From positions 86,862,001 through 86,926,000 of the forward strand of contig NC_092348.1 of assembly GCF_963676685.1 (NCBI RefSeq): a stretch of DNA of 64,000 bases, given 5' to 3'. Positions 1 to 64,000 of this stretch are shown here, piece after piece. The position numbers and the translations under genes were made by a program. Below the pieces are notes generated by a model, which saw only the letters and a program-made list of their open reading frames with translations, searched no databases and was not told the origin of the DNA. Source of the stretch: Mytilus edulis. Lineage: Eukaryota. Every line of letters starts with the position of its first letter. Within the stretch, counting starts at the first letter, position 1.

Positions 1-379
1 GTGATTTTAAAAATGGACATAAATGAACAATAAGAACTGTTTTATAGAGCTGGTGTGATGAGAAAAGAAAGATGTAGATTTGACCTGAAATAAATTATTA
101 GAAAGGACAATTTTTTTATTGAATTTTATGATCAGAATTTTGGGATTATTTCATGAGGAGACTGACATTTTTCACCATCTTCCGGGGTCCATCAATTTGC
201 GAAAAAAGTAATCTCACTTGCCACCCCGAAAATTTAACCAGACATGTATAAATGTATCAGCTTCGATATGAGCCATCATACATGTTCAAGTAAACGATAT
301 GGACTGAGCAACGGAGGAAAACGTTACCATTACGGCCTATGGAGAATTAATTGTAAATGTATACCCAAATGCTGACGCA

Positions 380-2059
380 ATGTCAAGGAATCCATGTAAG
401 TCATGTAAACATCAAGAGGATTTAAATCAAGCTGAAAACGATAATGATACGGAGAAAAGTGAAAAACCTGTAGAATGCCATTCAAATTTAGAAAAACAAG
501 AAGAAACAGTAAAACACTTTGCTACACCCCTCACGGAAGCAGATGAAACAGCAGATATCACTGAAATTACAGGGCTAATTCCAGGAAATATCCGAGCTGT
601 AACAAGGAGTGAACTCAAGGAGCAGCAGAATGAAATGAAAGTCAATGAGGCACTTTTAGGAGGTTGGGAACCATCAGAAATAAGACAACAGCAATTAGAA
701 GATGACAATATTGGGAAAGTATTTGCAGCATTTGAAAGCGGATCTCAGAAACCACCATGGGAAAGTATTTCTAGTGGAACATCAGCATTGAAAACTCTTT
801 GGGGACAATGGGACAGATTAGAAATGCATGGAGGAGTTTTATACAGAAGGTTTGAGACAAACATTGGTCAAACAGCCCGAAAACAAATGATTGTTCCTAA
901 GAGTCGAACACAAGATCTATTACACCATTTTCATGACGTACCATCAGCTGCTCATTTAGGCGTAGACAAGACACTGGAAAAGCTCAAGAACGGATTCTAT
1001 TGGCCTAACATGAAGGAATATGTTCAAGCATATTGCCGTTCATGCGACAGTTGTTTTGCAAGAAAACCCAAGAAAGAATCAACTAAAGCACCTTTGGGTA
1101 CATATGTCTCAGGAGAACCAATGGAAAGAGTAGCATTAGACATTTTTGGACCACTGCCGTTAACAAAACGAAACAATAAGTACATCTTAGTCATCTCAGA
1201 TCTATTTACAAAATGGACAGAGGCTATAGCCTTACCAAATCAGGAAAGTTCAACAATTTGTACTGCATTTATTGACCATTTCGTAACAAAATTTGGAGCC
1301 CCTCTACAACTACACTCAGATCAAGGGAGAAACTTTCAAGCCGATATTTTCCAGAGAATGTGCAACCTACTAGGCATTCATAAAACCAGAACTACGAGTT
1401 TCAGACCACAATCCAACGGTGGTGTGGAACGTTTTAATAGAACACTTGCTTCTATGTTATCGATGTACTGTAAACAAAAACAAGATCAATGGGACCAGTA
1501 TCTACAACAGGTGATGATGGCATACAGATCTTCCGTACATGCATCTACTTCCAAGACACCAAATTCTATGCTCTTTGGAAGGGAGGTAACTTTACCGCTG
1601 CAGGCTGTGATCCCACAGCCAGATATTGAAATTCAAGAAAACCGGTCGCCAGATGACTATGTGGCACACCTACAAAATAAATTAAAAGAAAATCATGCAT
1701 TTGCAAGGAAAGCACTCAAAAAGGTCTCTATATATCAGAAAAAGAGATATGATCTTAACGCCAAGAAAAGAATCTTTAAAAGGGGGGAAGCTGTCTGGAT
1801 CTACGACCCAATAAGGAAAAAGGGAGTATGCTCAAAACTCACACCTAAATGGAAAGGACCATTTATAATTGAAAAGAGAATAGATGATGTTACTTACCGA
1901 GTAAAGAGAAGCTTGAGGCAGCCGTCGACTGTATATCATGTGGATCGTTTAACACTGTATCAAGGGAGGAATGTACCATCGTGGGCAAGCAGATTTCGAA
2001 GAATGATGGATTTAGAGGAAGCAAATAACGACCAGCAATTGGATAAGCCAGTTGGCTAA
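380..2059 (+). CDS. pol: Gypsy pol C-terminal fragment: integrase
   Basis: HHCC zinc domain (HDVPSAAH...CRSC), DDE core (ALDIFGP, HSDQGRNF, SNGGVERFNRT), GPY/F motif (KWKGPF). The ATG at 380 is internal to NADAMSR and is not a real start. Confidence 0.95.
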   Translation: MSRNPCKSCKHQEDLNQAENDNDTEKSEKPVECHSNLEKQEETVKHFATPLTEADETADITEITGLIPGNIRAVTRSELKEQQNEMKVNEALLGGWEPSEIRQQQLEDDNIGKVFAAFESGSQKPPWESISSGTSALKTLWGQWDRLEMHGGVLYRRFETNIGQTARKQMIVPKSRTQDLLHHFHDVPSAAHLGVDKTLEKLKNGFYWPNMKEYVQAYCRSCDSCFARKPKKESTKAPLGTYVSGEPMERVALDIFGPLPLTKRNNKYILVISDLFTKWTEAIALPNQESSTICTAFIDHFVTKFGAPLQLHSDQGRNFQADIFQRMCNLLGIHKTRTTSFRPQSNGGVERFNRTLASMLSMYCKQKQDQWDQYLQQVMMAYRSSVHASTSKTPNSMLFGREVTLPLQAVIPQPDIEIQENRSPDDYVAHLQNKLKENHAFARKALKKVSIYQKKRYDLNAKKRIFKRGEAVWIYDPIRKKGVCSKLTPKWKGPFIIEKRIDDVTYRVKRSLRQPSTVYHVDRLTLYQGRNVPSWASRFRRMMDLEEANNDQQLDKPVG

Positions 2060-2416
2060 ATGTTGGAGGAATATTAAAGGTCCTCAGCATTCTGTACCTG
2101 TTCATACTTTTATTTTTGGATATACTGCAGTATATATTTTTATGACAGATCTGTCGGAGAACGATTTGGGGGTGGTCTGATCAACCACTAGTCAAATCAT
2201 TGAGATATAGGATAGGGATCCTGGCTGACTAAGGAGGAGCCCAGTAGTCGAGTTTATTTTTGATATGAACAGTTATAGATATTTTTGGAGTTGTTTCGTT
2301 GGTGTTATTTGCATGGTTTTGAGTTGAACACATTTATAGAACGGGACGGGGGGAGGATTTTAACTTATTATATAAACAATACAGGGAATTAATGGCAGTA
2401 TTCCTTGTATTTCAGA

Positions 2417-3478
2417 ATGAGTTCAGTGGTATCGACAAAATGCTGGTTATGCCCGGAAACCTATGAAAAGAAAAAGGACCTGAAGAGCCATGCCATCTCC
2501 GAGCATTCGGTGTGCAGAGTTGTTTGTCCATGGTGTGTAGATAGTGAAAGGACGTTTGGCAGGATGTCGGAGCTGACCAAGCACAGTAAGAGAAAGCACA
2601 ATGATCTCACCATAGACCTCCTGGAGGGTGATTTCTTTACAGAGCCAAATGGATTTTGGTTAGCCAAGCGGCCAGATGATTATGTTAGAATTATAAAGCC
2701 TTCAGAATGGACGAGCACTATTGCCATCAGGACCAGGGCAGCACTGTTGGGATGGGTGGAAGCCACCAAGAAGGAGGGATCAGACAAACATAAGAAGTCA
2801 TGGGAAGAAGGATGGAAGAAAGCACTGGGTCATTCTGTTACAAGTGAGCAGCCCACCAGCTCTAGGAAACGGAAATACAGTCCATCCAGACCTCTAGTGG
2901 ACCTTCCTGAACTAGCAGTAGCCAGGATTGACCTATCATCTAAGGGGAACATAGGCTTTCTTAGAATGAAGGAGTCGTCAGCAGAAATATGGTTCAAGGT
3001 AGAAATGGTACATTGGGTCATGGAGGACTCCAGGGCAAAGGACAATTTGGTTAGGAGAATGAGCATTGCAAAGACAGACCATGAGCCACCACAAACTTGG
3101 GGAACAGAACTTAAGTTGTCTGAGTCAAAGCACACCTTGAATCAGGTAACCAAGGCGTTGGGAATTGGTGAGAGACATGTCAGGAAGCTGTTTAGGGGAA
3201 AGGTGACGTTTGAAACCAAGTCCAGGAAGAAGGCAGAGGAAACAACCAGGGAAGAAAGTAGTAAATCCGATATTGGAGAAGAGCCAGAGTACGAGATAAT
3301 GGACTCTATTGGAGAAGTAGACAACCTAGAAGTGATATTAGAAGAAAAGGAACAACCAGAAACAGCTAAAACCATCTCAACAACACAGGAACCATCAGAA
3401 AAAGTTGCAGATGTCCTACCAACAGCAGAAAAGAAAAAAACCAAGCAAGCCAGTACCAATTCAAGACAGCCCTCTTAA
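2417..3478 (+). CDS. Retrotransposon accessory ORF, N-terminal part: two C2H2 zinc fingers plus acidic low-complexity region
   Basis: CWLC-x12-H-x4-H and CPWC...H-x4-H. The ATG at 2417 follows a canonical acceptor ttccttgtatttcag. Purine-rich like pol. Confidence 0.75.
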   Translation: MSSVVSTKCWLCPETYEKKKDLKSHAISEHSVCRVVCPWCVDSERTFGRMSELTKHSKRKHNDLTIDLLEGDFFTEPNGFWLAKRPDDYVRIIKPSEWTSTIAIRTRAALLGWVEATKKEGSDKHKKSWEEGWKKALGHSVTSEQPTSSRKRKYSPSRPLVDLPELAVARIDLSSKGNIGFLRMKESSAEIWFKVEMVHWVMEDSRAKDNLVRRMSIAKTDHEPPQTWGTELKLSESKHTLNQVTKALGIGERHVRKLFRGKVTFETKSRKKAEETTREESSKSDIGEEPEYEIMDSIGEVDNLEVILEEKEQPETAKTISTTQEPSEKVADVLPTAEKKKTKQASTNSRQPS

Positions 3479-4154
3479 AAAACTAGACAACAAAGAGAAT
3501 GATACATATTTACCAATGCTGAGTGAGGACGAGGAGGAAGAGGAGGAGGAAGACAAGGCAACATCAGAGAGGTCAGATGAACGAATCATAATGGTGAGCC
3601 ATAAGGAAGTGTTTGACATTGACACTGACGAAGAAGAAACTACCAATATATCACTTAGGGAGAGGGCGGAGAAGCTATTAAAGGCAGGAGGGATGCCCCT
3701 ATTTCCACCAGGGAGGAGACAATGGGCCGGAGAAAGGATGCAGGTGTCGAGTAAACCAACACCAATGTTCTGGCCGCCCAAGGAATGGAGGAAATTGACA
3801 GCGGATCAGAAGCTGACAGCCTGGAGGTTCGCTGCCATGACCTTGGCAAGGGAGCATGGAGTCGACACGGTCAAGGAAGAGAGAGACGTACTTGACAAGT
3901 ATGCCATGCTTGCCTTGCCAGGTACTGCGTTACCTAATCAACCTGGAGAAGACTTGATTATAAAGGCTCGTTTGGCCAATTACCACTTGTTGAAGGATAT
4001 CTGTCTTGGTAAACTGGAAGGAATTGAAGCTTTGGAATTAATAGATATGCTGGAAGCCGCAACCCGATCAAAACCACAAAATGACTTAGTTAAATTATTA
4101 TGTAATGTACCTCTGAGATTGTCAGAAGATGTTAAGAAGGATAAATCGCATTAA
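3405..4154 (+). CDS. Retrotransposon accessory ORF, C-terminal part (probably the same gene as 2417-3478, split by a +1 frameshift)
   Basis: Removing one A from the A7 run at 3434-3440 fuses the frames (AEKKK-PSKPVPIQDSP). Poly-E tract, then a Trp/Pro-rich globular-looking domain (MPLFPPGRRQW...WPPKEW...YAMLALPGT). Confidence 0.7.
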   Translation: MQMSYQQQKRKKPSKPVPIQDSPLKKLDNKENDTYLPMLSEDEEEEEEEDKATSERSDERIIMVSHKEVFDIDTDEEETTNISLRERAEKLLKAGGMPLFPPGRRQWAGERMQVSSKPTPMFWPPKEWRKLTADQKLTAWRFAAMTLAREHGVDTVKEERDVLDKYAMLALPGTALPNQPGEDLIIKARLANYHLLKDICLGKLEGIEALELIDMLEAATRSKPQNDLVKLLCNVPLRLSEDVKKDKSH

Positions 4155-4340
4155 CTGTATACACTTTTTTTACTATCTAAGATGACAACGACCATCACCA
4201 AGAAGAACCGATCAAGAGAGACTTAGAACTGTCAAATTTTATTGTTACTGTTCTTTTGTGTTTTAATGCTTATAGTTCATTGCATATATTTTATCATGTG
4301 TACAATACAAAAGAGAATTCGGGAGAATTCTTTTTTTATT

Positions 4341-4352
4341 GGGTGGGGAAAG
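4341..4352 (+). other. Polypurine tract (PPT)
   Basis: gggtggggaaag directly before TGTTATA, preceded by a T-run. Confidence 0.8.
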
Positions 4353-5980
4353 TGTTATAAATGGGTATTGATAATAATCTCAAAGAAACAACACATTTTA
4401 TATTTCTAAATTTTATTGGGATCAATATCTGAAAACCTGAAAAATAATGGTCTTAGATGATTTTCATACACTAAGACAACTTTGGCAATCTCAATTTGGG
4501 GAGATCAAATTGCATATGTTTATAATAAGTACCAATTTTATCAGATAACATAACATTTAACATAACGTCTATCAACTTATCAAGTTGACATAGCGGTAAA
4601 ATTCAACTGTCAGTGAACAGGCACTTCGATCACGATTTTCACGGGTCTACATTAAATTCACACTTTCAGGGGATAATGGGTTTATAAAACATGTTTGTCG
4701 TTACCTATTCATTCAGTCTCAGTGTTATTTGACACATCCTTTGGGTAGCTTTCCCTTAAATTCCATCGTAGCGAGTGCTTGTTTACGTATATTGGAAGTT
4801 GCCATTCCAACGAATGGTCACTTCCGGGTAACGGTACTTCTTTATAAAGTTATAATAATACATAAAAGTATTATTAAGATATGATTAAATTACTTGCTGG
4901 CCTTCCTTTTACAGTGTAGGATATTTAATAATAGGAAATAATTACGTTAAGTACGTTTTTGTGTAGCGCCGTTAAGGAACTATTTTGTGATTTCAATGAC
5001 GTCATATAGTAACGTAGGTGATAAGGCTACGAGTATGGAATTTTAAGGTTTATATTTATTATGTCACTTATTTATTGGAATTAAAGGCAAACTTTCGCGA
5101 TTTTATGTATTTATAACGACATTTTGGGACATGAGCCAGAGTTTTCCTTGGTATTTCAAAGTTATAGTAGATTTTCAGTTCTGTGAGTCGCGGATGTATT
5201 TCACCGTCAAGTATAAATACGGCGTCGCACTAGCACTTTGGCATATCGTATCTGGCTATCAAGCAGAGCAGTACAATAAACCAAACAAACCCTTAAAGTC
5301 AAGCAAGCTATTTAGGTACAGGATGCATTTCGATATACAGCTATTTCACCTTAAGCTATGCGATAGCATTTCAAGCCTTTATTTATCTTTTTACATCTTT
5401 GGGAATATTTAACTAAAAGCTCACATAAGGACGTCTATAGGAACCAAATATCGCTTTTATAAATATTCCCGCTTAAGCAGGTCTTCAACAGGAAGTGGCT
5501 TCATATTAAGACAAGATGAGGAACCAGTTCAATGTTTACAATTTCTCATAGCAGTTTTTGGCAAATTACACAAATTATTAAAGATGTAAAGATACGATGT
5601 CCCACCACGTTGACAACTTTCTTATATCGTAGTTTAATGAAATACGTATATTTCATTCTCTCATTATTGTATTGATAGGATAAAGTCTTGTAAATCTGTA
5701 TTTATAAGTTATATCTGGGGTTCGGAAGGCCAGCATCTTACTATTACAATTTATGGTTATACTATGTTATTGCTGATATTTGCATGCGTTATTTATTGAG
5801 ATATACATGCCTACTGGACAAGAATAAAAGTCACTCTTTTACGCTGGATTCTTCATTTATATATGATTATGCTGGAGTCAACAAACTACACTCAAAACAA
5901 GACAAAGTAACGGAATACTATCAATAAGCAATCATACGGAATTAAAAGTACACTCGACCCCTACTCGCCCGCCTGTAACA
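4353..5980 (+). repeat. 3' LTR (~1.63 kb)
   Basis: Starts TGTTATA after the PPT and ends TGTAACA (6/7 inverted match). AATAAA at ~5823. The right end cannot be confirmed without the 5' LTR. Confidence 0.7.
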
Positions 5981-6102
5981 GTATTTATTAAATATTGTTC
6001 CAAGTTTTTAAACCTGGGCTATCTATAGTGGACTGTACTGGTTGTCTTGTGTTGTTGGATTGCTGACTTGTTTGTATGTACCAATAATCTGTTTCGTTTT
6101 AC

Positions 6103-6223
6103 CTTATAAAGACAAACATAGATGTATATGGATAGTTTACAGCACCAAATCCTGATAACAGAGCCATGATAGTCACACCTATAACACCTATTCTTCCTAT
6201 ACACTGCTCTATGTCAAATATTC
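6103..6223 (-). CDS. GPR89: GPR89 coding exon 6
   Basis: [44 protein letters not shown] flanked. Confidence 0.95.
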
Positions 6224-9200
6224 CTGTCAATAAAATGAATGTCATAGTAAATTCACCATCACAATCATTAATAAATATTTTCAATTATTAACATGTTTCT
6301 TAATTTTCAATTATTAACATGTTTCTTAATTTTCAATTATTAACATGTTTCTTACTTTTCTGGGAAAGAGAATATAATTACATTAAAGGTAACAAAGAAG
6401 CTTTTGATGTGATGTTTTAAAATATAACTTGGAATTTTTATATCTGGTAAGATATGGTTTTGTTGGAAATTCCTGTGATGATTATATGAACTGCATTTTT
6501 TTTTTAACAAATTTATAGTACACAAAAAAAAGTGACATTTTTTTAGATGTTTAAATTTGGTAAACCTAACTAGAAAGTATATTCAAAAAGTCAAACTTGA
6601 AACTTTGTCAACCAATATAACGAATGAAAAACAACTGTCATATTCCAGACTTGGTATAAACATTACCAATTTCCTATCAAAGCAGACCTACCTTGTTTAG
6701 GACTAAGAATAGGAAATGGATCCCCAATCTTCCAAAAGAAATAAGTAGCTATACACCAAACAGCAAATGTCAATAATACTCTGACATGTTGTTTCTGAGG
6801 TACTGAAAAAAGAAATAATAATGTGAGTCAGGTAAATCATTTTTTCCCCTCCTGTCCCTAAAAGCATACATTCTTTATATTTAAAAAAAATCTCTAAATA
6901 TTTTATCCAAATGTACAGGGCTGTTTTGAATTTCGTAACATTAGCACAGTGGTAAAATATTATTGACATATCACATTTATGTGTGTGCTAAAAATTGAAG
7001 AAAATTGTGTACTTTGAAAAGAAGAAATATTCATTAGTTCATCTTCTGAGGAATTATTCTACATGCAGAACAAACCAATACAGATGAACAGACAAAGATC
7101 ATATTGTATCTCTATTCCAGTATTTCTCGATACATATATTCCAATATATTCCAATAGAAAAAAAGAAAAAAATCTTTCTGATCCTAACAACTTGTGCAAA
7201 TTTACAAGACTAGTCAATATACATGTAGGCTCTCCTGGCTAACTCATGTACTTGATATCATTTAGTTTAATTTTTATTTTAGTTTGCATACTGTAATTTA
7301 TGATATGTGCCTCTCTCTTGCTTTCATATAACTTTTGTATGTCTGTACATATACATTATGTAATATTTATACTGCAACTAGTTGTTTTATTTTCTTAAGC
7401 TATATTTGTGCAATGTCAATTTCATCATGGAACACTTTTTCTACAAACAGAGGTTCATCAAGGGGTGAGAATACATTTGAAATCAAATTTACAATTTAAA
7501 TAGCTATCAATGTGTTAATTTAAGTTGCAGTAGAAAAACAATATTAGGCCAATGTCAGAAAAATATATACTTTTTTGTAATTGGTACAAAACTGGGGAAG
7601 TGCTAGTTAGAACCTTGCCCTTTCCTGGTTTCTCAGCCCCATACAAAAAAGTTTAGATGTTTCTGTATTGACCTAATATTGTGTATGTATTGTGTGTATC
7701 TCTATACCAATGTATTTTGGTTTGTTGAGAAATAATGATATAAATAATAGATTTTCTAATAGTCCATATTCTAATTTTGAAGGTTTTTTTTCCGGGAACC
7801 CAACTTTTTATCAACCATGTTATCAATCAAATGTGTAAGCAATTTTACTTACCAAATTTCAAATTACAAATTATGAAATAAGCAATATAGAATGGTAACA
7901 CTACAATCAACACTGATAATATGGCATATAGCCCTAGTTTCCAATGGAAATATCTGGAGCTGAAATACACAAAACAATCTGTAATTTTTTCTATTAAAAC
8001 AGGAAATATATAAATTTCAATTCAAAATTTTACCAATTTGCCATCTTCAGCAGTTTCTGAGCAAAGGCTTCATTTACAAAGAAAAGATCTTAATCTTTGA
8101 TTTGATTAAAAATTAAAATTTATGAAACCCAAAATCTTTCAGCAATATTATAACTGAGCTTCTGTTGCTTCTCAATCTACTTCTCAAAATGATGCATTCT
8201 AAACTTTCTTAAGATTCAAGAAGTCTGATATCAACAGCATTGTTTCAAAGATAAAGTATAAAAATGTTTTTCTAAAACCTATCTAATGCATAGTTTTACA
8301 CAAAGATCTGTTAATCAAATTCTCATTCAGGTAAATAAATTATTTTATTGTGATGTGTATATTGTGGTAAGTGGTAACAATGGGGCATCAAAGGTTTAGA
8401 ATTGCGAAAAATAGTTACCTCCCCTGCATATGTATCTACCCCTATTAGTCAATTACTACTGAAAATTATTATTAATTTATTAAGTAGACTTTAAAATTTA
8501 GCTGTACAGATGGTTATGTATCATGTGTATGTACTCAATACATTTCTTGGATTTATTTATCACTAATCTGACCTTACATTTAGTCTGATGTGTACTATAT
8601 TTTAAACTTTGCAAGGTACATGTATATATCATTTTTACAACATTCCTACACCCTACCCTGAAATAAGAGTAACAGGACCAACAATAGATTTGTTTTTTTT
8701 GTCAAGACTTACTCTGCATCAAGTACTCCAAGAATTTCAAATATGATCAGTTCAAACATGGTACAGGATAATGAAAATGTCACTGAAAACACTAACAGTA
8801 CAACAGAGTGGTGGACCTGAAACACACAATAATAGGCTTACAATAAGTTCACATGGTACAAGATAATGAAAATTTCACTGAAAACACTAACAGTACAACA
8901 GACGATGGACCTGAAACAGAAAATAATAAGCTTACAATAATGTAACATGGTACAGGACAACAAAAATGTCACAGAAAACAGTAACAGCACAACAGACGAT
9001 GGACCTGAAACACACAATAATAGGCTTACAATAAGTTCTTGGTTCTCTGGTTATAGGTTGTATCATTTGCAATCATACCATATCTTCACATATATATAAT
9101 AGCAATACAATTTGATTTATAGATCATATGTCATATTGTCAAAAAGATACTAAATGAAAGATTAGGCTTTATAAGAGTAATTCAAAGCCTTTAAGGGCAT

Positions 9201-12200
9201 ATAAACCAAAATGAAGCTACTCATTGCACTTATTTAATGTTGGGGTGACAACATCTTTTCTCATGTCAGTGTATGTGGTGACAAATAGGCAATAATGTTA
9301 GTGTATGTGGTGACAAATATGCAGTAATGTCAATGTATGTGGTGACAAATAGGAAAATTCAAATAGGCAAATTTGACAATGTGTGTGGTGAAAAATATGC
9401 AATAATGTTAGTGTATGTGGTGACAAATAGGCAATAATGTCAATGTGATGAATGGTGACAATATCTGCAATTATCTCAATGTGTGTGGTGACAACAAGTC
9501 AATAATGTCCATGTATGTGGTGACAAATAGGCAATTATGTAAATGTTTGTGGTGACAATATCTGCAATTATGTTAATGTATGTGGTGACAATAAGGCAAT
9601 TATGTCAAAGGGTGTGTGGTGACAAATAGGCAATTATGTTAGTGTGTGTGGTGACAAATAAGCAATTATATCAATGAGTGTGTTGACAATATCTGCAATT
9701 ATGTCAATGTGTGTGGTGACAAATAGGCAATTATGTCAATGTGTGTGTAGTAGCAAATAGGCAATTATGTCAATCGGTGTGTGGTGACAAATAGGCAATT
9801 ATGTCAATGTGTGTGTGGTGACAAAAAGGCAATTATGTCAATATGTGTGTGGTGACAAATAGGCAATTAGGTCAATATGTGTGGTGACAATATCTGCAAT
9901 TATGTTAATGTGTGTGGTGACAAATAGACAATTATGTCAATGTCTGTGTGGTGACAAATAGCCAATTATGTCAATGTTTGTGTGGTGACAAATAGGCAAT
10001 TATGTCAATGTGTGTGGTTACAAATAGGCAATTATGTCAATGTGTGTGGTGACAAATAGCCAATTATTCTAATGTGTGTGGTGACAATATCTGCAATTAT
10101 GTAAATGTGTGTGATGACAAATAGGCAATTATGTCAATGTCTGTGTGGTGACAAATAGGCAATTATTTCAATGTGTGTGTAGTGGCAAATATGCAATTAT
10201 GTCAATGTGTGAATGGTGACAAATATGCAATTATGTCAATCAGTGTGTTGACATAATAGGTACTTATGTCAATGTGTGTGATGGCAGCATAGACAATAAT
10301 GTCAAAGTGTGTGGTGACTTAATATGCAATTATGTCAATGCAAGTGGTGACACATCTGCACTTATGTAAATGTTTATGGTGACAACATAGGCACTTGTGT
10401 CAGGATTGTGGTGAGAACATCTGCACTTATGTCAATGTTTGTGGTGACAATATCTGTACTTATGTCAGGGTGTGTGGTGGCAACATAGGCACTTTTGTCA
10501 GTGTTTGTGGTGACAATATCAGCACTTATGTCATTGTGTGTGGTGACAACATCTGTACTAACGTCAATGTGTGTGGTGACAATATATGTACTTATGTCAA
10601 TTTGTGTGGTGACAATATCTTCACTTATGTCAATGTGTGTGGTGACAACATCTGTACTAATGTCAATATATGCGGTGACAACATCTGTACTAATGTCAAT
10701 GTATGTGGTGACAATATATGTACTTATGTCAATGTGTGTGGTGACAATATCTTCACTTATGTCAATGTGTGTGGTGACAATATCTGTACTAATATCAATG
10801 TGTGTGGTGACAATATATGTACTTGTGTCAATGTGGGTGGTGACAAAATCTGCAATTATGTCAATGTGTGTGGTGACAACATCTGTACTAATGTCAATGT
10901 GTGTAGTGACAACATCTGCACTTATGTCAATGTGTGTGGTGACAACATCTGTACTAATGTTAATGTGTGTGGTGACAACATCTATACTAATGTCAATTAG
11001 TGTGGCGACAACATCTGTACTAATGTCAATGTGTGTGGTGACAACATCTGTACTAATGTCAATGTATGTGGTGACAATATATGTACTTATGTCAATGTGT
11101 GTGGTGACAATATCTTCACTTATGTCAATGTTTGTGGTGACAATATCTGTACTTATGTCAGGGTGTGTGGTGGCAACATAGGCACTTTTGTCAGTGTTTG
11201 TGGTGACAATATCAGCACTTATGTCATTGTGTGTGGTGACAACATCTGTACTAACGTCAATGTGTGTGGTGACAATATATGTACTTATGTCAATGTGTGT
11301 GGTGACAATATCTTCACTTATGTCAATGTGTGTGGTGACAACATCTGAACTAATGTCAATGTGTGTGGTGACAACATCTGTACTAATGTCAATGTATGTG
11401 GTGACAATATATGTAATTATGTCAATGTGTGTGGTGACAATATCTTCACTTATGTCAATGTGTGTGGTGACAACATCTGTACTAATGTCAATGTGTGTGG
11501 TGACAATATATGTACTTATGTCAATGTGGGTGGTGACAACATCTGCAATTATGTCAATGTGTGTGGTGACAACATCTGTACTAATGTCAATGTGTGTAGT
11601 GACAAAATCTGCACTTATGTCAATGTGTGTGGTGACAACATCTGTACTAATGTTAATGTGTGTGGTGACAAGATCTATACTAATGTCAATTAGTGTGGCG
11701 ACAACATCTGTACTAATGTCAATGTGTGTGTCGACAACATCTGTACTTATGTCAATGTGTGTGGTAACAACATCTGTACTAATGTCAATGTGTGTAGTGA
11801 CAACATCTGCATTTATGTCAATGTGTGTGGTGACAACATCTGCACTTATGTCAATGTTTGTGGTGACAATATCTTCACTTATGTCAATGTGTGTGGTGAC
11901 AACATCTGTACTAATGTCAATGTGTGTAGTGACAATATCTGCATTTATGTCAATGTGTGTGGTGACAACATCTGCACTTATGTCAATGTTTGTGGTGACA
12001 ATATCTTCACTTATGTCAATGTGTGTGGTGACAACATCTGTACTAATGTCAATGTGTGTGGTGACAACATCTGTACTAATGTCAATGTGTGTGGTGACAA
12101 CATCTGTACTTCAATGTGTGTGGTGACAACATCTGTACTTCAATGTGTGTGGTGACAACATCTGTACTAATGTCAATATGTGTAGTGACAACATCTGCAT

Positions 12201-15200
12201 TTATGTCAATGTGTGTGGTGACAACATCTGCACTTATGTCAATGTTTGTGGTGACAAGATAGGCACTTATGTCAGGGTTTGTGGTGACAATATCTGCAAT
12301 TATGTCAGAATTTGTGGTGACAATATCTGTAATTATGTAAATATGTGTGGTGACAACATAGGCACTTATGTCAATGCTTGTGGTAACAATATCAACACTA
12401 CTCTCAATGTATATGTTGACAACATAGGCAGTTATGTCAATATATTTGACAACATCTGCATTTGTGTTGTTTGAGTTCATTCTAACATAAGTGCTTGTGA
12501 TGACAACACTTGTACTCATGTCAACATCTAGACAGCATTAATGTCAATGTTTGAGGTGACAACATATGTACTTATGTCAAGATATGTGCCAGGTGACAAT
12601 AATTGCCATTGTGTTGGTTGAGGTTATCTGTTTTCCCAGAAACTTCAATAACACCCAAATTTTATAATGATTGGTGCATGCAATCAAACACTACTGAAAT
12701 ATTAATAATGGCAGAAAGAAAACAGAAAGTTAAAAGATTGTTTCTGAAATAGCACTGCATTAAATCATATCTTATTCTTACCTCATAATCCTTGAACAAT
12801 TGCTTTAGAAAGAAAACCCAGCCTCCACCAAAAAATAAAACCTAAAGAAAAAACACATAATATTCAAAACATAAGTTCAACATAAATGTATGCAACTGTA
12901 TAATATTCTTCATTTAAGTAACCCTTACCATGTGGGGATTGTAAGTAAATGACTCCCTCTGATTGCAGGTCCAGGTCAATAACCAGACTAAGCCAAAAAT
13001 CAGGCATTTCAAATGATTTGTTTTTACATTCTCGAATTTTTGGTTGAAATAACCTCCTTAAGACTGTCATACCCAGATCAGTGTCATTCAGATCTAAACA
13101 ATATTGATGGTAAACCATTACATGAGACTACTGAGTTAAAATACATCTATAGGCAAACTTTGGTATTTAAGAGGACACGATAAAGAATGAAAAATCAAAA
13201 TTGATATTCTTGCACCAGATGACTAACTTAGGAGCAGCAATTTTAAAATGTCTCTTTGACATATAGACCCTTGTCACATCTCCTTTATTGCATAAAATGC
13301 ATGTATGATAATGACAATATTACCATAATCTTTATCGAATAAAATTACTTTAAAGAATATTTGTTGGACAACACACTAAAGGTCTTTCAATGCTATGAGT
13401 ATGAAGAGCATTTTGTAATAGAATTCTTTCTTGTGATTCTTACCACATCTTCTAATTTACATATTTATATATACAATGTATCTTAATTGGCCTTTTATTT
13501 TTTTTATTCGAGCCTCACTAATGTGTCTTTAATAAGATCTTGAAAATAAAATGAGCATTTGTGGTTAAAAAAAATTAAGTCAGGTATCTACATATCTGAT
13601 GAGTTTATTGGTCAGTGGTCGGTACCTCAAATGACTGAAGAACACTGTTATTATCAGAATAACACTTGTAGTGAATGAATAACACTTGAAATCTAAAAAT
13701 AGCACATATTAGTGACTTTAAAACGTTGATTTTTAAATAATAGTATATTAATTACCAGGCACAATATATACTCAAGACAAACAAATATATTTCACAGCAC
13801 AGGATAAACACTTGACTATACCAATGACAGTCACATATAAAATGTAGAGTTAATGTTAATGAGCAAATATAGCGTCAAGCCATTAAAAATAATAAATATA
13901 ATCATCCAAACAGATTGAATAAACATATGAGCTAGCCGCAGTATAAACAAGCACATCTTATAAATAAGTACATAGAATACAATAAAATTCATAACTAACA
14001 CAGTTGTATGTGGCGGGTGGGAGGGTAAATAATTTCAATGATAAATTTCAAATGTACCGCGAATCCCAAAACAAAGAAATATATAAGAGCGTCCTGTATC
14101 CAGGTAACAAAGTAACCAATCAAAATAAGGAATACTCGGAACAATTTCTTCCGAGTAAATGTAAACAGTGATTCACGTGGTAATTATCCATTTTTATAAA
14201 ATCAAAAATTACACATAAAGGTTTTTATAACTCAGAAATTATATATAAAAAGCAGGTAAGTTCATAAAGATCGTTATAAATATAGTGTTTACTCCAACAT
14301 GGCGACCAAGGATACCGCATTTATTCAATGCCACATGGTCGCCATGTTGGATGTACAAAAATGTACACACTTATTACACTATATTTATAATGATCTTTAA
14401 AAACTTACCTACTTGCTGTAAATCATTTTTAAGTCAATGTTTAAAAGTCACCAATGTGTGCTCATATTAAATTTGAAGTGTTATTCAGTCATTACAAGTG
14501 TGATTCAGATAAGAACGGTGTTATTCGGTCATTCATGTTACCCATCAGTGGTTGTCATCTTTAAAGTCTATTCAATTACACCTTATCGGCCTTTTCAGCT
14601 ACTGTTAGCTTAAAATTGGTTAAATCTTACTCTAATTCCTCAAAATATCCCTTTGCATCGGAACTAAACACATTTAATTTTTTAAAACAGTTATTGGCAT
14701 GACACGGGTTATGTTCTTCTCATATATTTTATGATAGTATGATACTGAACCCCTAACGGGAGGGATTGTGCCTGATATTCATATGATGAAGACATAATCT
14801 TTCAATCAGTTTAATTGAGGTCTGGAGCTGGCATGGCAGTTAACTGCTAGTAGTCTGTTGTTATTTATGTATTTTTGTCATTTTATTTATTTTCTTTTGT
14901 TACATCTTTTGACATCGGACTCAGACTTCTCTTGAACTGAATTTTAATGTGCGTATTGTTATGCATTTACTTTTCTTCATTGGCTAGAGGTATAGGGGGA
15001 GGGTTGAGATCTCATAAACATGTTTAACCCCGTCGCAATTTTGCGCCTGTCCCAAGTCAGGAGCCTCTGGCCTTTGTTAGTCTTGTATGATTTTTAATTT
15101 TAGTTCCTTGTGTATAATTCGGAGTTTAGTATGACGTCCATTATCACTGTACTAGTATATATATTTTAGGGGCCAGCTGAAGACACCTACGGATGTTGGA

Positions 15201-15786
15201 ATTTTCGCTACATTGGAGACCCATTGGTGGCCTTCGGCTGTTGTCTGCTATATGGTCGGGTTGTTGTCGCTTTGACACATTCCCCATTTCCTTTCTCAAT
15301 TTTATTAAAGATTCCAAAATGATCCCGAAATCTTGATATAAATTTAAATCCTGACATCCCGAAATTCGATAAAAAAATTCCCGAACCTCAAAAGTGTCAA
15401 TCTCAAAATCCCGAGCTTAAAAACACTTGATCCCGGAGTCCCAATAAAGGTCCTATCCCCCCTCACAAAATATTACCGTTAATGATTATGTCATTTGGCA
15501 AGAATTTTTACCATTATTCGTCATGAAAGTATCACCATTACCATCCTGTGGCATAGATTCTAGTCTAAATAATTATGATGGTGTCCCAGAATTTTTTTTG
15601 AAAAAAAAGCCTTGTGCAAGATATCATAATATTTGGACTAGCATACTACATAATTGATCATAATTTGTCAAGTTATGAAGTACCATGAATAATCTATATT
15701 CAATCAACAAGTGTGTAAAGTTCTATCATAAAGATACTTGAAACCTGTGAAAAGAACATCAAACAAGAATCCACTAAAAATGACAT
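6103..15786 (-). CDS. GPR89: Golgi pH regulator GPR89/GPHR, coding exons 1-6 (gene continues left of 6103)
   Basis: Exons 15786-15745, 12841-12782, 8816-8713, 7959-7853, 6802-6692 and 6223-6103, all GT-AG and phase-compatible. They give [34 protein letters not shown]...[16 protein letters not shown]...SRYFHWK...[14 protein letters not shown]...[23 protein letters not shown]. Confidence 0.96.
6279..6356. repeat. Short tandem repeat, ~3 x 26 bp (ttttcaattattaacatgtttcttaa)
   Basis: Three near-identical consecutive units in GPR89 intron 5. Confidence 0.85.
6692..6802 (-). CDS. GPR89: GPR89 coding exon 5
   Basis: [40 protein letters not shown] flanked. Confidence 0.95.
7853..7959 (-). CDS. GPR89: GPR89 coding exon 4
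   Basis: [39 protein letters not shown] flanked. Confidence 0.95.
8713..8816 (-). CDS. GPR89: GPR89 coding exon 3
   Basis: ag|[34 protein letters not shown]|gtaagt. Confidence 0.95.
8756..9038 (-). repeat. 3 x ~94 bp tandem repeat of the GPR89 intron 2 acceptor plus the first ~60 nt of exon 3
   Basis: ggacctgaaaca recurs at 8813, 8907 and 9001; acatggtaca recurs at 8756, 8851 and 8945. Confidence 0.92.
9240..12600. repeat. Minisatellite, ~33-bp unit (tgtgtgtggtgacaacatctgtactaatgtcaa), ~100 copies
   Basis: Continuous array with degenerate ends. It accounts for the [11 protein letters not shown] / [11 protein letters not shown] ORFs. Confidence 0.97.
12782..12841 (-). CDS. GPR89: GPR89 coding exon 2
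   Basis: ag|[20 protein letters not shown]|gtaag. Confidence 0.95.
13613..14550. mobile_element. Non-autonomous DNA transposon with long degenerate TIRs (CACTA/EnSpm-like) and an internal palindrome
   Basis: 13613-13737 is an inverted match to 14427-14550. Termini CA(C/G)TG...CAGTG, flanked by GT on both sides (possible 2-bp TSD). Confidence 0.6.
14683..15305. repeat. Interspersed repeat of unknown class, followed by a MITE-end fragment with ATCCCGA motifs (to ~15464)
   Basis: Ends in gggttgttgtcgctttgacacattcccc, similar to the gagagttgtctcattggcactcataccacatc motif seen at ~17940, ~40150 and, reversed, at ~33140, ~51800 and ~54225. Confidence 0.5.
15745..15786 (-). CDS. GPR89: GPR89 coding exon 1
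   Basis: [14 protein letters not shown] followed by GT. Confidence 0.92.
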
Positions 15787-16414
15787 GATGCTGTGGCTGT
15801 AGACTTGGGATCTCCCCTCTGTTCCAACGTCAACATAAACACGTGTCTTTGAAGGGTGACACGAGAAAGGTTCCGAACGGTACAATCATCCCAAATGATA
15901 GGAATAACGCAAATTGTGATTGGATATTGAGCGAACGTCTTATCATTATCATTTTCGTGTTGTATTTTTTTTTAAATCGTCGTCTTTAGAACAATTTGTC
16001 TTCGTTTACAATAAAATTATATTATTTTAAGGTGAAGATTTGAATATTAATAATAAGACTCTAAAAACTTCATGAAATTCATATTTTTCTTTGTTTCGCC
16101 TTAAGAATATTGTCCAATTAAAACATGTCTTTCAAAAGAATCTAAGCATCCATTTGGGGAAGCCCCTACAGCAGCCATGATAATCACGATGGGAAACTTG
16201 CGATTGTCAACATTGGACATGATTTAATGCATACATGTTTTATGAGCCAAACCTATATATTTCATTTGAATGAGATTTATTTACTTTTGTTGTCTTATTG
16301 TATAAAAGATATTTCAGTAGCATTCATGGGGAATTAGCTGCATGTTTTGCTGTGACTGAAATCTTGAGACAAATTCTTGTCCATCAGAGCCAACTTGAGA
16401 CACACGTGTGAACT
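15787..16414. promoter_or_regulatory. Putative bidirectional promoter and 5' UTRs of GPR89 and USP25/28
   Basis: The two start codons are divergent and only 628 bp apart. Confidence 0.65.
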
Positions 16415-16459
16415 ATGACAGTTAAACAACCACCATTGCCTCAGCCATGTCATTCACAG
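16415..16459 (+). CDS. USP25: USP25/28 exon 1
   Basis: [15 protein letters not shown]|gt. Confidence 0.8.
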
Positions 16460-19400
16460 GTCAGAATTTTATCAGGAAATTTTACTTTTTGATTGAATTA
16501 TAACAGTAGAGCATTCTCCTCCTTATCAAATTTTAAGGAAATTAACCACTTACCTCTATGCGATTATGGCTTTATATTTATCTATACTATAGTCCAGACC
16601 ACTCTCTAGCTAAGGTCAAAAAGTGCTTTACCTAGCTGACTGATTATGGCTGGCTAAGTATTTAAGTATCTATTACTCCAGTGAATGCGGTCACACTTTC
16701 CCCTTTCCCCACCTGGAGCAGAGTCATTTTAACCTTAGACAGTTCTAAAACTGCTGACATTCATCATCAATCATGTCCCAAAGACTTTTGAATTTGTACA
16801 CTTTCTCTTAAATATCCTATGTCTAAATGCTTTAACTATTACTTCACAGTAAGACCTCTGGAACACATACATGTACTTAAAAAACTTGTAGATGGTGTAT
16901 TTATACATGTATGACTCTTGACAGAACTCAAACAATTGGATAGATATCATCTTTTACATCTTATACTTGTATATTTAAGATATATTTAATGTGTACATCT
17001 ACATTGTTAAACTTATAGAATTGTTGCTCAATTAATTTTATCACTGAAATAGTTCATGGTTTCCCTTTATGTCCTGTATCAAATCACGAAGTAAAGTACT
17101 GAACATCATAGTACTGCAAGTATTGATGAAAGGTCACAGGCATTTGTCTCAGAAAAAAATTATATCTCTATACCTGATAGTTACATGTGGGTTCAGTTAC
17201 ATAGATTTTTTTTTTACTGAGACAAGTTCCTCTGTGCATGATGAATAAATAACGGGGAATTCAACATCACCATTATTATTATTATATTGCAGTGATACAA
17301 AGTATAATCATTTGTTATATGTATATTTTTTGTTGTTATTATCTTATACATGTATTAATATTTATATAACAGTTTAATATATATATATATAGCAGATCCA
17401 TTATTCCGCATGTGTTTACACAAACTTTTGGTATTCATGATTATTAATGTTACATACTGATATATATTTCTCATGACAAAACATTTTCATATCATTTTAT
17501 TCATTTATCTAAAAGACTTAGTTCTAAAAGCTACATTTTGTACTATACAGTGTATTATATTAGATCATCAGGTTAAGTGACAGTGATATCAGTGTATATG
17601 TATCATGAGAATAGACAGTTTTTGTGTATTTCAGGGAAGAAAACAGGATGAACTTTTGACAGTGTGTAACCAGATAAAGGAAATTACAGGAATACATGAT
17701 GAAAAAGTGATAAAGCGAGCTATTGATGCTTGTCAAGATGAAAATGGACAGTTTAATGTAGAAAATGTTGTGGCAATGTTGGTGGCTGAAGACAGCCAAG
17801 TAACCAACAGTCCTCCTAAAAAGGTAAACATTTTAAAAAATACATGTTTTTTAATGGCTGTTTGGTGTGAGCCAAGGCTTTGTGTTAAAGACGTTATTCT
17901 GACCTATATTGGTTTACTTTTACAAATTGTGACTTAGATGGAGAGTCGTCTCATTGGCATTCATACCACATCTTCTTATATCTATTCAATAATCATATGT
18001 TCATGAAAACTTTATATTGGCGCATAAACTTTTTATGCCCCACCTACGATAGTAGAGGGGCATTATGTTTTCTGGTCTGTGCCTCCGTTCGTTCGTCCGT
18101 TCGTTCGTCCGTCTGTGCGTCCGTTCGCTTCAGGTTAAAGTTTTTGGTCGAGGTAGTTTTTGATGAAGCTGAAGTCCAATCAACTTGAAACTTGATACAC
18201 ATGTTCCCCATGATATGATCTTTCTAATTTTAATGCCAAATTATAGTTTTGACCCCAATTTCATGGTTCACTGAACATAGAAAATGATAGTGCAAAGTTC
18301 AGGTTAAAGTTTTTGGTCAAGGTAGTTTTTGAAGAAGTTAAAGTTACATCAACTTGAAACTTAGTACACATGTTCCCTATGATATGATCTTTCTAATTTT
18401 AATTCCAAAGTTTTGACCCCAATTTCATGGTCCACTGAACATAGAAAATGATAGTGCGAGTGGGGCATCCGTGTACTATGGACACATTCTTGTTATGCCC
18501 CACCTACGATAGTAGAGGGGCATTATGTTTTCTGGTCTGTGCCTCCGTTTGTTCGTCCGTCTGTGCGTCCGTTCGCTTCAGGTTAAAGTTTTTGGTCGAG
18601 GTAGTTTTTGATGAAGCTGAAGTCCAATCAACTTGAAACTTGATACACATGTTCCCCATGATATGATCTTTCTAATTTTAATGCCAAATTATAGTTTTGA
18701 CCCCAATTTCATGGTTCACTGAACATAGAAAATGATAGTGCAAAGTTCAGGTTAAAGTTTTTGGTCAAGGTAGTTTTTGATGAAGTTAAAGTTACATCAA
18801 CTTGAAACTTAGTACACATGTTCCCTATGATATGATCTTTCTAATTTTAATTCCAAAGTTTTGACCCCAATTTCATGGTCCACTGAACATAGAAAATGAT
18901 AGTGCGAGTGGGGCATCCGTGTACTATGGACACATTCTTGTTAGAATTTGTTTTGACCATAAATTATTTTGAAATACAATAGTTGCTCATGTTGCACAAC
19001 TAAAAAGATAATAATGCCATTGTACCACATAATTACTATCATTAAATGTTAACCAATATATATATTCATGACTTTCTTTATACTTTAATTGCAGTCAACT
19101 GTGAATCCGTTACCTCCAAGGACGACAGCTGCAGATACATTAGATGCTAAAGGGAAACCAGGCACTGATTCTACAGCTACACAATCAACAGAAACACAGT
19201 CAACCAGTACAAATAAAAGTCAAGGTATAATTTGTCATTCCCATTTTATTCATTCCAATCAAAAAACTTAAAAGGAAATTAAATAAGTAACACATCTTAT
19301 AAGAATTCTATTCTGCATTACTAATTAAATGCAAAGGAATATAACACCATGCAGTGACATTGTGGAGAGTATGATTTTAAATGTCCATCAGCCAGTAGAG

Positions 19401-22400
19401 TCCTCTAGTCACTTTATATTGACCTGCATAGCTAGTCCTTTCACTATTTATAGTTAGATCCCCTTATAGTTTGAAAGACATTTTTGTGATGTCTGCAAAT
19501 ACTTAGATACTCAAGTATTTCTTGGTAATTCAGTAATCTGTTTCCTGTTACCATGTAAGATATTATCTACTTTCTTTTCATAAAAATTAATTTGCATGTA
19601 CATCAAACAAAAATAGTAAATCTATATAAAAAAAACCCCAGAAAGAGTGCTTTTACTGTGACATATATTTAAGAATATGACAAATTTCTTTGATGTAATC
19701 AACACTTTGTTTGTAAACATGCTTTGTATTTAAAACTCTTTTGATATGAACAACAGGTGTCATAGACTTGACAACAGAAACAAATGAAAGTGACGAACTA
19801 CAGAAAGCAATCGCCGCCAGTCTTCAAGATACACAGGGAATTCTGGGAGGTCAGGTTTCAAAGGAAGAACAGGATATAAGCAGGTTATTTATGAACTGCA
19901 GAAATCTATAAGTTATATAAAAAGCTGGGTTGCTGTCTCATTGACCCACTTCCTAAATCTCTATTTATTTATAATTGATGAACTACGGAAGACTTAATGA
20001 TTCAATTGTATTGCTTGTTATCTAATGTTCTTTATTCTCAATAATAAAACCTCAACCTCAATGTTTTGCTACATGTTCTCATTTAAATAATGATGTAATT
20101 TTTTGATTGAAGAAACCAGTGTATGTAATGTTTTACACAAATCTTTCTTGTACTTTTCAGAGTGTTAGAACAAAGTTTAATAGAAAGTAAAGCTGGGACA
20201 AAACGGAAAAGAGGTGATATATGGTTTGTAGACCCACTTAATCCTCATGAAAGGAAGAGACTAGAAGAATGTCCTGTTGGTTTAAAGAATGTGGGAAATA
20301 CCTGTTGGTTTAGTGCCGTAATACAGGTAATCATACTTACCTGTTGTTTTAGTACTTTTATACTGGTAATCATATTTGCCTGTTGGTTTAGTGCTGTTAT
20401 ACTGGTAATCATATTTACCTGTTGGTTTAGTGTTGTTGTACTGGTAATCATATTTACCTGTTGGTTTAGTGCTGTTATACTGGTAATCATATTTACCTGT
20501 TGGTTAAGTGCTGTAATACAGGTACTCATATTTACCTGCTGGTTAAGTGCTGTTATACAGGTAATCAGATTTACCTGCTGGTAAAGTGCTGTAATACAGG
20601 TAATCAAGAGTATAAAGGTTGAAAAATGCTTGTTTAAATTGAAAACACCTTCAAGACTCTATCAAAATGACCTGGTGTTTTGTACAGACTTTCAGATCTT
20701 GTTATCTGTAAGTATATTTAAAACATTTATTTGACATTCCAGGCTTGCATCTCTGCCCACTTCTGATAAATATTTACCCAAGAAAGAACTTCAAAATCAA
20801 AGAAAACATTTCAGACATTATTTTGAAAAGATTAATTGTTACCTGGAATCTTCATTTGAATTGGCAAAGTTTTTAAATCTTAGTTTAGATTAGCATACAT
20901 TAATGACTAAATGTGGTGAATTTGGAGTATACAAAGTAACAATAATAACATAAACCAGAAGTAATAATTGTGTCACTTTGCGACTTGTATAAGTGAAGGA
21001 TATAATCTGGTAACATTAACATGGTGGTATTCAACATCCACATTAGGAAGATCCAACTGTGGAAGCAAAATCCATCTAACAGAAACATAGTCTCTGAAGC
21101 TACGTAATTTCTTTTATTGGTATGAGTAATACAATAGAAATATATCCATTTTATCATTTCAGTCTTTATTTAATCTCAGAAGATTTCGACATTTGGTGCT
21201 TAACTTCAAACTACCTAAAGATCCTGCACAGGTAAGACAATTAGATGATGTATAAGTAGTGATAAGGGTAATACATGTATTAAAGTACAACCTGATAATC
21301 TACCAATGTAAGCCTGTTAGTTAACCCTCAAAAGGTGCCCTATACCATATATTCAACTTTTTATACGACCGCAAAATTGAAAAAATTTTCGTCGTATATT
21401 GCTATCACGTTGGCGTCGTCGTCGTCGTCGTCGTCGTCGTCCGAATACTTTTAGTTATCGCACTCTAACTTTAGTAAAAGTGAATGGAAATCTATGAAAT
21501 TTTAACACAAGGTTTATGACCACAAAAGGAAGGTTGGTATTGATTTTGGGAGTTTTGGTTCCAACATTTTAGGAATTAGGGGCCAAAAAGGGCCCAAATA
21601 AGCATTTTCTTGGTTTTCGCACTATAACTTTAGTTTAAGTTAATAGAAATCTATGAAATTTTGACACAAGGTTTATGACCACAAAAGAACGGTTGGGATT
21701 GATTTTGGGAGTTTTGGTTTCAACAGTTTAGGAATTAGGGGCCAAAAAAGGGCCCAAATAAGCATTATTCTTGGTTTTCGCACAATAACTTTAGTTTAAG
21801 AAAATAGAAATCAATGAAATTTAAACACAATGTTAATGACTACAAAAGGAAGGTTGGTATTGATTTTGGGAGTTTAGGTCCCAATAGTTTAGGAATTAGG
21901 GGCCAAAAAGGGACCCAAAATAAGCATTTTTCTTGGTTTTCGCACCATAACGTTAGTATAAGTAAATAGAAATCTATGAAATTTAAACACAAGGTTTATG
22001 ACCATAAAAGGAAGGTTGGTATTGATTTTGGGAGTTTTGGTCCCAACAGAATAAGGGGCCCAAAGGGTCCAAAATTAAACTTTGTTTGATTTCATCAAAA
22101 TTGAATAATTGGGGTTCTTTGATATGCCGAATCTAACTGTCATGACTGTGTATGTAGATTCTTAACTTTTGGTCCCGTTTTCAAATTGGTCTACATTAAG
22201 GTCCAAAGGGTCCAAAATTAAACTTAGTTTGATTTTGACAAAAAATGAATCAGTTAGGTTCTTTGATATGCTGAATCTAAAAATGTACTTAGATTCTTGA
22301 TTATTGGCCCAGTTTTCAAGTTGGTCCAAATCGGGGTCCAAAATTAAACTTTGTTTGATTTCATCAAAAATTGAATAAATGGGGTTCTTTGATATACCAA

Positions 22401-25400
22401 ATCTAACTGTGTATGTAGATTCTTCATTTTTGGTCCTGTTTTCAAATTGGTCTACACTAAAGTCCAAAGGGTCCTAAATTAAACTTAGTCTGATTTTAAC
22501 AAAAATTGAAATCTTGGGGTTCTTTGATATGCTGAATCCAAAAATGTACTTATAGATTTTTATACGACCGCAAAATTTGAAAAAATTTTCGTCGTATATT
22601 GCTATCACGTTGGCGTCGTCGTCGTCGTCCGGCGTCCGAATACTTTTAGTTTTCGCACTCTAACTTTAGTAAAAGTGAATGGAAATCTATGAAATTTTAA
22701 CACAAGGTTTATGACCACAAAAGGAAGGTTGGTATTGATTTTGGGAGTTTTGGTCCCAACATTTTAGGAATTAGGGGCCAAAAAGGGCCCAAATAAGCAT
22801 TTTCTTGGTTTTCGCACTATAACTTTAGTTTAAGTGAATAGAAATCTATGAAATTTTGACACAAGGTTTATGACCACAAAAGGAAGGTTGGGATTGATTT
22901 TGGGGGTTTTGGTTCCAACAGTTTAGGAATTAAGGGCCAAAAAAGGGCCCAAATAAGCATTATTCTTGGTTTTCGCACAATAACTTTAGTATAAGTAAAT
23001 AGAAATCAATGAAATTTTAGCACAAGGTTTATGACCACAAAAGGAAGGTTGGGATTGATTTTTGGAGTTGAGGTCACAACAGTTTATGAATTAGGGGCCA
23101 AAAAGGGGCCCTATTAAGCATTATTTTTGGTTTTTGCACCATAACTTTAGTATAAGTAAATAGAAATCTATGAAATTTAAACACAAGGTTTATGACCATA
23201 AAAGGAAGGTTGGGTTTGATTTTGGGAGTTTTGGTCCTAACAGTTTAGGAATAAGGGGCCCAAAGGGTCCAAAATTGAACTTTGTGTGATTTCATCAAAA
23301 ATTGAATAATTGGGGTTCTTTGATATGCCGAATCTAACTATGTATGTAGATTCTTAATTTTTGGTCCCGTTTTCAAATTGGTCTACATTAAGGTCCAAAG
23401 GGTCCAAAATTAAACTTAGTTTGATTTTAACAAAAATTGAATCCTTGGGGTTCTTTGATATGCTGAATTTAAAAATGTACTGAGATTTTTAATTATTGGC
23501 CTAGTTTTCAAGTTGGTCCAAATGGGGGTCCAAAATTAAACTTTGTTTGATTTCTTCAAAAATTGAATAAATGGGTTCTTTGATATGCCAAATCTAACTG
23601 TGTATGTAGATTCTTAATTTTTGGTCCAGTTTTCAAATTGGTCTACAATAAGGTCCAAAGGGTCCAAATTAAACTAAGTTTGATTTTAACAAAAATTAAA
23701 TTCTTGGGCTTATTTGATATGCTTTATCTAAATATGTACTTTGATTTTTGATTATGGGCCCAGTTTTCAAGTTGGTCCAAATCAGGATTCCATATCAAGT
23801 ATTGTGCAATAGCAAGAAATTTTCAATTGCACAGTATTGCACAATAGCAAGAAATATCTAATTGCACAATATTGTGCAATAGTAATTAATTTTCAATTGG
23901 AGTTATCTTTCTTTGTATAGAATAGTAGTTGATAATATATGTTGGAAATTTGCCAGACATGACTATGATGTCATTTTCTATTTTTATTTGCCAATAACTT
24001 TATGTAAATAACTTCATTGGAAATTTGCCAATATAAAATGTTGCTGATGAAGCTTTTTTTCCTTATCTTATCTAAAATGTTTTAGATAATGTATGTTGGA
24101 AATTTGCCAGACATGACTATGATGTCATTTTCTATTTTTATTTGCCAATAACTTTATGTAAATAACTTCATTGGAAATTTGCCAATATAAAATGTTGCTG
24201 ATGAAGTTTTTTTTATTGTTTTATACAATAAACAATGTATATTCACTTTTACTACCAACCAATCTTTACCATTCAGTGATAACAAGCACTTTATTTTACA
24301 TTTTAATATTTTATGATGTATTTAAAAGAGTAGTTATTGTTGCAAACTCCATTAGAAATTTGAATTGATATCAGTTTTGGAAAAAGGGAAACGGGGATGT
24401 GAAAAAAGGGGGGGGGGGGGGGGTTAAATTTTTCTCATTTTAGATTTCATAAATAAAAAGAAAATTTCTTCAAACATTTTTTTGAGAGGATTAATATTCA
24501 ACAGCATAGTGAATTGCTCAAAGGCAAAAAAAAAACTTTTAAGTTCATTAGACCACATTCATTCTGTGTCAGAAACCTATGCTGTGTCAACTATTTAATT
24601 TTAGATTTAAATAAGAAGAAATCTTTAATTGATTTGTAAAATCTTGACATTTGTTTTGTGTAAAAAAAAACATGTAATGTCAAAAATTTGATCACAATCC
24701 AAATTCAGAGCTGTATCACGCTTGAATGTTTTGTCCATACTTGCCCCAACTGTTCAGGGTTCGACCTCTGCGGTCGTATAAAGCTGCGCCCTGCGGAGCA
24801 CCTGGTTTATTATGGGCCCAGTTTTCAAGTTGGTCCAAATCAGGATCCAAAATTATTATATTAAGTATTGTGCAATAGCAAGTCTTTTCAATTGCACAGT
24901 ATTGCGCAATGGCAAGAAATATCTAATTGCACAATATTGTGAAATAGCAAAATTTTTTTTAATTAGAGTTATCTTTCTTTGTCCAGAATAGTAAGCAAGA
25001 AATATCTAATTGCAAAATATTGTGCAATAGCAAGATTTTTTTTTAATTGGAGTTATCTTTCTTTGTCCAGAATCAACTTAAATCTTTGTTATATACAATA
25101 TACAATGTATATTCACTTTTTACTACCAACTGATAAATTAAAATAATCTTTACCATTCAGTGATAACAAGCAGTTTTTTTACATCTTAATATTTTATGAT
25201 GTATTTAAATGAGTAGTTATTGTTGCAAACTCCATTAGAAATTTTAATTGAGATTAGTTTTGGAATAAGGGAAAGGGGGATGTGATTAAAAAAATTGGGT
25301 TCAATTTTTCTCATTTGAAATTTCATAAATAAAAAAGAAAATTTCTTCAAACATTTTTTTGAGAGGATTAATATTCAACAGCATAGTGAATTGCTCTAAG

Positions 25401-28400
25401 AGAAAACAAAAATTTTAAGTTCATTAGAACACATTCATTCTGTGTCAGAAACCTATGCTGTGTCAACTATTTAATCACAATCCAAATTTAGAGCTGAATC
25501 CAGCTTGAATGTTGTGTCCATACTTGCCCCAACCGTTCAGGGTTCAACCTCTGCGGTCGTATAAAGCTACGCCCTGCGGAGCATCTGGTTATTATGGTAC
25601 TATAAAAATTGTGATTTTACTCAAGGGTATATAAATCCTATCAAAATGGGGGGTTAACGGTTAAAATACTGTGGATTTGTTATTATTTGTTGGATACCAA
25701 TTTAGAAGGTTTTGGATAAGGATACGTTCCTTTTTAAAGCCGTTTACTTTTCTTAGCATCATGTGCATACCATTTTGTTGACTGACCTAATATAGAGTGT
25801 ACATGTTGTTCATTCTTTTGAAGTTGCGATATGGAGTAAAAGTTGTCCTTGCATAACATAGAATCCATAATTTATAATATGAATTCTTTTCTCCATTTTA
25901 CAGCAGGAGACGAGAAATGTCAGGTTTATGTGTGAACTCAGACGTTTGTTTGCATTAATGGTTGGTTCAAAGAGAAAGTATGTAGATCCTTCTAAAGCAG
26001 TAGATATTCTTAAAGAAGCCTTTGCTGCTACTGCAGCTACTGGTGTAGGAGACAGTCAACAGGTAACATTCAATTATTGTTAGGGATGTCAAAAGATCTG
26101 AAATTTAATACTCGGATACTCGGTCATAATACTCGAGTACTCGCGAGTACTTGAATGAATTGTTATCATCTATTGAATTTTAGATTTTAATTGGGATGCA
26201 GTGTTTTTGTTATTACCTTTCATAAATATAAGACAAATGTACTACAAGCATAGCTTGCTACTCTGTTTTTGTGTCAATTGAATAATGAATTAATTAACCG
26301 ACCACCGTTTCTACAAATAACCTATCATAATAGCAATTATTGTTTGTGTATGTGTTCATGAACCAAATTCCAATAAAATCAAAAATATTTGCATATAAAC
26401 TCCATTAAAGTAGACTATATGTATCATCTGTTCCTGATGAGTTGGTATTTATCATAATACGACCTGTCCATTAATTTGTCAACAACAATATTGGACTACC
26501 GTAACAAATTACTTGTGCTTTTTCGTGTCGCTCAGTCTTACTTTTTCTGTGTTTTGTTTTTTTGCACTTTTTTTTCTGATTTTATTTTTTTTATTAGCCA
26601 TGATGTAGTCAGTTTGTTTTTGACTTTTGGGCTCCCGTACTTTTGCCTTTCTTAAAATTAAACAATTATAGTAAAGTTTCAAATACAGAGTAATTAAATT
26701 AATTTAAATATACATCTCATACACATCACTTCACATAGAAGTCTTGATTAACATACAAAGGTAAATGTTACGGCTTGTGATGAGTTAATTATTAATCAAT
26801 GAAAGTGTTGATCCATGTACAAACACCATCTCAAACCAGATTCGTAGGGTTTTCCGCAAGTCACTTCGATTTTTTTTTGTTAGGAAATATGATCTGGTCA
26901 ACAATTTCAGACGAAATACTTTTTGACTTACTATGTTTTGTTACAAGTAGTGCAAATGAAAACATTCCCTTGGAAGGAAAGGACATTGCTGGTACTTCTA
27001 TAACAAATAGTAGCCTAAAATAAACATATTTATTTTGTTATTGATTTTATTTAGTATTATGAAGAGGAAATTTCAACTGAACTAAAGTGAGTGGAAATGT
27101 GAAGAAAAAATATCAAGATGTATAATAGGCAAACGAGTATCAGAGTACTAAAACTGTACCCGAGTACTCGTCCTTCGGATCGAGTACTCGTTGCCATCCC
27201 CAATTATTCTATTTGACAGGAGATGTTAGGTATATGTTACTTAGGCAGCAATCCAAAAACATCTTTGAACCCCAATTGACATCTATACTGTGCAGCACAA
27301 ATAACCCCCTTAAAAATAAACATGCAATATTCTGTATTTAAGATAAGACTTGTTTCTATAACTCAATAAAATAACATAAACCATCAGAAACAGCCTGCTC
27401 TTTACAGTATGTCGTCTAGGGATTTTCTGTCATTTGTTTCTACAAAAAACAACAAATCACAACCTTGGACATTTAATGAAAAATCTTGTTTTCAATTTCC
27501 AGTTTTATGCGAATAAAATAGACGGTATTTTCAACTTTGGGATTGATAAAAGTGCAGTTCTAATATTTGTAAGAGAACTGACTTTTCATGCATTCAAGTA
27601 CACACACTAGAAGAAAAGTTTCTCAACAAGGTGTTGTATTTTTGTACATTTTTGGCTTATTTTTTTTTAATGTTTTATAGGATGTCAGTGAATTCCAACA
27701 CAAGTTATTAGAATGGTTAGAAGATGCATTTAAAACAACATTCAGACCTCCATCTCCTGAAACAGGGTAAGTCTGATCAATGGATCACACACAAGAGAAG
27801 GTTATATCCAGTGTAATATGACCTCAAGACAATTACTTGTGGGACATTTATATGTAATAATTGGAAAAGGAAAATTATAATGGACAATGCAGATATGACA
27901 ATGTGTTTGAAAGTCACTATTTGTGTATTAACTCAGTACTGATCACATGTGAAAGGAATGGACTCTGTAGAAAATTGATTTGAATCCAATAAAGATGGCA
28001 TCAACACCAGTTTTCTAAAAGCAATAAAACAGAAGACTTTTTAAAACAATTACTGATATATTCCACATGACTAAAGAATAGCAGATTTATTAGTGTTAAA
28101 TCATTTATTGTACCAGTATCAAGATCAAGAGAATAAACACATATTTACTGTTAAATTGGAGCAACTTTATTTAAATTTATCTTTGTATCAGTTTCATTTG
28201 AAATACTGTTAACCTGGGATTTAAATTTGTACTAGAACTTCCTTTAAAAGTGTTTCTGTGCTGGTCCTTGTTTGTATTTACAATTCAAACATTAATTTAT
28301 TTTTATTTTACAGGGCTGGAGAATCTGGAGAAACAAAAAATCCAATGGTTGAGTTATTTTATGGTCAATATAGAGCTGAGGGTGTCAATGAAGGTATGTT

Positions 28401-31400
28401 TAACATGAAAATTTTTTTATCAACCAACCAATTTCAATCCTGTTCTGGAAATCATGGCCTTTGTGAGGCTGCTGAATTAGAGTTGGTTTTTATACATAAA
28501 TTTATAATAATGAATTTCAGACTTTGTATTTTTTTGCAGTTAATAGAGTTTTCACTATTAGACTGCAAGTAAAGGCATTTATGCTTGCCGACTCATCTAG
28601 TTTTAATAAAGAATTGAAAGTTATTTGTAAAGTCAAATATAGATGTTGCATGCATTGGAAACTTGGCTTTTAATTGCTTTAGCTTATGCAATTCAATAGT
28701 GTTTTTTTTTCCTTAGGTAAAGGTTTTAGCAATGATGAGAATTTTGGTCAGTTTCCATTACAAGTAAATGGTTTTCGTGACATCCATGAGAGTTTAGAAG
28801 CTGCTACAGCACATGGAGCTATAGAAACAGTCAGTAATGATACTACACAGCAATCAGGTCAAGAGGTCAGTTTTCTGTCATGCATTTGTACTTTATTTTA
28901 CTTGCCCTATAGGGCAAAAAAAACATTGGTAAAAACATTTCATCCAACAGTTACAAGTTGTTATAATTCATAATACTAGAGAGCAGTCAAAGTGTTTCAT
29001 ATCTTAAAGAGAGTATGTGACTACAACTTATTGTACTAATATTCAGTGAATCTGTTATAATAGTAAAAATGACTTTTCTCTTTAGTATATAGATATATAA
29101 ACTTTAAAACATATAAGAGTAGAAAAGCCTCATTAGTAAGTTCTAATACTTAAGTTTAATTAAACATTGAATTCTTAGTTTTGAAGGATCCATAAAAAGC
29201 AAATATGGTTCTAACAATTAGATTTTTATTTTTAAATATATTTGATAACCGTGCATTAATAAGTTTAAATTTGTTGCTGTATTTCAGTTGTGGTTTACCA
29301 AACTTCCTCCAGTGTTGACCTATGAACTTTCCAGGTTTCAGTTTAACCAACAACTTGGACGTCCTGAAAAAATTCACAACAAAATAGAATTTCCTCAAGT
29401 GATATATATGGATAGGTAAGCTAAGAAAATTTTAGTTCTTCAACATAATGCTCTTTAAAAACATGCTTGTAAAAGAAGGTTTTAATACATTTTAACCATG
29501 TATTTAGATTTTTGATATTTTGGCCCCCTTATCAAATTGGTCCACATTGAGTTCTAAAGAGTCCAAAATTGAACTTTTTTTTATTCCATCATTAATTGAA
29601 TTCTTTTGGTTCTTTGATAGGATATTGGACCTTAATAGGTAAATGTCCAATTTAGATTTTAAGTTCATAGACCACATTCATTCTGTGTAAACTGTTTAAT
29701 CACAATCCAAATTCAGAGCTGTATCAAGCTTGAATGTTGTGCCCCAACAGTTCAGGATTCGACATCTGCGGTCGTATCAAGTTGCTCCCTGCAAAGCATT
29801 AATTACAGTTAAAAAGATTAATATTGAATAATAAAATGGTGTTTCAGTGGAGGCAGATTCTATTATAAAATGATAAGAACTGTTTATAGATTTACCTATT
29901 TTCATTTCAGATATATGATTGGCAATAAATTAGAAACCAGGCAACGAAGAGAACAAGTCAAAAAATTACGAGAGGAATTATCTGTGTTGTATTCTAAGTT
30001 AGATAAGTAAGTTTTTGTGTCAACAGAATTGTAAAAACCAATATCGGTATCAGTATCCAATCAGGATCAGTATCCGATGCTTGTATCTTTACTGTTTTCT
30101 GCGTGGACATGACACTTTATTTGTATCTTTATATATAGCATGTGTGAAATAACTCAGCAGGAACTAGAATAGAGTATAATCCTCATAAGCATTGAACCAT
30201 TCATTTTACTGAACAACAAAACTATAGATGTAACCTTTGAAATAAAATTTCTTGTAGGAAAATTGTTATTTTTGGACAAAACTGTCAAGAAGTAATATGC
30301 TGTTCAAACAGGCTATTATTTTGTATAAAAAATATGTTATTAAACATTTAATCAGGAGAATGAAGAATGGAGAATAAGACCATCAATTTTACAAAGTTGA
30401 TTTGTTTATTACAGATTTAACCATTATGGAAGTGGTAGTAAGAAAGTTCCTCTACAAGACGTATTATCCTATGCTTTAGAGTTTGCCCAAAGTAAACCTG
30501 AAACCCAGTGTCTTTCATTAGATGTAGAAATGGAATCTCCTAAACCTCATACTAGGTAAAGTTAACATTATTGTTCTTTATTTTGAATAATTTTACGAAA
30601 AAAAACAACAATGAATATAGAATTATGAATATCAAGCATGAATGATATTAGACTGTGTTTAGAAAATTATCTTTATGAAATCATGCTTGAGAATGAAGAT
30701 ATTTATCTAATTTTTTTATATGAATTATTCCACAAGGATGGTACATCTCATAGCAGAAATGTTAACTTCTGTATAGCATGTATAGAGTAAAAACTAAAAA
30801 TAAAAATAACCATGTTATTAAAAAATAAATCAAAATCAACATACATGATTAAGATTTTTAAATATTTTTTGGAATTATAAATAATGGAAAAGAACTTTAA
30901 TTAGACATCTTAAGTTTCTTTTCTTTTTTGTAAACAATGCAAAGAATCTGCCATAATTTTTATTTTGACTACCATTCTTTGGTTTTTGTTCTAGTATGGT
31001 AACTGATACACCCACAGATGTTCCTATGACATCAACATCACCCCCTTCATCATCACCAGCCAAAAAAATAGCCACGCCCATCAAACCTCATCGGACAAAC
31101 GTCTTAATCAGTAACCCTTCACCTAAACATGTAGAAGATTCAGAATTAAAAGTTTTACAAGAATGTTTGCGGAGATGGCGAACTGAAGTAGAACAGGATG
31201 TTAGAGGTATGTCTTTTAATTGTATTGTAAAGAGACAATTCTTCATTGAATATTGATTAAAAAAGTTTTATTTATTTTTAATTTCGTATCACATTTTACT
31301 GTTTGACAAAAAAAAATGTCTCATGAAACTAAAGAACTAATATCCCGCCAATAATTATGTAGCAAAATAAAATCATAAAAATAAGAATACAATCAATTAC

Positions 31401-34400
31401 AATTTAGGAACAGTATCTAAAACAAATTTGGTATTGTTTGAAAATGTATACATTTATTGTAGATACAGAAACACCCACAGTCAATCAGCCGTCATTCTTG
31501 ACTTTGTTAGTATAATGAGAAAAGAATTTGATGAAACAACACATAAACAAAGATTTGTTTTGACATGATAAAATATATTCATCCTCATCAAACTTCAAAC
31601 CTTGTGTCTATTTTCCACAAACTTTGCTTTCTTTTATCCTGTTAAATTTTCATTTAGTGGTATACAATTGAAATATTCATTCATTTGGAATATTTGTAGG
31701 ATTACAAGAAAACATAAATTCCTTAGAAGAAGCTATAAATAGACAGTATGGGGATGAGGCCATGAGAAAGGTAAAATACACAAACAATTCTCTTATTTTA
31801 AAAAGTAATATTATTTATTGAAAAGACAGTACTCACGCTCGAAATTGAAAGGAATCAGGTGCCTCTCTGGGACTAGTACATAAAAAAACCAGATCATTTT
31901 GATTTGAAAATTTTAGGAATAAACTAGAATTGACATCTAACCTAGTTTGATGGTGGTAGAATTGTTTTGCAGTATATTTGTCACTATTATTTCTTAACTT
32001 ACATGGATTGAAGAGTTCTTCTGACGATACACATGAAATTGATTTTCCAGTCAATGACCATTGTTTTGATTTACGACATTCTTTTTCATCAAGGGTTTTA
32101 CCTCAGATTATCTTTGAACACCGTGATCTGTGATTCTTTTTTGGAAAAATTGCAATAGTCCAGCGGCTGACTTTGAAAAATTGAGATTCAACTTGATTAT
32201 CTTGATAATGGAGAAAATGTTAAGCCTATAAATGGATTTTTTATATTTTGTTGAGGACATAAAAATATGTTGAAATTCATATATGATATAGGCGAGATGA
32301 AATTTCTATAGAATGCACAATAAAACTCATGCCAAGGGAGATAATTTTGGTAACATTCCATACAAACTATTGTAAAATGCATGACTTATCTGTTACGGTT
32401 AGTATGGAAAAGAATACTCAATTTGAGTACATAATTTCTTTTTCTTTATTATAGTAAGCTACTTTATTAAAGAATTTGAAGATTTGACATTTAATCATGA
32501 TCTAATATATAGTAATGTTTAGTTGATAGTTTTAGCCAGTTATAGGCAGTCATTTCCTGTTTGACTGGAACTATTTTACAATCTATAATAATCAGTGGGG
32601 GTTTACTTTGCACATTATCTTATACAACATAGCCATATCTAAATTGTGCAATCCCATGTGCAACTCCTTGTTTACATTACACAACTTTTGTAGCCATATT
32701 GAGCCTGCCATTTTTATCTTTTATTTTTCAGTGTCCTTATCATTTGCATGCTGTACTTGTCCATGAAGGACAAGCTGCTTCTGGACATTACTGGGCATAT
32801 ATTTGGTCGTTAACGAAATGGTTGAAATTTAATGACATATCAGTGACTGATGCATCATGGGATGATTTAGTAAAAGAAAGTGTGGGTGGATTTCATAACG
32901 CTAGTGCTTATTGTTTAATGTATGTGGATAAATCAAAATTAGAGGCAGAAGGTAGATTTTGTTTTGTAGTACATTTATACATATATACTAAGACATAGGA
33001 ATTATAAGTTACTTATTGACCATTTAATAACATGGTTAATTGGTGAGCATTTGTAGAAAGATAATATAGCTTTAAAATGTAATAAAGTAAAAAATCAAAC
33101 AGTTTGATTTTGAAGAATCAATATAAAAATAAGGAGATGTGGTATGATTGCCAATGAGACAACTATTCATTAGAGTTAAAACATGAAGTAGATATAAGCA
33201 ATTAACGGTCACTATATGGTCTTCAACAATTAATAAAACATAAATTGTATAGTCAGCAATAAAAGACAGAAAACGTGAAACATTCAAACCAGCAAAATAA
33301 TCACCTAATTTATATGAATAATAATTTACAAAAAAAAAATGAATGTAAAAGACATGAACAGGAAGCTGACTTGGTACAGGTATATAAAGAAATTTGTTGG
33401 GTTCAACATGTTTATTAGTGCTCAACCCTCTCCAAACCGTGGACATTTGTGTAATAGCACTGAATAAGAACACTTTAAATTTTGGTTTCTGTTCCCTTTC
33501 TTAAGTGTGCTTCAATCAAATGTCATGAAACTTATGCATAATGCTTATTACCTCAAAACTAAGATCAAGTACAAATTTTGTAGCATAACTTTTACAATTC
33601 TTGAGTTATTTTCCTTTATTACAGTATATAGTATATCGTCTGTGTCCCCATTTATTAATTCTGTTATGTTTTATTGAAATAGAATCCTAATGATTCTAAA
33701 AAGTTCTTCTACATTAATATTATTAGTGCTTAGGTCTTGTAAGGAATTACCATAAAAGCTATGTATATAACTAATTTTGTACCTGAAATTGATTAGAATG
33801 TACTGAACTATTGTTCTTATTGTTAATATTTGTACAGAAGAAAGCTGTGATAATGATGTTCTACCTGATGACTTAAAGGAACAGGTGTTAGAGGACAATA
33901 ATAAATTTGACCAGGAAATAGACGACTGGGACAAAGAACAGGCCAGAAAAGCTCTTGGTGCTGGTGATGGTGATTGTACTATAACTGGGGAAACAAAACC
34001 TAGTAAGTATCAGGAACAGGCCAGGAAAGCTCTGGGTGCTGGTGATGGTGATTGTACTATAACTGGGGAAACAAAACCTGGTAGGTATCAGGAACAGGCT
34101 AGAAAAGCTCTGGGTGCTGGCGATGGTGATTGTACTATAACTGGGTAAACAAAACCTGGTAGGTATCAGGAACAGGCTAGAAAAGCTCTGGGTGCTGGCG
34201 ATGGTGATTGTACTATAACTGGGAAACAAAACCTAGTAGGTATCAGGGACAGGCTACAAATTCTCTGGGTGCTGGTGATGGTGATTGTACTATAACTGGG
34301 GAAACAAAAACCTGGTAGGTGTAAGCTACAGGCCAAAAAAGCCCTGGGTGCCGGTGATTGGGATTGTACTATACCTAGGGAAACAAAACTTGGTAAGTTT

Positions 34401-37400
34401 CAGGAACAGGCCAGAATTTATTAGGATGCTGATTTAACAATGTTCAGGGAAAGTCAGAAAAGCCCTAGGCACCAGTGATGGTGATTGTACTATAACTAGG
34501 GAAACAAAATCTGAAAGTATCAAAGACGGGTTTAGATAGCTAAAGGTGCTTGGGAGGCTTATTGCAGTGTTACAAGGGAAAAGCCAGATAAGTTTAGAGA
34601 CAAACAGAATGTCATTTATAACAGAATGGGGGAACAAAGCCTGACTAGGAGAAGCAAGAAAATAATTTTTTGCTGTTAAAGTATCTTCTGATAAAACATG
34701 TTATTCATTTGTATACATTTAAGAATGAAAATGATTTGTATTCCTTTCAGGTCCCAGTACAAGTTCAGTAGCCACACAGACACAGGTTCCTAGCAATAAA
34801 AATTTTAACCAGGAAGTGACATTAGCTGTGACTCATGCTTTTTTATCAGCTCCAGAAACATACCAGGCTGCCAACACAGCCTTAGGTCAGGAAACCATTC
34901 AGTTTGATGGACCAGCTGTTCTTACAATTGTAAGTCAAATAGATATACTAATCCTAATATATTAGAAATCTTATTTATAGACTCCAATGATCAAGGGAGG
35001 TAATTCTGATTGTGCCCCCTTTATATATCAAGTAATGGATATTTTGCCACATGTTGGCAAATTAGGGATCATATCAATATAAATGCATTTTACCAACCAT
35101 TTCCACAGGGGATTTTTCATGAATTTTATATATCCTCATGTAAAATAGAATAGAACCATTCTTATATTCTGTGCTTACCACAAAGTGCCTAAGCAATGAT
35201 CTGTTTTATCTTACAGCATAACAACTCAAATCTGGTTGTGAAGGAACAAGCTATTGTTTTCAGTAGTAATTCATATTGAGGTTACAAGCATTTCACAGAA
35301 AAGAACTGACATATTATTTCTTTCAGTTGATCAAGTTTTATATATTGCCTAACATTTTTTAGTTGTTTTTCACAAAATTGTGAATTAATAAAACAGACAA
35401 TCAAAAAATGATTTAAAGATGAACTCTTTTAATTTTGATATTAAGAATAGATGCAGCTTAAGATACATGGCATACTTCAATCAACAAATGATTTATAAAA
35501 TTTATCCAACTAGTAAGAATTGGTTTTATTGCATGAGTGATTAGTGAAATATACTTTCTCTTATTTTTGTGCTATTTTCACACTTCCAGACCCGTGTCAG
35601 AAAAATATTTCTCCTCGCTAGTAAAATCTGTTCTCGGCAAATGATTGGTTGATATTAAATTGTGACGTTTCTTGTTTTCTTCTGAATTTTCTTATTGTGA
35701 CGTCATGAACAAAGGTGACCATGCCTGATGACGTCTCATCAAAAGTACACAAATTTCCTCAAATCTTGGAAAAGGAACTAAAAAAATCATAAGAGAAACA
35801 GATTCCACCACTGTAACTCATGTATAACAATATTTCTCCACTCTCAACAGTTAAATTTTAATTATTTAAAAAGCTCTGCAAGCCTCAAGCTTCAAATATT
35901 AAAATTTAAATGTCTGGAGTGGAGATATATTGTAATACGCTTGTTGCAGTTGTGGAATCTATATATACCACATATATTTATTTTATATTGAAAACTTGTG
36001 TTAATTTTCCAGGTGATAGAAAATGAACTGCAAAGACTTGATCAAATAGTAAAACAGTTACCTAAGTTGTTACCTAAAGATGATCAACGATTATTGCATC
36101 CTGTGATATATCTAAAAGCATGCCATGCCCCCAGGGACGTGGTACACAAATTTATGCTGGAACAGTTTTCCCTTTGTACTCTTTTAACACAAAATGATAA
36201 GTAAGTTTGAGAAAATGGCATTTATAATATTCCCTATATCTTATCTGAATTAAATTCATGCTACGGTTTTGAGGAACAGTGAATGTTTTGTTAATTTGAC
36301 ATACTGCTATTCAGAAATTATTGCATGCATGTATTATTGCAATTTTTGTCAATTAAGATTATAATGCAACTTTAATTTTTGCGATATTTAGAAAAATCTT
36401 GTTTAATTCAAATAGAAAATTTTAAAATGTGAGTTTAAATTATTGTAATTATAACCCTGTCACATTTTTCACAATAATAAAAACATTGCAATAATTTCTG
36501 AATATACAGTACTATGATGTCAATCTTATCTCCTTGCTAGCAAAATATGACATTAATTATCCCCCTTGTATTTACCTATCAAAGTCTGGCATTTTGACAT
36601 GAAGTAAAATAATACTAGATAGAGCAGCAGTATTATCATCTTAAATGTAACATTGTTTTTGTCGTAACTTAATATATTTGTATATTCAGCATTTTATTTT
36701 ACTTTTCAGATGTAAAAGATTATTACTTTCAGCGACTGCAGAACTTAAACAAAGACAGAAAGGTTTAGAAAAAGATGAAATCATGATTTTGGTAGGTATT
36801 ATTATAAACAAACAAGGAAACATTGACCTTCAGGATGCTAGAAGTAAATACTTGATTTTTATGCTCCACCTACGATAGAAGAGGAGCATTATATTTTCTG
36901 GTCTTGGGATCCATCCATTCGTCCGTCTGTTTGTCCATCTGTCCCACTTCATGATAAAGTCTTTGGTTCAGTTATTTTTTATACGACCGCAAAAATTTTA
37001 ATTTTTTTGTCGTATATTGCTATCACGTTGGCGTCGTCGTCGTCTTCGTCGTCCGAATACTTTTAGTTTTTGCACTCTAACTTAAGTAAAAATGAATAGA
37101 AATCAATGAAATTTTAACACAAGGTTTATGACCACAAAAGGAAGGTTGGGATTGATTTTGGGAGTTTTGGTCCCAACATTTTAGGAATTAGGGGCCAAGA
37201 TGGGCCCAAATAAGCATTTTCTTGGTTTTCGCACTATAACTTTAGTTTAAGTGAATAGAAATCTATGAAATTTTGACACAAGGTTTATGACCACAAATGG
37301 AAGGTTGGGATTGATTTTAGGAGTTTTGGTTCCAACAGTTTAGGAATTAAGGGCCAAAAAAGGGCCCAAATAAGCATTATTCTTGGTTTTCGCACAATAA

Positions 37401-40400
37401 CTTTAGTATAAGTAAATAGAAATCAATGAAATTTAAACACAAGGTTTATGACCACAAAAGGAAGGTTGGGATTGATTTTTGGAGTTGAGGTCACAACAGT
37501 TTATGAATTAGGGGCCAAAAAGGGGCCCAAATAAGCATTATTTTTGGTTTTTGCACCATAACTTTAGTATAAGTAAATAGAAATCTATGAAATTTAAACA
37601 CAAGGTTTATGACCATAAAAGGAAGGTTGGGTTTGATTTTGGGAGTTTTGGTCCTAACAGTTTAGGAATAAGGGGCCCAAAGGGTCCAAAATTGAACTTT
37701 GTGTGATTTCATCAAAAATTGAATAATTGGGGTTCTTTGATATGCCGAATCTAACTATGTATGTAGATTCTTAATTTTTGGTCCTGTTTTCAAATTGGTC
37801 TACATTAAGGTCCAAAGGGTCCAAAATTAAACTTAGTTTGATTTTAACAAAAATTGAATCCTTGGGGTTCTTTGATATGCTGAATTTAAAAATGTACTTA
37901 GATTTTTAATTATTGGCCTAGTTTTCAAGTTGGTCCAAATGGGGGTCCAAAATTAAACTTTGTTTGATTTCATCAAAAATTGAATAAATGGGTTCTTTGA
38001 TATGCCAAAACTAACTGTGTATGTAGATTCTTAATTTTTGGTCCAGTTTTCAAATTGGTCTACATTAAGGTCCAAAGGGTCCAAAATTAAACTAAGTTTG
38101 ATTTTAACAAAAATTAAATTCTTGGGCTTATTTGATATGCTTTATCTAAATATGTACTTTGATTTTTGATTATGGGCCCAGTTTTCAAGTTGGTCCAAAT
38201 CAGGAATTGTGCAATAGCAAGAAATTTTCAATTGCACAATAGCAAGAAATATCTAATTGCACAATATTGTGCAATAGCAATTAATTTTCAATTGGAGTTA
38301 TCTTTCTTCGTATAGAATAGGGGTAAAATGGTTAATCAGGTCAAGATCTATCTGCCCTGAAATTTTGAGATGAATCGGACAACCCGTTGATAGGTTGCTG
38401 CCCCTGAATTGGTAATTTTAAGGAAATTTTGCTGTTTTTGGTTATTATCTTGAATATTATTATAGATAGAGATAAACTGTAAACAGCGAAAATGTTCAGC
38501 AAAGTAAGATCTACAAATAAGTCAACATGACCAAAATGGTCTGTTGACCCCTTTAGGAGTTATTGCCCTTTATAGTCAATTTTTAACCATTTTTCGTAAA
38601 TCTTAGTTATCTTTTACAAAAATCTTCTCCTCTGAAACTACTGGACCAAATTAAATCAAACTTGGCCACAATCATCATTCGGGTATCTAGTTTAAAAATT
38701 GTGTCCGGTGACTCTGCCAACCAACCAAGATGGCCGCCATGGCTAAAAATAGAACATAGGGGTAAAATGCAGTTTTTGGCTTATCACTCAAAAACCAAAG
38801 CATTTAGAGCAAATCTGACATATGGTAAAATTGTTTATCAGGGTAAGATCTATCTGCCTTGAAATTTTGAGATGAATCGGACAACCTGTTGATAGGTTGC
38901 TGCCCCTGATTTGGTAATTTTAAGGAAATTTTGCTGTTTTTGGTTATTATCTTGAATATTTTATGGATAGAGATAAACTGTAAACAGCAAAAATGTTCAG
39001 CAAAGTAAGATCTACAAATAAGTCAACATGTCCAAAATGGTCTGTTGACCCCTTTAGGAGTTATTGCCCCTTATAGTCAATTTTTAACCATTTTCCGTAA
39101 ATCTTAGTTATCTTTTACAAAAATCTTCTGCTCTGAAACTACTGGGCCAAATTGAACCAAACTTGGCAACAATCATCATTGGGGTATCTAGTTTAAAAAT
39201 TGTGTCCGATGAACTGGCCAACCAACCAAGATGGCTGCCATGGCTAAAAATAGAACATAGGGGTAAAATGCAGTTTTTGGCTTATCACTCAAAAACCAAA
39301 GCATTTAGAGCAAATCTGACATGTGGTAAAATTGTTTATCAGGTCAAGATCTATCTGCAACAGCAAAAGAGAGTTTTTAACGACCTCAGCTGGCTATACA
39401 ACCCTTGCACAATCAACTGAATTTTGCAGAAATCATTAATAGGATAGATTGCCCTTATATGATAATTTTTTATTACCTTTTTGGTTTTTTTGGCAAAAGG
39501 GGGGGGGGGGGGGGTTGCACAACACTTCACAACTTCACAACTTTCTCATTACTTTGCATTTCTCGTTAGATAAATTTTACAAAAATTCACCCCTGAAACA
39601 TCTGTCAAATTTAAACAAACTTGGTTTAAATCACCACTAGGATATCCAGGGACCACTGTGTATGATGACCCTGCCTGCCCAAATGGCTGAAATAAAACAT
39701 AGGTTTCAAACACACTTTTTAGTATTATATCTCTGAAACTAAACGACAGTTCAACAGTTGCATTTATCATGCATCAATTGTAAATAAAAATATCAGGTGA
39801 GCGACACAGGGTCCTTGGACCCTCTAGTTCTATGTTGTGATGTTACACTATTATTTGAGATAAGGGTGACGGTTGGTACATATTAAAACTTTTGAACCAG
39901 CTGCATTTGTTTGCACCTGACCTCTGTCAGGATTTTGATGATCAGTAGTTGTCGTTTGTTGATGTGTTTCATAAGTGTTTATTTTTTTTATTTTTTTATA
40001 AAGATTAGACCTTTGGGTTTTCCTGTTTGAATGGTTTTACACTAGTCCTTTGTGGGCCCTTTATAGCTTGCTGTTCAGTGTGAGCCAAGGCTCTGTGTTG
40101 AAGGCTGTACTTTGACCTATAATGGTTTACTTTTACAAATTAAGACTTTGATGGAGAGTTGTCTCATTGGCACTCATACCACATCTTCTTGTATCTATTG
40201 GAAAAATACCTAGATTTCTACATTTCAAAGTTGTTAATAGGATAAAATGATAAAAACAAAGACATGTACATCAGTGATGATTATGCCTTATACATTGCAC
40301 ATGTGGTGCAGACTATCTGATGTCATTGATGGCAATAGTGCAGTGGGCCATCTGAGATGAATTTGTATGTCAAAGTTTTCAAAATTAATCCATCCAACAG

Positions 40401-43400
40401 TATAACATATAAATAGTATCACAATGCAAATTCTCACAAAATGAATGAGTAATAAATAATATGTAGTGTTGCCTTGCTGTCACGTTGACATATCTCCACC
40501 ATATGTTATTCTTGCATAAGCTACAGACACAAACACTGCTTCAAAACACAATAAAAAGTCAATTATAAGAATGTCAGAAACTTACTTTAGCAATGTTTGG
40601 TGTTCATGAAGAAAGACCTTAGAATTTGTGTTACATAATTTCTGATGTTTGATTTGATTTTATTATTTCAGTGGCATGACAGATTTCACCAGTTTAGAAA
40701 AATAGTTTATTTCTTTGTTAAAGGATTATTATTATATAATGATGAAAAGTGAGTATTAATGTCTATTACTTGTCTATTTTAAAATGTTTTCTCATGATCT
40801 TAAGTTGACCTCTTGTGTTGTAGTGTCAAAATTTCTTGGTATATTTATACTTTTTATTTTATATTTTTATATTATATATTTTATAATGCCTGATCATCTT
40901 TTTACATTTTTGTCAAAATCAGAAATCAGAAATTGTCATTTCCTTTCAACATATGAAGTGGTTGGAACCACATCTTATAATGCCATCGCTATGACATATA
41001 ATGGTACCCTTTGAACATAATTTGAACCTCCTAAAATCCAACAGTTGTTATTTATTTTAATTTTCATGTATTGATCATAGTGAATAATGTTATGACATAT
41101 TTTTCACGCAGTAATAACCATTTAAATTTGGCACTAGTTTTTGGCATTTATATTGTCTAATTTAGTTTAAAAAAATATTTAATGGGTGCAGAAATTGACA
41201 TATTATTATAATCAATATTATTACTTTTAAAATTTGACTAGATCCAGTTGCATACATAACTATGTTTCTGATGAAAAAGTTAAATAGAAGGTTCTTTGAC
41301 AGTTAATGCTAGCAAGTTTTCGGTTCCTTTTTCAATACATTTGTATTGGAAAGTTAATTAAATCATTATTATTCAGAATAAATTTGACTATTTCTTAAAT
41401 AGAAAAAATCTATCAAATATGTATTACATTATACCATGTATTACCAATGTTATTTCAACTGATTGGGCGGAGCTTATGTTTTAATTTGCATGAGGACAGT
41501 CGATTTGAAAATGTGTGTTATTACGATGATTGCCATTATAGTTATTACTGATTTCTAATTACCTATCAGTGACCTCAAAGAAATCTACAAAAGAATGACT
41601 GGACAATGCATTGATGAGTGTATCGTAAAACACCTATCTTTAGAAGGACTGGTTTGTTATGAGCGAACTGGATAAACTCCGCCCAGTCAAGTGAAATAAA
41701 TTGAGTAATACAACCAAGTTAATTTGATGTATTGTTTAGGAGAAAATGAAAAAAATCATAATAAGAGATTGTAATGTGTTTAAAAATTATATTGTCAGAG
41801 TTTCTAGAAATGATCATTTCTGTATTTCATTTGTTATGTAATTGGTCCAATATTACACATCGCTTGTTGTTTTTCTAACTAAATGTGTTATTGGGTTTTT
41901 TTCAGATATGATAAAGCTCTCCCTTATTTGGTTCATACATATACTCTTAATACAGCACTAAAAAATCAAGTGACAGTAGATATGGGATGTTTATCTGTTA
42001 GTTTATTAGGATTTTATAGAAGACAGTGTTTATTGGTAAGTTTAACATAGTCTCTAATGCTTAGATTATAAACATTTGGTAAATGAAAAGAACATACACT
42101 AAATAATATTAGAAATATAACATAAGGCGTAAAAATTGATTGTAGTACTTTTACAAGCAAGAATAGACAATTCTCAGGAACATTACTGTATATGGGATAG
42201 CCTCTTTTTTCTAGTTGTTATATTTAGGTTGTAATTTGGGGAATTGTTATATTTAGGTTGTAATATATGGAAACTTAACTCACTGAAAAGCAGGGAGAGT
42301 GTTATTGATGTAAAAGCTACTTATTTGAGAGGCCCCTCATGGGGGGGTCCTAGTAATCACATAATCACCATTTTTTTGCCAATATAATCACATAATCATT
42401 AAATATTTGCTTATCTTTAGTAATCAAATAATCATAAACTAAAAATACAGTCCTAGGTAATCAAATAATCATGAAATTTTTGGCTTAATAATCAAATAAT
42501 CATTAAAAAAACAGCCAAGTAATCACATAATCAAAAAACCCATGAGGGCCCTCATTTGAAATGTGTATAGATGAAAGGGTTTTATATTGATTGATTGTTG
42601 TTAGTTTCATGCAACATTATGGTATATTATTAAAATCATGAAAATACTGGTGTTTATTTTTATTTTTATGGAGCAAAGACATTTTTAGCTCACCTGGCCC
42701 AAAGGGCCAAGTGAGCTTTTCTCATCACTTGGCGTCCGTCGTCCGTCGTCGTCGTCCGTCGTCGTTAACTTTTACAAAAATCTTCTCCTCTGAAACTACT
42801 GGGCCAAATCAAAGCAAACTTGGCCACAATCATCATTGGGGTATCTAGTTTAAAAAATGTGTGGCGTGACCCGGTCAACCAACCAAGATGGCCGCCACGG
42901 CTAAAAATAGAACATAGGGGTAAAATGCAGTTTTTGGCTTATAACTCAAAAACCAAAGCATTTAGAGCAAATCTGACATGGGGTAAAAATGTTTATCAGG
43001 TCAAGATCTATCTGCCCTGAAATTTTCAGATGAATCGGTCAATCGGTTGTTGGGTTGCTGCCCCTGAATTGGTAATTTTGAAGAAATTTTGCTGTTTTTG
43101 GTTATTATCTTGAATATTATTATAGTTAGAGATAAACTGTAAACAGCAATAATGTTCAGCAAAGTAAGATCTACAAATAAGTCAACATGACCAAAATGGT
43201 CAGTTGACCCGTTTAGGAGTTATTGCCCTTTATAGTAAATTTTTAACCATTTTTCGTTAATTAAAGTAATCTTTTACAAAAATCTTCTCCTCTGAAACTA
43301 CTTGGCCAAATTAATCCAAACTTGGCCACAATCATCTTTGGGGTATCTAGTTTAAAAAATGTGTGGCGTGACCTGGTCAACCAACCAAGATGGCCGCCAC

Positions 43401-45958
43401 GGCTAAAAATAGAACAAAGGGGTAAAATGCAGTTTTTGGCTTATAACTCAAAAATCAAAGCATTTTGAGGAAATCTGACATGGGATAAAAATGTTTATCA
43501 GGTCAAGATCTATCTTCCCTAAAATGTTCAGATGAATCGGTCAATCAGTTGTTGGGTTGCTGCCCCTGAATTGGTAATTTTGAGGAAATTTTGCTGTTTT
43601 TGGTTATTATCTTGAATATTATTATAGATAGAGATAAACTGTAAACAGCAATAATGTTCAGCAAAGTAAGATCTACAAATAAGTCAACATAACCAAAATG
43701 GTCAGTTGACCCGTTTAGGAGTTATTGCCCTTTATAGTCAATTTTTAACCATTTTTCATAAATTAAAGTAATCTTTTACAAAAATCTTCTCCTCTGAAAC
43801 TACTTGTCCAAATTAATCCAAACTTGGCCACAATCATCTTTGGGGTATCTAGTTTAAAAAATGTGTGGCGTGACCTGGTCAACCAACCAAGATGGCCGCC
43901 ACGGCTAAAAATAGAACATAGGGGTAAAATGCAGTTTTTGGCTTATAACTCAAAAACCAAAGCATTTTGAGGAAATCTGAAAGGGGATAAAAATGTTTAT
44001 CAGGTCAAGAACTATCTGCCCTGAAATTTTCAGATGAATCGGTCAATCGGTTGTTGGGTTGCTGCCCCTGAATTGGTAATTTTGAAGAAATTTTGCTGTT
44101 TTTGGTTATTATCTTGAATATTATTATAGTTAGAGATAAACTGTAAACAGCAATAATGTTCAGCAAAGTAAGATCTACAAATAAGTCAACATGACCTAAA
44201 TGGTCAATTGACCCCTTGAGGAGTTATTGCCCTTTATAGTCAATTTTTAACAATTTTCATTAATTTGGTAAATTTATGTAAATTTTTACCAAATATAGTT
44301 CTCTGTTACTAATGGGCAAAGTTCATGATAGATATAATTGTAAGAAGGAAAATCGTTCAGTAAAGTAAGAACTTCAAACACATCACCATCACCAAAATAC
44401 AATTTTGTCATGAATCCATTTGTGTCCTTTGTTTAATATGCACATAGACCAAGGTGAGCGACACAGGCTCTTTAGAGCCTCTAGTTTAGTTTGTTCCAGT
44501 CATATCTTTTTGATATATCTGCTAGTAAAAATACAAAATATCAATATTGCAGTAAAATAGAGTTGTACTGAATATTTCTTGAGTTGTTTTGTCCTCGTGA
44601 AATTTTTGTGTGAAAATTTTATCAGCTCTTTCCAACAATTTTTGATTAACTATTGACTAAGATATTATGATTCAAAGCTTTAAGAATCCAAATTTAAGTA
44701 CATTTTCTTGTAATCTCTCTTTTATATTTCTCAGCATATGAACGACATGCTAACTCATCAGTTTGAAAGTCTTGAGGACATCACAGAGACTATGGGTATT
44801 ATGAATAACTACATTGTGCCATGTCTGCCATGTTTGCTACAGTCTGGCTACACTGATGACCAAAGTGCTGCAGAGGAAATCAGAGAAAAATGGTGCTCAT
44901 TTCTTGGACAAGAAATTGGTGGTATGTCTCCTTCAAAAGGTCAGAATATTTCACTAAATTGTTTATGAATTAAAAGACATATTTTATATAAAGTGCTATT
45001 TTAAAAACTTTAATAGATTAAAATAATGTATTCTCACTCGCTATCAAAAACTTCTTCATAAAAAGCTGATTCATTTGAAAATAATTTTCAGAAGATCTAC
45101 AAAAAGAATTGCGGTCTCATACTTATTTTTTATGACCCATTTTTATGCCCCATTTATGGGCATTATGTTTTCTGGTTTGTGCATCTGTTTGTCCATTCGT
45201 TCGTTCCACTTTAGGTTAAAGTTTTTGGTCAATGTAGTTTTTGATGAAGTTGAAGTCCAATCAACTTGAAATCTAGTGAACATGTTCCCTGTGATATGAT
45301 CTTTCTAATTTAACTGCCAAATTAGAGAATTTTCTTATTTTCACTGTTCACTGAACATAGAAAATGATTGTGCAGATGGGGCATCAGTGTACTGGGGACA
45401 CATTCTTGTTTATAGAAATGTTTTGGGGAAATATCCCCAAGCAAGTCTCTGCCTTTAACTATACAAAAAGAGGGACAGGGTAAATCAAAAATCTTTTATA
45501 AACATATAAAGAAGATATGGTATGATCGCAAATGAGATGACTATCTACCAGAGACCAAATGACATTGATGTTTTTCAAGTGTTTTTGGACTGGAATTCTC
45601 AGAGCAAAAAGTGAATGGTTTATGAAAGATTTAAAAAGTTTAATTGCATTGTGTGAATTTCAAGAGGTAACATGTAATTGTGTAAGATCAGTTTTGAACT
45701 AATTTTCAGTTTTGATTTAAGTAACAGGAAATTATGTCTAATTCATAATGAAAAACATATTTTGTAATTTCAGCCAAGAAAGTTGAAATGTTACAAGACT
45801 TATTATCAAAGTTATTTGAACCACCAGGTGATACAAGTGTTACTAGAATTCCAGCTGTGATGCATGCAGAACTAAAAACATTATATAGGGAATTCCAGAG
45901 GTTAATGGACATAGCTGATGAGGGGGGATACTTAGAAAAAGCATTACAGAGTAAATGA
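16415..45958 (+). CDS. USP25: Ubiquitin carboxyl-terminal hydrolase 25/28-like, complete, 24 coding exons, ~1086 aa
   Basis: MTV start, UBA-like [12 protein letters not shown] (VIDLT), two UIMs, Cys box [26 protein letters not shown], His box [36 protein letters not shown]. All introns GT-AG and in phase; 3261 nt in total. Confidence 0.96.
17635..17823 (+). CDS. USP25: USP25/28 exon 2 (UBA-like)
   Basis: [22 protein letters not shown]...SPPKK. Confidence 0.92.
18031..18942 (+). mobile_element. Head-to-tail dimer of a non-autonomous Helentron/HINE-like element (family A)
   Basis: Each ~455-bp unit has a T-run, subTIR tgccccac with a nearby inverted ggggca, a cgtt/cgtc microsatellite, two internal repeats, gtggggca and a 3' hairpin gtgtactatggacac. 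Confidence 0.85.
19095..19224 (+). CDS. USP25: USP25/28 exon 3
   Basis: STVNPLPP...NKSQ, phase-compatible. Confidence 0.85.
19757..19883 (+). CDS. USP25: USP25/28 exon 4 (SIM, UIM)
   Basis: [24 protein letters not shown]...EEQDIS. Confidence 0.93.
20161..20326 (+). CDS. USP25: USP25/28 exon 5 (catalytic Cys box)
   Basis: VLEQSL...[18 protein letters not shown]|gtaatc. Confidence 0.95.
20300..20606 (+). repeat. ~8 x 39 bp tandem repeat of the USP exon 5 3' end plus donor site
   Basis: Unit acctgttggtttagtgctgtaatacaggtaatcatattt, which translates as [13 protein letters not shown]. Confidence 0.95.
21163..21231 (+). CDS. USP25: USP25/28 exon 6
   Basis: [23 protein letters not shown]. Confidence 0.93.
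21358..25590 (+). mobile_element. HINE-like element family B (outer copy) with internal ~160-bp tandem repeats
   Basis: subTIRs tatacgaccgca / tgcggtcgtata, (gtc)n microsatellite, 3' hairpin, T-rich flanks. Confidence 0.85.
22557..24808 (+). mobile_element. HINE-like element family B (inner copy nested in the outer copy)
   Basis: A second complete set of the same 5' and 3' ends. The outer sequence resumes with attatgggcccag after 24808. Confidence 0.85.
25904..26062 (+). CDS. USP25: USP25/28 exon 7 (NAGNAG acceptor)
   Basis: [33 protein letters not shown]...SQQ. Confidence 0.94.
26081..27202. mobile_element. Non-autonomous hAT-like DNA transposon
   Basis: TIR tagggatgtcaa / ttgccatcccca, 8-bp TSD attattgt / attattct, subterminal CGAGTACTCG motifs at both ends. 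Confidence 0.85.
27681..27766 (+). CDS. USP25: USP25/28 exon 8
   Basis: [17 protein letters not shown]. Confidence 0.94.
28314..28393 (+). CDS. USP25: USP25/28 exon 9
   Basis: [19 protein letters not shown]. Confidence 0.94.
28717..28865 (+). CDS. USP25: USP25/28 exon 10
   Basis: [21 protein letters not shown]...SGQE. Confidence 0.94.
29288..29415 (+). CDS. USP25: USP25/28 exon 11
   Basis: [42 protein letters not shown]. Confidence 0.95.
29500..29800 (+). mobile_element. Degenerate 3' fragment of a family-B-like HINE
   Basis: Contains cacaatccaaattcagagctgtatc and tgcggtcgtatc, matching the family B 3' end. Confidence 0.7.
29911..30006 (+). CDS. USP25: USP25/28 exon 12
   Basis: [23 protein letters not shown]. 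Confidence 0.92.
30415..30555 (+). CDS. USP25: USP25/28 exon 13
   Basis: [21 protein letters not shown]. Confidence 0.93.
30995..31206 (+). CDS. USP25: USP25/28 exon 14
   Basis: [30 protein letters not shown]. Confidence 0.93.
31700..31770 (+). CDS. USP25: USP25/28 exon 15
   Basis: [23 protein letters not shown]. Confidence 0.9.
32732..32951 (+). CDS. USP25: USP25/28 exon 16 (His box)
   Basis: [23 protein letters not shown]...WLKFND...NASAYCLMY. Confidence 0.96.
33838..34002 (+). CDS. USP25: USP25/28 exon 17
   Basis: [24 protein letters not shown]...ETKP|gtaagt. Confidence 0.9.
33935..34520 (+). repeat. ~7 x 78 bp tandem repeat of the USP exon 17 3' end plus donor site
   Basis: The unit translates as [22 protein letters not shown](S/G)(K/R)YQ and decays into the intron. 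Confidence 0.95.
34751..34929 (+). CDS. USP25: USP25/28 exon 18
   Basis: Open, AG/GT flanked, phase-compatible. Confidence 0.85.
35800..35960. repeat. Long imperfect palindrome
   Basis: agattccaccactgtaac...tctccactc pairs with gagtggaga...gttgcagttgtggaatct. Confidence 0.75.
36013..36200 (+). CDS. USP25: USP25/28 exon 19
   Basis: ELQRL...[12 protein letters not shown]...LEQF. Confidence 0.9.
36710..36791 (+). CDS. USP25: USP25/28 exon 20
   Basis: [27 protein letters not shown]. Confidence 0.85.
36856..39829 (+). mobile_element. Composite of three HINE-like families (A 5' end, B 5' part, C 3' part)
   Basis: A-type start at 36856, B-type start at ~36978 running to ~38320, then C-type ~500-bp repeats and the C-type 3' end ggtgagcgacacagggtccttggaccctctagtt. 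Confidence 0.8.
40672..40748 (+). CDS. USP25: USP25/28 exon 21
   Basis: [22 protein letters not shown]. Confidence 0.9.
41437..41712. mobile_element. MITE-like element with ~40-bp imperfect TIRs
   Basis: tgtattaccaatgttatttcaactgattgggcggag / ctccgcccagtcaagtgaaataaattgagtaataca. Confidence 0.65.
41906..42035 (+). CDS. USP25: USP25/28 exon 22
   Basis: [10 protein letters not shown]...FYRRQCLL. Confidence 0.9.
42327..42553. mobile_element. MITE with GAG...CTC termini (Sola-like?) and internal TAATCA repeats
   Basis: gaggcccctcatggg / cccatgagggccctc, flanked by duplicated attt(ga). Confidence 0.7.
42682..44487 (+). mobile_element. HINE-like element family C with ~3 x 502-bp internal repeats
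   Basis: 5' tttagctcacctggcccaaagggccaagtgagc, gtc microsatellite, 3' ggtgagc plus hairpin aggctctttagagcct. Confidence 0.85.
44735..44921 (+). CDS. USP25: USP25/28 exon 23
   Basis: [12 protein letters not shown]...[15 protein letters not shown]. Confidence 0.92.
45140..45410 (+). mobile_element. HINE-like family A, short copy
   Basis: Same ends as 18031-18493 with one internal repeat. Confidence 0.8.
45774..45958 (+). CDS. USP25: USP25/28 exon 24 (terminal)
   Basis: [14 protein letters not shown]...ALQSK-stop; AATAAA at ~46283. Confidence 0.9.
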
Positions 45959-45990
45959 GGATATTAGATCATGTCACATATTAAAGTCCT

Positions 45991-46212
45991 ACTTCATAAA
46001 GATACCAGGTTGCCATGCTTTCTAGTGTGTAGTCTGAAGTAGTTAAGATCCACAAACAGGAAACCAGTATAAAGAATAGATATCAATTACGAGAATTATA
46101 ACTTCATAATGATACCAGGTTGTCATCCTTTCTGTTTCTGTTGTATCAGCTAAAACAGTTTTGATAGACAAACAGAAAACCAGTACAAAGAATAGATATT
46201 AATTACAAGAAT
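45991..46212 (+). repeat. 2 x ~110 bp tandem duplication in the USP 3' UTR
   Basis: acttcataa.gataccaggttg...aaagaatagatat.aattac.agaatta occurs twice. Confidence 0.8.
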
Positions 46213-47144
46213 TAAATGTTATACTTGATAGTGAGATAATACACATTTTGACATGTTTTCATTTTAAACTACAATAATTCAAAATAAAACCTTAATGTTT
46301 GAATCTTAAAAAAGATTTTCATGATATTTTTTTTAATTTAAATAACAGGCAAAGTAAAAATAGTGAATGAATGCAAAAATAGTGGTAAAGCAGAAATGAT
46401 CGCTGATGAAAACCAACCCATGTTGGGCATACTCAGGTTAAGTTCAAAGGTTGTACAGAAGATTTAGCTGACATGAAAGAAAGTTACTAGTGTAGGATTT
46501 TGATTTATTCATACATTATAAAAAGCTTTTATTTTAAGACCATAATTTTACATATCGCAACATAGATTTTTTTTTTATAGATATAAAAACTATTTTAGTT
46601 GAAAAATAAAGATAAATTATAAAGCAGCTTTTAATTGTTTGTATCATTTCTCAGTAATTCATCATATGTTTTAACCTTACATAGTCTCATGTCTTTGATC
46701 TAATTATAATTTTGATAAATTGAAAGTAAAATCGAATAGTTTGGGTAATATGAACAGATTTTAAAAAAAAAAACAAAAAAAAACACTTTTATCAAAAGAA
46801 ATTATTTTTATTTACAAAATTTTCAAGTCACTTCTTATTTAGCAGCATTTTTTGAAAAATCAAATCTGTTTGGTGTCAACTTGTACATTAAAGGAGTTCC
46901 ATACTCTTAAGATGCAAAAAGTTAAGTATATATATAAAAGATATTGAATTGACATTTGAAATAGAACAAAAGTGTGGCATTTTAAAAAGTCAATACGTTT
47001 TGTCTAAACTATTTTATATGGATATTGGTGCAGTGTTTATGAATTCCAAATGTATCTATTATGTGTATCAAATGGCTTTTAATTTGATTTCTGGCAAGTT
47101 TTTATTGTTCATGTTTTCTGCCCAGGTTAAGTAAAGGATAAGTA

Positions 47145-47603
47145 TTTTATGACCCACCTACGATAGTAGAGGGGCATTATGTTTTCTGGTCTGTACATTT
47201 GTCCGTCTGTTCATTTGTCCATCCATTCGTCCCGCTTCAGGTTAAAGTTTTTGGTCAAGGTAGTTTTTGATGAAGCTGAAGTCCAATCAACTTGAAACTT
47301 AGTACACTTGTTGCTTATGATATAATCTTTCTAATTTTAAAGCAAAATTAGACTTTTGACCCCAATTTCACGGTCCACTGAACATAGAAAATGAAATGGG
47401 AGTTTCAGGTTAAAGTTTTTGGTCAAGGTAGTTTTTGATGAAGTTGAAGTCCAATCAACTTGAAACTTAGTACACATGTTCCCTATGGTATAATCTTTCT
47501 AATTTTAATGCCAAATTAGAATTTTTACCCTATTTCACAGTCCATTGAGCATGTAACTTGAAAGTGCGAGTGGGGCATCCATGTACTTGGACACATTCTT
47601 GTT
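47145..47603 (+). mobile_element. HINE-like family A copy
   Basis: Matches 18031-18493 end to end. Confidence 0.85.
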
Positions 47604-47798
47604 TCATATCAGTTGTCCCTTTGTTTTCTTCATTATAAGTTATCAATATCATTTTTTCTGATACTGTAAATTTAGAAACTATTGTGTGCATTCATCATTG
47701 CAATTTTTGTTAGATTAACAAAAAAGAAAGTTTAATATTGAGATTTTTGGAAAAGCTTCATACATACATATGTATCATGTATCAGAATATGTACCCAT

Positions 47799-47954
47799 TA
47801 TCAGGTCGTCTGCATGTAGATATCGTAAAATATCAGCTGCAAAACATAATATGAAGCTTTTTGTTGAGTGAGCACAGCGAACGAGATATAAAAATCCTTC
47901 ATATTGTGTTGAGCAGCTGATATTTTACGATATCAACATGCAGATAACCTGATA
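47799..47954. repeat. Long palindrome, ~60-bp arms
   Basis: tatcagg..tctgcatgtagatatcgtaaaatatcagctgc..atatgaag / cttcatat..gcagctgatattttacgatatcaacatgcaga..cctgata. Confidence 0.85.
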
Positions 47955-48784
47955 TCTGTTTAATCGGGCTGTATTTGCGTCTTATGTTTTCTTAGTTTAA
48001 CCATCAACTGGAAGTTGACTTGATAAGTTCGGGTCAAACTTATCAACGTCAGTTTAAACATTATGACATAGCTGATATGTGTGGGACAAACAGTAGTCAC
48101 CAAATATCGTCTTGTTAGTGTTCCATTTCTAATACATTTTGTTCATCCTCTGTTCTTAAACTACTCTAACCTAATGCTACTTTACTGCTCTGATCATTTT
48201 CTGTAATGGAATCAACTTAGTTGGTGCTTTTTTTTTAAGTTTACTGACCAGACCATATTAAAGGTTACTTGAATTGTATTTCTTACAATTTCTGCATTGT
48301 TCATCTTTAATAGTTGTAAACAATTGTATGTCTATTTACATCAGAATATTAAATTCTTCTTTCTTGTCAGATCATGAAATTTACATTTATAATGCATAGA
48401 TAGAATTGCTTGCATGATTTTACATGATTTTAATTTATTTCTGTTTAAATGCATAACCCTTCAGATGGAAGGATTTTAATAATTTATTTTTAAGAAGTAC
48501 ACAGTTAGCTTTCCATAGTGTGTAAATAGCTTGTAAGATATGTAATATATAATGTATATACTGTAAAATAAATTTTGAATTGTTAAGTGGTTTGCAAAAA
48601 AAGATTTTTGCAACTGGTTTTTGAAAGGAAAAGAAATAAATGAATTGAGACACATTTATTGTTGTAATTTTTTTCTTGCCTACAACAAATCACAGAATTT
48701 GAAACATAGATGTTCTAGTATGACAGGAGCAATTAATTGGTTGTAAGCTTAATGTAAACTCATCATAGATACAAAAAGTATTTG

Positions 48785-48826
48785 TGCCAGACAATCGTTT
48801 TGTCTACAAAAGATTCATCAGTGATG
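48785..48826 (-). ncRNA. Degenerate minimal hammerhead ribozyme, same family
   Basis: catca-CTGATGA-atcttttgtagac-aAAAC-gatt-GTC-tggca. The GAAA box is mutated. Confidence 0.6.
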
Positions 48827-49689
48827 CTTGAATAAAAAAAGTTAAAAAAGGCCATAAGTACCAAGTTAAAAAGCATTGAGGACCAAAAGTTTCTGAAACT
48901 TTTGTGAAATACAGTTACGGTAATCTAATTCTGAGGTAGAAAACCCTAAGTAGTTCAAAAATTGAAGTTATGTAAACAGTTGATTTATAATTACAATGTA
49001 TGAACAAATCAATAATAATTCATGTCAACACAGACGAGCTTTTGTGATATACATATTGTATGGCCTATAGCTTCTATATTGCATATTTCATGTACCTGAC
49101 CTAATTTTCCTGGCCATCTGAATATTTAGTTTGAATGTTTAATTTTGAACTGTTATTCCAACTTTCAAAGTACTTTGAGTCTTAGTCAACTTAAAAAGTG
49201 AAATAACAAAATTATCAAACTCTGAAGAAAATTCATAACGGTAAGTCCCTGATCAAATGAAAAAAATTAAAAGCACCAACACATCAAACGATGGATAACA
49301 ACTGTTATATTCCTAATTTGGTACAGACATTTCTTAAGTTGAAAACGTTGTATTAAACTTGGTTTGAAAGCTAGTTAAACCTCTCACTTGTATGACTGGG
49401 ATAACATTTCATTGTATTGACAACGAAATGTGAACACAACAAACAGACAATACATTAAAGGTAATAATTCAAATGGATATTACCAAAAGTAGACTAAACA
49501 GTAAAAGTAATAAGAATCACTGTTGAATGCACATGTCATCTGACAGGGAGTGCTGACCTACACATCATTTCATTGTCAAGTGATAAACAATTACCAAAGT
49601 TCAAATGAAGTGGCTGTAAGCAATTATAGTCAACCTTTGGTATTGGTCATCTGAAATTGTACCAAGTCAGCAAAACAGCCACTGTTATG

Positions 49690-49953
49690 TCAAATTAAAG
49701 TATTGACCCCAATTTCATGGTCCACTGAACAAAGAAAAAGATAGTGTGAAGCTGAGGTTAAAGTTTTTGGTCAAGGTAGTTTTTGATGAAGTTGAAGTCC
49801 AATCAACTTGAAACTTAGTACACATGTAAACTATGATATGATCTTTCTAATTTTAATGCCAAATTAAAGTATTGACCCCAATTTCAAGGTCCAGTGAACA
49901 TGTAAAATGATAGTGCGAGTGGGGCATCCGTGTACTATGGACACATTCTTGTT
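49690..49953 (+). mobile_element. HINE-like family A, 3' part
   Basis: Internal repeat and the 3' end gtggggcatccgtgtactatggacacattcttg. Confidence 0.8.
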
Positions 49954-52094
49954 TTTGCCTGTTTTTCTTAAATTTTTAACAATAGGCCAACTATGTTTGT
50001 TAAATGGAAGAATTGTGAGCTGTTCATGACTGCCTGGCATGGTTCATCTGACCTTGGCCTCATTTTCATGTTTCATTGGTCAATGTTTAATTTTCTTGGT
50101 AAATGTTAAGTTTATCTGACAGTTGTAATAAAGCTTTATATTTAGGACTATCAACATACTATAAATGATTAGTAAAGAAGGCGAGACATTTCAGCGTGTG
50201 CAGTCTTGTGGTCCGATTCGTCGGATAACAATTCTTCCCCCTTATTTGTATCAACGATAGTTTCCTGTTTATTTGGTGTGCAAAATGTGTTCCCCCTTTT
50301 AAGTTGTCGATTTAGTTTCTTTTTGCGATTTTATTCCTTTCTTCTTACCAGTTTTATTCTAAAATAGATAGTGTATGAGTTATCTATGTGTACAAACAGA
50401 CCAGTGACAATTTTAGATACAATGTAGTTAATATTTGATTTAGTTTAGAATTCCATGCTGGAGGCAACACATGCAATTTCGCATTTTTTCTTTTGCAGTT
50501 TTGAAATCTCTTAGGTTTTTGTTAAGGTTTTTGGCGACGGAATTCATTACCTAAAATAATAATTTCAGGAAATATTATGCCAAATTTGTCAGAACAAGTA
50601 TTCTGTTGACTTTTGAACTAATGAAAAATATGTTTTCATTTTATATGTAGGAGGGTCATAGTTATTCGTTGACGGTGAACGTCTGTGTTAATTTTTACAG
50701 TATTGGGTTTTTTGGGTTGTTTTTTTATTCATTTTTATCTGGGACTATTATACTGTAGTATAATTATATAATAGTCCCAGTTTTTATATTGAAAAATGTC
50801 TATTCCCGTGATATATTATTTTCAACAGTTGCAGTTTAGACAAAACCAGCCGGCAGAGTATACCTTTTATAGTGCGGCATTATATAGAAAACCGTAAAAA
50901 AGGAAAATAACACAAATACCGAACTCCGAGTTGAATTCAAAACGGAAAATAACTAAATCGAATGGCAAACACACTAAACGAATGGATAACAGTTGTTATA
51001 TCCCTGACTAGGTACAAAAATAGGGATACAGCAGTCAACATTGTTATAATCTCAATCATTATAAAAACAAACAAATATGTCAACAAATAAAACCAAAAAG
51101 GCATATAGACAAAGAGCATTAGGAAAAACGAAAGACAAAAAAAACCAATAATTTATCATAAAGCATTAAAACACAATGACGGGATGAATAAGTACCGCGC
51201 CATATCAAATGGACACCACAATATAATCCAATTAACAGTTAAAGCAAGAATTTATACAGATAAATAGCAGAACACAATATCACGTTATTAAGATGATAAA
51301 CAATGTCAGTGCCTAGCATCTATACTTCACGGACATCGTGCATGAATTTGAAGTTGATATGGGAAACTATCAACAAGGTCTTTGTATCTTCCAATTAACG
51401 TTTTTAGAAAACAGGACTCCAAAGGGAAGTAAGATGCACCACAGCTTATACTAAAAAAAATATAAACTTTAAAAAAATACAATGTAAAATTTTCATGTTA
51501 ACACAGCTTCTCATTTAACTTAAATTTTAAAGGTATTTTGTCATTTTAAATGAATTTTAATTAAAACAGCTTTGATGTTGAATTACATTTTAAAGTTTTA
51601 TGTCATTATTCATGTTCCTTAAAACAAATATGAAGTATTATTAAGAGAAGTGAAAACAACACTTTAGAAATCTATGCATCGGAAGGTATTCAGAAATAAC
51701 ACAAAAAGAATTAAATGTCGGTGTCGCATTTTACACCGCGCAGATAGTTCTTACACTTGGTTTTAGAAAAATCAAATACCTGTATAAAGATAAAGATATG
51801 TGGTATGATTGTCATTGAGACAACTATCAACCAAAAATTAAAAGTAGTTAACAATTGTAGGCAACCGTTCGGCTTTTAACATTAATAAAAACCAAAACGT
51901 AAAGTCGGCTAAAAAAGCCCCGACATGAAAAACTATGAAATAATTCAATTGAGAAAACCAAAAAAATACGAAAAACGTACAGGACAGAAGAAAACCAACA
52001 ACAACCACTAGATTGCACATACTCATACATAATGTAAAAGGAGGGGTAAACATGTTTGTGAGCGGTCAAGTCCTTATGTTTAAACCATTTTTAA

Positions 52095-52779
52095 AGGGGC
52101 ACTAGCTACGAGATATATAAAAAAATCTAAAGTTTGATTTTTTTCTGTTCAATCAAAAATGAAAGTGAAATAGTGAAATAACAATTCGCTTTTTGCAGCC
52201 AAAAAGGTTCAATTTTGTCAAATTACGCTAAGAAACATTGGTAATTAGCTATTCACTTGCAAGTGAATGAGTCGACCTCTTTAACTCCGTATTCATGTGA
52301 ACTTCAATTTAACCCCTAACTAGAAATTGACAACGCATGCCTTGTACGTGTACTGGTTATTTAAAGAAAAAGAATGTCAACAATGAAAGTGAAACTACGG
52401 TAAATCATTTGATTACTAATTCGATGCACATAAAATCATTCTTATCCGGTTAAAACAATGAGAAACATCTATTTTTAATCTATAAAATAAAATCAAACAG
52501 ACCTATAAAAATCCCAATTGCACGTGTTGGTTTAATCTATTCATATCTTTATTTATGTTTACATCGCTTATATGGTCATCTGAGGTCAAATCGATAGTTA
52601 ATTAGATGGCGTCTGGACTAAAATACACACAAAACTAACCTATATATTATCTACCCCATGCTCTGTAAACTGTTTGTTTTAGACTTTTGATAGTTTGGAT
52701 AAATGTTTTACATTGTTATAAATCAAATATGAGAATTTGAGTCAAATCGGTGACCATGAATTTGACAGCTAGTGCCCCT
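52095..52779. mobile_element. Non-autonomous Kolobok-like DNA transposon
   Basis: Perfect 13-bp TIR aggggcactagct / agctagtgcccct, TTAA on both sides, and an empty TTAA site in duplicate copy 2 (~54526). Confidence 0.85.
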
Positions 52780-53249
52780 TTAATAGTAAACTTGTTTGAG
52801 AAAGTTTGAATTGAATACTGTTGACTAAAATCCGATTTTTGTAATCAACTGAATACAATGCAATTAGATTCGTGAAAAGATGTATGAATTAAGGCGATTG
52901 ATTTTTTTCTAAATCGACTAAGGTAGCAAATAGAAATCAATGGAATCTCATCAACTCCAAAAGGAGCTAGAAAGCATGCGTCGACAGAGTAGCCTATTCC
53001 TGCTATGCATGCATGCATCACTCGTCTTAGGAATTCACACTCATCCAAAATGTTGAAATCCGGGAATTTGAAACAATCGGTACAATTGCAGATCAGACGA
53101 CTATGCTATGTATCTAAAGATCTAAGCACAACAAAAACATGTCGCTAGTGAAAACGCGCGTCTGGTAAATCAAATCATAAGCCTGGTACCTTTGATGACT
53201 AATTATAAAACCATGTGAATAAACACTGCGCAGAAAATAACACGTAAAG

Positions 53250-53752
53250 GATCGAGTAAGTTCGGAAAGGGTCATATTTGGCCCCGATTATAAATTTCAA
53301 TATAACAAGATGAAAAATATTTTAAGTTGACTTTAAGACATGTAAGAAAGTTAAAACTATTTTTGCCAAAGTTTTTACATCCAAAATAGGTGAAGATAAA
53401 TCGGCCGGATTTCAACCAAATTTAGGACCAGGAAACATAGAGAGCAGGCGTCGACTTACTAAATATTCAAGTTAGACATTTAAAATGTCTTTACAAATAT
53501 TATTTCAAAAGATCTTTGTTGTCGACGTATACGCTCTCTGTTTCCTGTCCATAGTCGATGAAAATCTACCCATTAAGTACTATTTGTGACGGCATAAATA
53601 AAACGCAGGAACGTTAATTTCCAACAAAAGCGCTTATTTCCTATCTAGTCACTGTATTAGCTATGATTCATTTGGATTTTGGTCAATATGTCCTAATTTG
53701 AAATTTAAGCGAAAAAGGGGACCATTTTAGGACCTTACCAAACCTACTCCTC
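53250..53752. mobile_element. Older MITE with degenerate ~36-bp TIRs (second copy at ~55000-55521)
   Basis: gagtaagttcggaaagggtcatatttggcccc / ggggaccattttaggaccttaccaaacctactc. Confidence 0.6.
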
Positions 53753-55810
53753 TAAAGCGTCTGAACCACTTTTATGGAAATACTTCACCACGAACGCTAA
53801 AAATCCAAGAATTTGAAAGCTTGGAAATCAGTACACAAGAAAACTATTAGAAGAAACATAAACTTTGCGGTTTATTCACTTACCTTGATCGATTTTTTTG
53901 TATGTCGGTGCTTTTTAGGTGCTTTACATATCAATCTTATGATCTTGTTCCCTGCACATTGTGGTTTTGACGACATTGTTATCAAAATGATAGAAATATG
54001 AAAAAATAATTTAAATGACACCAAGCATGAAAAAATGCACGATTACATAACAAAACGTGTTGAATTACATTTTAAAGTTTTATGTCATTATTCATGTTTC
54101 TTAAAAAATATATGAAGTATTATTAAGAGAATTGAAAACAACACTATATAAATCTATGCATCGGAAACGATATTCAGATATAGCACAAAATGAATTAAAT
54201 ACCTGTCTATAAAGATAAAGATATGTGGTATGATTGATATTGAGACAACTATCAACCAAAGTTTAAAAGCAGTTAACAATTATAGGCAACCGTTCGGCTT
54301 TTTTACGTTAATAAAAAACCAAAACGTAAAGTCGGCTAAAAAAGCCCCGACATGAAAAATTATGAAACAATTCAATTGAGAAAACCAAAAAAATACGAAA
54401 AACGTACAGGACAGAAGAAAACCAACAACAACCACTAGATTGCACATACTCATACATAATGTAAAAGGGGGGGGGGGGGGGTAAACATGTTTGTGAGCGG
54501 TCAAGTCCTTAGGTTAAAACCATTTTTAATAGTAAACTTGTTTCAGAAAGTATTGAATTGAATAATGTTGACTAAAATCCGATTTTTTTTAATCAACTGA
54601 ATACAATGCAATTAGATTCGTGAAAAGATGTATGAATTAAGGCGATTGATTTTTTTCCTAAATCGACTATGGTAGCAAATAGAAATCAATGGAATCTCAT
54701 CAACTCCAAAAGGAGCTAGAAAGCATGCGTCGACAGAGTAGCCTATTCCTGCTATGCATGTATGCATCACTCGTCTTAGGAAATCACACTCATCCAAAAT
54801 GTTGAAATCCGGGAATTTGAAACAATCGGTACAATTACAGATCAGACGACTATGCTATGTATCTAAAGATCTAAGCACAACAAAAACATGTCGCTAGTGA
54901 AAACGCGCGTCTGGTAAATCAAATCATAAGCCTGGTACCTTTGATAACTAATTATAAAACCATGTGAATAAACACTGCGCAGAAAATAACACATAAAGGA
55001 TCGAGTAAGTTCGGAAAGGGTCATATTTGGCCCCGATTATAAATTTCAATGTAACAAGATGAAAAATATTTTAAGTTGACTTTAAGACATGTAAGAAAGT
55101 TAAAACTATTTTTGCCAAAGTTTTATTCTAAATCGTTGATTTTTACATCCAAAATAGGTGAAGATAAATCGGCCGGATTTCAACCAAATTTAGGACCAGG
55201 AAACATAGAGAGCAGGCGTCGACAAACTAAATATTCAAGTTAGACATTTAAAATGTCTTTACAAATATTATTTCAAAAGATCTTTGTTGTTGACGTATAC
55301 GCTCCCTGTTTCCTGTCCAAAAGTCGATGAAAATCTACCCATTAAGTACTATTAGTGACGGCATAAATAAAACGCAGGAACGTTAACTTCCAACAAAAGC
55401 CCTTATTTCCTATCTAGTCACTGTATTAGCTATGATTCATTAGTATTTTGGTCAATAAGTCCTGATTTGAAATTTAAGCAAAAAAGGGGGCCATTTTAGG
55501 ACCTTACCAAACCTACTCCTCTAAAGCGTCTGAACCACTTTTATGGAAATACTTCACCACGAACGCTCAAAATCCAAGAATTTGAAAGCTTGGAAATCAG
55601 TACACAAGAAAACTATGAGAAGAAACATAATCTTTGCGGTTTATTCCCTTATCTTGACCGATTTTTTTTTATGTCGGTGCTTTTTAGGTGCTTTACATAT
55701 CAATCTTATGATCTTGTTTCCTGCACATTGTGGTTTTAACGACATTGTTATCAAAATGATAGAAATATGAAAAATTAATTTAAATGACATCAAGCATGAA
55801 AATATGGCAC

Positions 55811-55920
55811 GATTACATAACAAAACGCTATATATTCAGCATATGATGTTACTATTTAAACAGCAAACACTCCGATGAAGATTGTCACTACATTCAACAG
55901 AATATTGTCAGCAACTTAAG
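55811..55920 (+). promoter_or_regulatory. Putative promoter and non-coding exon 1 of the cysteine-rich peptide gene
   Basis: C/EBP-like ATTACATAAC at ~55812, TATTTAAA at 55853, and a perfect donor AAG|GTAAGT at 55920. Confidence 0.55.
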
Positions 55921-56247
55921 GTAAGTCGTATATAATGCCTTACGTTTTAGTAGCTCCTAACTTTAAGTGTGTCTGGCTGCGTGTGACTTATTATCGTTTC
56001 AATATTCCTGTTTATAAAATATTTTCGTTCTATACTGCATTTAAAATGTAGGTTTTCGGATGATAAAGCCGATTTTTTCTTATTTTAATTATAGAAACTG
56101 CATTTTCATTTATACGCAAACTTTTCCTTACTATGTACTAATCTAACATTAGACAATGGACATGACCAATCGCTTACGAATTTGGTGCTGTGTTATGGTT
56201 CGATAAATAAGCTCATCATAGATACCAGGATTGAAATTTTATATTTA

Positions 56248-56289
56248 CGCCAGACGCGCGTTTCGTCTACAAAAGAAACATCAGTGACG
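56248..56289 (-). ncRNA. Degenerate minimal type I hammerhead ribozyme (retrozyme/Penelope-type repeat)
   Basis: Minus strand reads cgtca-CTGATG(tt)-tcttttgtagac-GAAAC-gcgc-GTC-tggcg. Core A9 is mutated. Confidence 0.7.
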
Positions 56290-56812
56290 CTCGAATCAAA
56301 AAATGTTAAAAGGCCAAATGAAGACGAAGTTGAAGAGCATTGAGGACCAACAATTTCTGAAAGTTATGCCAAATAAAAGTCAACTGTTAATCCGATATTG
56401 CGTGATCCCCTTTCATTTAATATAACTATATTATATATTCTATATGATTATCAAGACAGGTGTAACTAGTGAAATAGTCGTGACTCTTCCGGAGGACATG
56501 CCCCAATCGTTTTTGGTGGGATTCGTTTTTTTTCAGTTTAATTTCTATGTAGCGTTTTATGAGCTTTAGTTGACGTTCAGTCATCTTCTGTTTTTATCAT
56601 GTCGTTGTGATTTTTCTCGACTTGTGGGTTTCGGATGTTCATTTTGTATCTTCTACATCTTAATATTTTCGATTTTCGATACTATCCTGTTGTCACTATG
56701 TTTGGCGTTGATATGATTCTGATTTATTACACAGAAAAGTTTTTCTGATTGCAGTTTGTCCAACGATTATCGGTATTTAACTTTGTTATTTACCTCTTTT
56801 AGAAATAAGAAG

Positions 56813-56861
56813 ATGAAATTGGTAATTGTGGTTACAACTTTACTCCTCATCATGGCATTCG
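56813..56861 (+). CDS. Peptide gene: signal-peptide exon
   Basis: ttttag|aaataagaagATG MKLVIVVTTLLLIMAF G|gtaagc. Confidence 0.85.
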
Positions 56862-59800
56862 GTAAGCATCTCATTAATGATAATGTTTATAAAACAGGAA
56901 ATCACATGATACATTATTATTTGAATGGGATCGTTACTAGTTAGAAGCATACACAACAATTTTGTACTAACAAACACACAATTTCAAACACAAAAAAAAC
57001 CCATTTTTTTTCTTTTTAGTTTTATTAAAAATAAATGTCACAAATGATGAAAAATCAATGACAATTACTAAGAACAGTTATTGAATAGATAATTAAAAAA
57101 ACTAAAGCTTGGTTGAGCCATTCCAATTTAACAGGAAATTATCCACGATTGTCCAACTATTTATCTGAGATTTTCAAATGACAAAACACGGTATTAAAAA
57201 TATAATTCCCCCACCACAACATACAGTGTCATTATTTTCTGTGAGAAACTGCAGAAATCATTCGGATAAAAATCAAAGTGCAAAATGGCATTATGCGGTG
57301 AATCTTTTGAAAATGTTTCATTGAAAAAAAGACAACAGCAGATATAACACTGGAATAAAAGGACAATTTGTTGAATAGCAAATATATTGTATTAATTAAT
57401 ATACTGATATAAAATTTACCTGACGAAATGGTAAAAATTTACATTCGTAGTGGTGAACAACACATGGAGCTTATTCTAAAGATAATCCCAAACAGTTAAG
57501 TGTTTATTACAAACTTAATGGCTCCGATCAACATCAGTTTTCAAAAGTCAATAAAACAACATACAAATGTCAGAAGTTGTGTAATATGTGTAATATAAGG
57601 TAGAAGCAAATTTGACCCTCAAGTCATATACTTTTTCATCATCGACATGGTCTGAAATATTATCATAAATATTTTTTGAAAATAATCAACTTGTCTTTAT
57701 TTTCCAACCAGGCATACAGATATCTAGCCAAGCGTCGTGTACGGCTATGTGTACTAAATTGAACCACGACCGTTGTTATGGCTGTTGTCATGCCAAAGAC
57801 TGCTTCAACGGTGGAAATTGCGATAGCTTGACAAAAAGATGCGTTTGTAATGGATGCATGGGTAAGTTAATAATTTTTTTACATTTTAATGTTGTGTTTC
57901 TGTCCTGTCGTAGTTATCCTCTTATATTTGATGCGTTTCCCTCAGTTTTAGTTTATAACCCGGATTTTTTTTTCTCAATCGATTTATGATTTCGAACAGC
58001 GGTATACTACTGTTGCCTTTATTTACATTACTATTACAGAAGAACACTTTGACACACGAAAGTTAAAAAGTTGTCGTAGCTACACTTTAAGATCGACTAA
58101 CAACAAGAAGGCATTTTGCCGTGCAGATACAACTACAGATAAAACGCCAAAAATATACCGTTCTTTAAAAAACGTTCTTTTTAGACAACATTTTCCCGCA
58201 GTTTTCCGAAACGTGGGAAATAAATTTATATTCACATAAGAGCTTATAGTCGATATCACTTCTGGCGGACTGTTACTCCCCTTGGATTACATTAGCTACA
58301 GTTCTGATAATATTTTTAAGTTCTCAGTTGAAATAGTTAGAAACCATCGAAAAACAAAGTTCAATCTCACCTAAGGCAAAGTTTACTTATATAAATTGGC
58401 TACTAGTATTTGTTTTGAGTTTTTTAAAGTCATATTTCTCGTAAGGTTTCTATCAAGTTATACGTCCCTTACTCTCAAATGTTAAAGTTTGAGCTTTACC
58501 AATAAATGTTAATCTCTGAAACGCGTTGAAAGCACCAAATGTATAAAGTCTTATTTTGCTTTCAATTGGTAGATATCTATGTGGTTGGACTGATACTTTC
58601 CGAAGTTATCATTGCATAAGTCAGTGCTTCGGTACTGACAGTTACATTTTATTCCCCACTGTATGCGACGAGGCATAAAGTGTAACCCTTCACCGTCCGT
58701 GTTTTATTTTTTGTTTGTTTGGAGCTTGAACAGGAGCATTTTTCTTTTAATTTTCCAAAAATTGGCATTTGATGAATCATTGAAAAAATACGGTTCCAAC
58801 TTCCCTTGACAAATGTGCCCTTAAAGGAATTTGGCTATTCTATCTAGGTTGGTAATGGCATATAGCGCTTAACGTTTCCTTGTTCTTTATAATTCTAGCG
58901 TTCTAATGTTTTGGTTTAAACTTTCAAGAAAATATAGTTACATGTATTTTTTGCACTTTTATCTCTTATAATTGATTTTTCCTTCGGTTTTGGTTTGTTA
59001 CCCGGATCGTTTTTTCTCAACCGATTTAAGACTTGCGATCAGCGGTATACTACTGTTGCATTTATTTAACAACAATTATTCGTTTGACCATCTTGGTCAA
59101 AATTTCAAAATTTTCCATTACCTGGAGCAGACGATTCGTACACCCCTCAATTTGAGAATCGACTAGGCTCTCCATCAGTGTATTTATATTTAATCATTAA
59201 TTATCCGAAGGGATGTTTATATTAAAAACATGCTTTAAATAATGATGGAAAGTGTTTTTTTTAAATATAAGTCGCAATATGTTTTCTCTCCATTTCTGAA
59301 AACATTTTCAAAATTTTCCTATAACCTATGCAGACGATTTGCACACGTAACACCCCTCAATTTGAGAATCGACTAAGCTACCCATCATGCTATTTATTAT
59401 TAATGATTAATTCCCCATCGGGATAATTGTATTAAAAACATGCTTTTAGCCATGAATTAGACCAGTCTGTATCATGGTACATTATGAGACAATCGTTCCC
59501 AACCAAGGAGAAAGTGGGCTTTTTTTTGGGGGGGGGTCCATTCATTTGTTCCATTAAAATGTATTGATCGTCCAAAGTAGGTTTCCAACCCCCGAAACCC
59601 CCTTCCCCCAAAGATGCCACTGGGTGGACACGATTCTGAAATCGAAGCCGGGGAATGAATGGGAGTTAGGTTTCCAACCCCCGAAACCCCCTTCCCCCAA
59701 AGATACCACTGAGGAATGAGTGGGAGTTATGTTTGGGGGAATTGAGAGTGAGGCTGGAACCAGGTGACAAGGGTAGTAAAAAAGGAATAATTTATGCCTA

Positions 59801-60362
59801 ACCAAAAAAAAGGTAAGGGGGTCCCCGGAAGACAAGTGGGAATCATCCCATGTTCACCCCTTAATTACAGGAGTCAGTATATTAAGTCACTTTATTAAAA
59901 AAAAATGATTACCTGCAATTACTTTAGTTTCATAGCAAAATATGTGAATTTTAATGTTCCTTGTTACATATACAAATAGAAAAAAAATTGGCACGAATAT
60001 TCGATTTTTTTATTTTAAGTTTGAATAGATTGACATAGGAAGATCGTGATTGGTCAATTTTATCATTGCATTTTGTTCTATTTTGAATATAAAAAGCATG
60101 GTTTTGAAGATTACTTTCAACATTACTGATGTTGTCAAAATTTGATATTCATTGACCGTTTGGTGTTATTATCATTAAAAGGGGGTGTGTTTTAAAACAA
60201 GAATTTTATCACCAGACAGTATTTTCAAATATGATAGATACAAACTCAAAAAGAAAATGAACTATTACATTTATTCCATGTCCTCCTCTATTTGATAACT
60301 AATTGATATATTATCATTTCTTTTCAGGAATGAAAGCAGGAGCTGCAGGAAAACCTATGTAA
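56813..60362 (+). CDS. Secreted 10-cysteine peptide, CS-alpha/beta (myticin/defensin-like) antimicrobial peptide candidate, 77 aa
   Basis: Exons 56813-56861, 57712-57861 and 60328-60362, GT-AG, both introns phase 1. Product: MKLVIVVTTLLLIMAFGIQISSQASCTAMCTKLNHDRCYGCCHAKDCFNGGNCDSLTKRCVCNGCMGMKAGAAGKPM. AATAAA at 60399. Confidence 0.85.
57712..57861 (+). CDS. Peptide gene: mature cysteine-array exon
   Basis: ccag|...10 Cys...G|gtaagt. Confidence 0.9.
59127..59447. repeat. Local duplication (~200-bp period) in peptide gene intron 3
   Basis: gcagacgatt...cacccctcaatttgagaatcgacta...attaaaaacatgcttt occurs twice. Confidence 0.75.
59578..59710. repeat. Direct repeat of a C-rich ~40-mer (taggtttccaacccccgaaacccccttcccccaaagat)
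   Basis: Two near-identical copies ~89 bp apart. Confidence 0.8.
60328..60362 (+). CDS. Peptide gene: C-terminal extension exon
   Basis: tttcttttcag|GA MKAGAAGKPM TAA, with a polyA signal 36 nt later. Confidence 0.7.
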
Positions 60363-62184
60363 AAATTATAATCAATATCGTTAGTTTAAAATCGGGTGAA
60401 TAAACATATCCGTTTAAGGACTTTGGTGTTTTGCTATCATTGTTTCTCCATTTGATTTGAAGTTTTTTTTACATCATGTACAAGTACGTTAAATTTGTAT
60501 GATATTGTATTACATTAGGTTTACGAGACCTTTTGACGATCCACTTTTAACAAAACTGAGGTTTAGAAGCTAATCAACACAGGAATTAAAAAAAAAAATG
60601 TCTGAAAATTATAAAATATTCAGATCAAGAGGCGTTTTGTTAACTAAGTGTAACGACATTGTGGTTATCTCCACAAACAAAATGGGGCGAAAGATACCAA
60701 AAAAACTCATTTAAAAACTAAAAGCGACATGGCGAAAAAAAAACGAACATCAACAAACAAATCTACAAAACACTACATAGAAAACTGCATACAGGACAAC
60801 AACAACAAAAAATAGTGGGGGTTACCACAGGTGCTCCGAACGGTCATCCCTAACTGCTGTAGTTGTGACACTCGTTATGGGACTTTTTGAAAATAAAAAT
60901 GTTACACAAAAACTGTTTTACCTATGTTGGACTGTCGCTTACTGCATAAATTGAAATTCTGGTTATCGTTGAATGATTTCCTTTACTGGAATGACTTTGA
61001 TACAAATTTCCCAACATTCTATATAAAATAAGATTTTCAACTGTTTTTATATCACTTTATCAGTAAGAAATATCAAAGAAATTTCTTAACAAACATCATA
61101 AAAGAGGGACGAAATAAAGATACCAGAGGGGCTTTCAAACTCATAGATTAAAAATAATTCATAAGTTACAACGCCAGGGCTAAAAATAAACAGACAAACA
61201 AACAAAATATAGTACAGAAGACACAACATAGAAAACTAAAGAATAAGCAACACGAACCCCACCAAAAACTGGGGGTGATCTTAGGTACTCCGGAAGCAAA
61301 TCCTGCTCCACATGTAACACCAATGTTTTATTATATTAGTTTAAGATGATTGCATTAAATAATGCTTTGCAAAGTATTTGGTGTAAAATAACGAACAGTT
61401 GGCTAACGGCTGAAAAAAATAACAGAATTTAAATCATAAGATTTTTGTATTGCATGACCATCTTGAACACATGCAAAGATTTAAACAAATAATGATATCG
61501 CTTCTGCTTTTTTCTAGTGGATTATGTGACGAAAGGAGAAAAGTATTGAAGGTGTATGTTATTTATCAATTGTCTGTAATGAAGTTTTAAAAAAGAGAGA
61601 AACTAAAAAGATATTGGACACGAATTTTGATGAAACGGTGTATATGTGTAAGATGCTAAGTTCATCACACGCGATTATGGGTGTGTTGAAAATAAGCTAA
61701 ATATGCTTTTCACATTTTGTAGGAACCAAATGCAAAATAAACACGTTTAACTATAAACCCCAAAATAGAAAAAGAAACCAATGATTTGATAGGAAATAAA
61801 AGTAAATCTAAAAAAAGAGACGAATGCTTTAAAAGTGAAAATCAAACTAATACTAGTGAAAAAAGACCTGAGCAAACAAGAACCCCACACAAAATATTTG
61901 AGAGGGGGTATATCCTGTTCCACAAGTAAGTAGGAATTAGTTAAATTCTGATTATTATATGACTATAAATGCTTCATTATCTCATTGGCTAAATGGAGAC
62001 AACAGTTGTATATTGCTGTTCAATAGTCATAAATCGATTGAGCAAATACAAATACAAATCCGGGTTACATAGTAGAACCGAAAGAAACACATCAACTATA
62101 ACAGGAACAATGAACTGCAACAAAAATGCCAACATATATAGAAACGGACTTTTATTTGGCTTTTTAAACTTTTGTTTATTCGAG

Positions 62185-62227
62185 CGTCACTGATCAGTAT
62201 ATTTGGAGACGAAACGTGCGTCTGCAA
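62185..62227 (+). ncRNA. Degenerate minimal hammerhead ribozyme, same family
   Basis: cgtca-CTGATcA-gtatatttggagac-GAAAC-gtgc-GTC-tg. G8 is mutated to C. Confidence 0.6.
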
Positions 62228-64000
62228 CACATACAATATTCCAATTCTTGTATCAACGATGAGTTTTTTTTTATAACAACTGCCATATCCTGACTTGGTA
62301 CAGGACATTTTAAGAAAGAAAAAAAATGTTGGGTTGAACCTGGTTTTGTGATTTTTTATGTCTATTAATTCCTCTCGCTTATATGGCAATGTTGAAAATA
62401 CCACTAAAATGATAATTACAGGACAGCAATACAGAGCAAACAAACACAAAAACGCTCACCCCAGAAAAATGCATAAATAAATAATAGAATAGTACATTAC
62501 AACCGCAGAATTACAACGAGAGCACAAAAGCAAATATAATCCTCTTATGAAACATTATATCTACCGCGGCTGAAATCATAGGAGATTGTTATAAGATGTG
62601 CATCATTACAAATAAATAGATGTAACATATCTTTATTTGCCACTATACGTCAGACTGCATGCGATTGACTGACCGTTTACCGGAAGCCATGCTAGAATAT
62701 TATATGTATATATCATCTATAGGTTGTGCTATTCTTAAACAGCAATCTGAATCTGAAAGAAGCTTTCACGTTCACGACTCAATCATTACTAATCATAGCA
62801 GTTAAATATGAACATTTAAAATTTAAAATTATGAGATTTAAACGACAGCAAAGTACTGTTCCTTTCATTAATCGACAAACGCGAAAAACAGATGTTATGA
62901 TTAATTTATATGATGTATGTAACGTCGTTTGACATACTAACTCATTTAGATAAATATAACAAACAAATTTTACATGTAACTTTGATGATTGCATATTCTA
63001 ATTGACCTGCTGACGACACCCCTTCCTTGTGGTTAAAGGGATATGAATACCAATGAGGCGTCTGTTGGCTGTGTGGGATGCATAAATTATTAACAGCCGT
63101 GTCCAGTCGGAATAGGGACGTTTAGTTATATACCTCGGGTTGTAATGATCGTGCCACCCATCTGTGCTTTACAGAACACTCGGCACAACTCTTTGCGAAT
63201 TGACTTTTTTCATGTCAAGTTTCTAATTCTTTAAAAGTAACACATGATCTACCTGTTTATAGCATTTTTAATATTCATCAGCATATGGTCTACCCGAGGC
63301 TCTGTTGTATCCTTTATATCAAGTTCGATGAGATAGATGCGTCAATATAGTAACCAACTTTTGAATTATTTAGTGGGGGACATGATCTTTATAGTGGAAA
63401 GTGAAGTTAAAGGATACTACTAACGTCTTTTCTATCTACCTTAGAAGTTCCTGCATGACGTCAGCCACATATAAAGAAAGAAACACGTCGTTTTTTTTTA
63501 AATAGTCCAAAATTCATCACATGTATATTAACCATGTATTACTATTGTTGCCTTTATTTATGAATCAAGAAATTAAGCATCTTCATTTTTTGTTTAATTG
63601 GAGTGATTTTCAACAAAGTCCGATTTATCCCTCCATAAGAAAAGCTATTTGTATCTACGTTGTCCATTCTTGTTTATGAAACAAGCCAACTATTTTTGTC
63701 TTTTAGTTCAAATATGGAAAACTTGTGTAAAGTGTCGAAAAGTCAAATGAATCAAGAGTCTTATATTTTATTTACTCTAAACGACCTTTGAAATTTTTAA
63801 GTATCTACATCTGATTCATAATACCTCTAGAATATGTAGTTAACAATAACTTCAAATCCCCGCTGTGATTGATGATATAATGAGAAAAATTTCGTGGAGT
63901 ACTTAGAAAACCCAGCAAAATAATTGTTCTTTGGTTGAAATTCCAAATGAATGGGGAACAAGCACAGGTATACAAAGAAGTTTTAAACTTGAAGTCGTCA

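Follow-up and report, generated by a model that had tools for sequence, protein, structure and literature searches.

Gypsy elements are usually viewed as plain gag-pol(-env) units that rely wholly on host factors. Third genes of LTR elements are already known as a kind: these include env, the enzymes of rotifer elements, the ORFs of plant Retand elements and CERV of the C. elegans element Cer1. The closest tested precedent for the mussel gene reported here (ORF3) is CERV, which an initial annotation of this locus did not mention. CERV is described as a spliced nuclear protein of about 517 aa, with three folded domains, flexible linkers and a zinc-binding Cys loop, that is needed for RNA export and not for transcription (PMC10309623, available text). 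Like ORF3, it is an accessory protein other than env that an animal Gypsy element encodes; both measure 500-600 aa and have a zinc-binding part. A spliced mRNA has been shown for CERV and is predicted for ORF3. Compared by description, CERV has exons in common with gag, H, M and G-protein-like domains and a C4 loop in M, whereas ORF3 is located 3' of pol and combines a pair of C2H2 fingers with two domains that lack a match.

Other third genes share the location of ORF3. Errantivirus/Ty3-gypsy env genes, as presented in the available text of PMC13524379, also come after pol and ahead of the polypurine tract (PPT), with a splice acceptor directly before the gene. The ORF3s of bdelloid rotifer LTR elements encode GDSL esterase, DEDDy exonuclease, coiled-coil or transmembrane (TM) proteins and are, as in the mussel, varied env-position third genes of invertebrate LTR elements (PMC5408684). 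No zinc-finger protein is among those given in the available part of that work, whereas in the mussel the finger pair is constant and the C-terminal module varies. In plants, the extra ORFs of Retand/Grande elements (TRP28) are likewise lineage-wide, located between pol and the 3' LTR and proposed to encode a DNA-binding regulator. Unlike ORF3, they are antisense, found only in plants and carry a different domain, and the text available presents their function as a proposal only (PMC11963269).

Foamy-virus Tas, other retroviral regulators and VANC are element-encoded regulators of their own sequences and are used here, by analogy, as a functional model. They differ from ORF3 in that they come from retroviruses or DNA transposons, are not C2H2 proteins and show no homology that we could see. 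Tas binds DNA, Tat and Rev are retroviral regulators, and VANC is a regulator in plant VANDAL transposons.

The mussel elements very likely belong among the mollusc Gypsy families (MolGy1-16, C-clade) that were classed by RT/RNase H (PMC6238403). The main text of that survey does not mention ORFs, zinc fingers or splicing, and the available portions of PMC12440569, PMC8220671, PMC6338049, PMC2774666 and PMC7828637 contain nothing on this gene. We found no description of it in the literature; Repbase entries and supplements may already note the ORF. The family of zinc-finger accessory genes of bivalve Gypsy elements is apparently undescribed.

The element and its third gene

The window analyzed is a 64,000-nucleotide stretch of Mytilus edulis DNA, to which positions refer unless a genomic locus is given. 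It opens (1..365, no strand assigned) with the end of an insertion that splits an LTR element in its RNase H region and generated a 6-bp duplication. This insertion (27.7 kb, G000:C5:86834625-86862365) largely consists of near-identical 2205-bp tandem units, and no long ORF was found within the unit. Although split, the interrupted element is full length: its 5' half is located 33 kb upstream of the part present in the window, with the 5' LTR, gag and the first part of pol from G000:C5:86829461 onward. On the plus strand of the window, the end of the RNase H and the integrase (H2C2, rve and p58_C/SH3 in Pfam) make up the 3' part of pol (366..2059). They are followed by ORF3 (2417..4154), the PPT (4341..4352) and a TG...CA 3' LTR of 1628 bp (4353..5980) with 99.88% identity to the 5' LTR; the target-site duplication GTAT lies directly after the LTR end at 5980. 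The TG...CA LTRs, target-site duplication, PBS and PPT, and the order gag then pol (protease-RT-RNase H-integrase according to Pfam order on pol), are those of a Ty3/Gypsy element. Its gag has no Pfam match, yet it ends with a C-terminal CCHC knuckle. The PBS of this family (family A) is presumably of tRNA-Leu type. About 120 bp beyond the LTR, an exon encoding a Golgi pH regulator domain (GPHR_N) is found on the minus strand (6102-6284), and the element probably sits antisense in an intron of this gene. The window also contains an array of about 60-80 copies of a 33-bp tandem repeat (about 9260-12500).

The initial annotation described a ~580-codon ORF with one frameshift between pol and the PPT, and this description holds: ORF3 is broken in this copy, and a sister copy with an unbroken frame encodes 578 aa. 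Its first open stretch covers 353 codons and stops at 3478, while the other frame carries on to 4154, and the frame break is located in an A-run near 3430. According to ORF lists, a single open frame spans the A-run position in 8 of 9 sister copies; a stricter motif test of the frame confirmed this in only 4 of the 9. These sister copies come from a DNA search of the 1.37-Gb genome, which gave 48 matches including nine further near-complete copies. In most of the nine, the paired LTRs are 97-99.9% identical, the PBS is the same and 4-bp duplications are present. ORF3 is open end to end in 2 of 10 near-complete family-A copies (578 and 591 aa). One of these copies, G000:C1:43392357-43403156, is intact, with LTRs 99.94% identical, a 4-bp duplication, a PBS and open genes for gag (375 aa), pol (1312 codons) and ORF3 (578 aa). 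Furthermore, pol lies at most 1.5 kb upstream of ORF3 in 26 of the 30 loci found with the N-terminal domain, and the other four, without a near pol, appear decayed. The order gag-pol-ORF3 was also found in both metagenome contigs with enough upstream length. ORF3 is therefore a true gene of the element, located between pol and the PPT and encoded by full-length copies as had been proposed. A nested element or a lone captured gene was also considered and is contradicted by the selection acting on ORF3 (see below) and by the linkage with pol.

Two separate insertions (G000:C1:4983211-4997248 and C13:65098233-65106067) lack the same 2.6 kb of pol, lost at a short repeated sequence. They keep gag and ORF3, both genes being open in the C1 insertion, and constitute a non-autonomous subfamily. 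In one copy, a 5.8-kb insertion located directly after ORF3 carries a 1331-codon ORF without Pfam match (L040:2501-6493, minus) and is probably a DNA transposon.

The predicted protein

AlphaFold predicts three folded parts (residues about 5-139, 165-265 and 410-570) with disordered linkers between them. Domain 1 (2417..2836, plus strand as for all features below) would consist of two tandem C2H2 fingers (2441..2599; 2441-2506 and 2525-2599) and a helical Trp-rich extension. The fingers are modelled as beta-beta-alpha with a pLDDT of about 85. Those of this copy fall below the Pfam cut-off (E 0.004 and 0.02); all eight Cys/His zinc ligands are almost invariant among relatives, and the family profile retrieves C2H2 pairs among solved structures at E 2e-7, in line with the two fingers announced by the initial annotation. 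The best sequence and fold matches of the pair are DNA-binding pairs such as ZBTB17 (E 2e-7) and CTCF. In finger 2, position -1 of the helix is Arg in 44 of 57 sequences and position +3 is Asp/Glu in 58 of 59. Arg at -1 with an acidic residue at +3 is the base-contacting pattern of Zif268 finger 1.

Domain 2 (2903..3214), a folded middle domain that had not been noticed previously, is predicted to combine a beta-sheet with helices. Domain 3 (3645..4127), at the C-terminus, is the most conserved; it is basic, with near-invariant Arg/Trp, and was modelled alone with a pLDDT of 91 and a pTM of 0.85. Sequence and fold searches gave no convincing match for domains 2 and 3, and a Pfam scan of 67 family members matched zinc-finger families alone. 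Two other features had been put forward. The RKRK basic motif is indeed present (2864..2875) but is not kept across the family, so the argument for a nuclear localization signal is weak. The low-complexity linker between domains 2 and 3 (3215..3644) is acidic here, as reported, but this form is not conserved: its length and make-up vary among relatives, most having a Pro/Ser/Thr-rich or Lys/Glu-rich linker. Since the maximum hydropathy over 19 residues is 0.95 (exceeding 1.8 in only 3 of 67 relatives), the protein has no TM helix or signal-like stretch. An env identity was considered and rejected, in agreement with the initial annotation: the protein has no hydrophobic signal/TM stretch and no fusogen match, and it carries zinc fingers instead.

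Purifying selection

Variants common to several copies were taken as reflecting active lineages. Among 14 family-A rows, ORF3 shows 110 synonymous and 50 non-synonymous shared variants (dN/dS 0.12, p ~1e-37), and dN/dS is 0.06 in domain 1, 0.08 in domain 2, 0.13 in domain 3 and 0.20 in the linker. For variants confined to one copy, the ratio is 0.37. The other genes of the same element have values of 0.05 (gag) and 0.09 (pol), while ORF3 reaches 0.22 in family C and 0.34 in family E, where variants are few. ORF3 is thus under purifying selection, as is expected of the element-encoded protein that had been proposed.

In copies C13a, C13b and C1c, the silent-site divergence of ORF3 from the reference copy is 2.5-5 times that of pol. 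Since dS of ORF3 exceeds that of pol in the same family-A copies (0.33 vs 0.07; 0.35 vs 0.09), an exchange of the ORF3 region between subfamilies is suggested.

Distribution among families and bivalves

A homologous ORF3 is found at the same place in four further families of this genome (pol about 52% identical), and in all five families (A-E) the three-domain protein follows pol. The 19 best RT matches (150 of 2473 candidates scored) all fall in these families, which form one clade with 100/100 support in a midpoint-rooted tree of 22 rows from this genome. Beyond this genome, a search of 1.84 billion representatives with the domain 3 profile recovered 356 clusters (E<=0.001). Domain 1 is also present in 63 of the 74 proteins of at least 400 aa among the domain 3 matches listed. 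The organisms named among 30 looked-up proteins are Potamilus, Dreissena, Pecten, Mercenaria and Mactra, all the named hosts being bivalves. The ORF3 family is old and widespread in bivalves.

Three side observations concern these families. In P0094, P0095 and P0196 (Pecten maximus LOC117321387 and a relative), a kinase-like protein carries domain 3 at its end as a fusion, possibly through capture by a host gene or through an artefact of the gene models. The CpG observed/expected ratio is about 1.0 in the LTRs of A, B and D (3 of 5 families), compared with 0.54 for host DNA and 0.35-0.57 for the genes of the element. Moreover, a hairpin and short motifs located just after the PBS look similar by eye in families A-E (e.g. 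L081:7620-7830, minus) and may be a packaging or protein-binding signal.

Neighbouring lineages were sampled through 20 hand-picked loci of the RT list (150 of 2473 candidates scored). One is a family-C copy and one has no pol match, which leaves 18 loci whose pol is about 40-45% identical. These elements are young, with LTRs 99-100% identical. After pol, 13 of the 18 carry an ORF that opens with C2H2-type fingers, and two loci carry two such ORFs. Zinc-finger third genes are hence common in this Gypsy branch in this mussel genome and are not a one-off. The C-terminal parts differ between lineages, and the one lineage compared by profile is alike in the fingers only. The L199 lineage ends in a BTB_2 (KCTD-type) domain (Pfam E 3e-12). 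It includes L199 (G000:C1:69280430-69281806, minus), L203 and L209-L211, that is several families with dozens of matches in the genome, and pol lies upstream of the finger-plus-BTB ORF in 5 of 6 loci checked. At L182 (G000:C8:~47397000) and L196 (C7:~53469000), two finger-pair ORFs follow pol in tandem, each with its own acceptor-like stretch.

No zinc-finger ORF was found after pol in 5 of the 18 loci. Since all five have near-identical LTRs, the third gene is dispensable in some lineages. These loci are confined to one part of the tree (rows from this genome, no outgroup), next to carriers, a position that would fit gene loss.

Splice signals and expression

The ATG of ORF3 at 2417 is preceded by TTCCTTGTATTTCAG, whose AG (2414-2415) ends one base ahead of the ATG, where the initial annotation had placed an acceptor. 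This acceptor-like site, a pyrimidine tract followed by CAG (2401..2415, plus), is found 1-2 bases before the ATG in all five families. The spacers between pol and ORF3 (390-1007 bp) are otherwise without evident likeness among the families, yet the CAG is kept. A strict acceptor test was passed by 13 of 17 zinc-finger ORFs, against 45 of 2543 background ATGs (1.8%) in the window. Further support for splicing comes from L199 and L193, in which the finger exon has no ATG ahead of finger 1. In each of them, both LTRs contain a GCC-ATG followed by a donor-like GT whose phase is the one needed (0 and 2); an in-phase ATG-donor was thus found in the LTRs of both lineages that need one. The LTR of the present copy has candidate signals on the plus strand (5212..5317): a TATA box at 5212, a poly(A) signal at 5275 and a splice donor GT at 5316. 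Four of the five families have a donor-like site spaced comparably from the TATA box, that of A scoring weakly, whereas no such site was found in the LTR of family D. Donor-like LTR sites are also present in families without the third gene.

These signals point to a spliced RNA as the likely mRNA of ORF3. No joint to the acceptor was found in any of four contig sets, which are RNA by guess only and whose contigs show presence and not absence, so the splice junction that had been foreseen was not recovered; unspliced contigs run across the acceptor in three of the four sets. An unlikely alternative, which concerns expression only, is that an internal promoter in the pol-ORF3 spacer drives ORF3, with or without a short intron, instead of splicing from the LTR. 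The foamy-virus tas gene has an internal promoter (PMC7828637, available text). Consistent with this, a TATA-like word that might act as a promoter lies 48 bases ahead of the ATG (2369..2376, plus) and recurs at about -48 in family C, the spacers reach 390-1007 bp with donor-like sites in those of C and E, and the contig sets show no LTR junction. However, B, D and E have no such TATA, and the in-phase ATG-donor of L199 and L193 points to the LTR.

Discussion

The reading that we tentatively favour is that this conserved ORF3 of bivalve Gypsy elements, likely made from a spliced RNA, likely encodes a nuclear DNA-binding regulator that would switch on or protect the element's own transcription. 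The 5' LTR would drive synthesis of a full-length RNA, which encodes gag-pol; joining a donor shortly beyond the TATA/poly(A) region of the LTR to the acceptor before the ATG would produce a short, spliced ORF3 RNA. The target of the finger pair would be a short DNA site that probably contains CG and is most simply placed in the long LTR of the element itself, and domains 2 and 3 may bring in transcription or chromatin factors of the host. Sister lineages retain the finger pair and swap the tail for a BTB or helical one, whose function in this scheme is presumed. Since ORF3 is selected, is not a membrane protein and combines a conserved DNA-type finger pair with exchangeable tails, a regulator of its own transcription or chromatin is the simplest interpretation. 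The close-set fingers match DNA-binding pairs, and the CpG ratio of about 1.0 in the LTRs of three of the five families is also in favour of it. A motif search of the LTRs revealed no binding site, three seven-mers being equal to the shuffle maximum of 3 and no shared or repeated motif standing clearly above shuffles. Against this reading, resemblance to DNA-binding fingers is a generic trait of C2H2 proteins, two fingers can bind RNA or protein, and the sole tested precedent found, CERV, is dispensable for transcription and acts in RNA export.

This precedent underlies the strongest rival, which we consider doubtful. As for CERV or HIV Rev, an early product of the spliced RNA would bind the unspliced genomic RNA (or the transcription site) and free its nuclear exit, providing an early-to-late switch. 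ORF3 is similar to CERV in size and layout (three predicted folded domains and flexible linkers), and since the acceptor is conserved, the element must export an intron-holding RNA, the problem that CERV solves in Cer1. The leader hairpin motif, alike by eye in all five families, and the basic domain 3 with its Arg/Trp residues would also suit such a role. However, no domain is evidently common to both proteins and no G-protein fold occurs among the matches listed; moreover, the finger helix pattern suits DNA and the swapping of C-terminal modules between sister lineages fits a modular regulator better. Weaker still, and improbable in our view, is an adaptor for counter-defence that would bind a host silencing or restriction factor and remove or block it, the fingers binding chromatin or protein. 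BTB_2-type domains often serve as Cullin-3 adaptors, and both the finger-BTB_2 fusion of a sister lineage and the region exchange suggested by the excess silent divergence of ORF3 over pol in the same copies would agree with this role. It is opposed by strong purifying selection in all three domains, with no sign of rapid protein change, and domains 2 and 3 have no known adaptor fold.

Steering of integration is very improbable. The narrow 4-bp target of the insertions (NTAT/ATAC type) and fingers able to bind DNA could be taken to mean that ORF3 tethers the integration complex to chosen chromatin sites, but a separate protein made from a spliced RNA needs a route into the particle, for which no signal was seen, and it is normally the integrase that sets short target preferences. 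Lastly, it is scarcely conceivable that ORF3 is a passenger, i.e. a captured host gene or a nested element carried without function. Such an origin could be suspected from the 8 of 10 near-complete family-A copies in which the gene is broken and from the kinase-like fusions of scallop gene models; pol is likewise broken in most copies, neither inner repeats nor a second duplication were seen, and the dN/dS of 0.12 (p about 1e-37) and the identical place of the gene in five families of one fully supported clade (100/100) both stand against it.

If the regulator reading is extended to the neighbouring lineages, a large branch of animal Gypsy elements might encode modular zinc-finger transcription factors, with a constant two-finger DNA-binding head, an LTR-spliced RNA and exchangeable effector modules (two domains of no known fold, BTB, helical tails); we advance this proposal with more reserve. 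If true, such factors would let the elements respond to host silencing with proteins of their own, and they would supply bivalve genomes with new zinc-finger and domain fusions. In the literature found, CERV alone is a self-encoded regulator of animal Gypsy elements. Here, within one mussel genome, a large group of young elements (LTRs mostly 99-100% identical) typically carries a zinc-finger third gene, and one lineage of this gene has relatives across four bivalve groups. ORF3 adds two domains without fold match, and many gene models labelled 'C2H2 domain-containing' in bivalve annotations are explained as retrotransposon genes. These elements offer clear tests of how retrotransposons in animals govern their own expression or escape silencing.

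Follow-up and report, generated by a model that had tools for sequence, protein, structure and literature searches.

Tandem arrays across exon-intron junctions of the Mytilus edulis genome and their excess over intronic repeats in three gene families

A 64,000-nucleotide stretch of the Mytilus edulis genome (assembly GCF_963676685.1, contig NC_092348.1, positions 86,862,001 to 86,926,000; the window hereafter) raises the question of why tandem repeats should sit on the splice junctions of neighbouring genes. A sequence-only reading had reported three such arrays, each repeating an exon edge together with its splice site and a little intron, and had proposed either a mutational process biased to junctions or a selective filter that tolerates duplications there.

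Three arrays on the junctions of GPR89 and USP25

The window contains GPR89 (minus strand, exons 1-6) head to head with USP25 (plus strand, 24 coding exons). Most exons are 94-100% identical to an M. edulis model, and USP25 exon 5 shows 96% identity to M. californianus. The genes and exon numbers had been correctly assigned, the USP gene being USP25, and both the Tandem Repeats Finder (TRF) spans and the anatomy of the units place all three arrays where the sequence-only reading had them. Its count of about 30 exons in 26 kb applies to the whole window; the interval 8756-34520 comprises 20 coding exons (GPR89 1-3 and USP25 1-17).

Array 1 (8755-9035, minus strand; TRF 94 bp x 3.0) lies on the acceptor of coding exon 3 of GPR89, the Golgi pH regulator. 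This exon was located at 8713-8816 (minus strand) by tblastn of P0138, and an RNA contig connects its end at 8713 with exon 4 at 7959. The unit combines the first 62-63 nt of the exon with 31 nt of intron. The real acceptor, before 8816, scores 10.8 bits, and two intact decoys before 8910 and 9004 score 13.1 and 10.8 bits respectively; use of a decoy followed by read-through would be expected to shift the frame. Array 2 (20299-20606, plus strand; eight copies, TRF 39 bp x 7.9) covers the donor of USP25 coding exon 5 (20161-20326, plus strand), which ends in an 11-residue box whose Cys we take, from knowledge of the USP family, to be catalytic. Its unit consists of the last 28 nt of the exon, including the codon for this Cys, and 11 nt of intron. 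GT donors occur at 20327 (the real site), 20366, 20405, 20444, 20483, 20522, 20561 and 20600, the last two scoring equal to the real donor at 8.6 bits, and the reading frame is open to the end of copy 7 with a stop in copy 8. Array 3 (33936-34520, plus strand) covers the donor of USP25 coding exon 17 (33838-34002, plus strand, from protein-model matches). It comprises six 78-bp copies, for which TRF gives a span of 33936-34416 (78 bp x 6.2), and a decayed seventh copy at 34452-34520, with a unit of 67 nt of exon and 11 nt of intron. The real donor at 34003 scores 7.1 bits; those at 34081, 34159 and 34315 score 9.6 bits each, and those at 34236 and 34393 score 5.4 and 7.8 bits. Use of donor 2 would add 26 in-frame residues, with a stop in copy 3.

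In all three arrays the units run head to tail, each straddling a junction between exon and intron of its gene, and are contiguous genomic sequence free of exon-exon joins. Protein matches end at copy 1 of the donor arrays and start at the last copy of the acceptor array, so that the real exon edge forms one terminal copy and the remaining copies are intronic. The AG or GT is kept in 7/7 extra copies of array 2, 5/6 of array 3 and 2/2 of array 1. As had been claimed, the units are mutually unrelated: in the window and 1.6 Mb of genome each matches only its own array, and the array 3 unit occurs at a single place genome-wide. On these searches the three units are local and have no dispersed matches, and a transposon origin was rejected. 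Shared bases flank the units of arrays 1 and 3 (GAACT and CAAAGA, 5-6 bases at both ends, as read from decayed joints), which suggests that a template switch may have seeded them.

DNA run X4, from another sample and study, yielded contigs at 8821-8891 and 8875-9029 that together span both copy joints of array 1, and its depth over array 3 is 224-413 compared with about 90 around it. On this evidence from arrays 1 and 3 an assembly artefact, the objection that the sequence-only reading had named, was ruled out. Run X10, which carries another organism label, bridges the first joint of array 1, with almost no cover at 8896-8987. Over array 3 its depth is 64-72, compared with about 30, and it leaves a gap at 34278-34404. 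X4 and X10 thus cover arrays 1 and 3 partly or differently, with contigs too short for copy numbers. P0001, P0136 and P0137 pass from USP25 exon 5 directly into the intron sequence after the eighth copy of array 2, where they read ten residues; a single-copy state of this array appears to exist in other mussel-like DNA.

Arrays of this layout have been described in amphioxus as mirage minisatellites, at Adh3, the globins BflGb6 and BflGb9, troponin C and PGBD5 (PMC3087553, PMC3902484). According to the accessible text of these papers, the units measure 10-160 bp, most keep AG/GT, copy number is variable, splicing is normal and the origin is stated to be unclear (PMC3087553, PMC3902484); mirage unit alignments are listed among the supplements of PMC3087553. 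On those portions of the accounts, amphioxus and mussel share tandem copies of intron-exon boundaries at both donors and acceptors, a similar unit size and retained signals. The mussel case differs in its mollusc host and in having a rate (63/895 introns), a null and arrays of up to 87 copies, whereas the amphioxus accounts, in the same portions, describe single loci without a rate. Judged by their anatomy, the window arrays can be classed as mirage minisatellites, a known type. The Adh3 mirage of amphioxus is reportedly unstable in somatic tissue. In the literature searched, with most subscription papers outside reach, we found no mollusc mirage and no genome-wide enrichment test.

Frequency of junction arrays in mussel introns

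The main sample covered 22 dynein heavy-chain genes in 1.6 Mb of sequence. Exons were annotated by paralog comparison, with 781/925 consecutive pairs phase-consistent, giving a clean set of 918 exons and 895 introns (1.05 Mb). Intron copies were also scored as false exons in this homology annotation, 950 exon calls falling to 918 after those inside arrays were dropped. TRF identified 79 arrays with a unit of at least 15 bp that touch an exon match; hand curation kept 65 as junction-spanning and set aside 14 that lay within an exon, next to one without crossing its edge, or on a false exon, or that could not be assigned clearly. A further 322 arrays are wholly intronic, 129 of them from dispersed repeats and 193 unique. 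As the null we used the probability of a junction lying by chance within the terminal unit of an intronic array, which for the 193 unique arrays amounts to 8.7 per side (Monte Carlo check: mean 8.4, maximum 17).

Against this unique-array null, the 65 junction-spanning arrays of the 895 dynein introns compare with 17.4 expected, a 3.7-fold excess. The arrays are distributed over 44 donors and 21 acceptors, and 63 introns (~7%) carry one. The excess is larger for units of 60-120 bp (39 vs 4.7 expected, 8.2x), and a strict overlap rule gives 54 vs 11.9 expected. Two neighbouring genes contain 24 of the 65; the excess is 2.9x without the two richest genes, and a bootstrap over gene regions gives 2.2-5.3. 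When the null is drawn from all 322 intronic arrays the excess falls to 1.9x, and acceptors alone (21 vs 17.3) give P = 0.22. GC accounts for 1.2x only and was rejected as the main cause. Across 21 regions, no correlation emerged between the junction-array rate and the local intronic-array rate (rho 0.30, P = 0.18).

A second sample was drawn from 68 kinesin and myosin loci; after exclusion of one duplicate and of four matches that are nearly intronless, it comprised 63 loci with 185 exons. Here 12 of the 16 arrays near exons are junction arrays vs 3.0 expected, and 10 remain after subtraction of a paralog repeat and a borderline case (P = 0.001). The long open frames listed for the myosin matches were absent when three loci were translated. 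Donors prevail over acceptors, with 52 vs 25 arrays (P = 0.003).

The enrichment at junctions that the sequence-only reading had wished to see checked genome-wide is thus present over the intronic null in a sample of 1.8 Mb, and holds for that sample: three motor-protein families, with our own exon annotation and hand-curated junction calls. Within this scope, the measured junction excess and the donor-acceptor asymmetry are new. At the genome's own rate of 65 per 918 exons, three arrays correspond to P = 0.16 for 20 exons and P = 0.38 for 31 exons. The window arrays are ordinary for the mussel genome at the measured rate, and a local hot spot unique to the window was rejected.

Splice-site use and decoy signals

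Splice use was read from database protein models, whose source genomes may or may not carry the arrays. For USP25, 15 of the 18 members of the Mytilus cluster were listed; 13 of these cover exon 5 and all 15 cover exon 17, and no repeat insert occurs among the 15. In the seven models from M. edulis and M. galloprovincialis the residues are KPS, corresponding to copy 1 of array 3 (A before GT). Copies 2, 3 and 5 (G before GT) are unmatched by these seven models despite scoring 9.6 vs 7.1 bits. For GPR89, 11 of the 16 proteins examined cover the joint of exons 2 and 3, and 11/11 use the exon-side acceptor with no repeat insert. As predicted in these models, the exon-side site is the one used in every Mytilus protein that covers the exons. 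Raw RNA runs X22 and X24 have no reads on any USP25 exon, the RNA contig of X16 stops at 8799, 17 bases short of the GPR89 acceptor, and PacBio run X18 is without cover on GPR89 exons.

A similar preference is documented for a 37-bp VNTR in intron 7 of human F7, whose first unit spans the donor and is followed by 5-9 near-identical donors; minigenes showed that only the most upstream donor is used, according to the accessible part of the report (PMC1557585). To judge from that part, array 2 (39 bp x 8) shares this layout. F7, on the same text, is one human locus tested by minigenes, whereas the mussel arrays are known from sequence and models, and several array 3 decoys outscore the real donor. 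The CBS VNTR is a parallel case.

The sequence-only reading had described the arrays as batteries of competing splice sites. Copies with intact signals are indeed present, but the competition is not borne out, as 0 protein models use a decoy. Across the sample, a decoy is as strong as the real site in 33/43 donor and 14/20 acceptor arrays. Selective erosion of the decoys was rejected: GT is changed at 11/324 positions vs 390/7462 for the exon part, and decay of the decoy GT and AG is no faster than that of the rest of the unit. The strength of the decoys might be taken to mean that copies are kept for in-frame protein variants or for tuning expression via unproductive splicing, as might the 3n length of both window donor units and the frame of array 2, which is open for six extra copies. 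However, no 3n bias exists among the 65 arrays (25/65 vs 65/193 for intronic arrays; donors 17/44, acceptors 8/21), so that 3n selection, a bias the sequence-only reading had suspected, was rejected. Furthermore, no listed protein model uses a decoy or includes a repeat isoform, up to 78 residues would be added next to the catalytic Cys by array 2, an array that is absent from other mussel-like DNA, and the DNA runs disagree over arrays 1 and 3. We regard a function of this kind as extremely unlikely.

Filter, geometry and expansion of junction arrays

Arrays of at least 40 bp wholly inside exons number 0 vs 9.4 expected, and acceptors have half as many arrays as donors, which are the marks of a filter. 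A filter can only lower rates, and with donors at ~5x the unique-intron rate, some bias linked to exons must act as well, whether on how arrays form, survive or expand. Likewise, an excess of 3-4x over the neutral intron background means that tolerance alone cannot explain mirages. Of the alternatives originally posed, the filter is therefore recognisable by its marks, but the either/or framing does not hold.

Only junction-crossing units show the excess: for units of at least 40 bp, crossing arrays reach 56-58 (donor) and 26-28 (acceptor) per 100 kb, compared with 3-14 per 100 kb for arrays that adjoin a junction, a class that is not clearly raised given its small counts. Such confinement could indicate a mutation coupled to splicing, with one breakpoint set by the spliceosome or by an RNA-DNA hybrid at the splice site, and the intron parts of the units point the same way, being short at donors (up to 25 nt in 28 vs 18.4 expected), while at acceptors a length of 18-40 nt is over-represented (13 vs 6.4 under uniform placement; below 18 nt, 3 vs 6.5). 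The donor skew is nevertheless matched by a plain exon-weighted model, in which the rate is proportional to exon share (mean 0.66 vs 0.67; uniform placement rejected). The acceptor pattern is matched by selection for an intact 3' signal, as would follow from a need of the real acceptor to retain the pyrimidine tract and branch region that belong to it. Taken with the contiguous window units, this makes coupling to splicing highly doubtful.

An exon-weighted rate would also fit an origin in exon chromatin, whereby nicking and repair synthesis would be more frequent on exons owing to their nucleosomes or gene-body CpG methylation, seeds would start in exons and the same filter would act afterwards. 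Exon CpG o/e is 0.26 vs 0.41 in introns, as methylation would leave it; the accessible part of PMC8355091 describes how tandem duplications occur at the ends of DNA breaks. Acceptor-side exon edges with arrays are richer in CpG (0.0155 vs 0.0081 per base, P = 0.004, n=21), but this is one among several tests, and the donor edges, the larger class, show no CpG or GC difference (P = 0.74 and 0.63). An origin of seeds in exon chromatin, which we consider unlikely, also has to contend with the age of the arrays. Among units of at least 40 bp, two-copy arrays are enriched 3.2x and those with more than 2.5 copies 8.1x, and expanded arrays make up 38/56 at junctions vs 29/62 in introns (P = 0.026). 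For the youngest two-copy arrays the enrichment falls short of significance (3 vs 1.75 expected, 1.7x, interval 0.35-5.0), and more frequent seed formation at junctions can therefore not be claimed.

Older two-copy arrays are enriched 3.7-4.0x, which could be explained by survival only: arrays would form evenly, those in intron interiors being lost by fast deletion and insertion while exon-tied copies would diverge at a slower pace and so remain recognisable. Copies indeed differ from the real unit by 5.2% in their exon part compared with 8.9% in their intron part, and large indels are common in mussels, as stated in the accessible text of PMC7653742. However, arrays less than 100 bp from a junction should then be sheltered too, yet they are not clearly raised (small counts). 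Copy identity is alike at junctions and in introns (93% vs 94%, units of at least 40 bp), and high-identity multi-copy arrays are the most enriched of all (15 vs 1.0), pointing to active expansion. On balance, survival as the sole cause seems improbable.

We consider it fairly probable that these mussel arrays are neutral by-products, whose formation, persistence or expansion is favoured by exon sequence within the unit, and which survive as splicing keeps to the site of the intact exon. The sequence of events might be as follows. A seed duplication of 30-120 bp would arise, with template switching at short stretches of shared bases as the probable route, and would be expanded and homogenised by unequal exchange. 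On the first of these steps, a comparison of exact microhomology gave no clear difference, roughly half of the arrays being unsuitable for it. Copies wholly within the exon would be purged; donor copies would be nearly free since the first donor is used, and acceptor copies would persist mainly if the unit brings its own pyrimidine tract and branch region. The exon itself would be the source of the excess. As the cause we tentatively prefer, at somewhat less than even likelihood, that divergent mussel homologues pair at conserved exons, where exchanges start and repeatedly amplify the edge overhang. Exchange between divergent homologues is favoured because expansion gives the strongest signal and because mussels are very polymorphic; heterozygosity is given as 1.73%, and 36.78% of a reference as hemizygous, in the accessible text of PMC7653742.

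Duplication across splice signals also underlies models of intron gain by internal tandem duplication (the Rogers model; Zhuo et al. 2007; Gao and Lynch 2009; as cited in the accessible part of PMC3087553). As presented there, duplication supplies new donors and acceptors, as in the mussel arrays. Unlike in that model, gene structures are unchanged in the mussel protein models, with no new intron or exon.

The mirage arrays are likely harmless, and they occur in ~7% of sampled introns, roughly four times the prediction from intron repeats (1.9x with transposon-borne arrays). They also set a practical trap, as mirage copies mimic extra exons in homology annotation and short-read contigs break at them. 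Mirages have so far been single-locus oddities; the mussel rate and its 3-4x excess make their origin testable across species. A wider reading, somewhat doubtful at present, is that in hyper-polymorphic animals exons are homology islands between homologues that are mismatched elsewhere, and that exon-edge repeats are seeded and amplified again and again by recombination anchored on these islands. If this were true, ~7% of mussel introns would have their own decoy splice sites, providing thousands of natural tests of splice choice and standing raw material for intron gain, and mirage load would scale with heterozygosity across species.

Tandem repeats and retroelement-like frames within introns and flanks

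Repeats of other kinds are also present in the window. TRF identified dispersed elements made up of 161-bp and 135-bp units, together with a 448-bp element present as a tandem duplicate (window 21370-23780, 37066-38200 and 18029-18943), and these elements raise any naive intronic tandem-repeat background. GPR89 intron 2 contains a 3.1 kb minisatellite of approximately 94 copies of a 33-bp unit (window 9377-12467), likewise detected by TRF; it is confined to the intron, without junction seeding. A related 32-bp stub is located at window 9263-9353. Past GPR89 exon 6, inspection by eye revealed long reading frames (window 300-4150), one of which looks like a putative LTR-retrotransposon integrase and is accompanied by a second open frame.

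The GPR89-USP25 gene pair

GPR89 and USP25 are arranged head to head, with their starts approximately 630 bp apart (window 15742-16465). Locus numbers for the two genes are consecutive in both Pomacea and M. coruscus records, which hints that this is a conserved gene pair.

Junction arrays in dynein and myosin genes

Very long junction arrays, in which the repeat unit spans an exon-intron boundary, were found in dynein genes at G000:C8:41770025-41775593 and near G000:C3:43853900-43859770 (contigs of the mussel genome). These two arrays consist of 64 bp x 87 (donor) and 78 bp x 75 (acceptor), and reach nearly 6 kb apiece. Two adjoining dynein genes (G000:C3:95831001-96001000) carry 24 of the 65 junction arrays, so that approximately 17% of the exons in this pair are affected; in contrast, four members of the 22-gene sample have none. 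The myosin paralogs myo04 and myo05 (G000:C10, near 50242000 and 50289000) have a 60-bp donor array in common, present in 2 and approximately 17 copies.

Age of the USP25 exon 17 array

The last base of the real USP25 exon 17 (window 34002) is A (Ser), as in the M. edulis and M. galloprovincialis models, but most intron copies of array 3, the 78-bp-unit array at this donor (window 33936-34520), keep the G (Gly) found at the exon 17 end in the other three species. Judged from this sequence comparison, array 3 seems to predate the G/A (Gly/Ser) substitution.

What the first reader, a model, noticed from the sequence alone, without database searches (positions are those of the whole stretch)
55853..60404. 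Hidden 4-exon gene for a secreted 10-cysteine CS-alpha/beta-like peptide: candidate new bivalve defence-peptide family
Seen in sequence: three coding exons splice in phase into a signal peptide, a Cys array C-x3-C-x7-C-x2-CC-x4-C-x5-C-x6-C-x-C-x2-C and a short tail, with a non-coding first exon and a polyA signal. Known: Mytilus myticins, mytilins and defensins have 8 Cys with a CxxxC/CxC core ending C-x-C-x2-C. Myticin and mytilin genes use the same layout of UTR, signal, mature and tail exons. Inference: Cys 2,3,5-10 form a myticin/defensin-like core, and Cys 1 and 4 add a fifth disulfide pinning the N-terminus to the helix. The tail is short and basic, unlike the longer acidic myticin/mytilin pro-regions. 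I do not recognise this spacing from any named family.
Basis: partly seen in the sequence, partly recalled or inferred. Interest (0 to 1): 0.85.

Follow-up and report, generated by a model that had tools for sequence, protein, structure and literature searches.

The report
Unannotated mussel 10-cysteine defensin-like peptide gene
A real, spliced and well-expressed mussel (Mytilus) gene encodes a small secreted 10-cysteine peptide that most likely has the defensin/scorpion-toxin fold; public annotations hold it only inside two wrongly fused gene models, so it adds an unnamed lineage to the mussel's large defence-peptide repertoire.

Summary
RNA contigs from three studies carry all three GT..AG junctions at exactly the predicted bases, and one contig ends in a poly(A) tail 16 nt after AATAAA. 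The pieces read as a 16-codon signal exon, a 49-codon exon with the array C-x3-C-x7-C-x2-CC-x4-C-x5-C-x6-C-x-C-x2-C, and a 10-codon basic tail.

The gene is single-copy in this 1.37-Gb Mytilus genome. It lies far from the myticin, mytilin and defensin clusters.

An exhaustive protein search found only two mis-fused public models (M. edulis 'GPR158', M. coruscus 'unnamed') and one intron read-through ORF. The M. coruscus copy keeps all 10 cysteines.

No Pfam family matches. It is not a pseudomyticin, pseudomytilin or CRP-I.

The CS-alpha/beta fold is supported but not proven:
- An 8-Cys mollusc defensin/myticin array is embedded (0.04% of random placements fit).
- The ten nearest structural neighbours of the ESM Atlas model of the M. 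coruscus copy are all defensin or scorpion-toxin families.
- My own AlphaFold runs were low-confidence.

The signal exon (16 codons plus G, phase 1) is identical in layout to the myticin and mytilin genes here.

Defence function is inferred only. The myticofensin paper (2022) could not be read, so prior naming cannot be excluded.

The parts
55829..55836 (+). TATA-like box about 35-40 nt upstream of the first transcribed base seen in RNA
   Evidence: Read directly in the sequence. The RNA contig begins at about 55870.
55870..55920 (+). Exon 1, non-coding 5' UTR.
   Evidence: X2 contig joint 55920->56803 with GT..AG ends and 49 letters on the exon-1 side. An X4 contig carries the last 10 nt of exon 1.
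56803..56861 (+). Exon 2: 10 nt of UTR, ATG at 56813, 16 codons of signal peptide plus the first base (G) of a split Gly codon. A phase-1 intron follows.
   Evidence: Translation. The joint 56861->57712 appears in contigs of three runs. Myticin and mytilin genes of this genome have the same 16-codon + G layout.
57712..57861 (+). Exon 3: the end of the signal peptide (likely cleavage after SSQA), then the whole 10-Cys domain. A phase-1 intron follows.
   Evidence: Translation. Contigs at depth 255-803 with 0 differing letters. The Cys array fits the embedded 8-Cys CS-alpha/beta array. The M. coruscus ortholog is 84% identical and keeps all Cys.
60328..60420 (+). Exon 4: a 10-codon tail (two Lys, no acidic residue), TAA at 60360-62, 3' UTR, AATAAA at 60399-60404, and a poly(A) site at about 60420.
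   Evidence: Translation. The joint 57861->60328 appears in three runs. A 23-A loose end lies behind 60420 in X2.
56113..56454 (.). High-copy repeat inside intron 1. It is not part of the mRNA.
   Evidence: Word depths are in the thousands, with many variant letters and loose ends in all runs, including the other species' RNA.
57862..58164 (.). High-copy repeat at the start of intron 3. It is not part of the mRNA. ORF callers read exon 3 through into it (P0003).
   Evidence: depths. (P0003 maps to 57747-58236). Inverted match to 62050-62106.

Best explanation
This is a genuine, single-copy, highly transcribed Mytilus gene with four exons: 5' UTR; signal peptide; Cys-rich domain; short basic tail.

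Product. It makes a 77-aa precursor. After signal cleavage (probably after SSQA) this leaves a secreted peptide of about 53 aa with 10 cysteines and a net charge of about +4.

Fold (supported). The Cys-rich domain most likely folds as a cysteine-stabilised alpha/beta (defensin / scorpion-toxin-like) unit.

Pairing (inferred). The helix C-x3-C (Cys3, Cys5) would bond the strand C-x-C (Cys8, Cys9). Cys2-Cys7 and Cys6-Cys10 would complete the 8-Cys mollusc defensin/myticin pattern. Cys1-Cys4 would add a fifth bridge tying the N-terminus to the helix, as I recall for chlorotoxin-type toxins that have the same C-x2-CC motif.

Origin (inferred). The gene shares the mussel peptide-gene framework of a 16-codon signal exon followed by a phase-1 intron. 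It probably arose within that framework in the genus Mytilus and has diverged beyond sequence recognition.

Function (inferred). It is most likely a secreted host-defence effector, either antimicrobial or, like some myticins, immunomodulatory.

Status of each step. The transcript, splicing, polyadenylation and conservation in M. edulis and M. coruscus are shown. The fold is supported by prediction. The pairing, processing and function are inferred.
For: Transcript:
- All three junctions and the poly(A) tail are seen in RNA contigs of three studies at high depth.

Copy number and location:
- Exon 3 gives a single hit in the 1.37-Gb genome. The signal exon and promoter are also unique.
- The known clusters lie elsewhere: myticin at C10:38.69 Mb, mytilin at C1:88.2 Mb, mytilin-like at C10:45.8 Mb, defensins at C4:8.4 Mb and C7:5.18 Mb. 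This gene is at C5:86.92 Mb.

Conservation:
- M. edulis CAG2228857.1 is 100% identical over exon 3.
- M. coruscus CAC5391782.1 is 84% identical. All 10 Cys, the GG and a 20-residue core are invariant, and the signal exon differs at 1 of 16 residues.

Fold:
- The embedded array C-x7-C-x3-C-x4-C-x5-C-x6-C-x-C-x2-C fits the mollusc 8-Cys type (Tarr 2016 reference array, PMC5116183). Only 0.04% of random Cys placements fit it.
- A GxC-x6-C motif (GNC...C) can be read in exon 3; from my own knowledge this matches the published gamma-core consensus GXC-x3-9-C.
- The ESM Atlas model of the ortholog's residues 25-66 has ten nearest clusters that are all gamma-thionin, Defensin_2, nematode ABF, drosomycin or scorpion toxin, with 31-40 residues aligned and TM 0.61-0.73 by query.
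- The top ten feature neighbours of both orthologs are all CS-alpha/beta toxins or defensins.
- The only three PDB sequence hits are plant defensins. One is 1n4n (Petunia floral defensin-like protein 1), whose CVACC aligns with CYGCC. They are not significant (E 0.56-2.2).

Gene framework:
- A signal exon of exactly 16 codons + G, phase 1, is found in every myticin and mytilin signal exon recovered and in the C4 defensins.
Against: - AlphaFold2 gave only low-confidence models, with pLDDT 52 and 51. These models have no structural match in the PDB.
- The Atlas model comes from a 341-aa chimeric protein whose mean pLDDT is 0.51. TM scores on about 40 residues are weak evidence.
- Feature scores (0.84) are below the tool's 0.9 line.
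- No Pfam family matches, even at E 10. Profile comparison with myticins and mytilins is uninformative, but so is myticin against mytilin.
- The phase-1, 16-17-codon signal exon is also found in the knottin-type CRP-I genes (PMC4558851). It therefore marks a mussel peptide-gene framework, not CS-alpha/beta descent specifically.
- The Cys-rich core is only weakly cationic (about +2) and lacks the anionic pro-region of myticins and mytilins.
- One RNA-seq run of the sister species showed no reads on the exons (X24).
- There are no tissue, induction or activity data.
Confidence: 0.68

Rival explanations
1. Same gene and same fold, but not an antimicrobial effector. It could be a signalling or cytokine-like peptide, an ion-channel-directed toxin-like peptide, or a structural or secretory component such as byssus, shell or gamete coat.
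For: The core charge is low, about +2 in exon 3 and about +1 in M. coruscus. The nearest language-model neighbours are scorpion short toxins rather than defensins. Some myticins are proposed to act like cytokines (PMC10138031 introduction). CRP-I peptides with toxin-like arrays showed no antimicrobial activity (PMC4558851). The tissue of the expressing runs is unknown.
Against: Every characterised CS-alpha/beta peptide family of mussels is a host-defence family (PMC7168163, PMC7356231, PMC5116183). Myticins also have near-neutral pI (PMC7356231). High expression in three unrelated studies fits an effector peptide.
Confidence: 0.22
2. The peptide already has a name. It would be the ortholog of a member of one of the three myticofensin groups described from M. 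coruscus in 2022, or of another family published where I could not read it.
For: PMC10138031 cites Liu et al. [quoted passage not shown] An ortholog exists in M. coruscus. The paper is not held.
Against: The one myticofensin I could trace, via qPCR primers in PMC11898675, maps to an 8-Cys MGD-like gene at C7:5.18 Mb that matches Defensin_2. The present peptide does not match Defensin_2. No short precursor of this sequence exists among 1.84 billion representatives or in the 5.8-billion-cluster set. The shared 10-residue motif occurs in no searchable paper.
Confidence: 0.18
3. The Cys-rich domain folds differently, as an inhibitor-cystine-knot (C-C-CC-C-C) core with extra bridges, or as an EGF-like domain (the CFNGGNC stretch).
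For: Cys2-Cys7 read C-x7-C-x2-CC-x4-C-x5-C, which is close to a knottin array. My AlphaFold models are unreliable.
Against: The array does not fit the published CRP-I consensus, although 7.8% of random placements do. There is no Pfam EGF, knottin, WAP or TIL hit. All ten structural neighbours of the ortholog's Atlas model are CS-alpha/beta, and none is knottin or EGF.
Confidence: 0.08
4. The peptide exons are the N-terminus of a longer protein fused to the downstream leucine-rich-repeat gene, as in the public M. edulis model.
For: CAG2228857.1 (533 aa) joins the peptide to an exon at window 62747-62926. It uses a GT that overlaps the ATG-TAA at 60358.
Against: RNA contigs run through that GT to AATAAA and a poly(A) tail at 60420 at full depth. 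The model also starts in the untranscribed promoter. The M. coruscus model fuses the same exons to a transposon endonuclease instead.
Confidence: 0.03

Closest known systems
Myticins (Mytilus; Pfam PF10690 Myticin-prepro)
   Same: Four-exon gene with a UTR-only first exon. The signal exon is exactly 16 codons + G with a phase-1 intron. The Cys-rich domain is in exon 3. The embedded 8-Cys array ends C-x-C-x2-C. The core is near-neutral to weakly cationic.
   Different: There is no HMM match. This peptide has two extra Cys (10 against 8) and different loop lengths. Exon 3 ends one residue after the last Cys, and the next intron is phase 1, whereas in the myticin gene I examined (L002) it appears to be phase 2. 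The tail is a 10-residue basic stretch, not an anionic extension of about 36 residues. It is a singleton on C5, not in the C10 cluster.
Mussel defensins MGD / myticofensin-type (Pfam PF01097 Defensin_2)
   Same: The 8-Cys pattern C..C-x3-C..C..C..C-x-C-x2-C with a GG-x-C turn. There is a phase-1 intron inside the signal peptide.
   Different: There is no Defensin_2 match. The traced myticofensin-like gene (C7:5.18 Mb) has 19 signal codons and stops right after the last Cys. This peptide adds Cys1 and Cys4 and a separate tail exon.
Chlorotoxin-like scorpion short toxins (Pfam PF05294 Toxin_5)
   Same: They are the nearest language-model neighbours (0.83-0.84). They share the C-x2-CC helix motif, in which, as I recall, the first Cys of the doublet bonds an N-terminal Cys. 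They share the CS-alpha/beta fold.
   Different: There is no HMM match. The toxins have 8 Cys, not 10, and lack the Cys6-Cys10 pair. They are arthropod venom peptides that, as I recall, act on channels. This is resemblance of design, not evidence of descent.
Five-disulphide plant defensin PhD1 (PDB 1n4n)
   Same: As I recall, it also has 10 Cys on a CS-alpha/beta scaffold. Its CVACC aligns with CYGCC, its ..GHC.. with ..GNC.., and its RRCLC with KRCVC.
   Different: E = 0.68, which is not significant. The positions of the extra Cys differ. It is a plant protein, so any likeness is convergent.
MgCRP-I (mussel knottin-like peptides)
   Same: A Mytilus-restricted family of secreted Cys-rich peptides. 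Four exons, with the second encoding about the first 17 residues, followed by a phase-1 intron.
   Different: CRP-I has a conserved pro-region with a dibasic site in exon 3 and its C-C-CC-C-C array in exon 4. The present array does not fit the CRP-I consensus.

Membership tests
CS-alpha/beta (scorpion toxin-like) superfamily | Cysteine-stabilised helix motif: C-x3-C in the helix paired with a later C-x-C in a strand (reference Cys 3, 4, 8, 9 of Tarr 2016) | tested here: met
   Cys3-YGC-Cys5 and Cys8-V-Cys9 are present in the right order and distance. The full 8-Cys array fits; chance fit is 0.04%.
CS-alpha/beta (scorpion toxin-like) superfamily | Third bridge partners (reference C2 and C6, the latter in a GxC turn) | tested here: met
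   Cys2 lies 7 residues before the helix Cys, and Cys7 sits in GG-N-C. Both are conserved in M. coruscus.
CS-alpha/beta (scorpion toxin-like) superfamily | Three-dimensional fold: one helix packed on a 2-3-stranded antiparallel sheet | tested here: inconclusive
   The ESM Atlas model of the ortholog has ten of ten nearest clusters in CS-alpha/beta families, TM 0.61-0.73. My AlphaFold2 models have pLDDT 51-52 and no PDB match.
CS-alpha/beta (scorpion toxin-like) superfamily | Disulphide connectivity C2-C6, C3-C8, C4-C9 (reference numbering) | not testable with these tools
   This needs disulphide mapping or a solved structure.
Myticin (PF10690) | Match to the Myticin-prepro profile | tested here: not met
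   hmmscan of exon 3 gave no family at E up to 10. The own-genome scan with PF10690 lists 27 places, none in the window.
Myticin (PF10690) | 8-Cys array C-x4-C-x3-C-x4-C-x4-C-x8-C-x-C-x2-C and an anionic C-terminal extension | tested here: not met
   The peptide has 10 Cys and different loops. The tail MKAGAAGKPM is basic and 10 residues long.
Myticin / mytilin gene framework | Four exons, a UTR-only exon 1, and a signal exon of 16 codons + 1 base with a phase-1 intron | tested here: met
   The feature is also shared by CRP-I (PMC4558851), so it is not specific.
Mytilin / pseudomytilin | Array C-x3-C-x3-C-x4-C-x11-C-x-C-x-C-x2-C (PMC7168163) | tested here: not met
   The arrays of five mytilin-type genes of this genome differ from the window's array.
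Pseudomyticin | Myticin-like sequence lacking Cys1 and Cys5, so 6 Cys (PMC7356231) | tested here: not met
   The peptide has 10 Cys and no myticin profile match.
Defensin_2 (PF01097; MGD, traced myticofensin) | Match to the Defensin_2 profile | tested here: not met
   One search gave no hit. The own-genome scan lists 20 places, none in the window.
Myticofensin (Liu et al. 2022), all three groups | Sequence identity with a published member | not testable with these tools
   The paper is not held. Only one member was traceable by primers, and it is a different gene.
MgCRP-I | Conserved pre-pro region with a dibasic site, and the array C(x3-6)C(x1-7)CC(x3-4)C(x3-5)C in exon 4 | tested here: not met
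   The array does not fit. There is no pro-region, and the Cys domain is in exon 3.
EGF-like domain | Match to an EGF profile, or an EGF-like structural neighbour | tested here: not met
   No Pfam hit. No EGF family appears among the structural or feature neighbours.

The most novel reading that the evidence does not exclude
This is the founding member of a further, so far unnamed, Mytilus-restricted family of CS-alpha/beta host-defence peptides. It would be the first in mussels with five disulphides on a 41-residue core. The extra bridge would be built as in chlorotoxin-type scorpion toxins. The gene would descend from the common mussel defensin/myticin/mytilin gene framework but sit alone on another chromosome.
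Probability: 0.4. Interest if true: 0.55.

Novelty: new variant of a known kind. Interest (0 to 1): 0.5.

Why it matters
Mussels resist infection unusually well, and their defence peptides are mined as antibiotic leads. Their CS-alpha/beta peptides (defensins, mytilins, myticins, myticofensins) are a model for fast gene-family evolution and for presence/absence variation.

An abundantly expressed, conserved, single-copy peptide with a new five-disulphide array would add a compact and probably very stable scaffold to test.

The finding also shows that current genome annotations lose such genes by fusing them to neighbouring genes or transposons. Here the fusions are an M. edulis model named 'GPR158' and an M. 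coruscus model named 'Endonuclease/exonuclease/phosphatase domain-containing protein'.

The shared signal exon (16 codons, phase 1) across myticins, mytilins, defensins, CRP-I and this gene points to a common secretory cassette behind several mussel peptide families.

Tried and rejected
Searches and folds that gave nothing useful:
- The search for homologous proteins with exon 3 found no candidate.
- Pfam found no family.
- AlphaFold2 on exon 3 alone, and on the 41-residue core with a 4-row alignment, gave pLDDT 52 and 51, which is not usable.
- hhalign of this peptide against myticin and mytilin alignments built from this genome gave no signal. Myticin against mytilin also gave none, so the method cannot judge these short peptides.
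I therefore could not fetch the M. coruscus or M. edulis DNA, and could not compute dN/dS or see the M. coruscus tail exon.
- Literature searches found no paper holding the motif CYGCCHAKDC. They found no named mussel family with ten Cys of this size.

Limits on what was done:
- The RNA run of the other species (X24) had no reads on the exons. I treat this as uninformative, because the tissue is unknown and only 18% of the run was read.
- The joined 77-aa precursor was never sent to any search or fold. No SignalP-type run, and no pI or mass calculation, was made on the spliced product. The charge was counted by eye, exon by exon.

Readings rejected: pseudomyticin, pseudomytilin, CRP-I, EGF-like domain, and the LRR-fusion protein.

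Full report
WHAT IS THERE

- Exon 2 (56803-56861) starts coding at ATG 56813. It gives 16 codons, MKLVIVVTTLLLIMAF, plus one G before the donor GTAAGC.
- Exon 3 (57712-57861) follows an AG. It gives 49 whole codons: the end of a signal peptide (IQISSQA), then a domain with ten Cys spaced C-x3-C-x7-C-x2-CC-x4-C-x5-C-x6-C-x-C-x2-C, plus one G before GTAAGT.
- Exon 4 starts at 60328 and gives MKAGAAGKPM and TAA at 60360-62. AATAAA lies at 60399-60404.
- Both split codons read Gly, so the precursor has 77 residues.

Everything below was done exon by exon, by reference.

IS IT EXPRESSED AND SPLICED AS CLAIMED?

Yes. I laid contigs of three runs from three different studies of the same species on 55600-60700. 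I also laid raw RNA reads of a run labelled as another organism, apparently a sister species.
- All three contig runs carry the joints 56861->57712 and 57861->60328, with GT..AG ends. Word depths are 255-803, and exon 3 has no differing letter.
- One 376-nt contig (X2) also carries 55920->56803. This is the non-coding first exon, beginning at or before about 55870, roughly 35-40 nt after a TATA-like box at 55829-55836. The contig ends in 23 A's immediately after 60420, which is 16 nt past AATAAA.
- Unique intron sequence has depth about 1-10.
- Two intron stretches (56113-56454 and 57823-58164) have depths in the thousands with many variants. They are dispersed repeats, not part of this mRNA.
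- The other species' RNA run (X24) had no reads on the exons. Its tissue is unknown and only 18% of it was read, so this says little.
- The runs are coded, so I cannot say which tissue expresses the gene.

COPY NUMBER AND NEIGHBOURHOOD

- The genome (1.37 Gb, window at C5:86.86-86.93 Mb) is a Mytilus. It holds myticin A/B/C-type genes at C10:38.69 Mb, mytilin B-type genes at C1:88.2 Mb, further mytilin-like genes at C10:45.8 Mb, six-Cys defensins at C4:8.4 Mb and an MGD-like defensin at C7:5.18 Mb.
- Exon 3, the signal exon and the promoter/exon 1 each hit only themselves. The one exception is the 5' end of the promoter query, which belongs to a local tandem duplication.
- No other Cys-rich ORF of this kind is in the window.
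- The gene is therefore a singleton, away from every known cluster.

RELATIVES ELSEWHERE

The word-indexed search found nothing. An exhaustive phmmer pass over 1.84 billion representatives found exactly three proteins.
- P0001 = CAG2228857.1, 'GPR158 [Mytilus edulis]', 533 aa. This model starts in the untranscribed promoter and runs through the three coding exons (100% identical in exon 3). It then uses a GT overlapping the ATG-TAA at 60358 to jump to an exon of the next gene (window 62747-62926) and continues into a leucine-rich-repeat protein.
- P0002 = CAC5391782.1, unnamed, M. coruscus, 341 aa. Its first 66 residues are the ortholog of exons 2-3 (84% identical over exon 3, 1 change in 16 signal residues). 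It is fused to a transposon endonuclease.
- P0003 is an ORF call that reads exon 3 on into the intron.

The peptide is therefore conserved across the genus. All ten Cys, the GG and a 20-residue core are invariant. Even so, no database holds a correct short model of it. The RNA contigs, with their poly(A) tail at 60420, show that the fused models are annotation artefacts.

WHAT FOLD?

No Pfam family matches, even at E 10. Four lines of evidence point to the cysteine-stabilised alpha/beta fold.
1. If Cys1 and Cys4 are left out, the rest reads C-x7-C-x3-C-x4-C-x5-C-x6-C-x-C-x2-C. In Tarr's ten-Cys reference array this is the mollusc defensin/myticin type (reference C2-C6, C8-C10; PMC5116183). With generous loop ranges, only 0.04% of 200,000 random placements of ten Cys in 41 residues fit it. 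The knottin-type CRP-I consensus does not fit, although 7.8% of random placements do. The ranges were set after seeing the peptide, so the first figure is somewhat flattering.
2. The only three PDB sequences reached by phmmer are plant defensins. They are not significant (E 0.56-2.2), but they align CYGCC..F.GG.C....RC.C. One of them is 1n4n, Petunia floral defensin-like protein 1, which as I recall has five disulphides.
3. Language-model features of both orthologs have only CS-alpha/beta families among the ten best named clusters, led by chlorotoxin-like short scorpion toxins at 0.83-0.84. This is below the tool's 0.9 line, so it is a lead only.
4. The ESM Atlas holds a model of the M. coruscus protein. 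For residues 25-66, its ten nearest structure clusters are gamma-thionins, Defensin_2, nematode ABF, drosomycin-like, plant defensin-like and scorpion alpha-toxins, with 31-40 residues aligned and TM 0.61-0.73 by query.

Against this, my two AlphaFold2 runs were poor (pLDDT 52 and 51), although both place a hairpin on ..NCD.. and ..RCV... These models find nothing in the PDB. TM scores on 40 residues are also soft. I put the CS-alpha/beta fold at about 0.8.

LIKELY PAIRING (INFERENCE)

The pairing I infer is Cys3-Cys8 and Cys5-Cys9 (helix to strand), Cys2-Cys7, Cys6-Cys10 as in MGD-1 and the myticins, and Cys1-Cys4. As I recall, the last has a precedent in chlorotoxin-type toxins: the first Cys of the C-x2-CC doublet bonds an N-terminal Cys. 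It is consistent with everything seen but is untested.

GENE FRAMEWORK

- Every myticin, mytilin and mytilin-like gene of this genome for which I could find the signal exon has ATG + 16 codons + G, then GT, i.e. phase 1. This is exactly as here.
- The C4 defensins have the same layout. The C7 MGD-like gene has 19 codons + G.
- CRP-I genes are described with 'the first 17 amino acids' and a phase-1 intron as well (PMC4558851). The feature therefore marks a general mussel secretory-peptide framework rather than one family.
- Unlike myticins and mytilins, exon 3 here stops one residue after the last Cys, and the tail exon encodes ten basic or neutral residues instead of a long anionic pro-region. 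The next intron is phase 1, whereas in the myticin gene I examined (L002) it appears to be phase 2.

IS IT ALREADY NAMED?

- Pseudomyticins have six Cys (PMC7356231). Pseudomytilins have the canonical mytilin array (PMC7168163). CRP-I has C-C-CC-C-C in exon 4. None of these fits.
[quoted passage not shown] 2022). That paper is not held.
- qPCR primers for 'Mc myticofensin' in PMC11898675 let me trace one member. The reverse primer matches perfectly at C7:5179918-38. The forward primer spans the exon 2/3 junction of the same gene, which is an 8-Cys MGD-like defensin matching Defensin_2. That gene is different from the present one.
- I cannot check the other myticofensin groups. I keep about 0.18 for 'already named'.

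FUNCTION

Function is inferred only. The product is a secreted, disulphide-rich, mildly cationic peptide, with about +2 in the core and +2 in the tail. It is abundant as mRNA. It belongs structurally to a class whose mussel members are all host-defence peptides. It is most likely a defence effector, either antimicrobial or immunomodulatory. Its weak charge and toxin-like neighbours leave room for a non-antimicrobial role.

VERDICT

This is a new variant of a known kind: a five-disulphide, Mytilus-restricted, defensin-like peptide whose gene public annotations have mis-modelled.

Noticed in passing
window 51576-55827: There is a tandem duplication directly upstream of the gene. 52836-54057 matches 54584-55827 at 96-99%, and 51576-52094 matches 54058-54529 at 94-95%. 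The second copy ends about 2 nt before the gene's TATA-like box, so most of the proximal promoter exists twice but only one copy is followed by the gene. Both copies carry a roughly 80-aa ORF on the minus strand (52848-53105, 54615-54854).
   Followed up: partly
window 60357-60359 and 62747-62926: A GT overlapping the last sense codon and the stop (ATG-TAA) is used by the public M. edulis model CAG2228857.1 ('GPR158') to fuse the peptide to the next gene on the + strand. That gene is a leucine-rich-repeat protein, and its exon at 62747-62926 is 80% identical. RNA contigs do not support the fusion within the stretch laid.
   Followed up: partly
window 56113-56454 and 57823-58164 (and 62050-62106): Intronic high-copy repeats have RNA word depths in the thousands in both species' runs, with many variants and chimeric joints. 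The element at 57917-57973 has an inverted partner at 62050-62106 (79%). They look like abundant short transposable elements that are transcribed genome-wide.
   Followed up: no
window 10383-12471: A long minisatellite has a 33-nt unit that reads in one frame as repeats of [11 protein letters not shown]. It mimics a Cys-rich ORF but is a tandem repeat.
   Followed up: no
G000:C7:5179300-5179960 (L024: signal exon 915-972, mature exon about 1415-1541, +): This is the ortholog of the M. coruscus 'myticofensin' assayed in PMC11898675. It is an 8-Cys MGD-like defensin (C-x6-C-x3-C-x4-C-x4-C-x7-C-x-C-x2-C). Its signal exon has 19 codons and a phase-1 intron, and the stop codon follows the last Cys directly.
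   Followed up: partly
G000 loci L002-L011, L015-L020: The signal exon of myticin, mytilin, mytilin-like and six-Cys defensin genes is always ATG + 16 codons + G followed by GT. This invariance across families that share no detectable sequence similarity suggests a common secretory exon cassette.
   Followed up: partly
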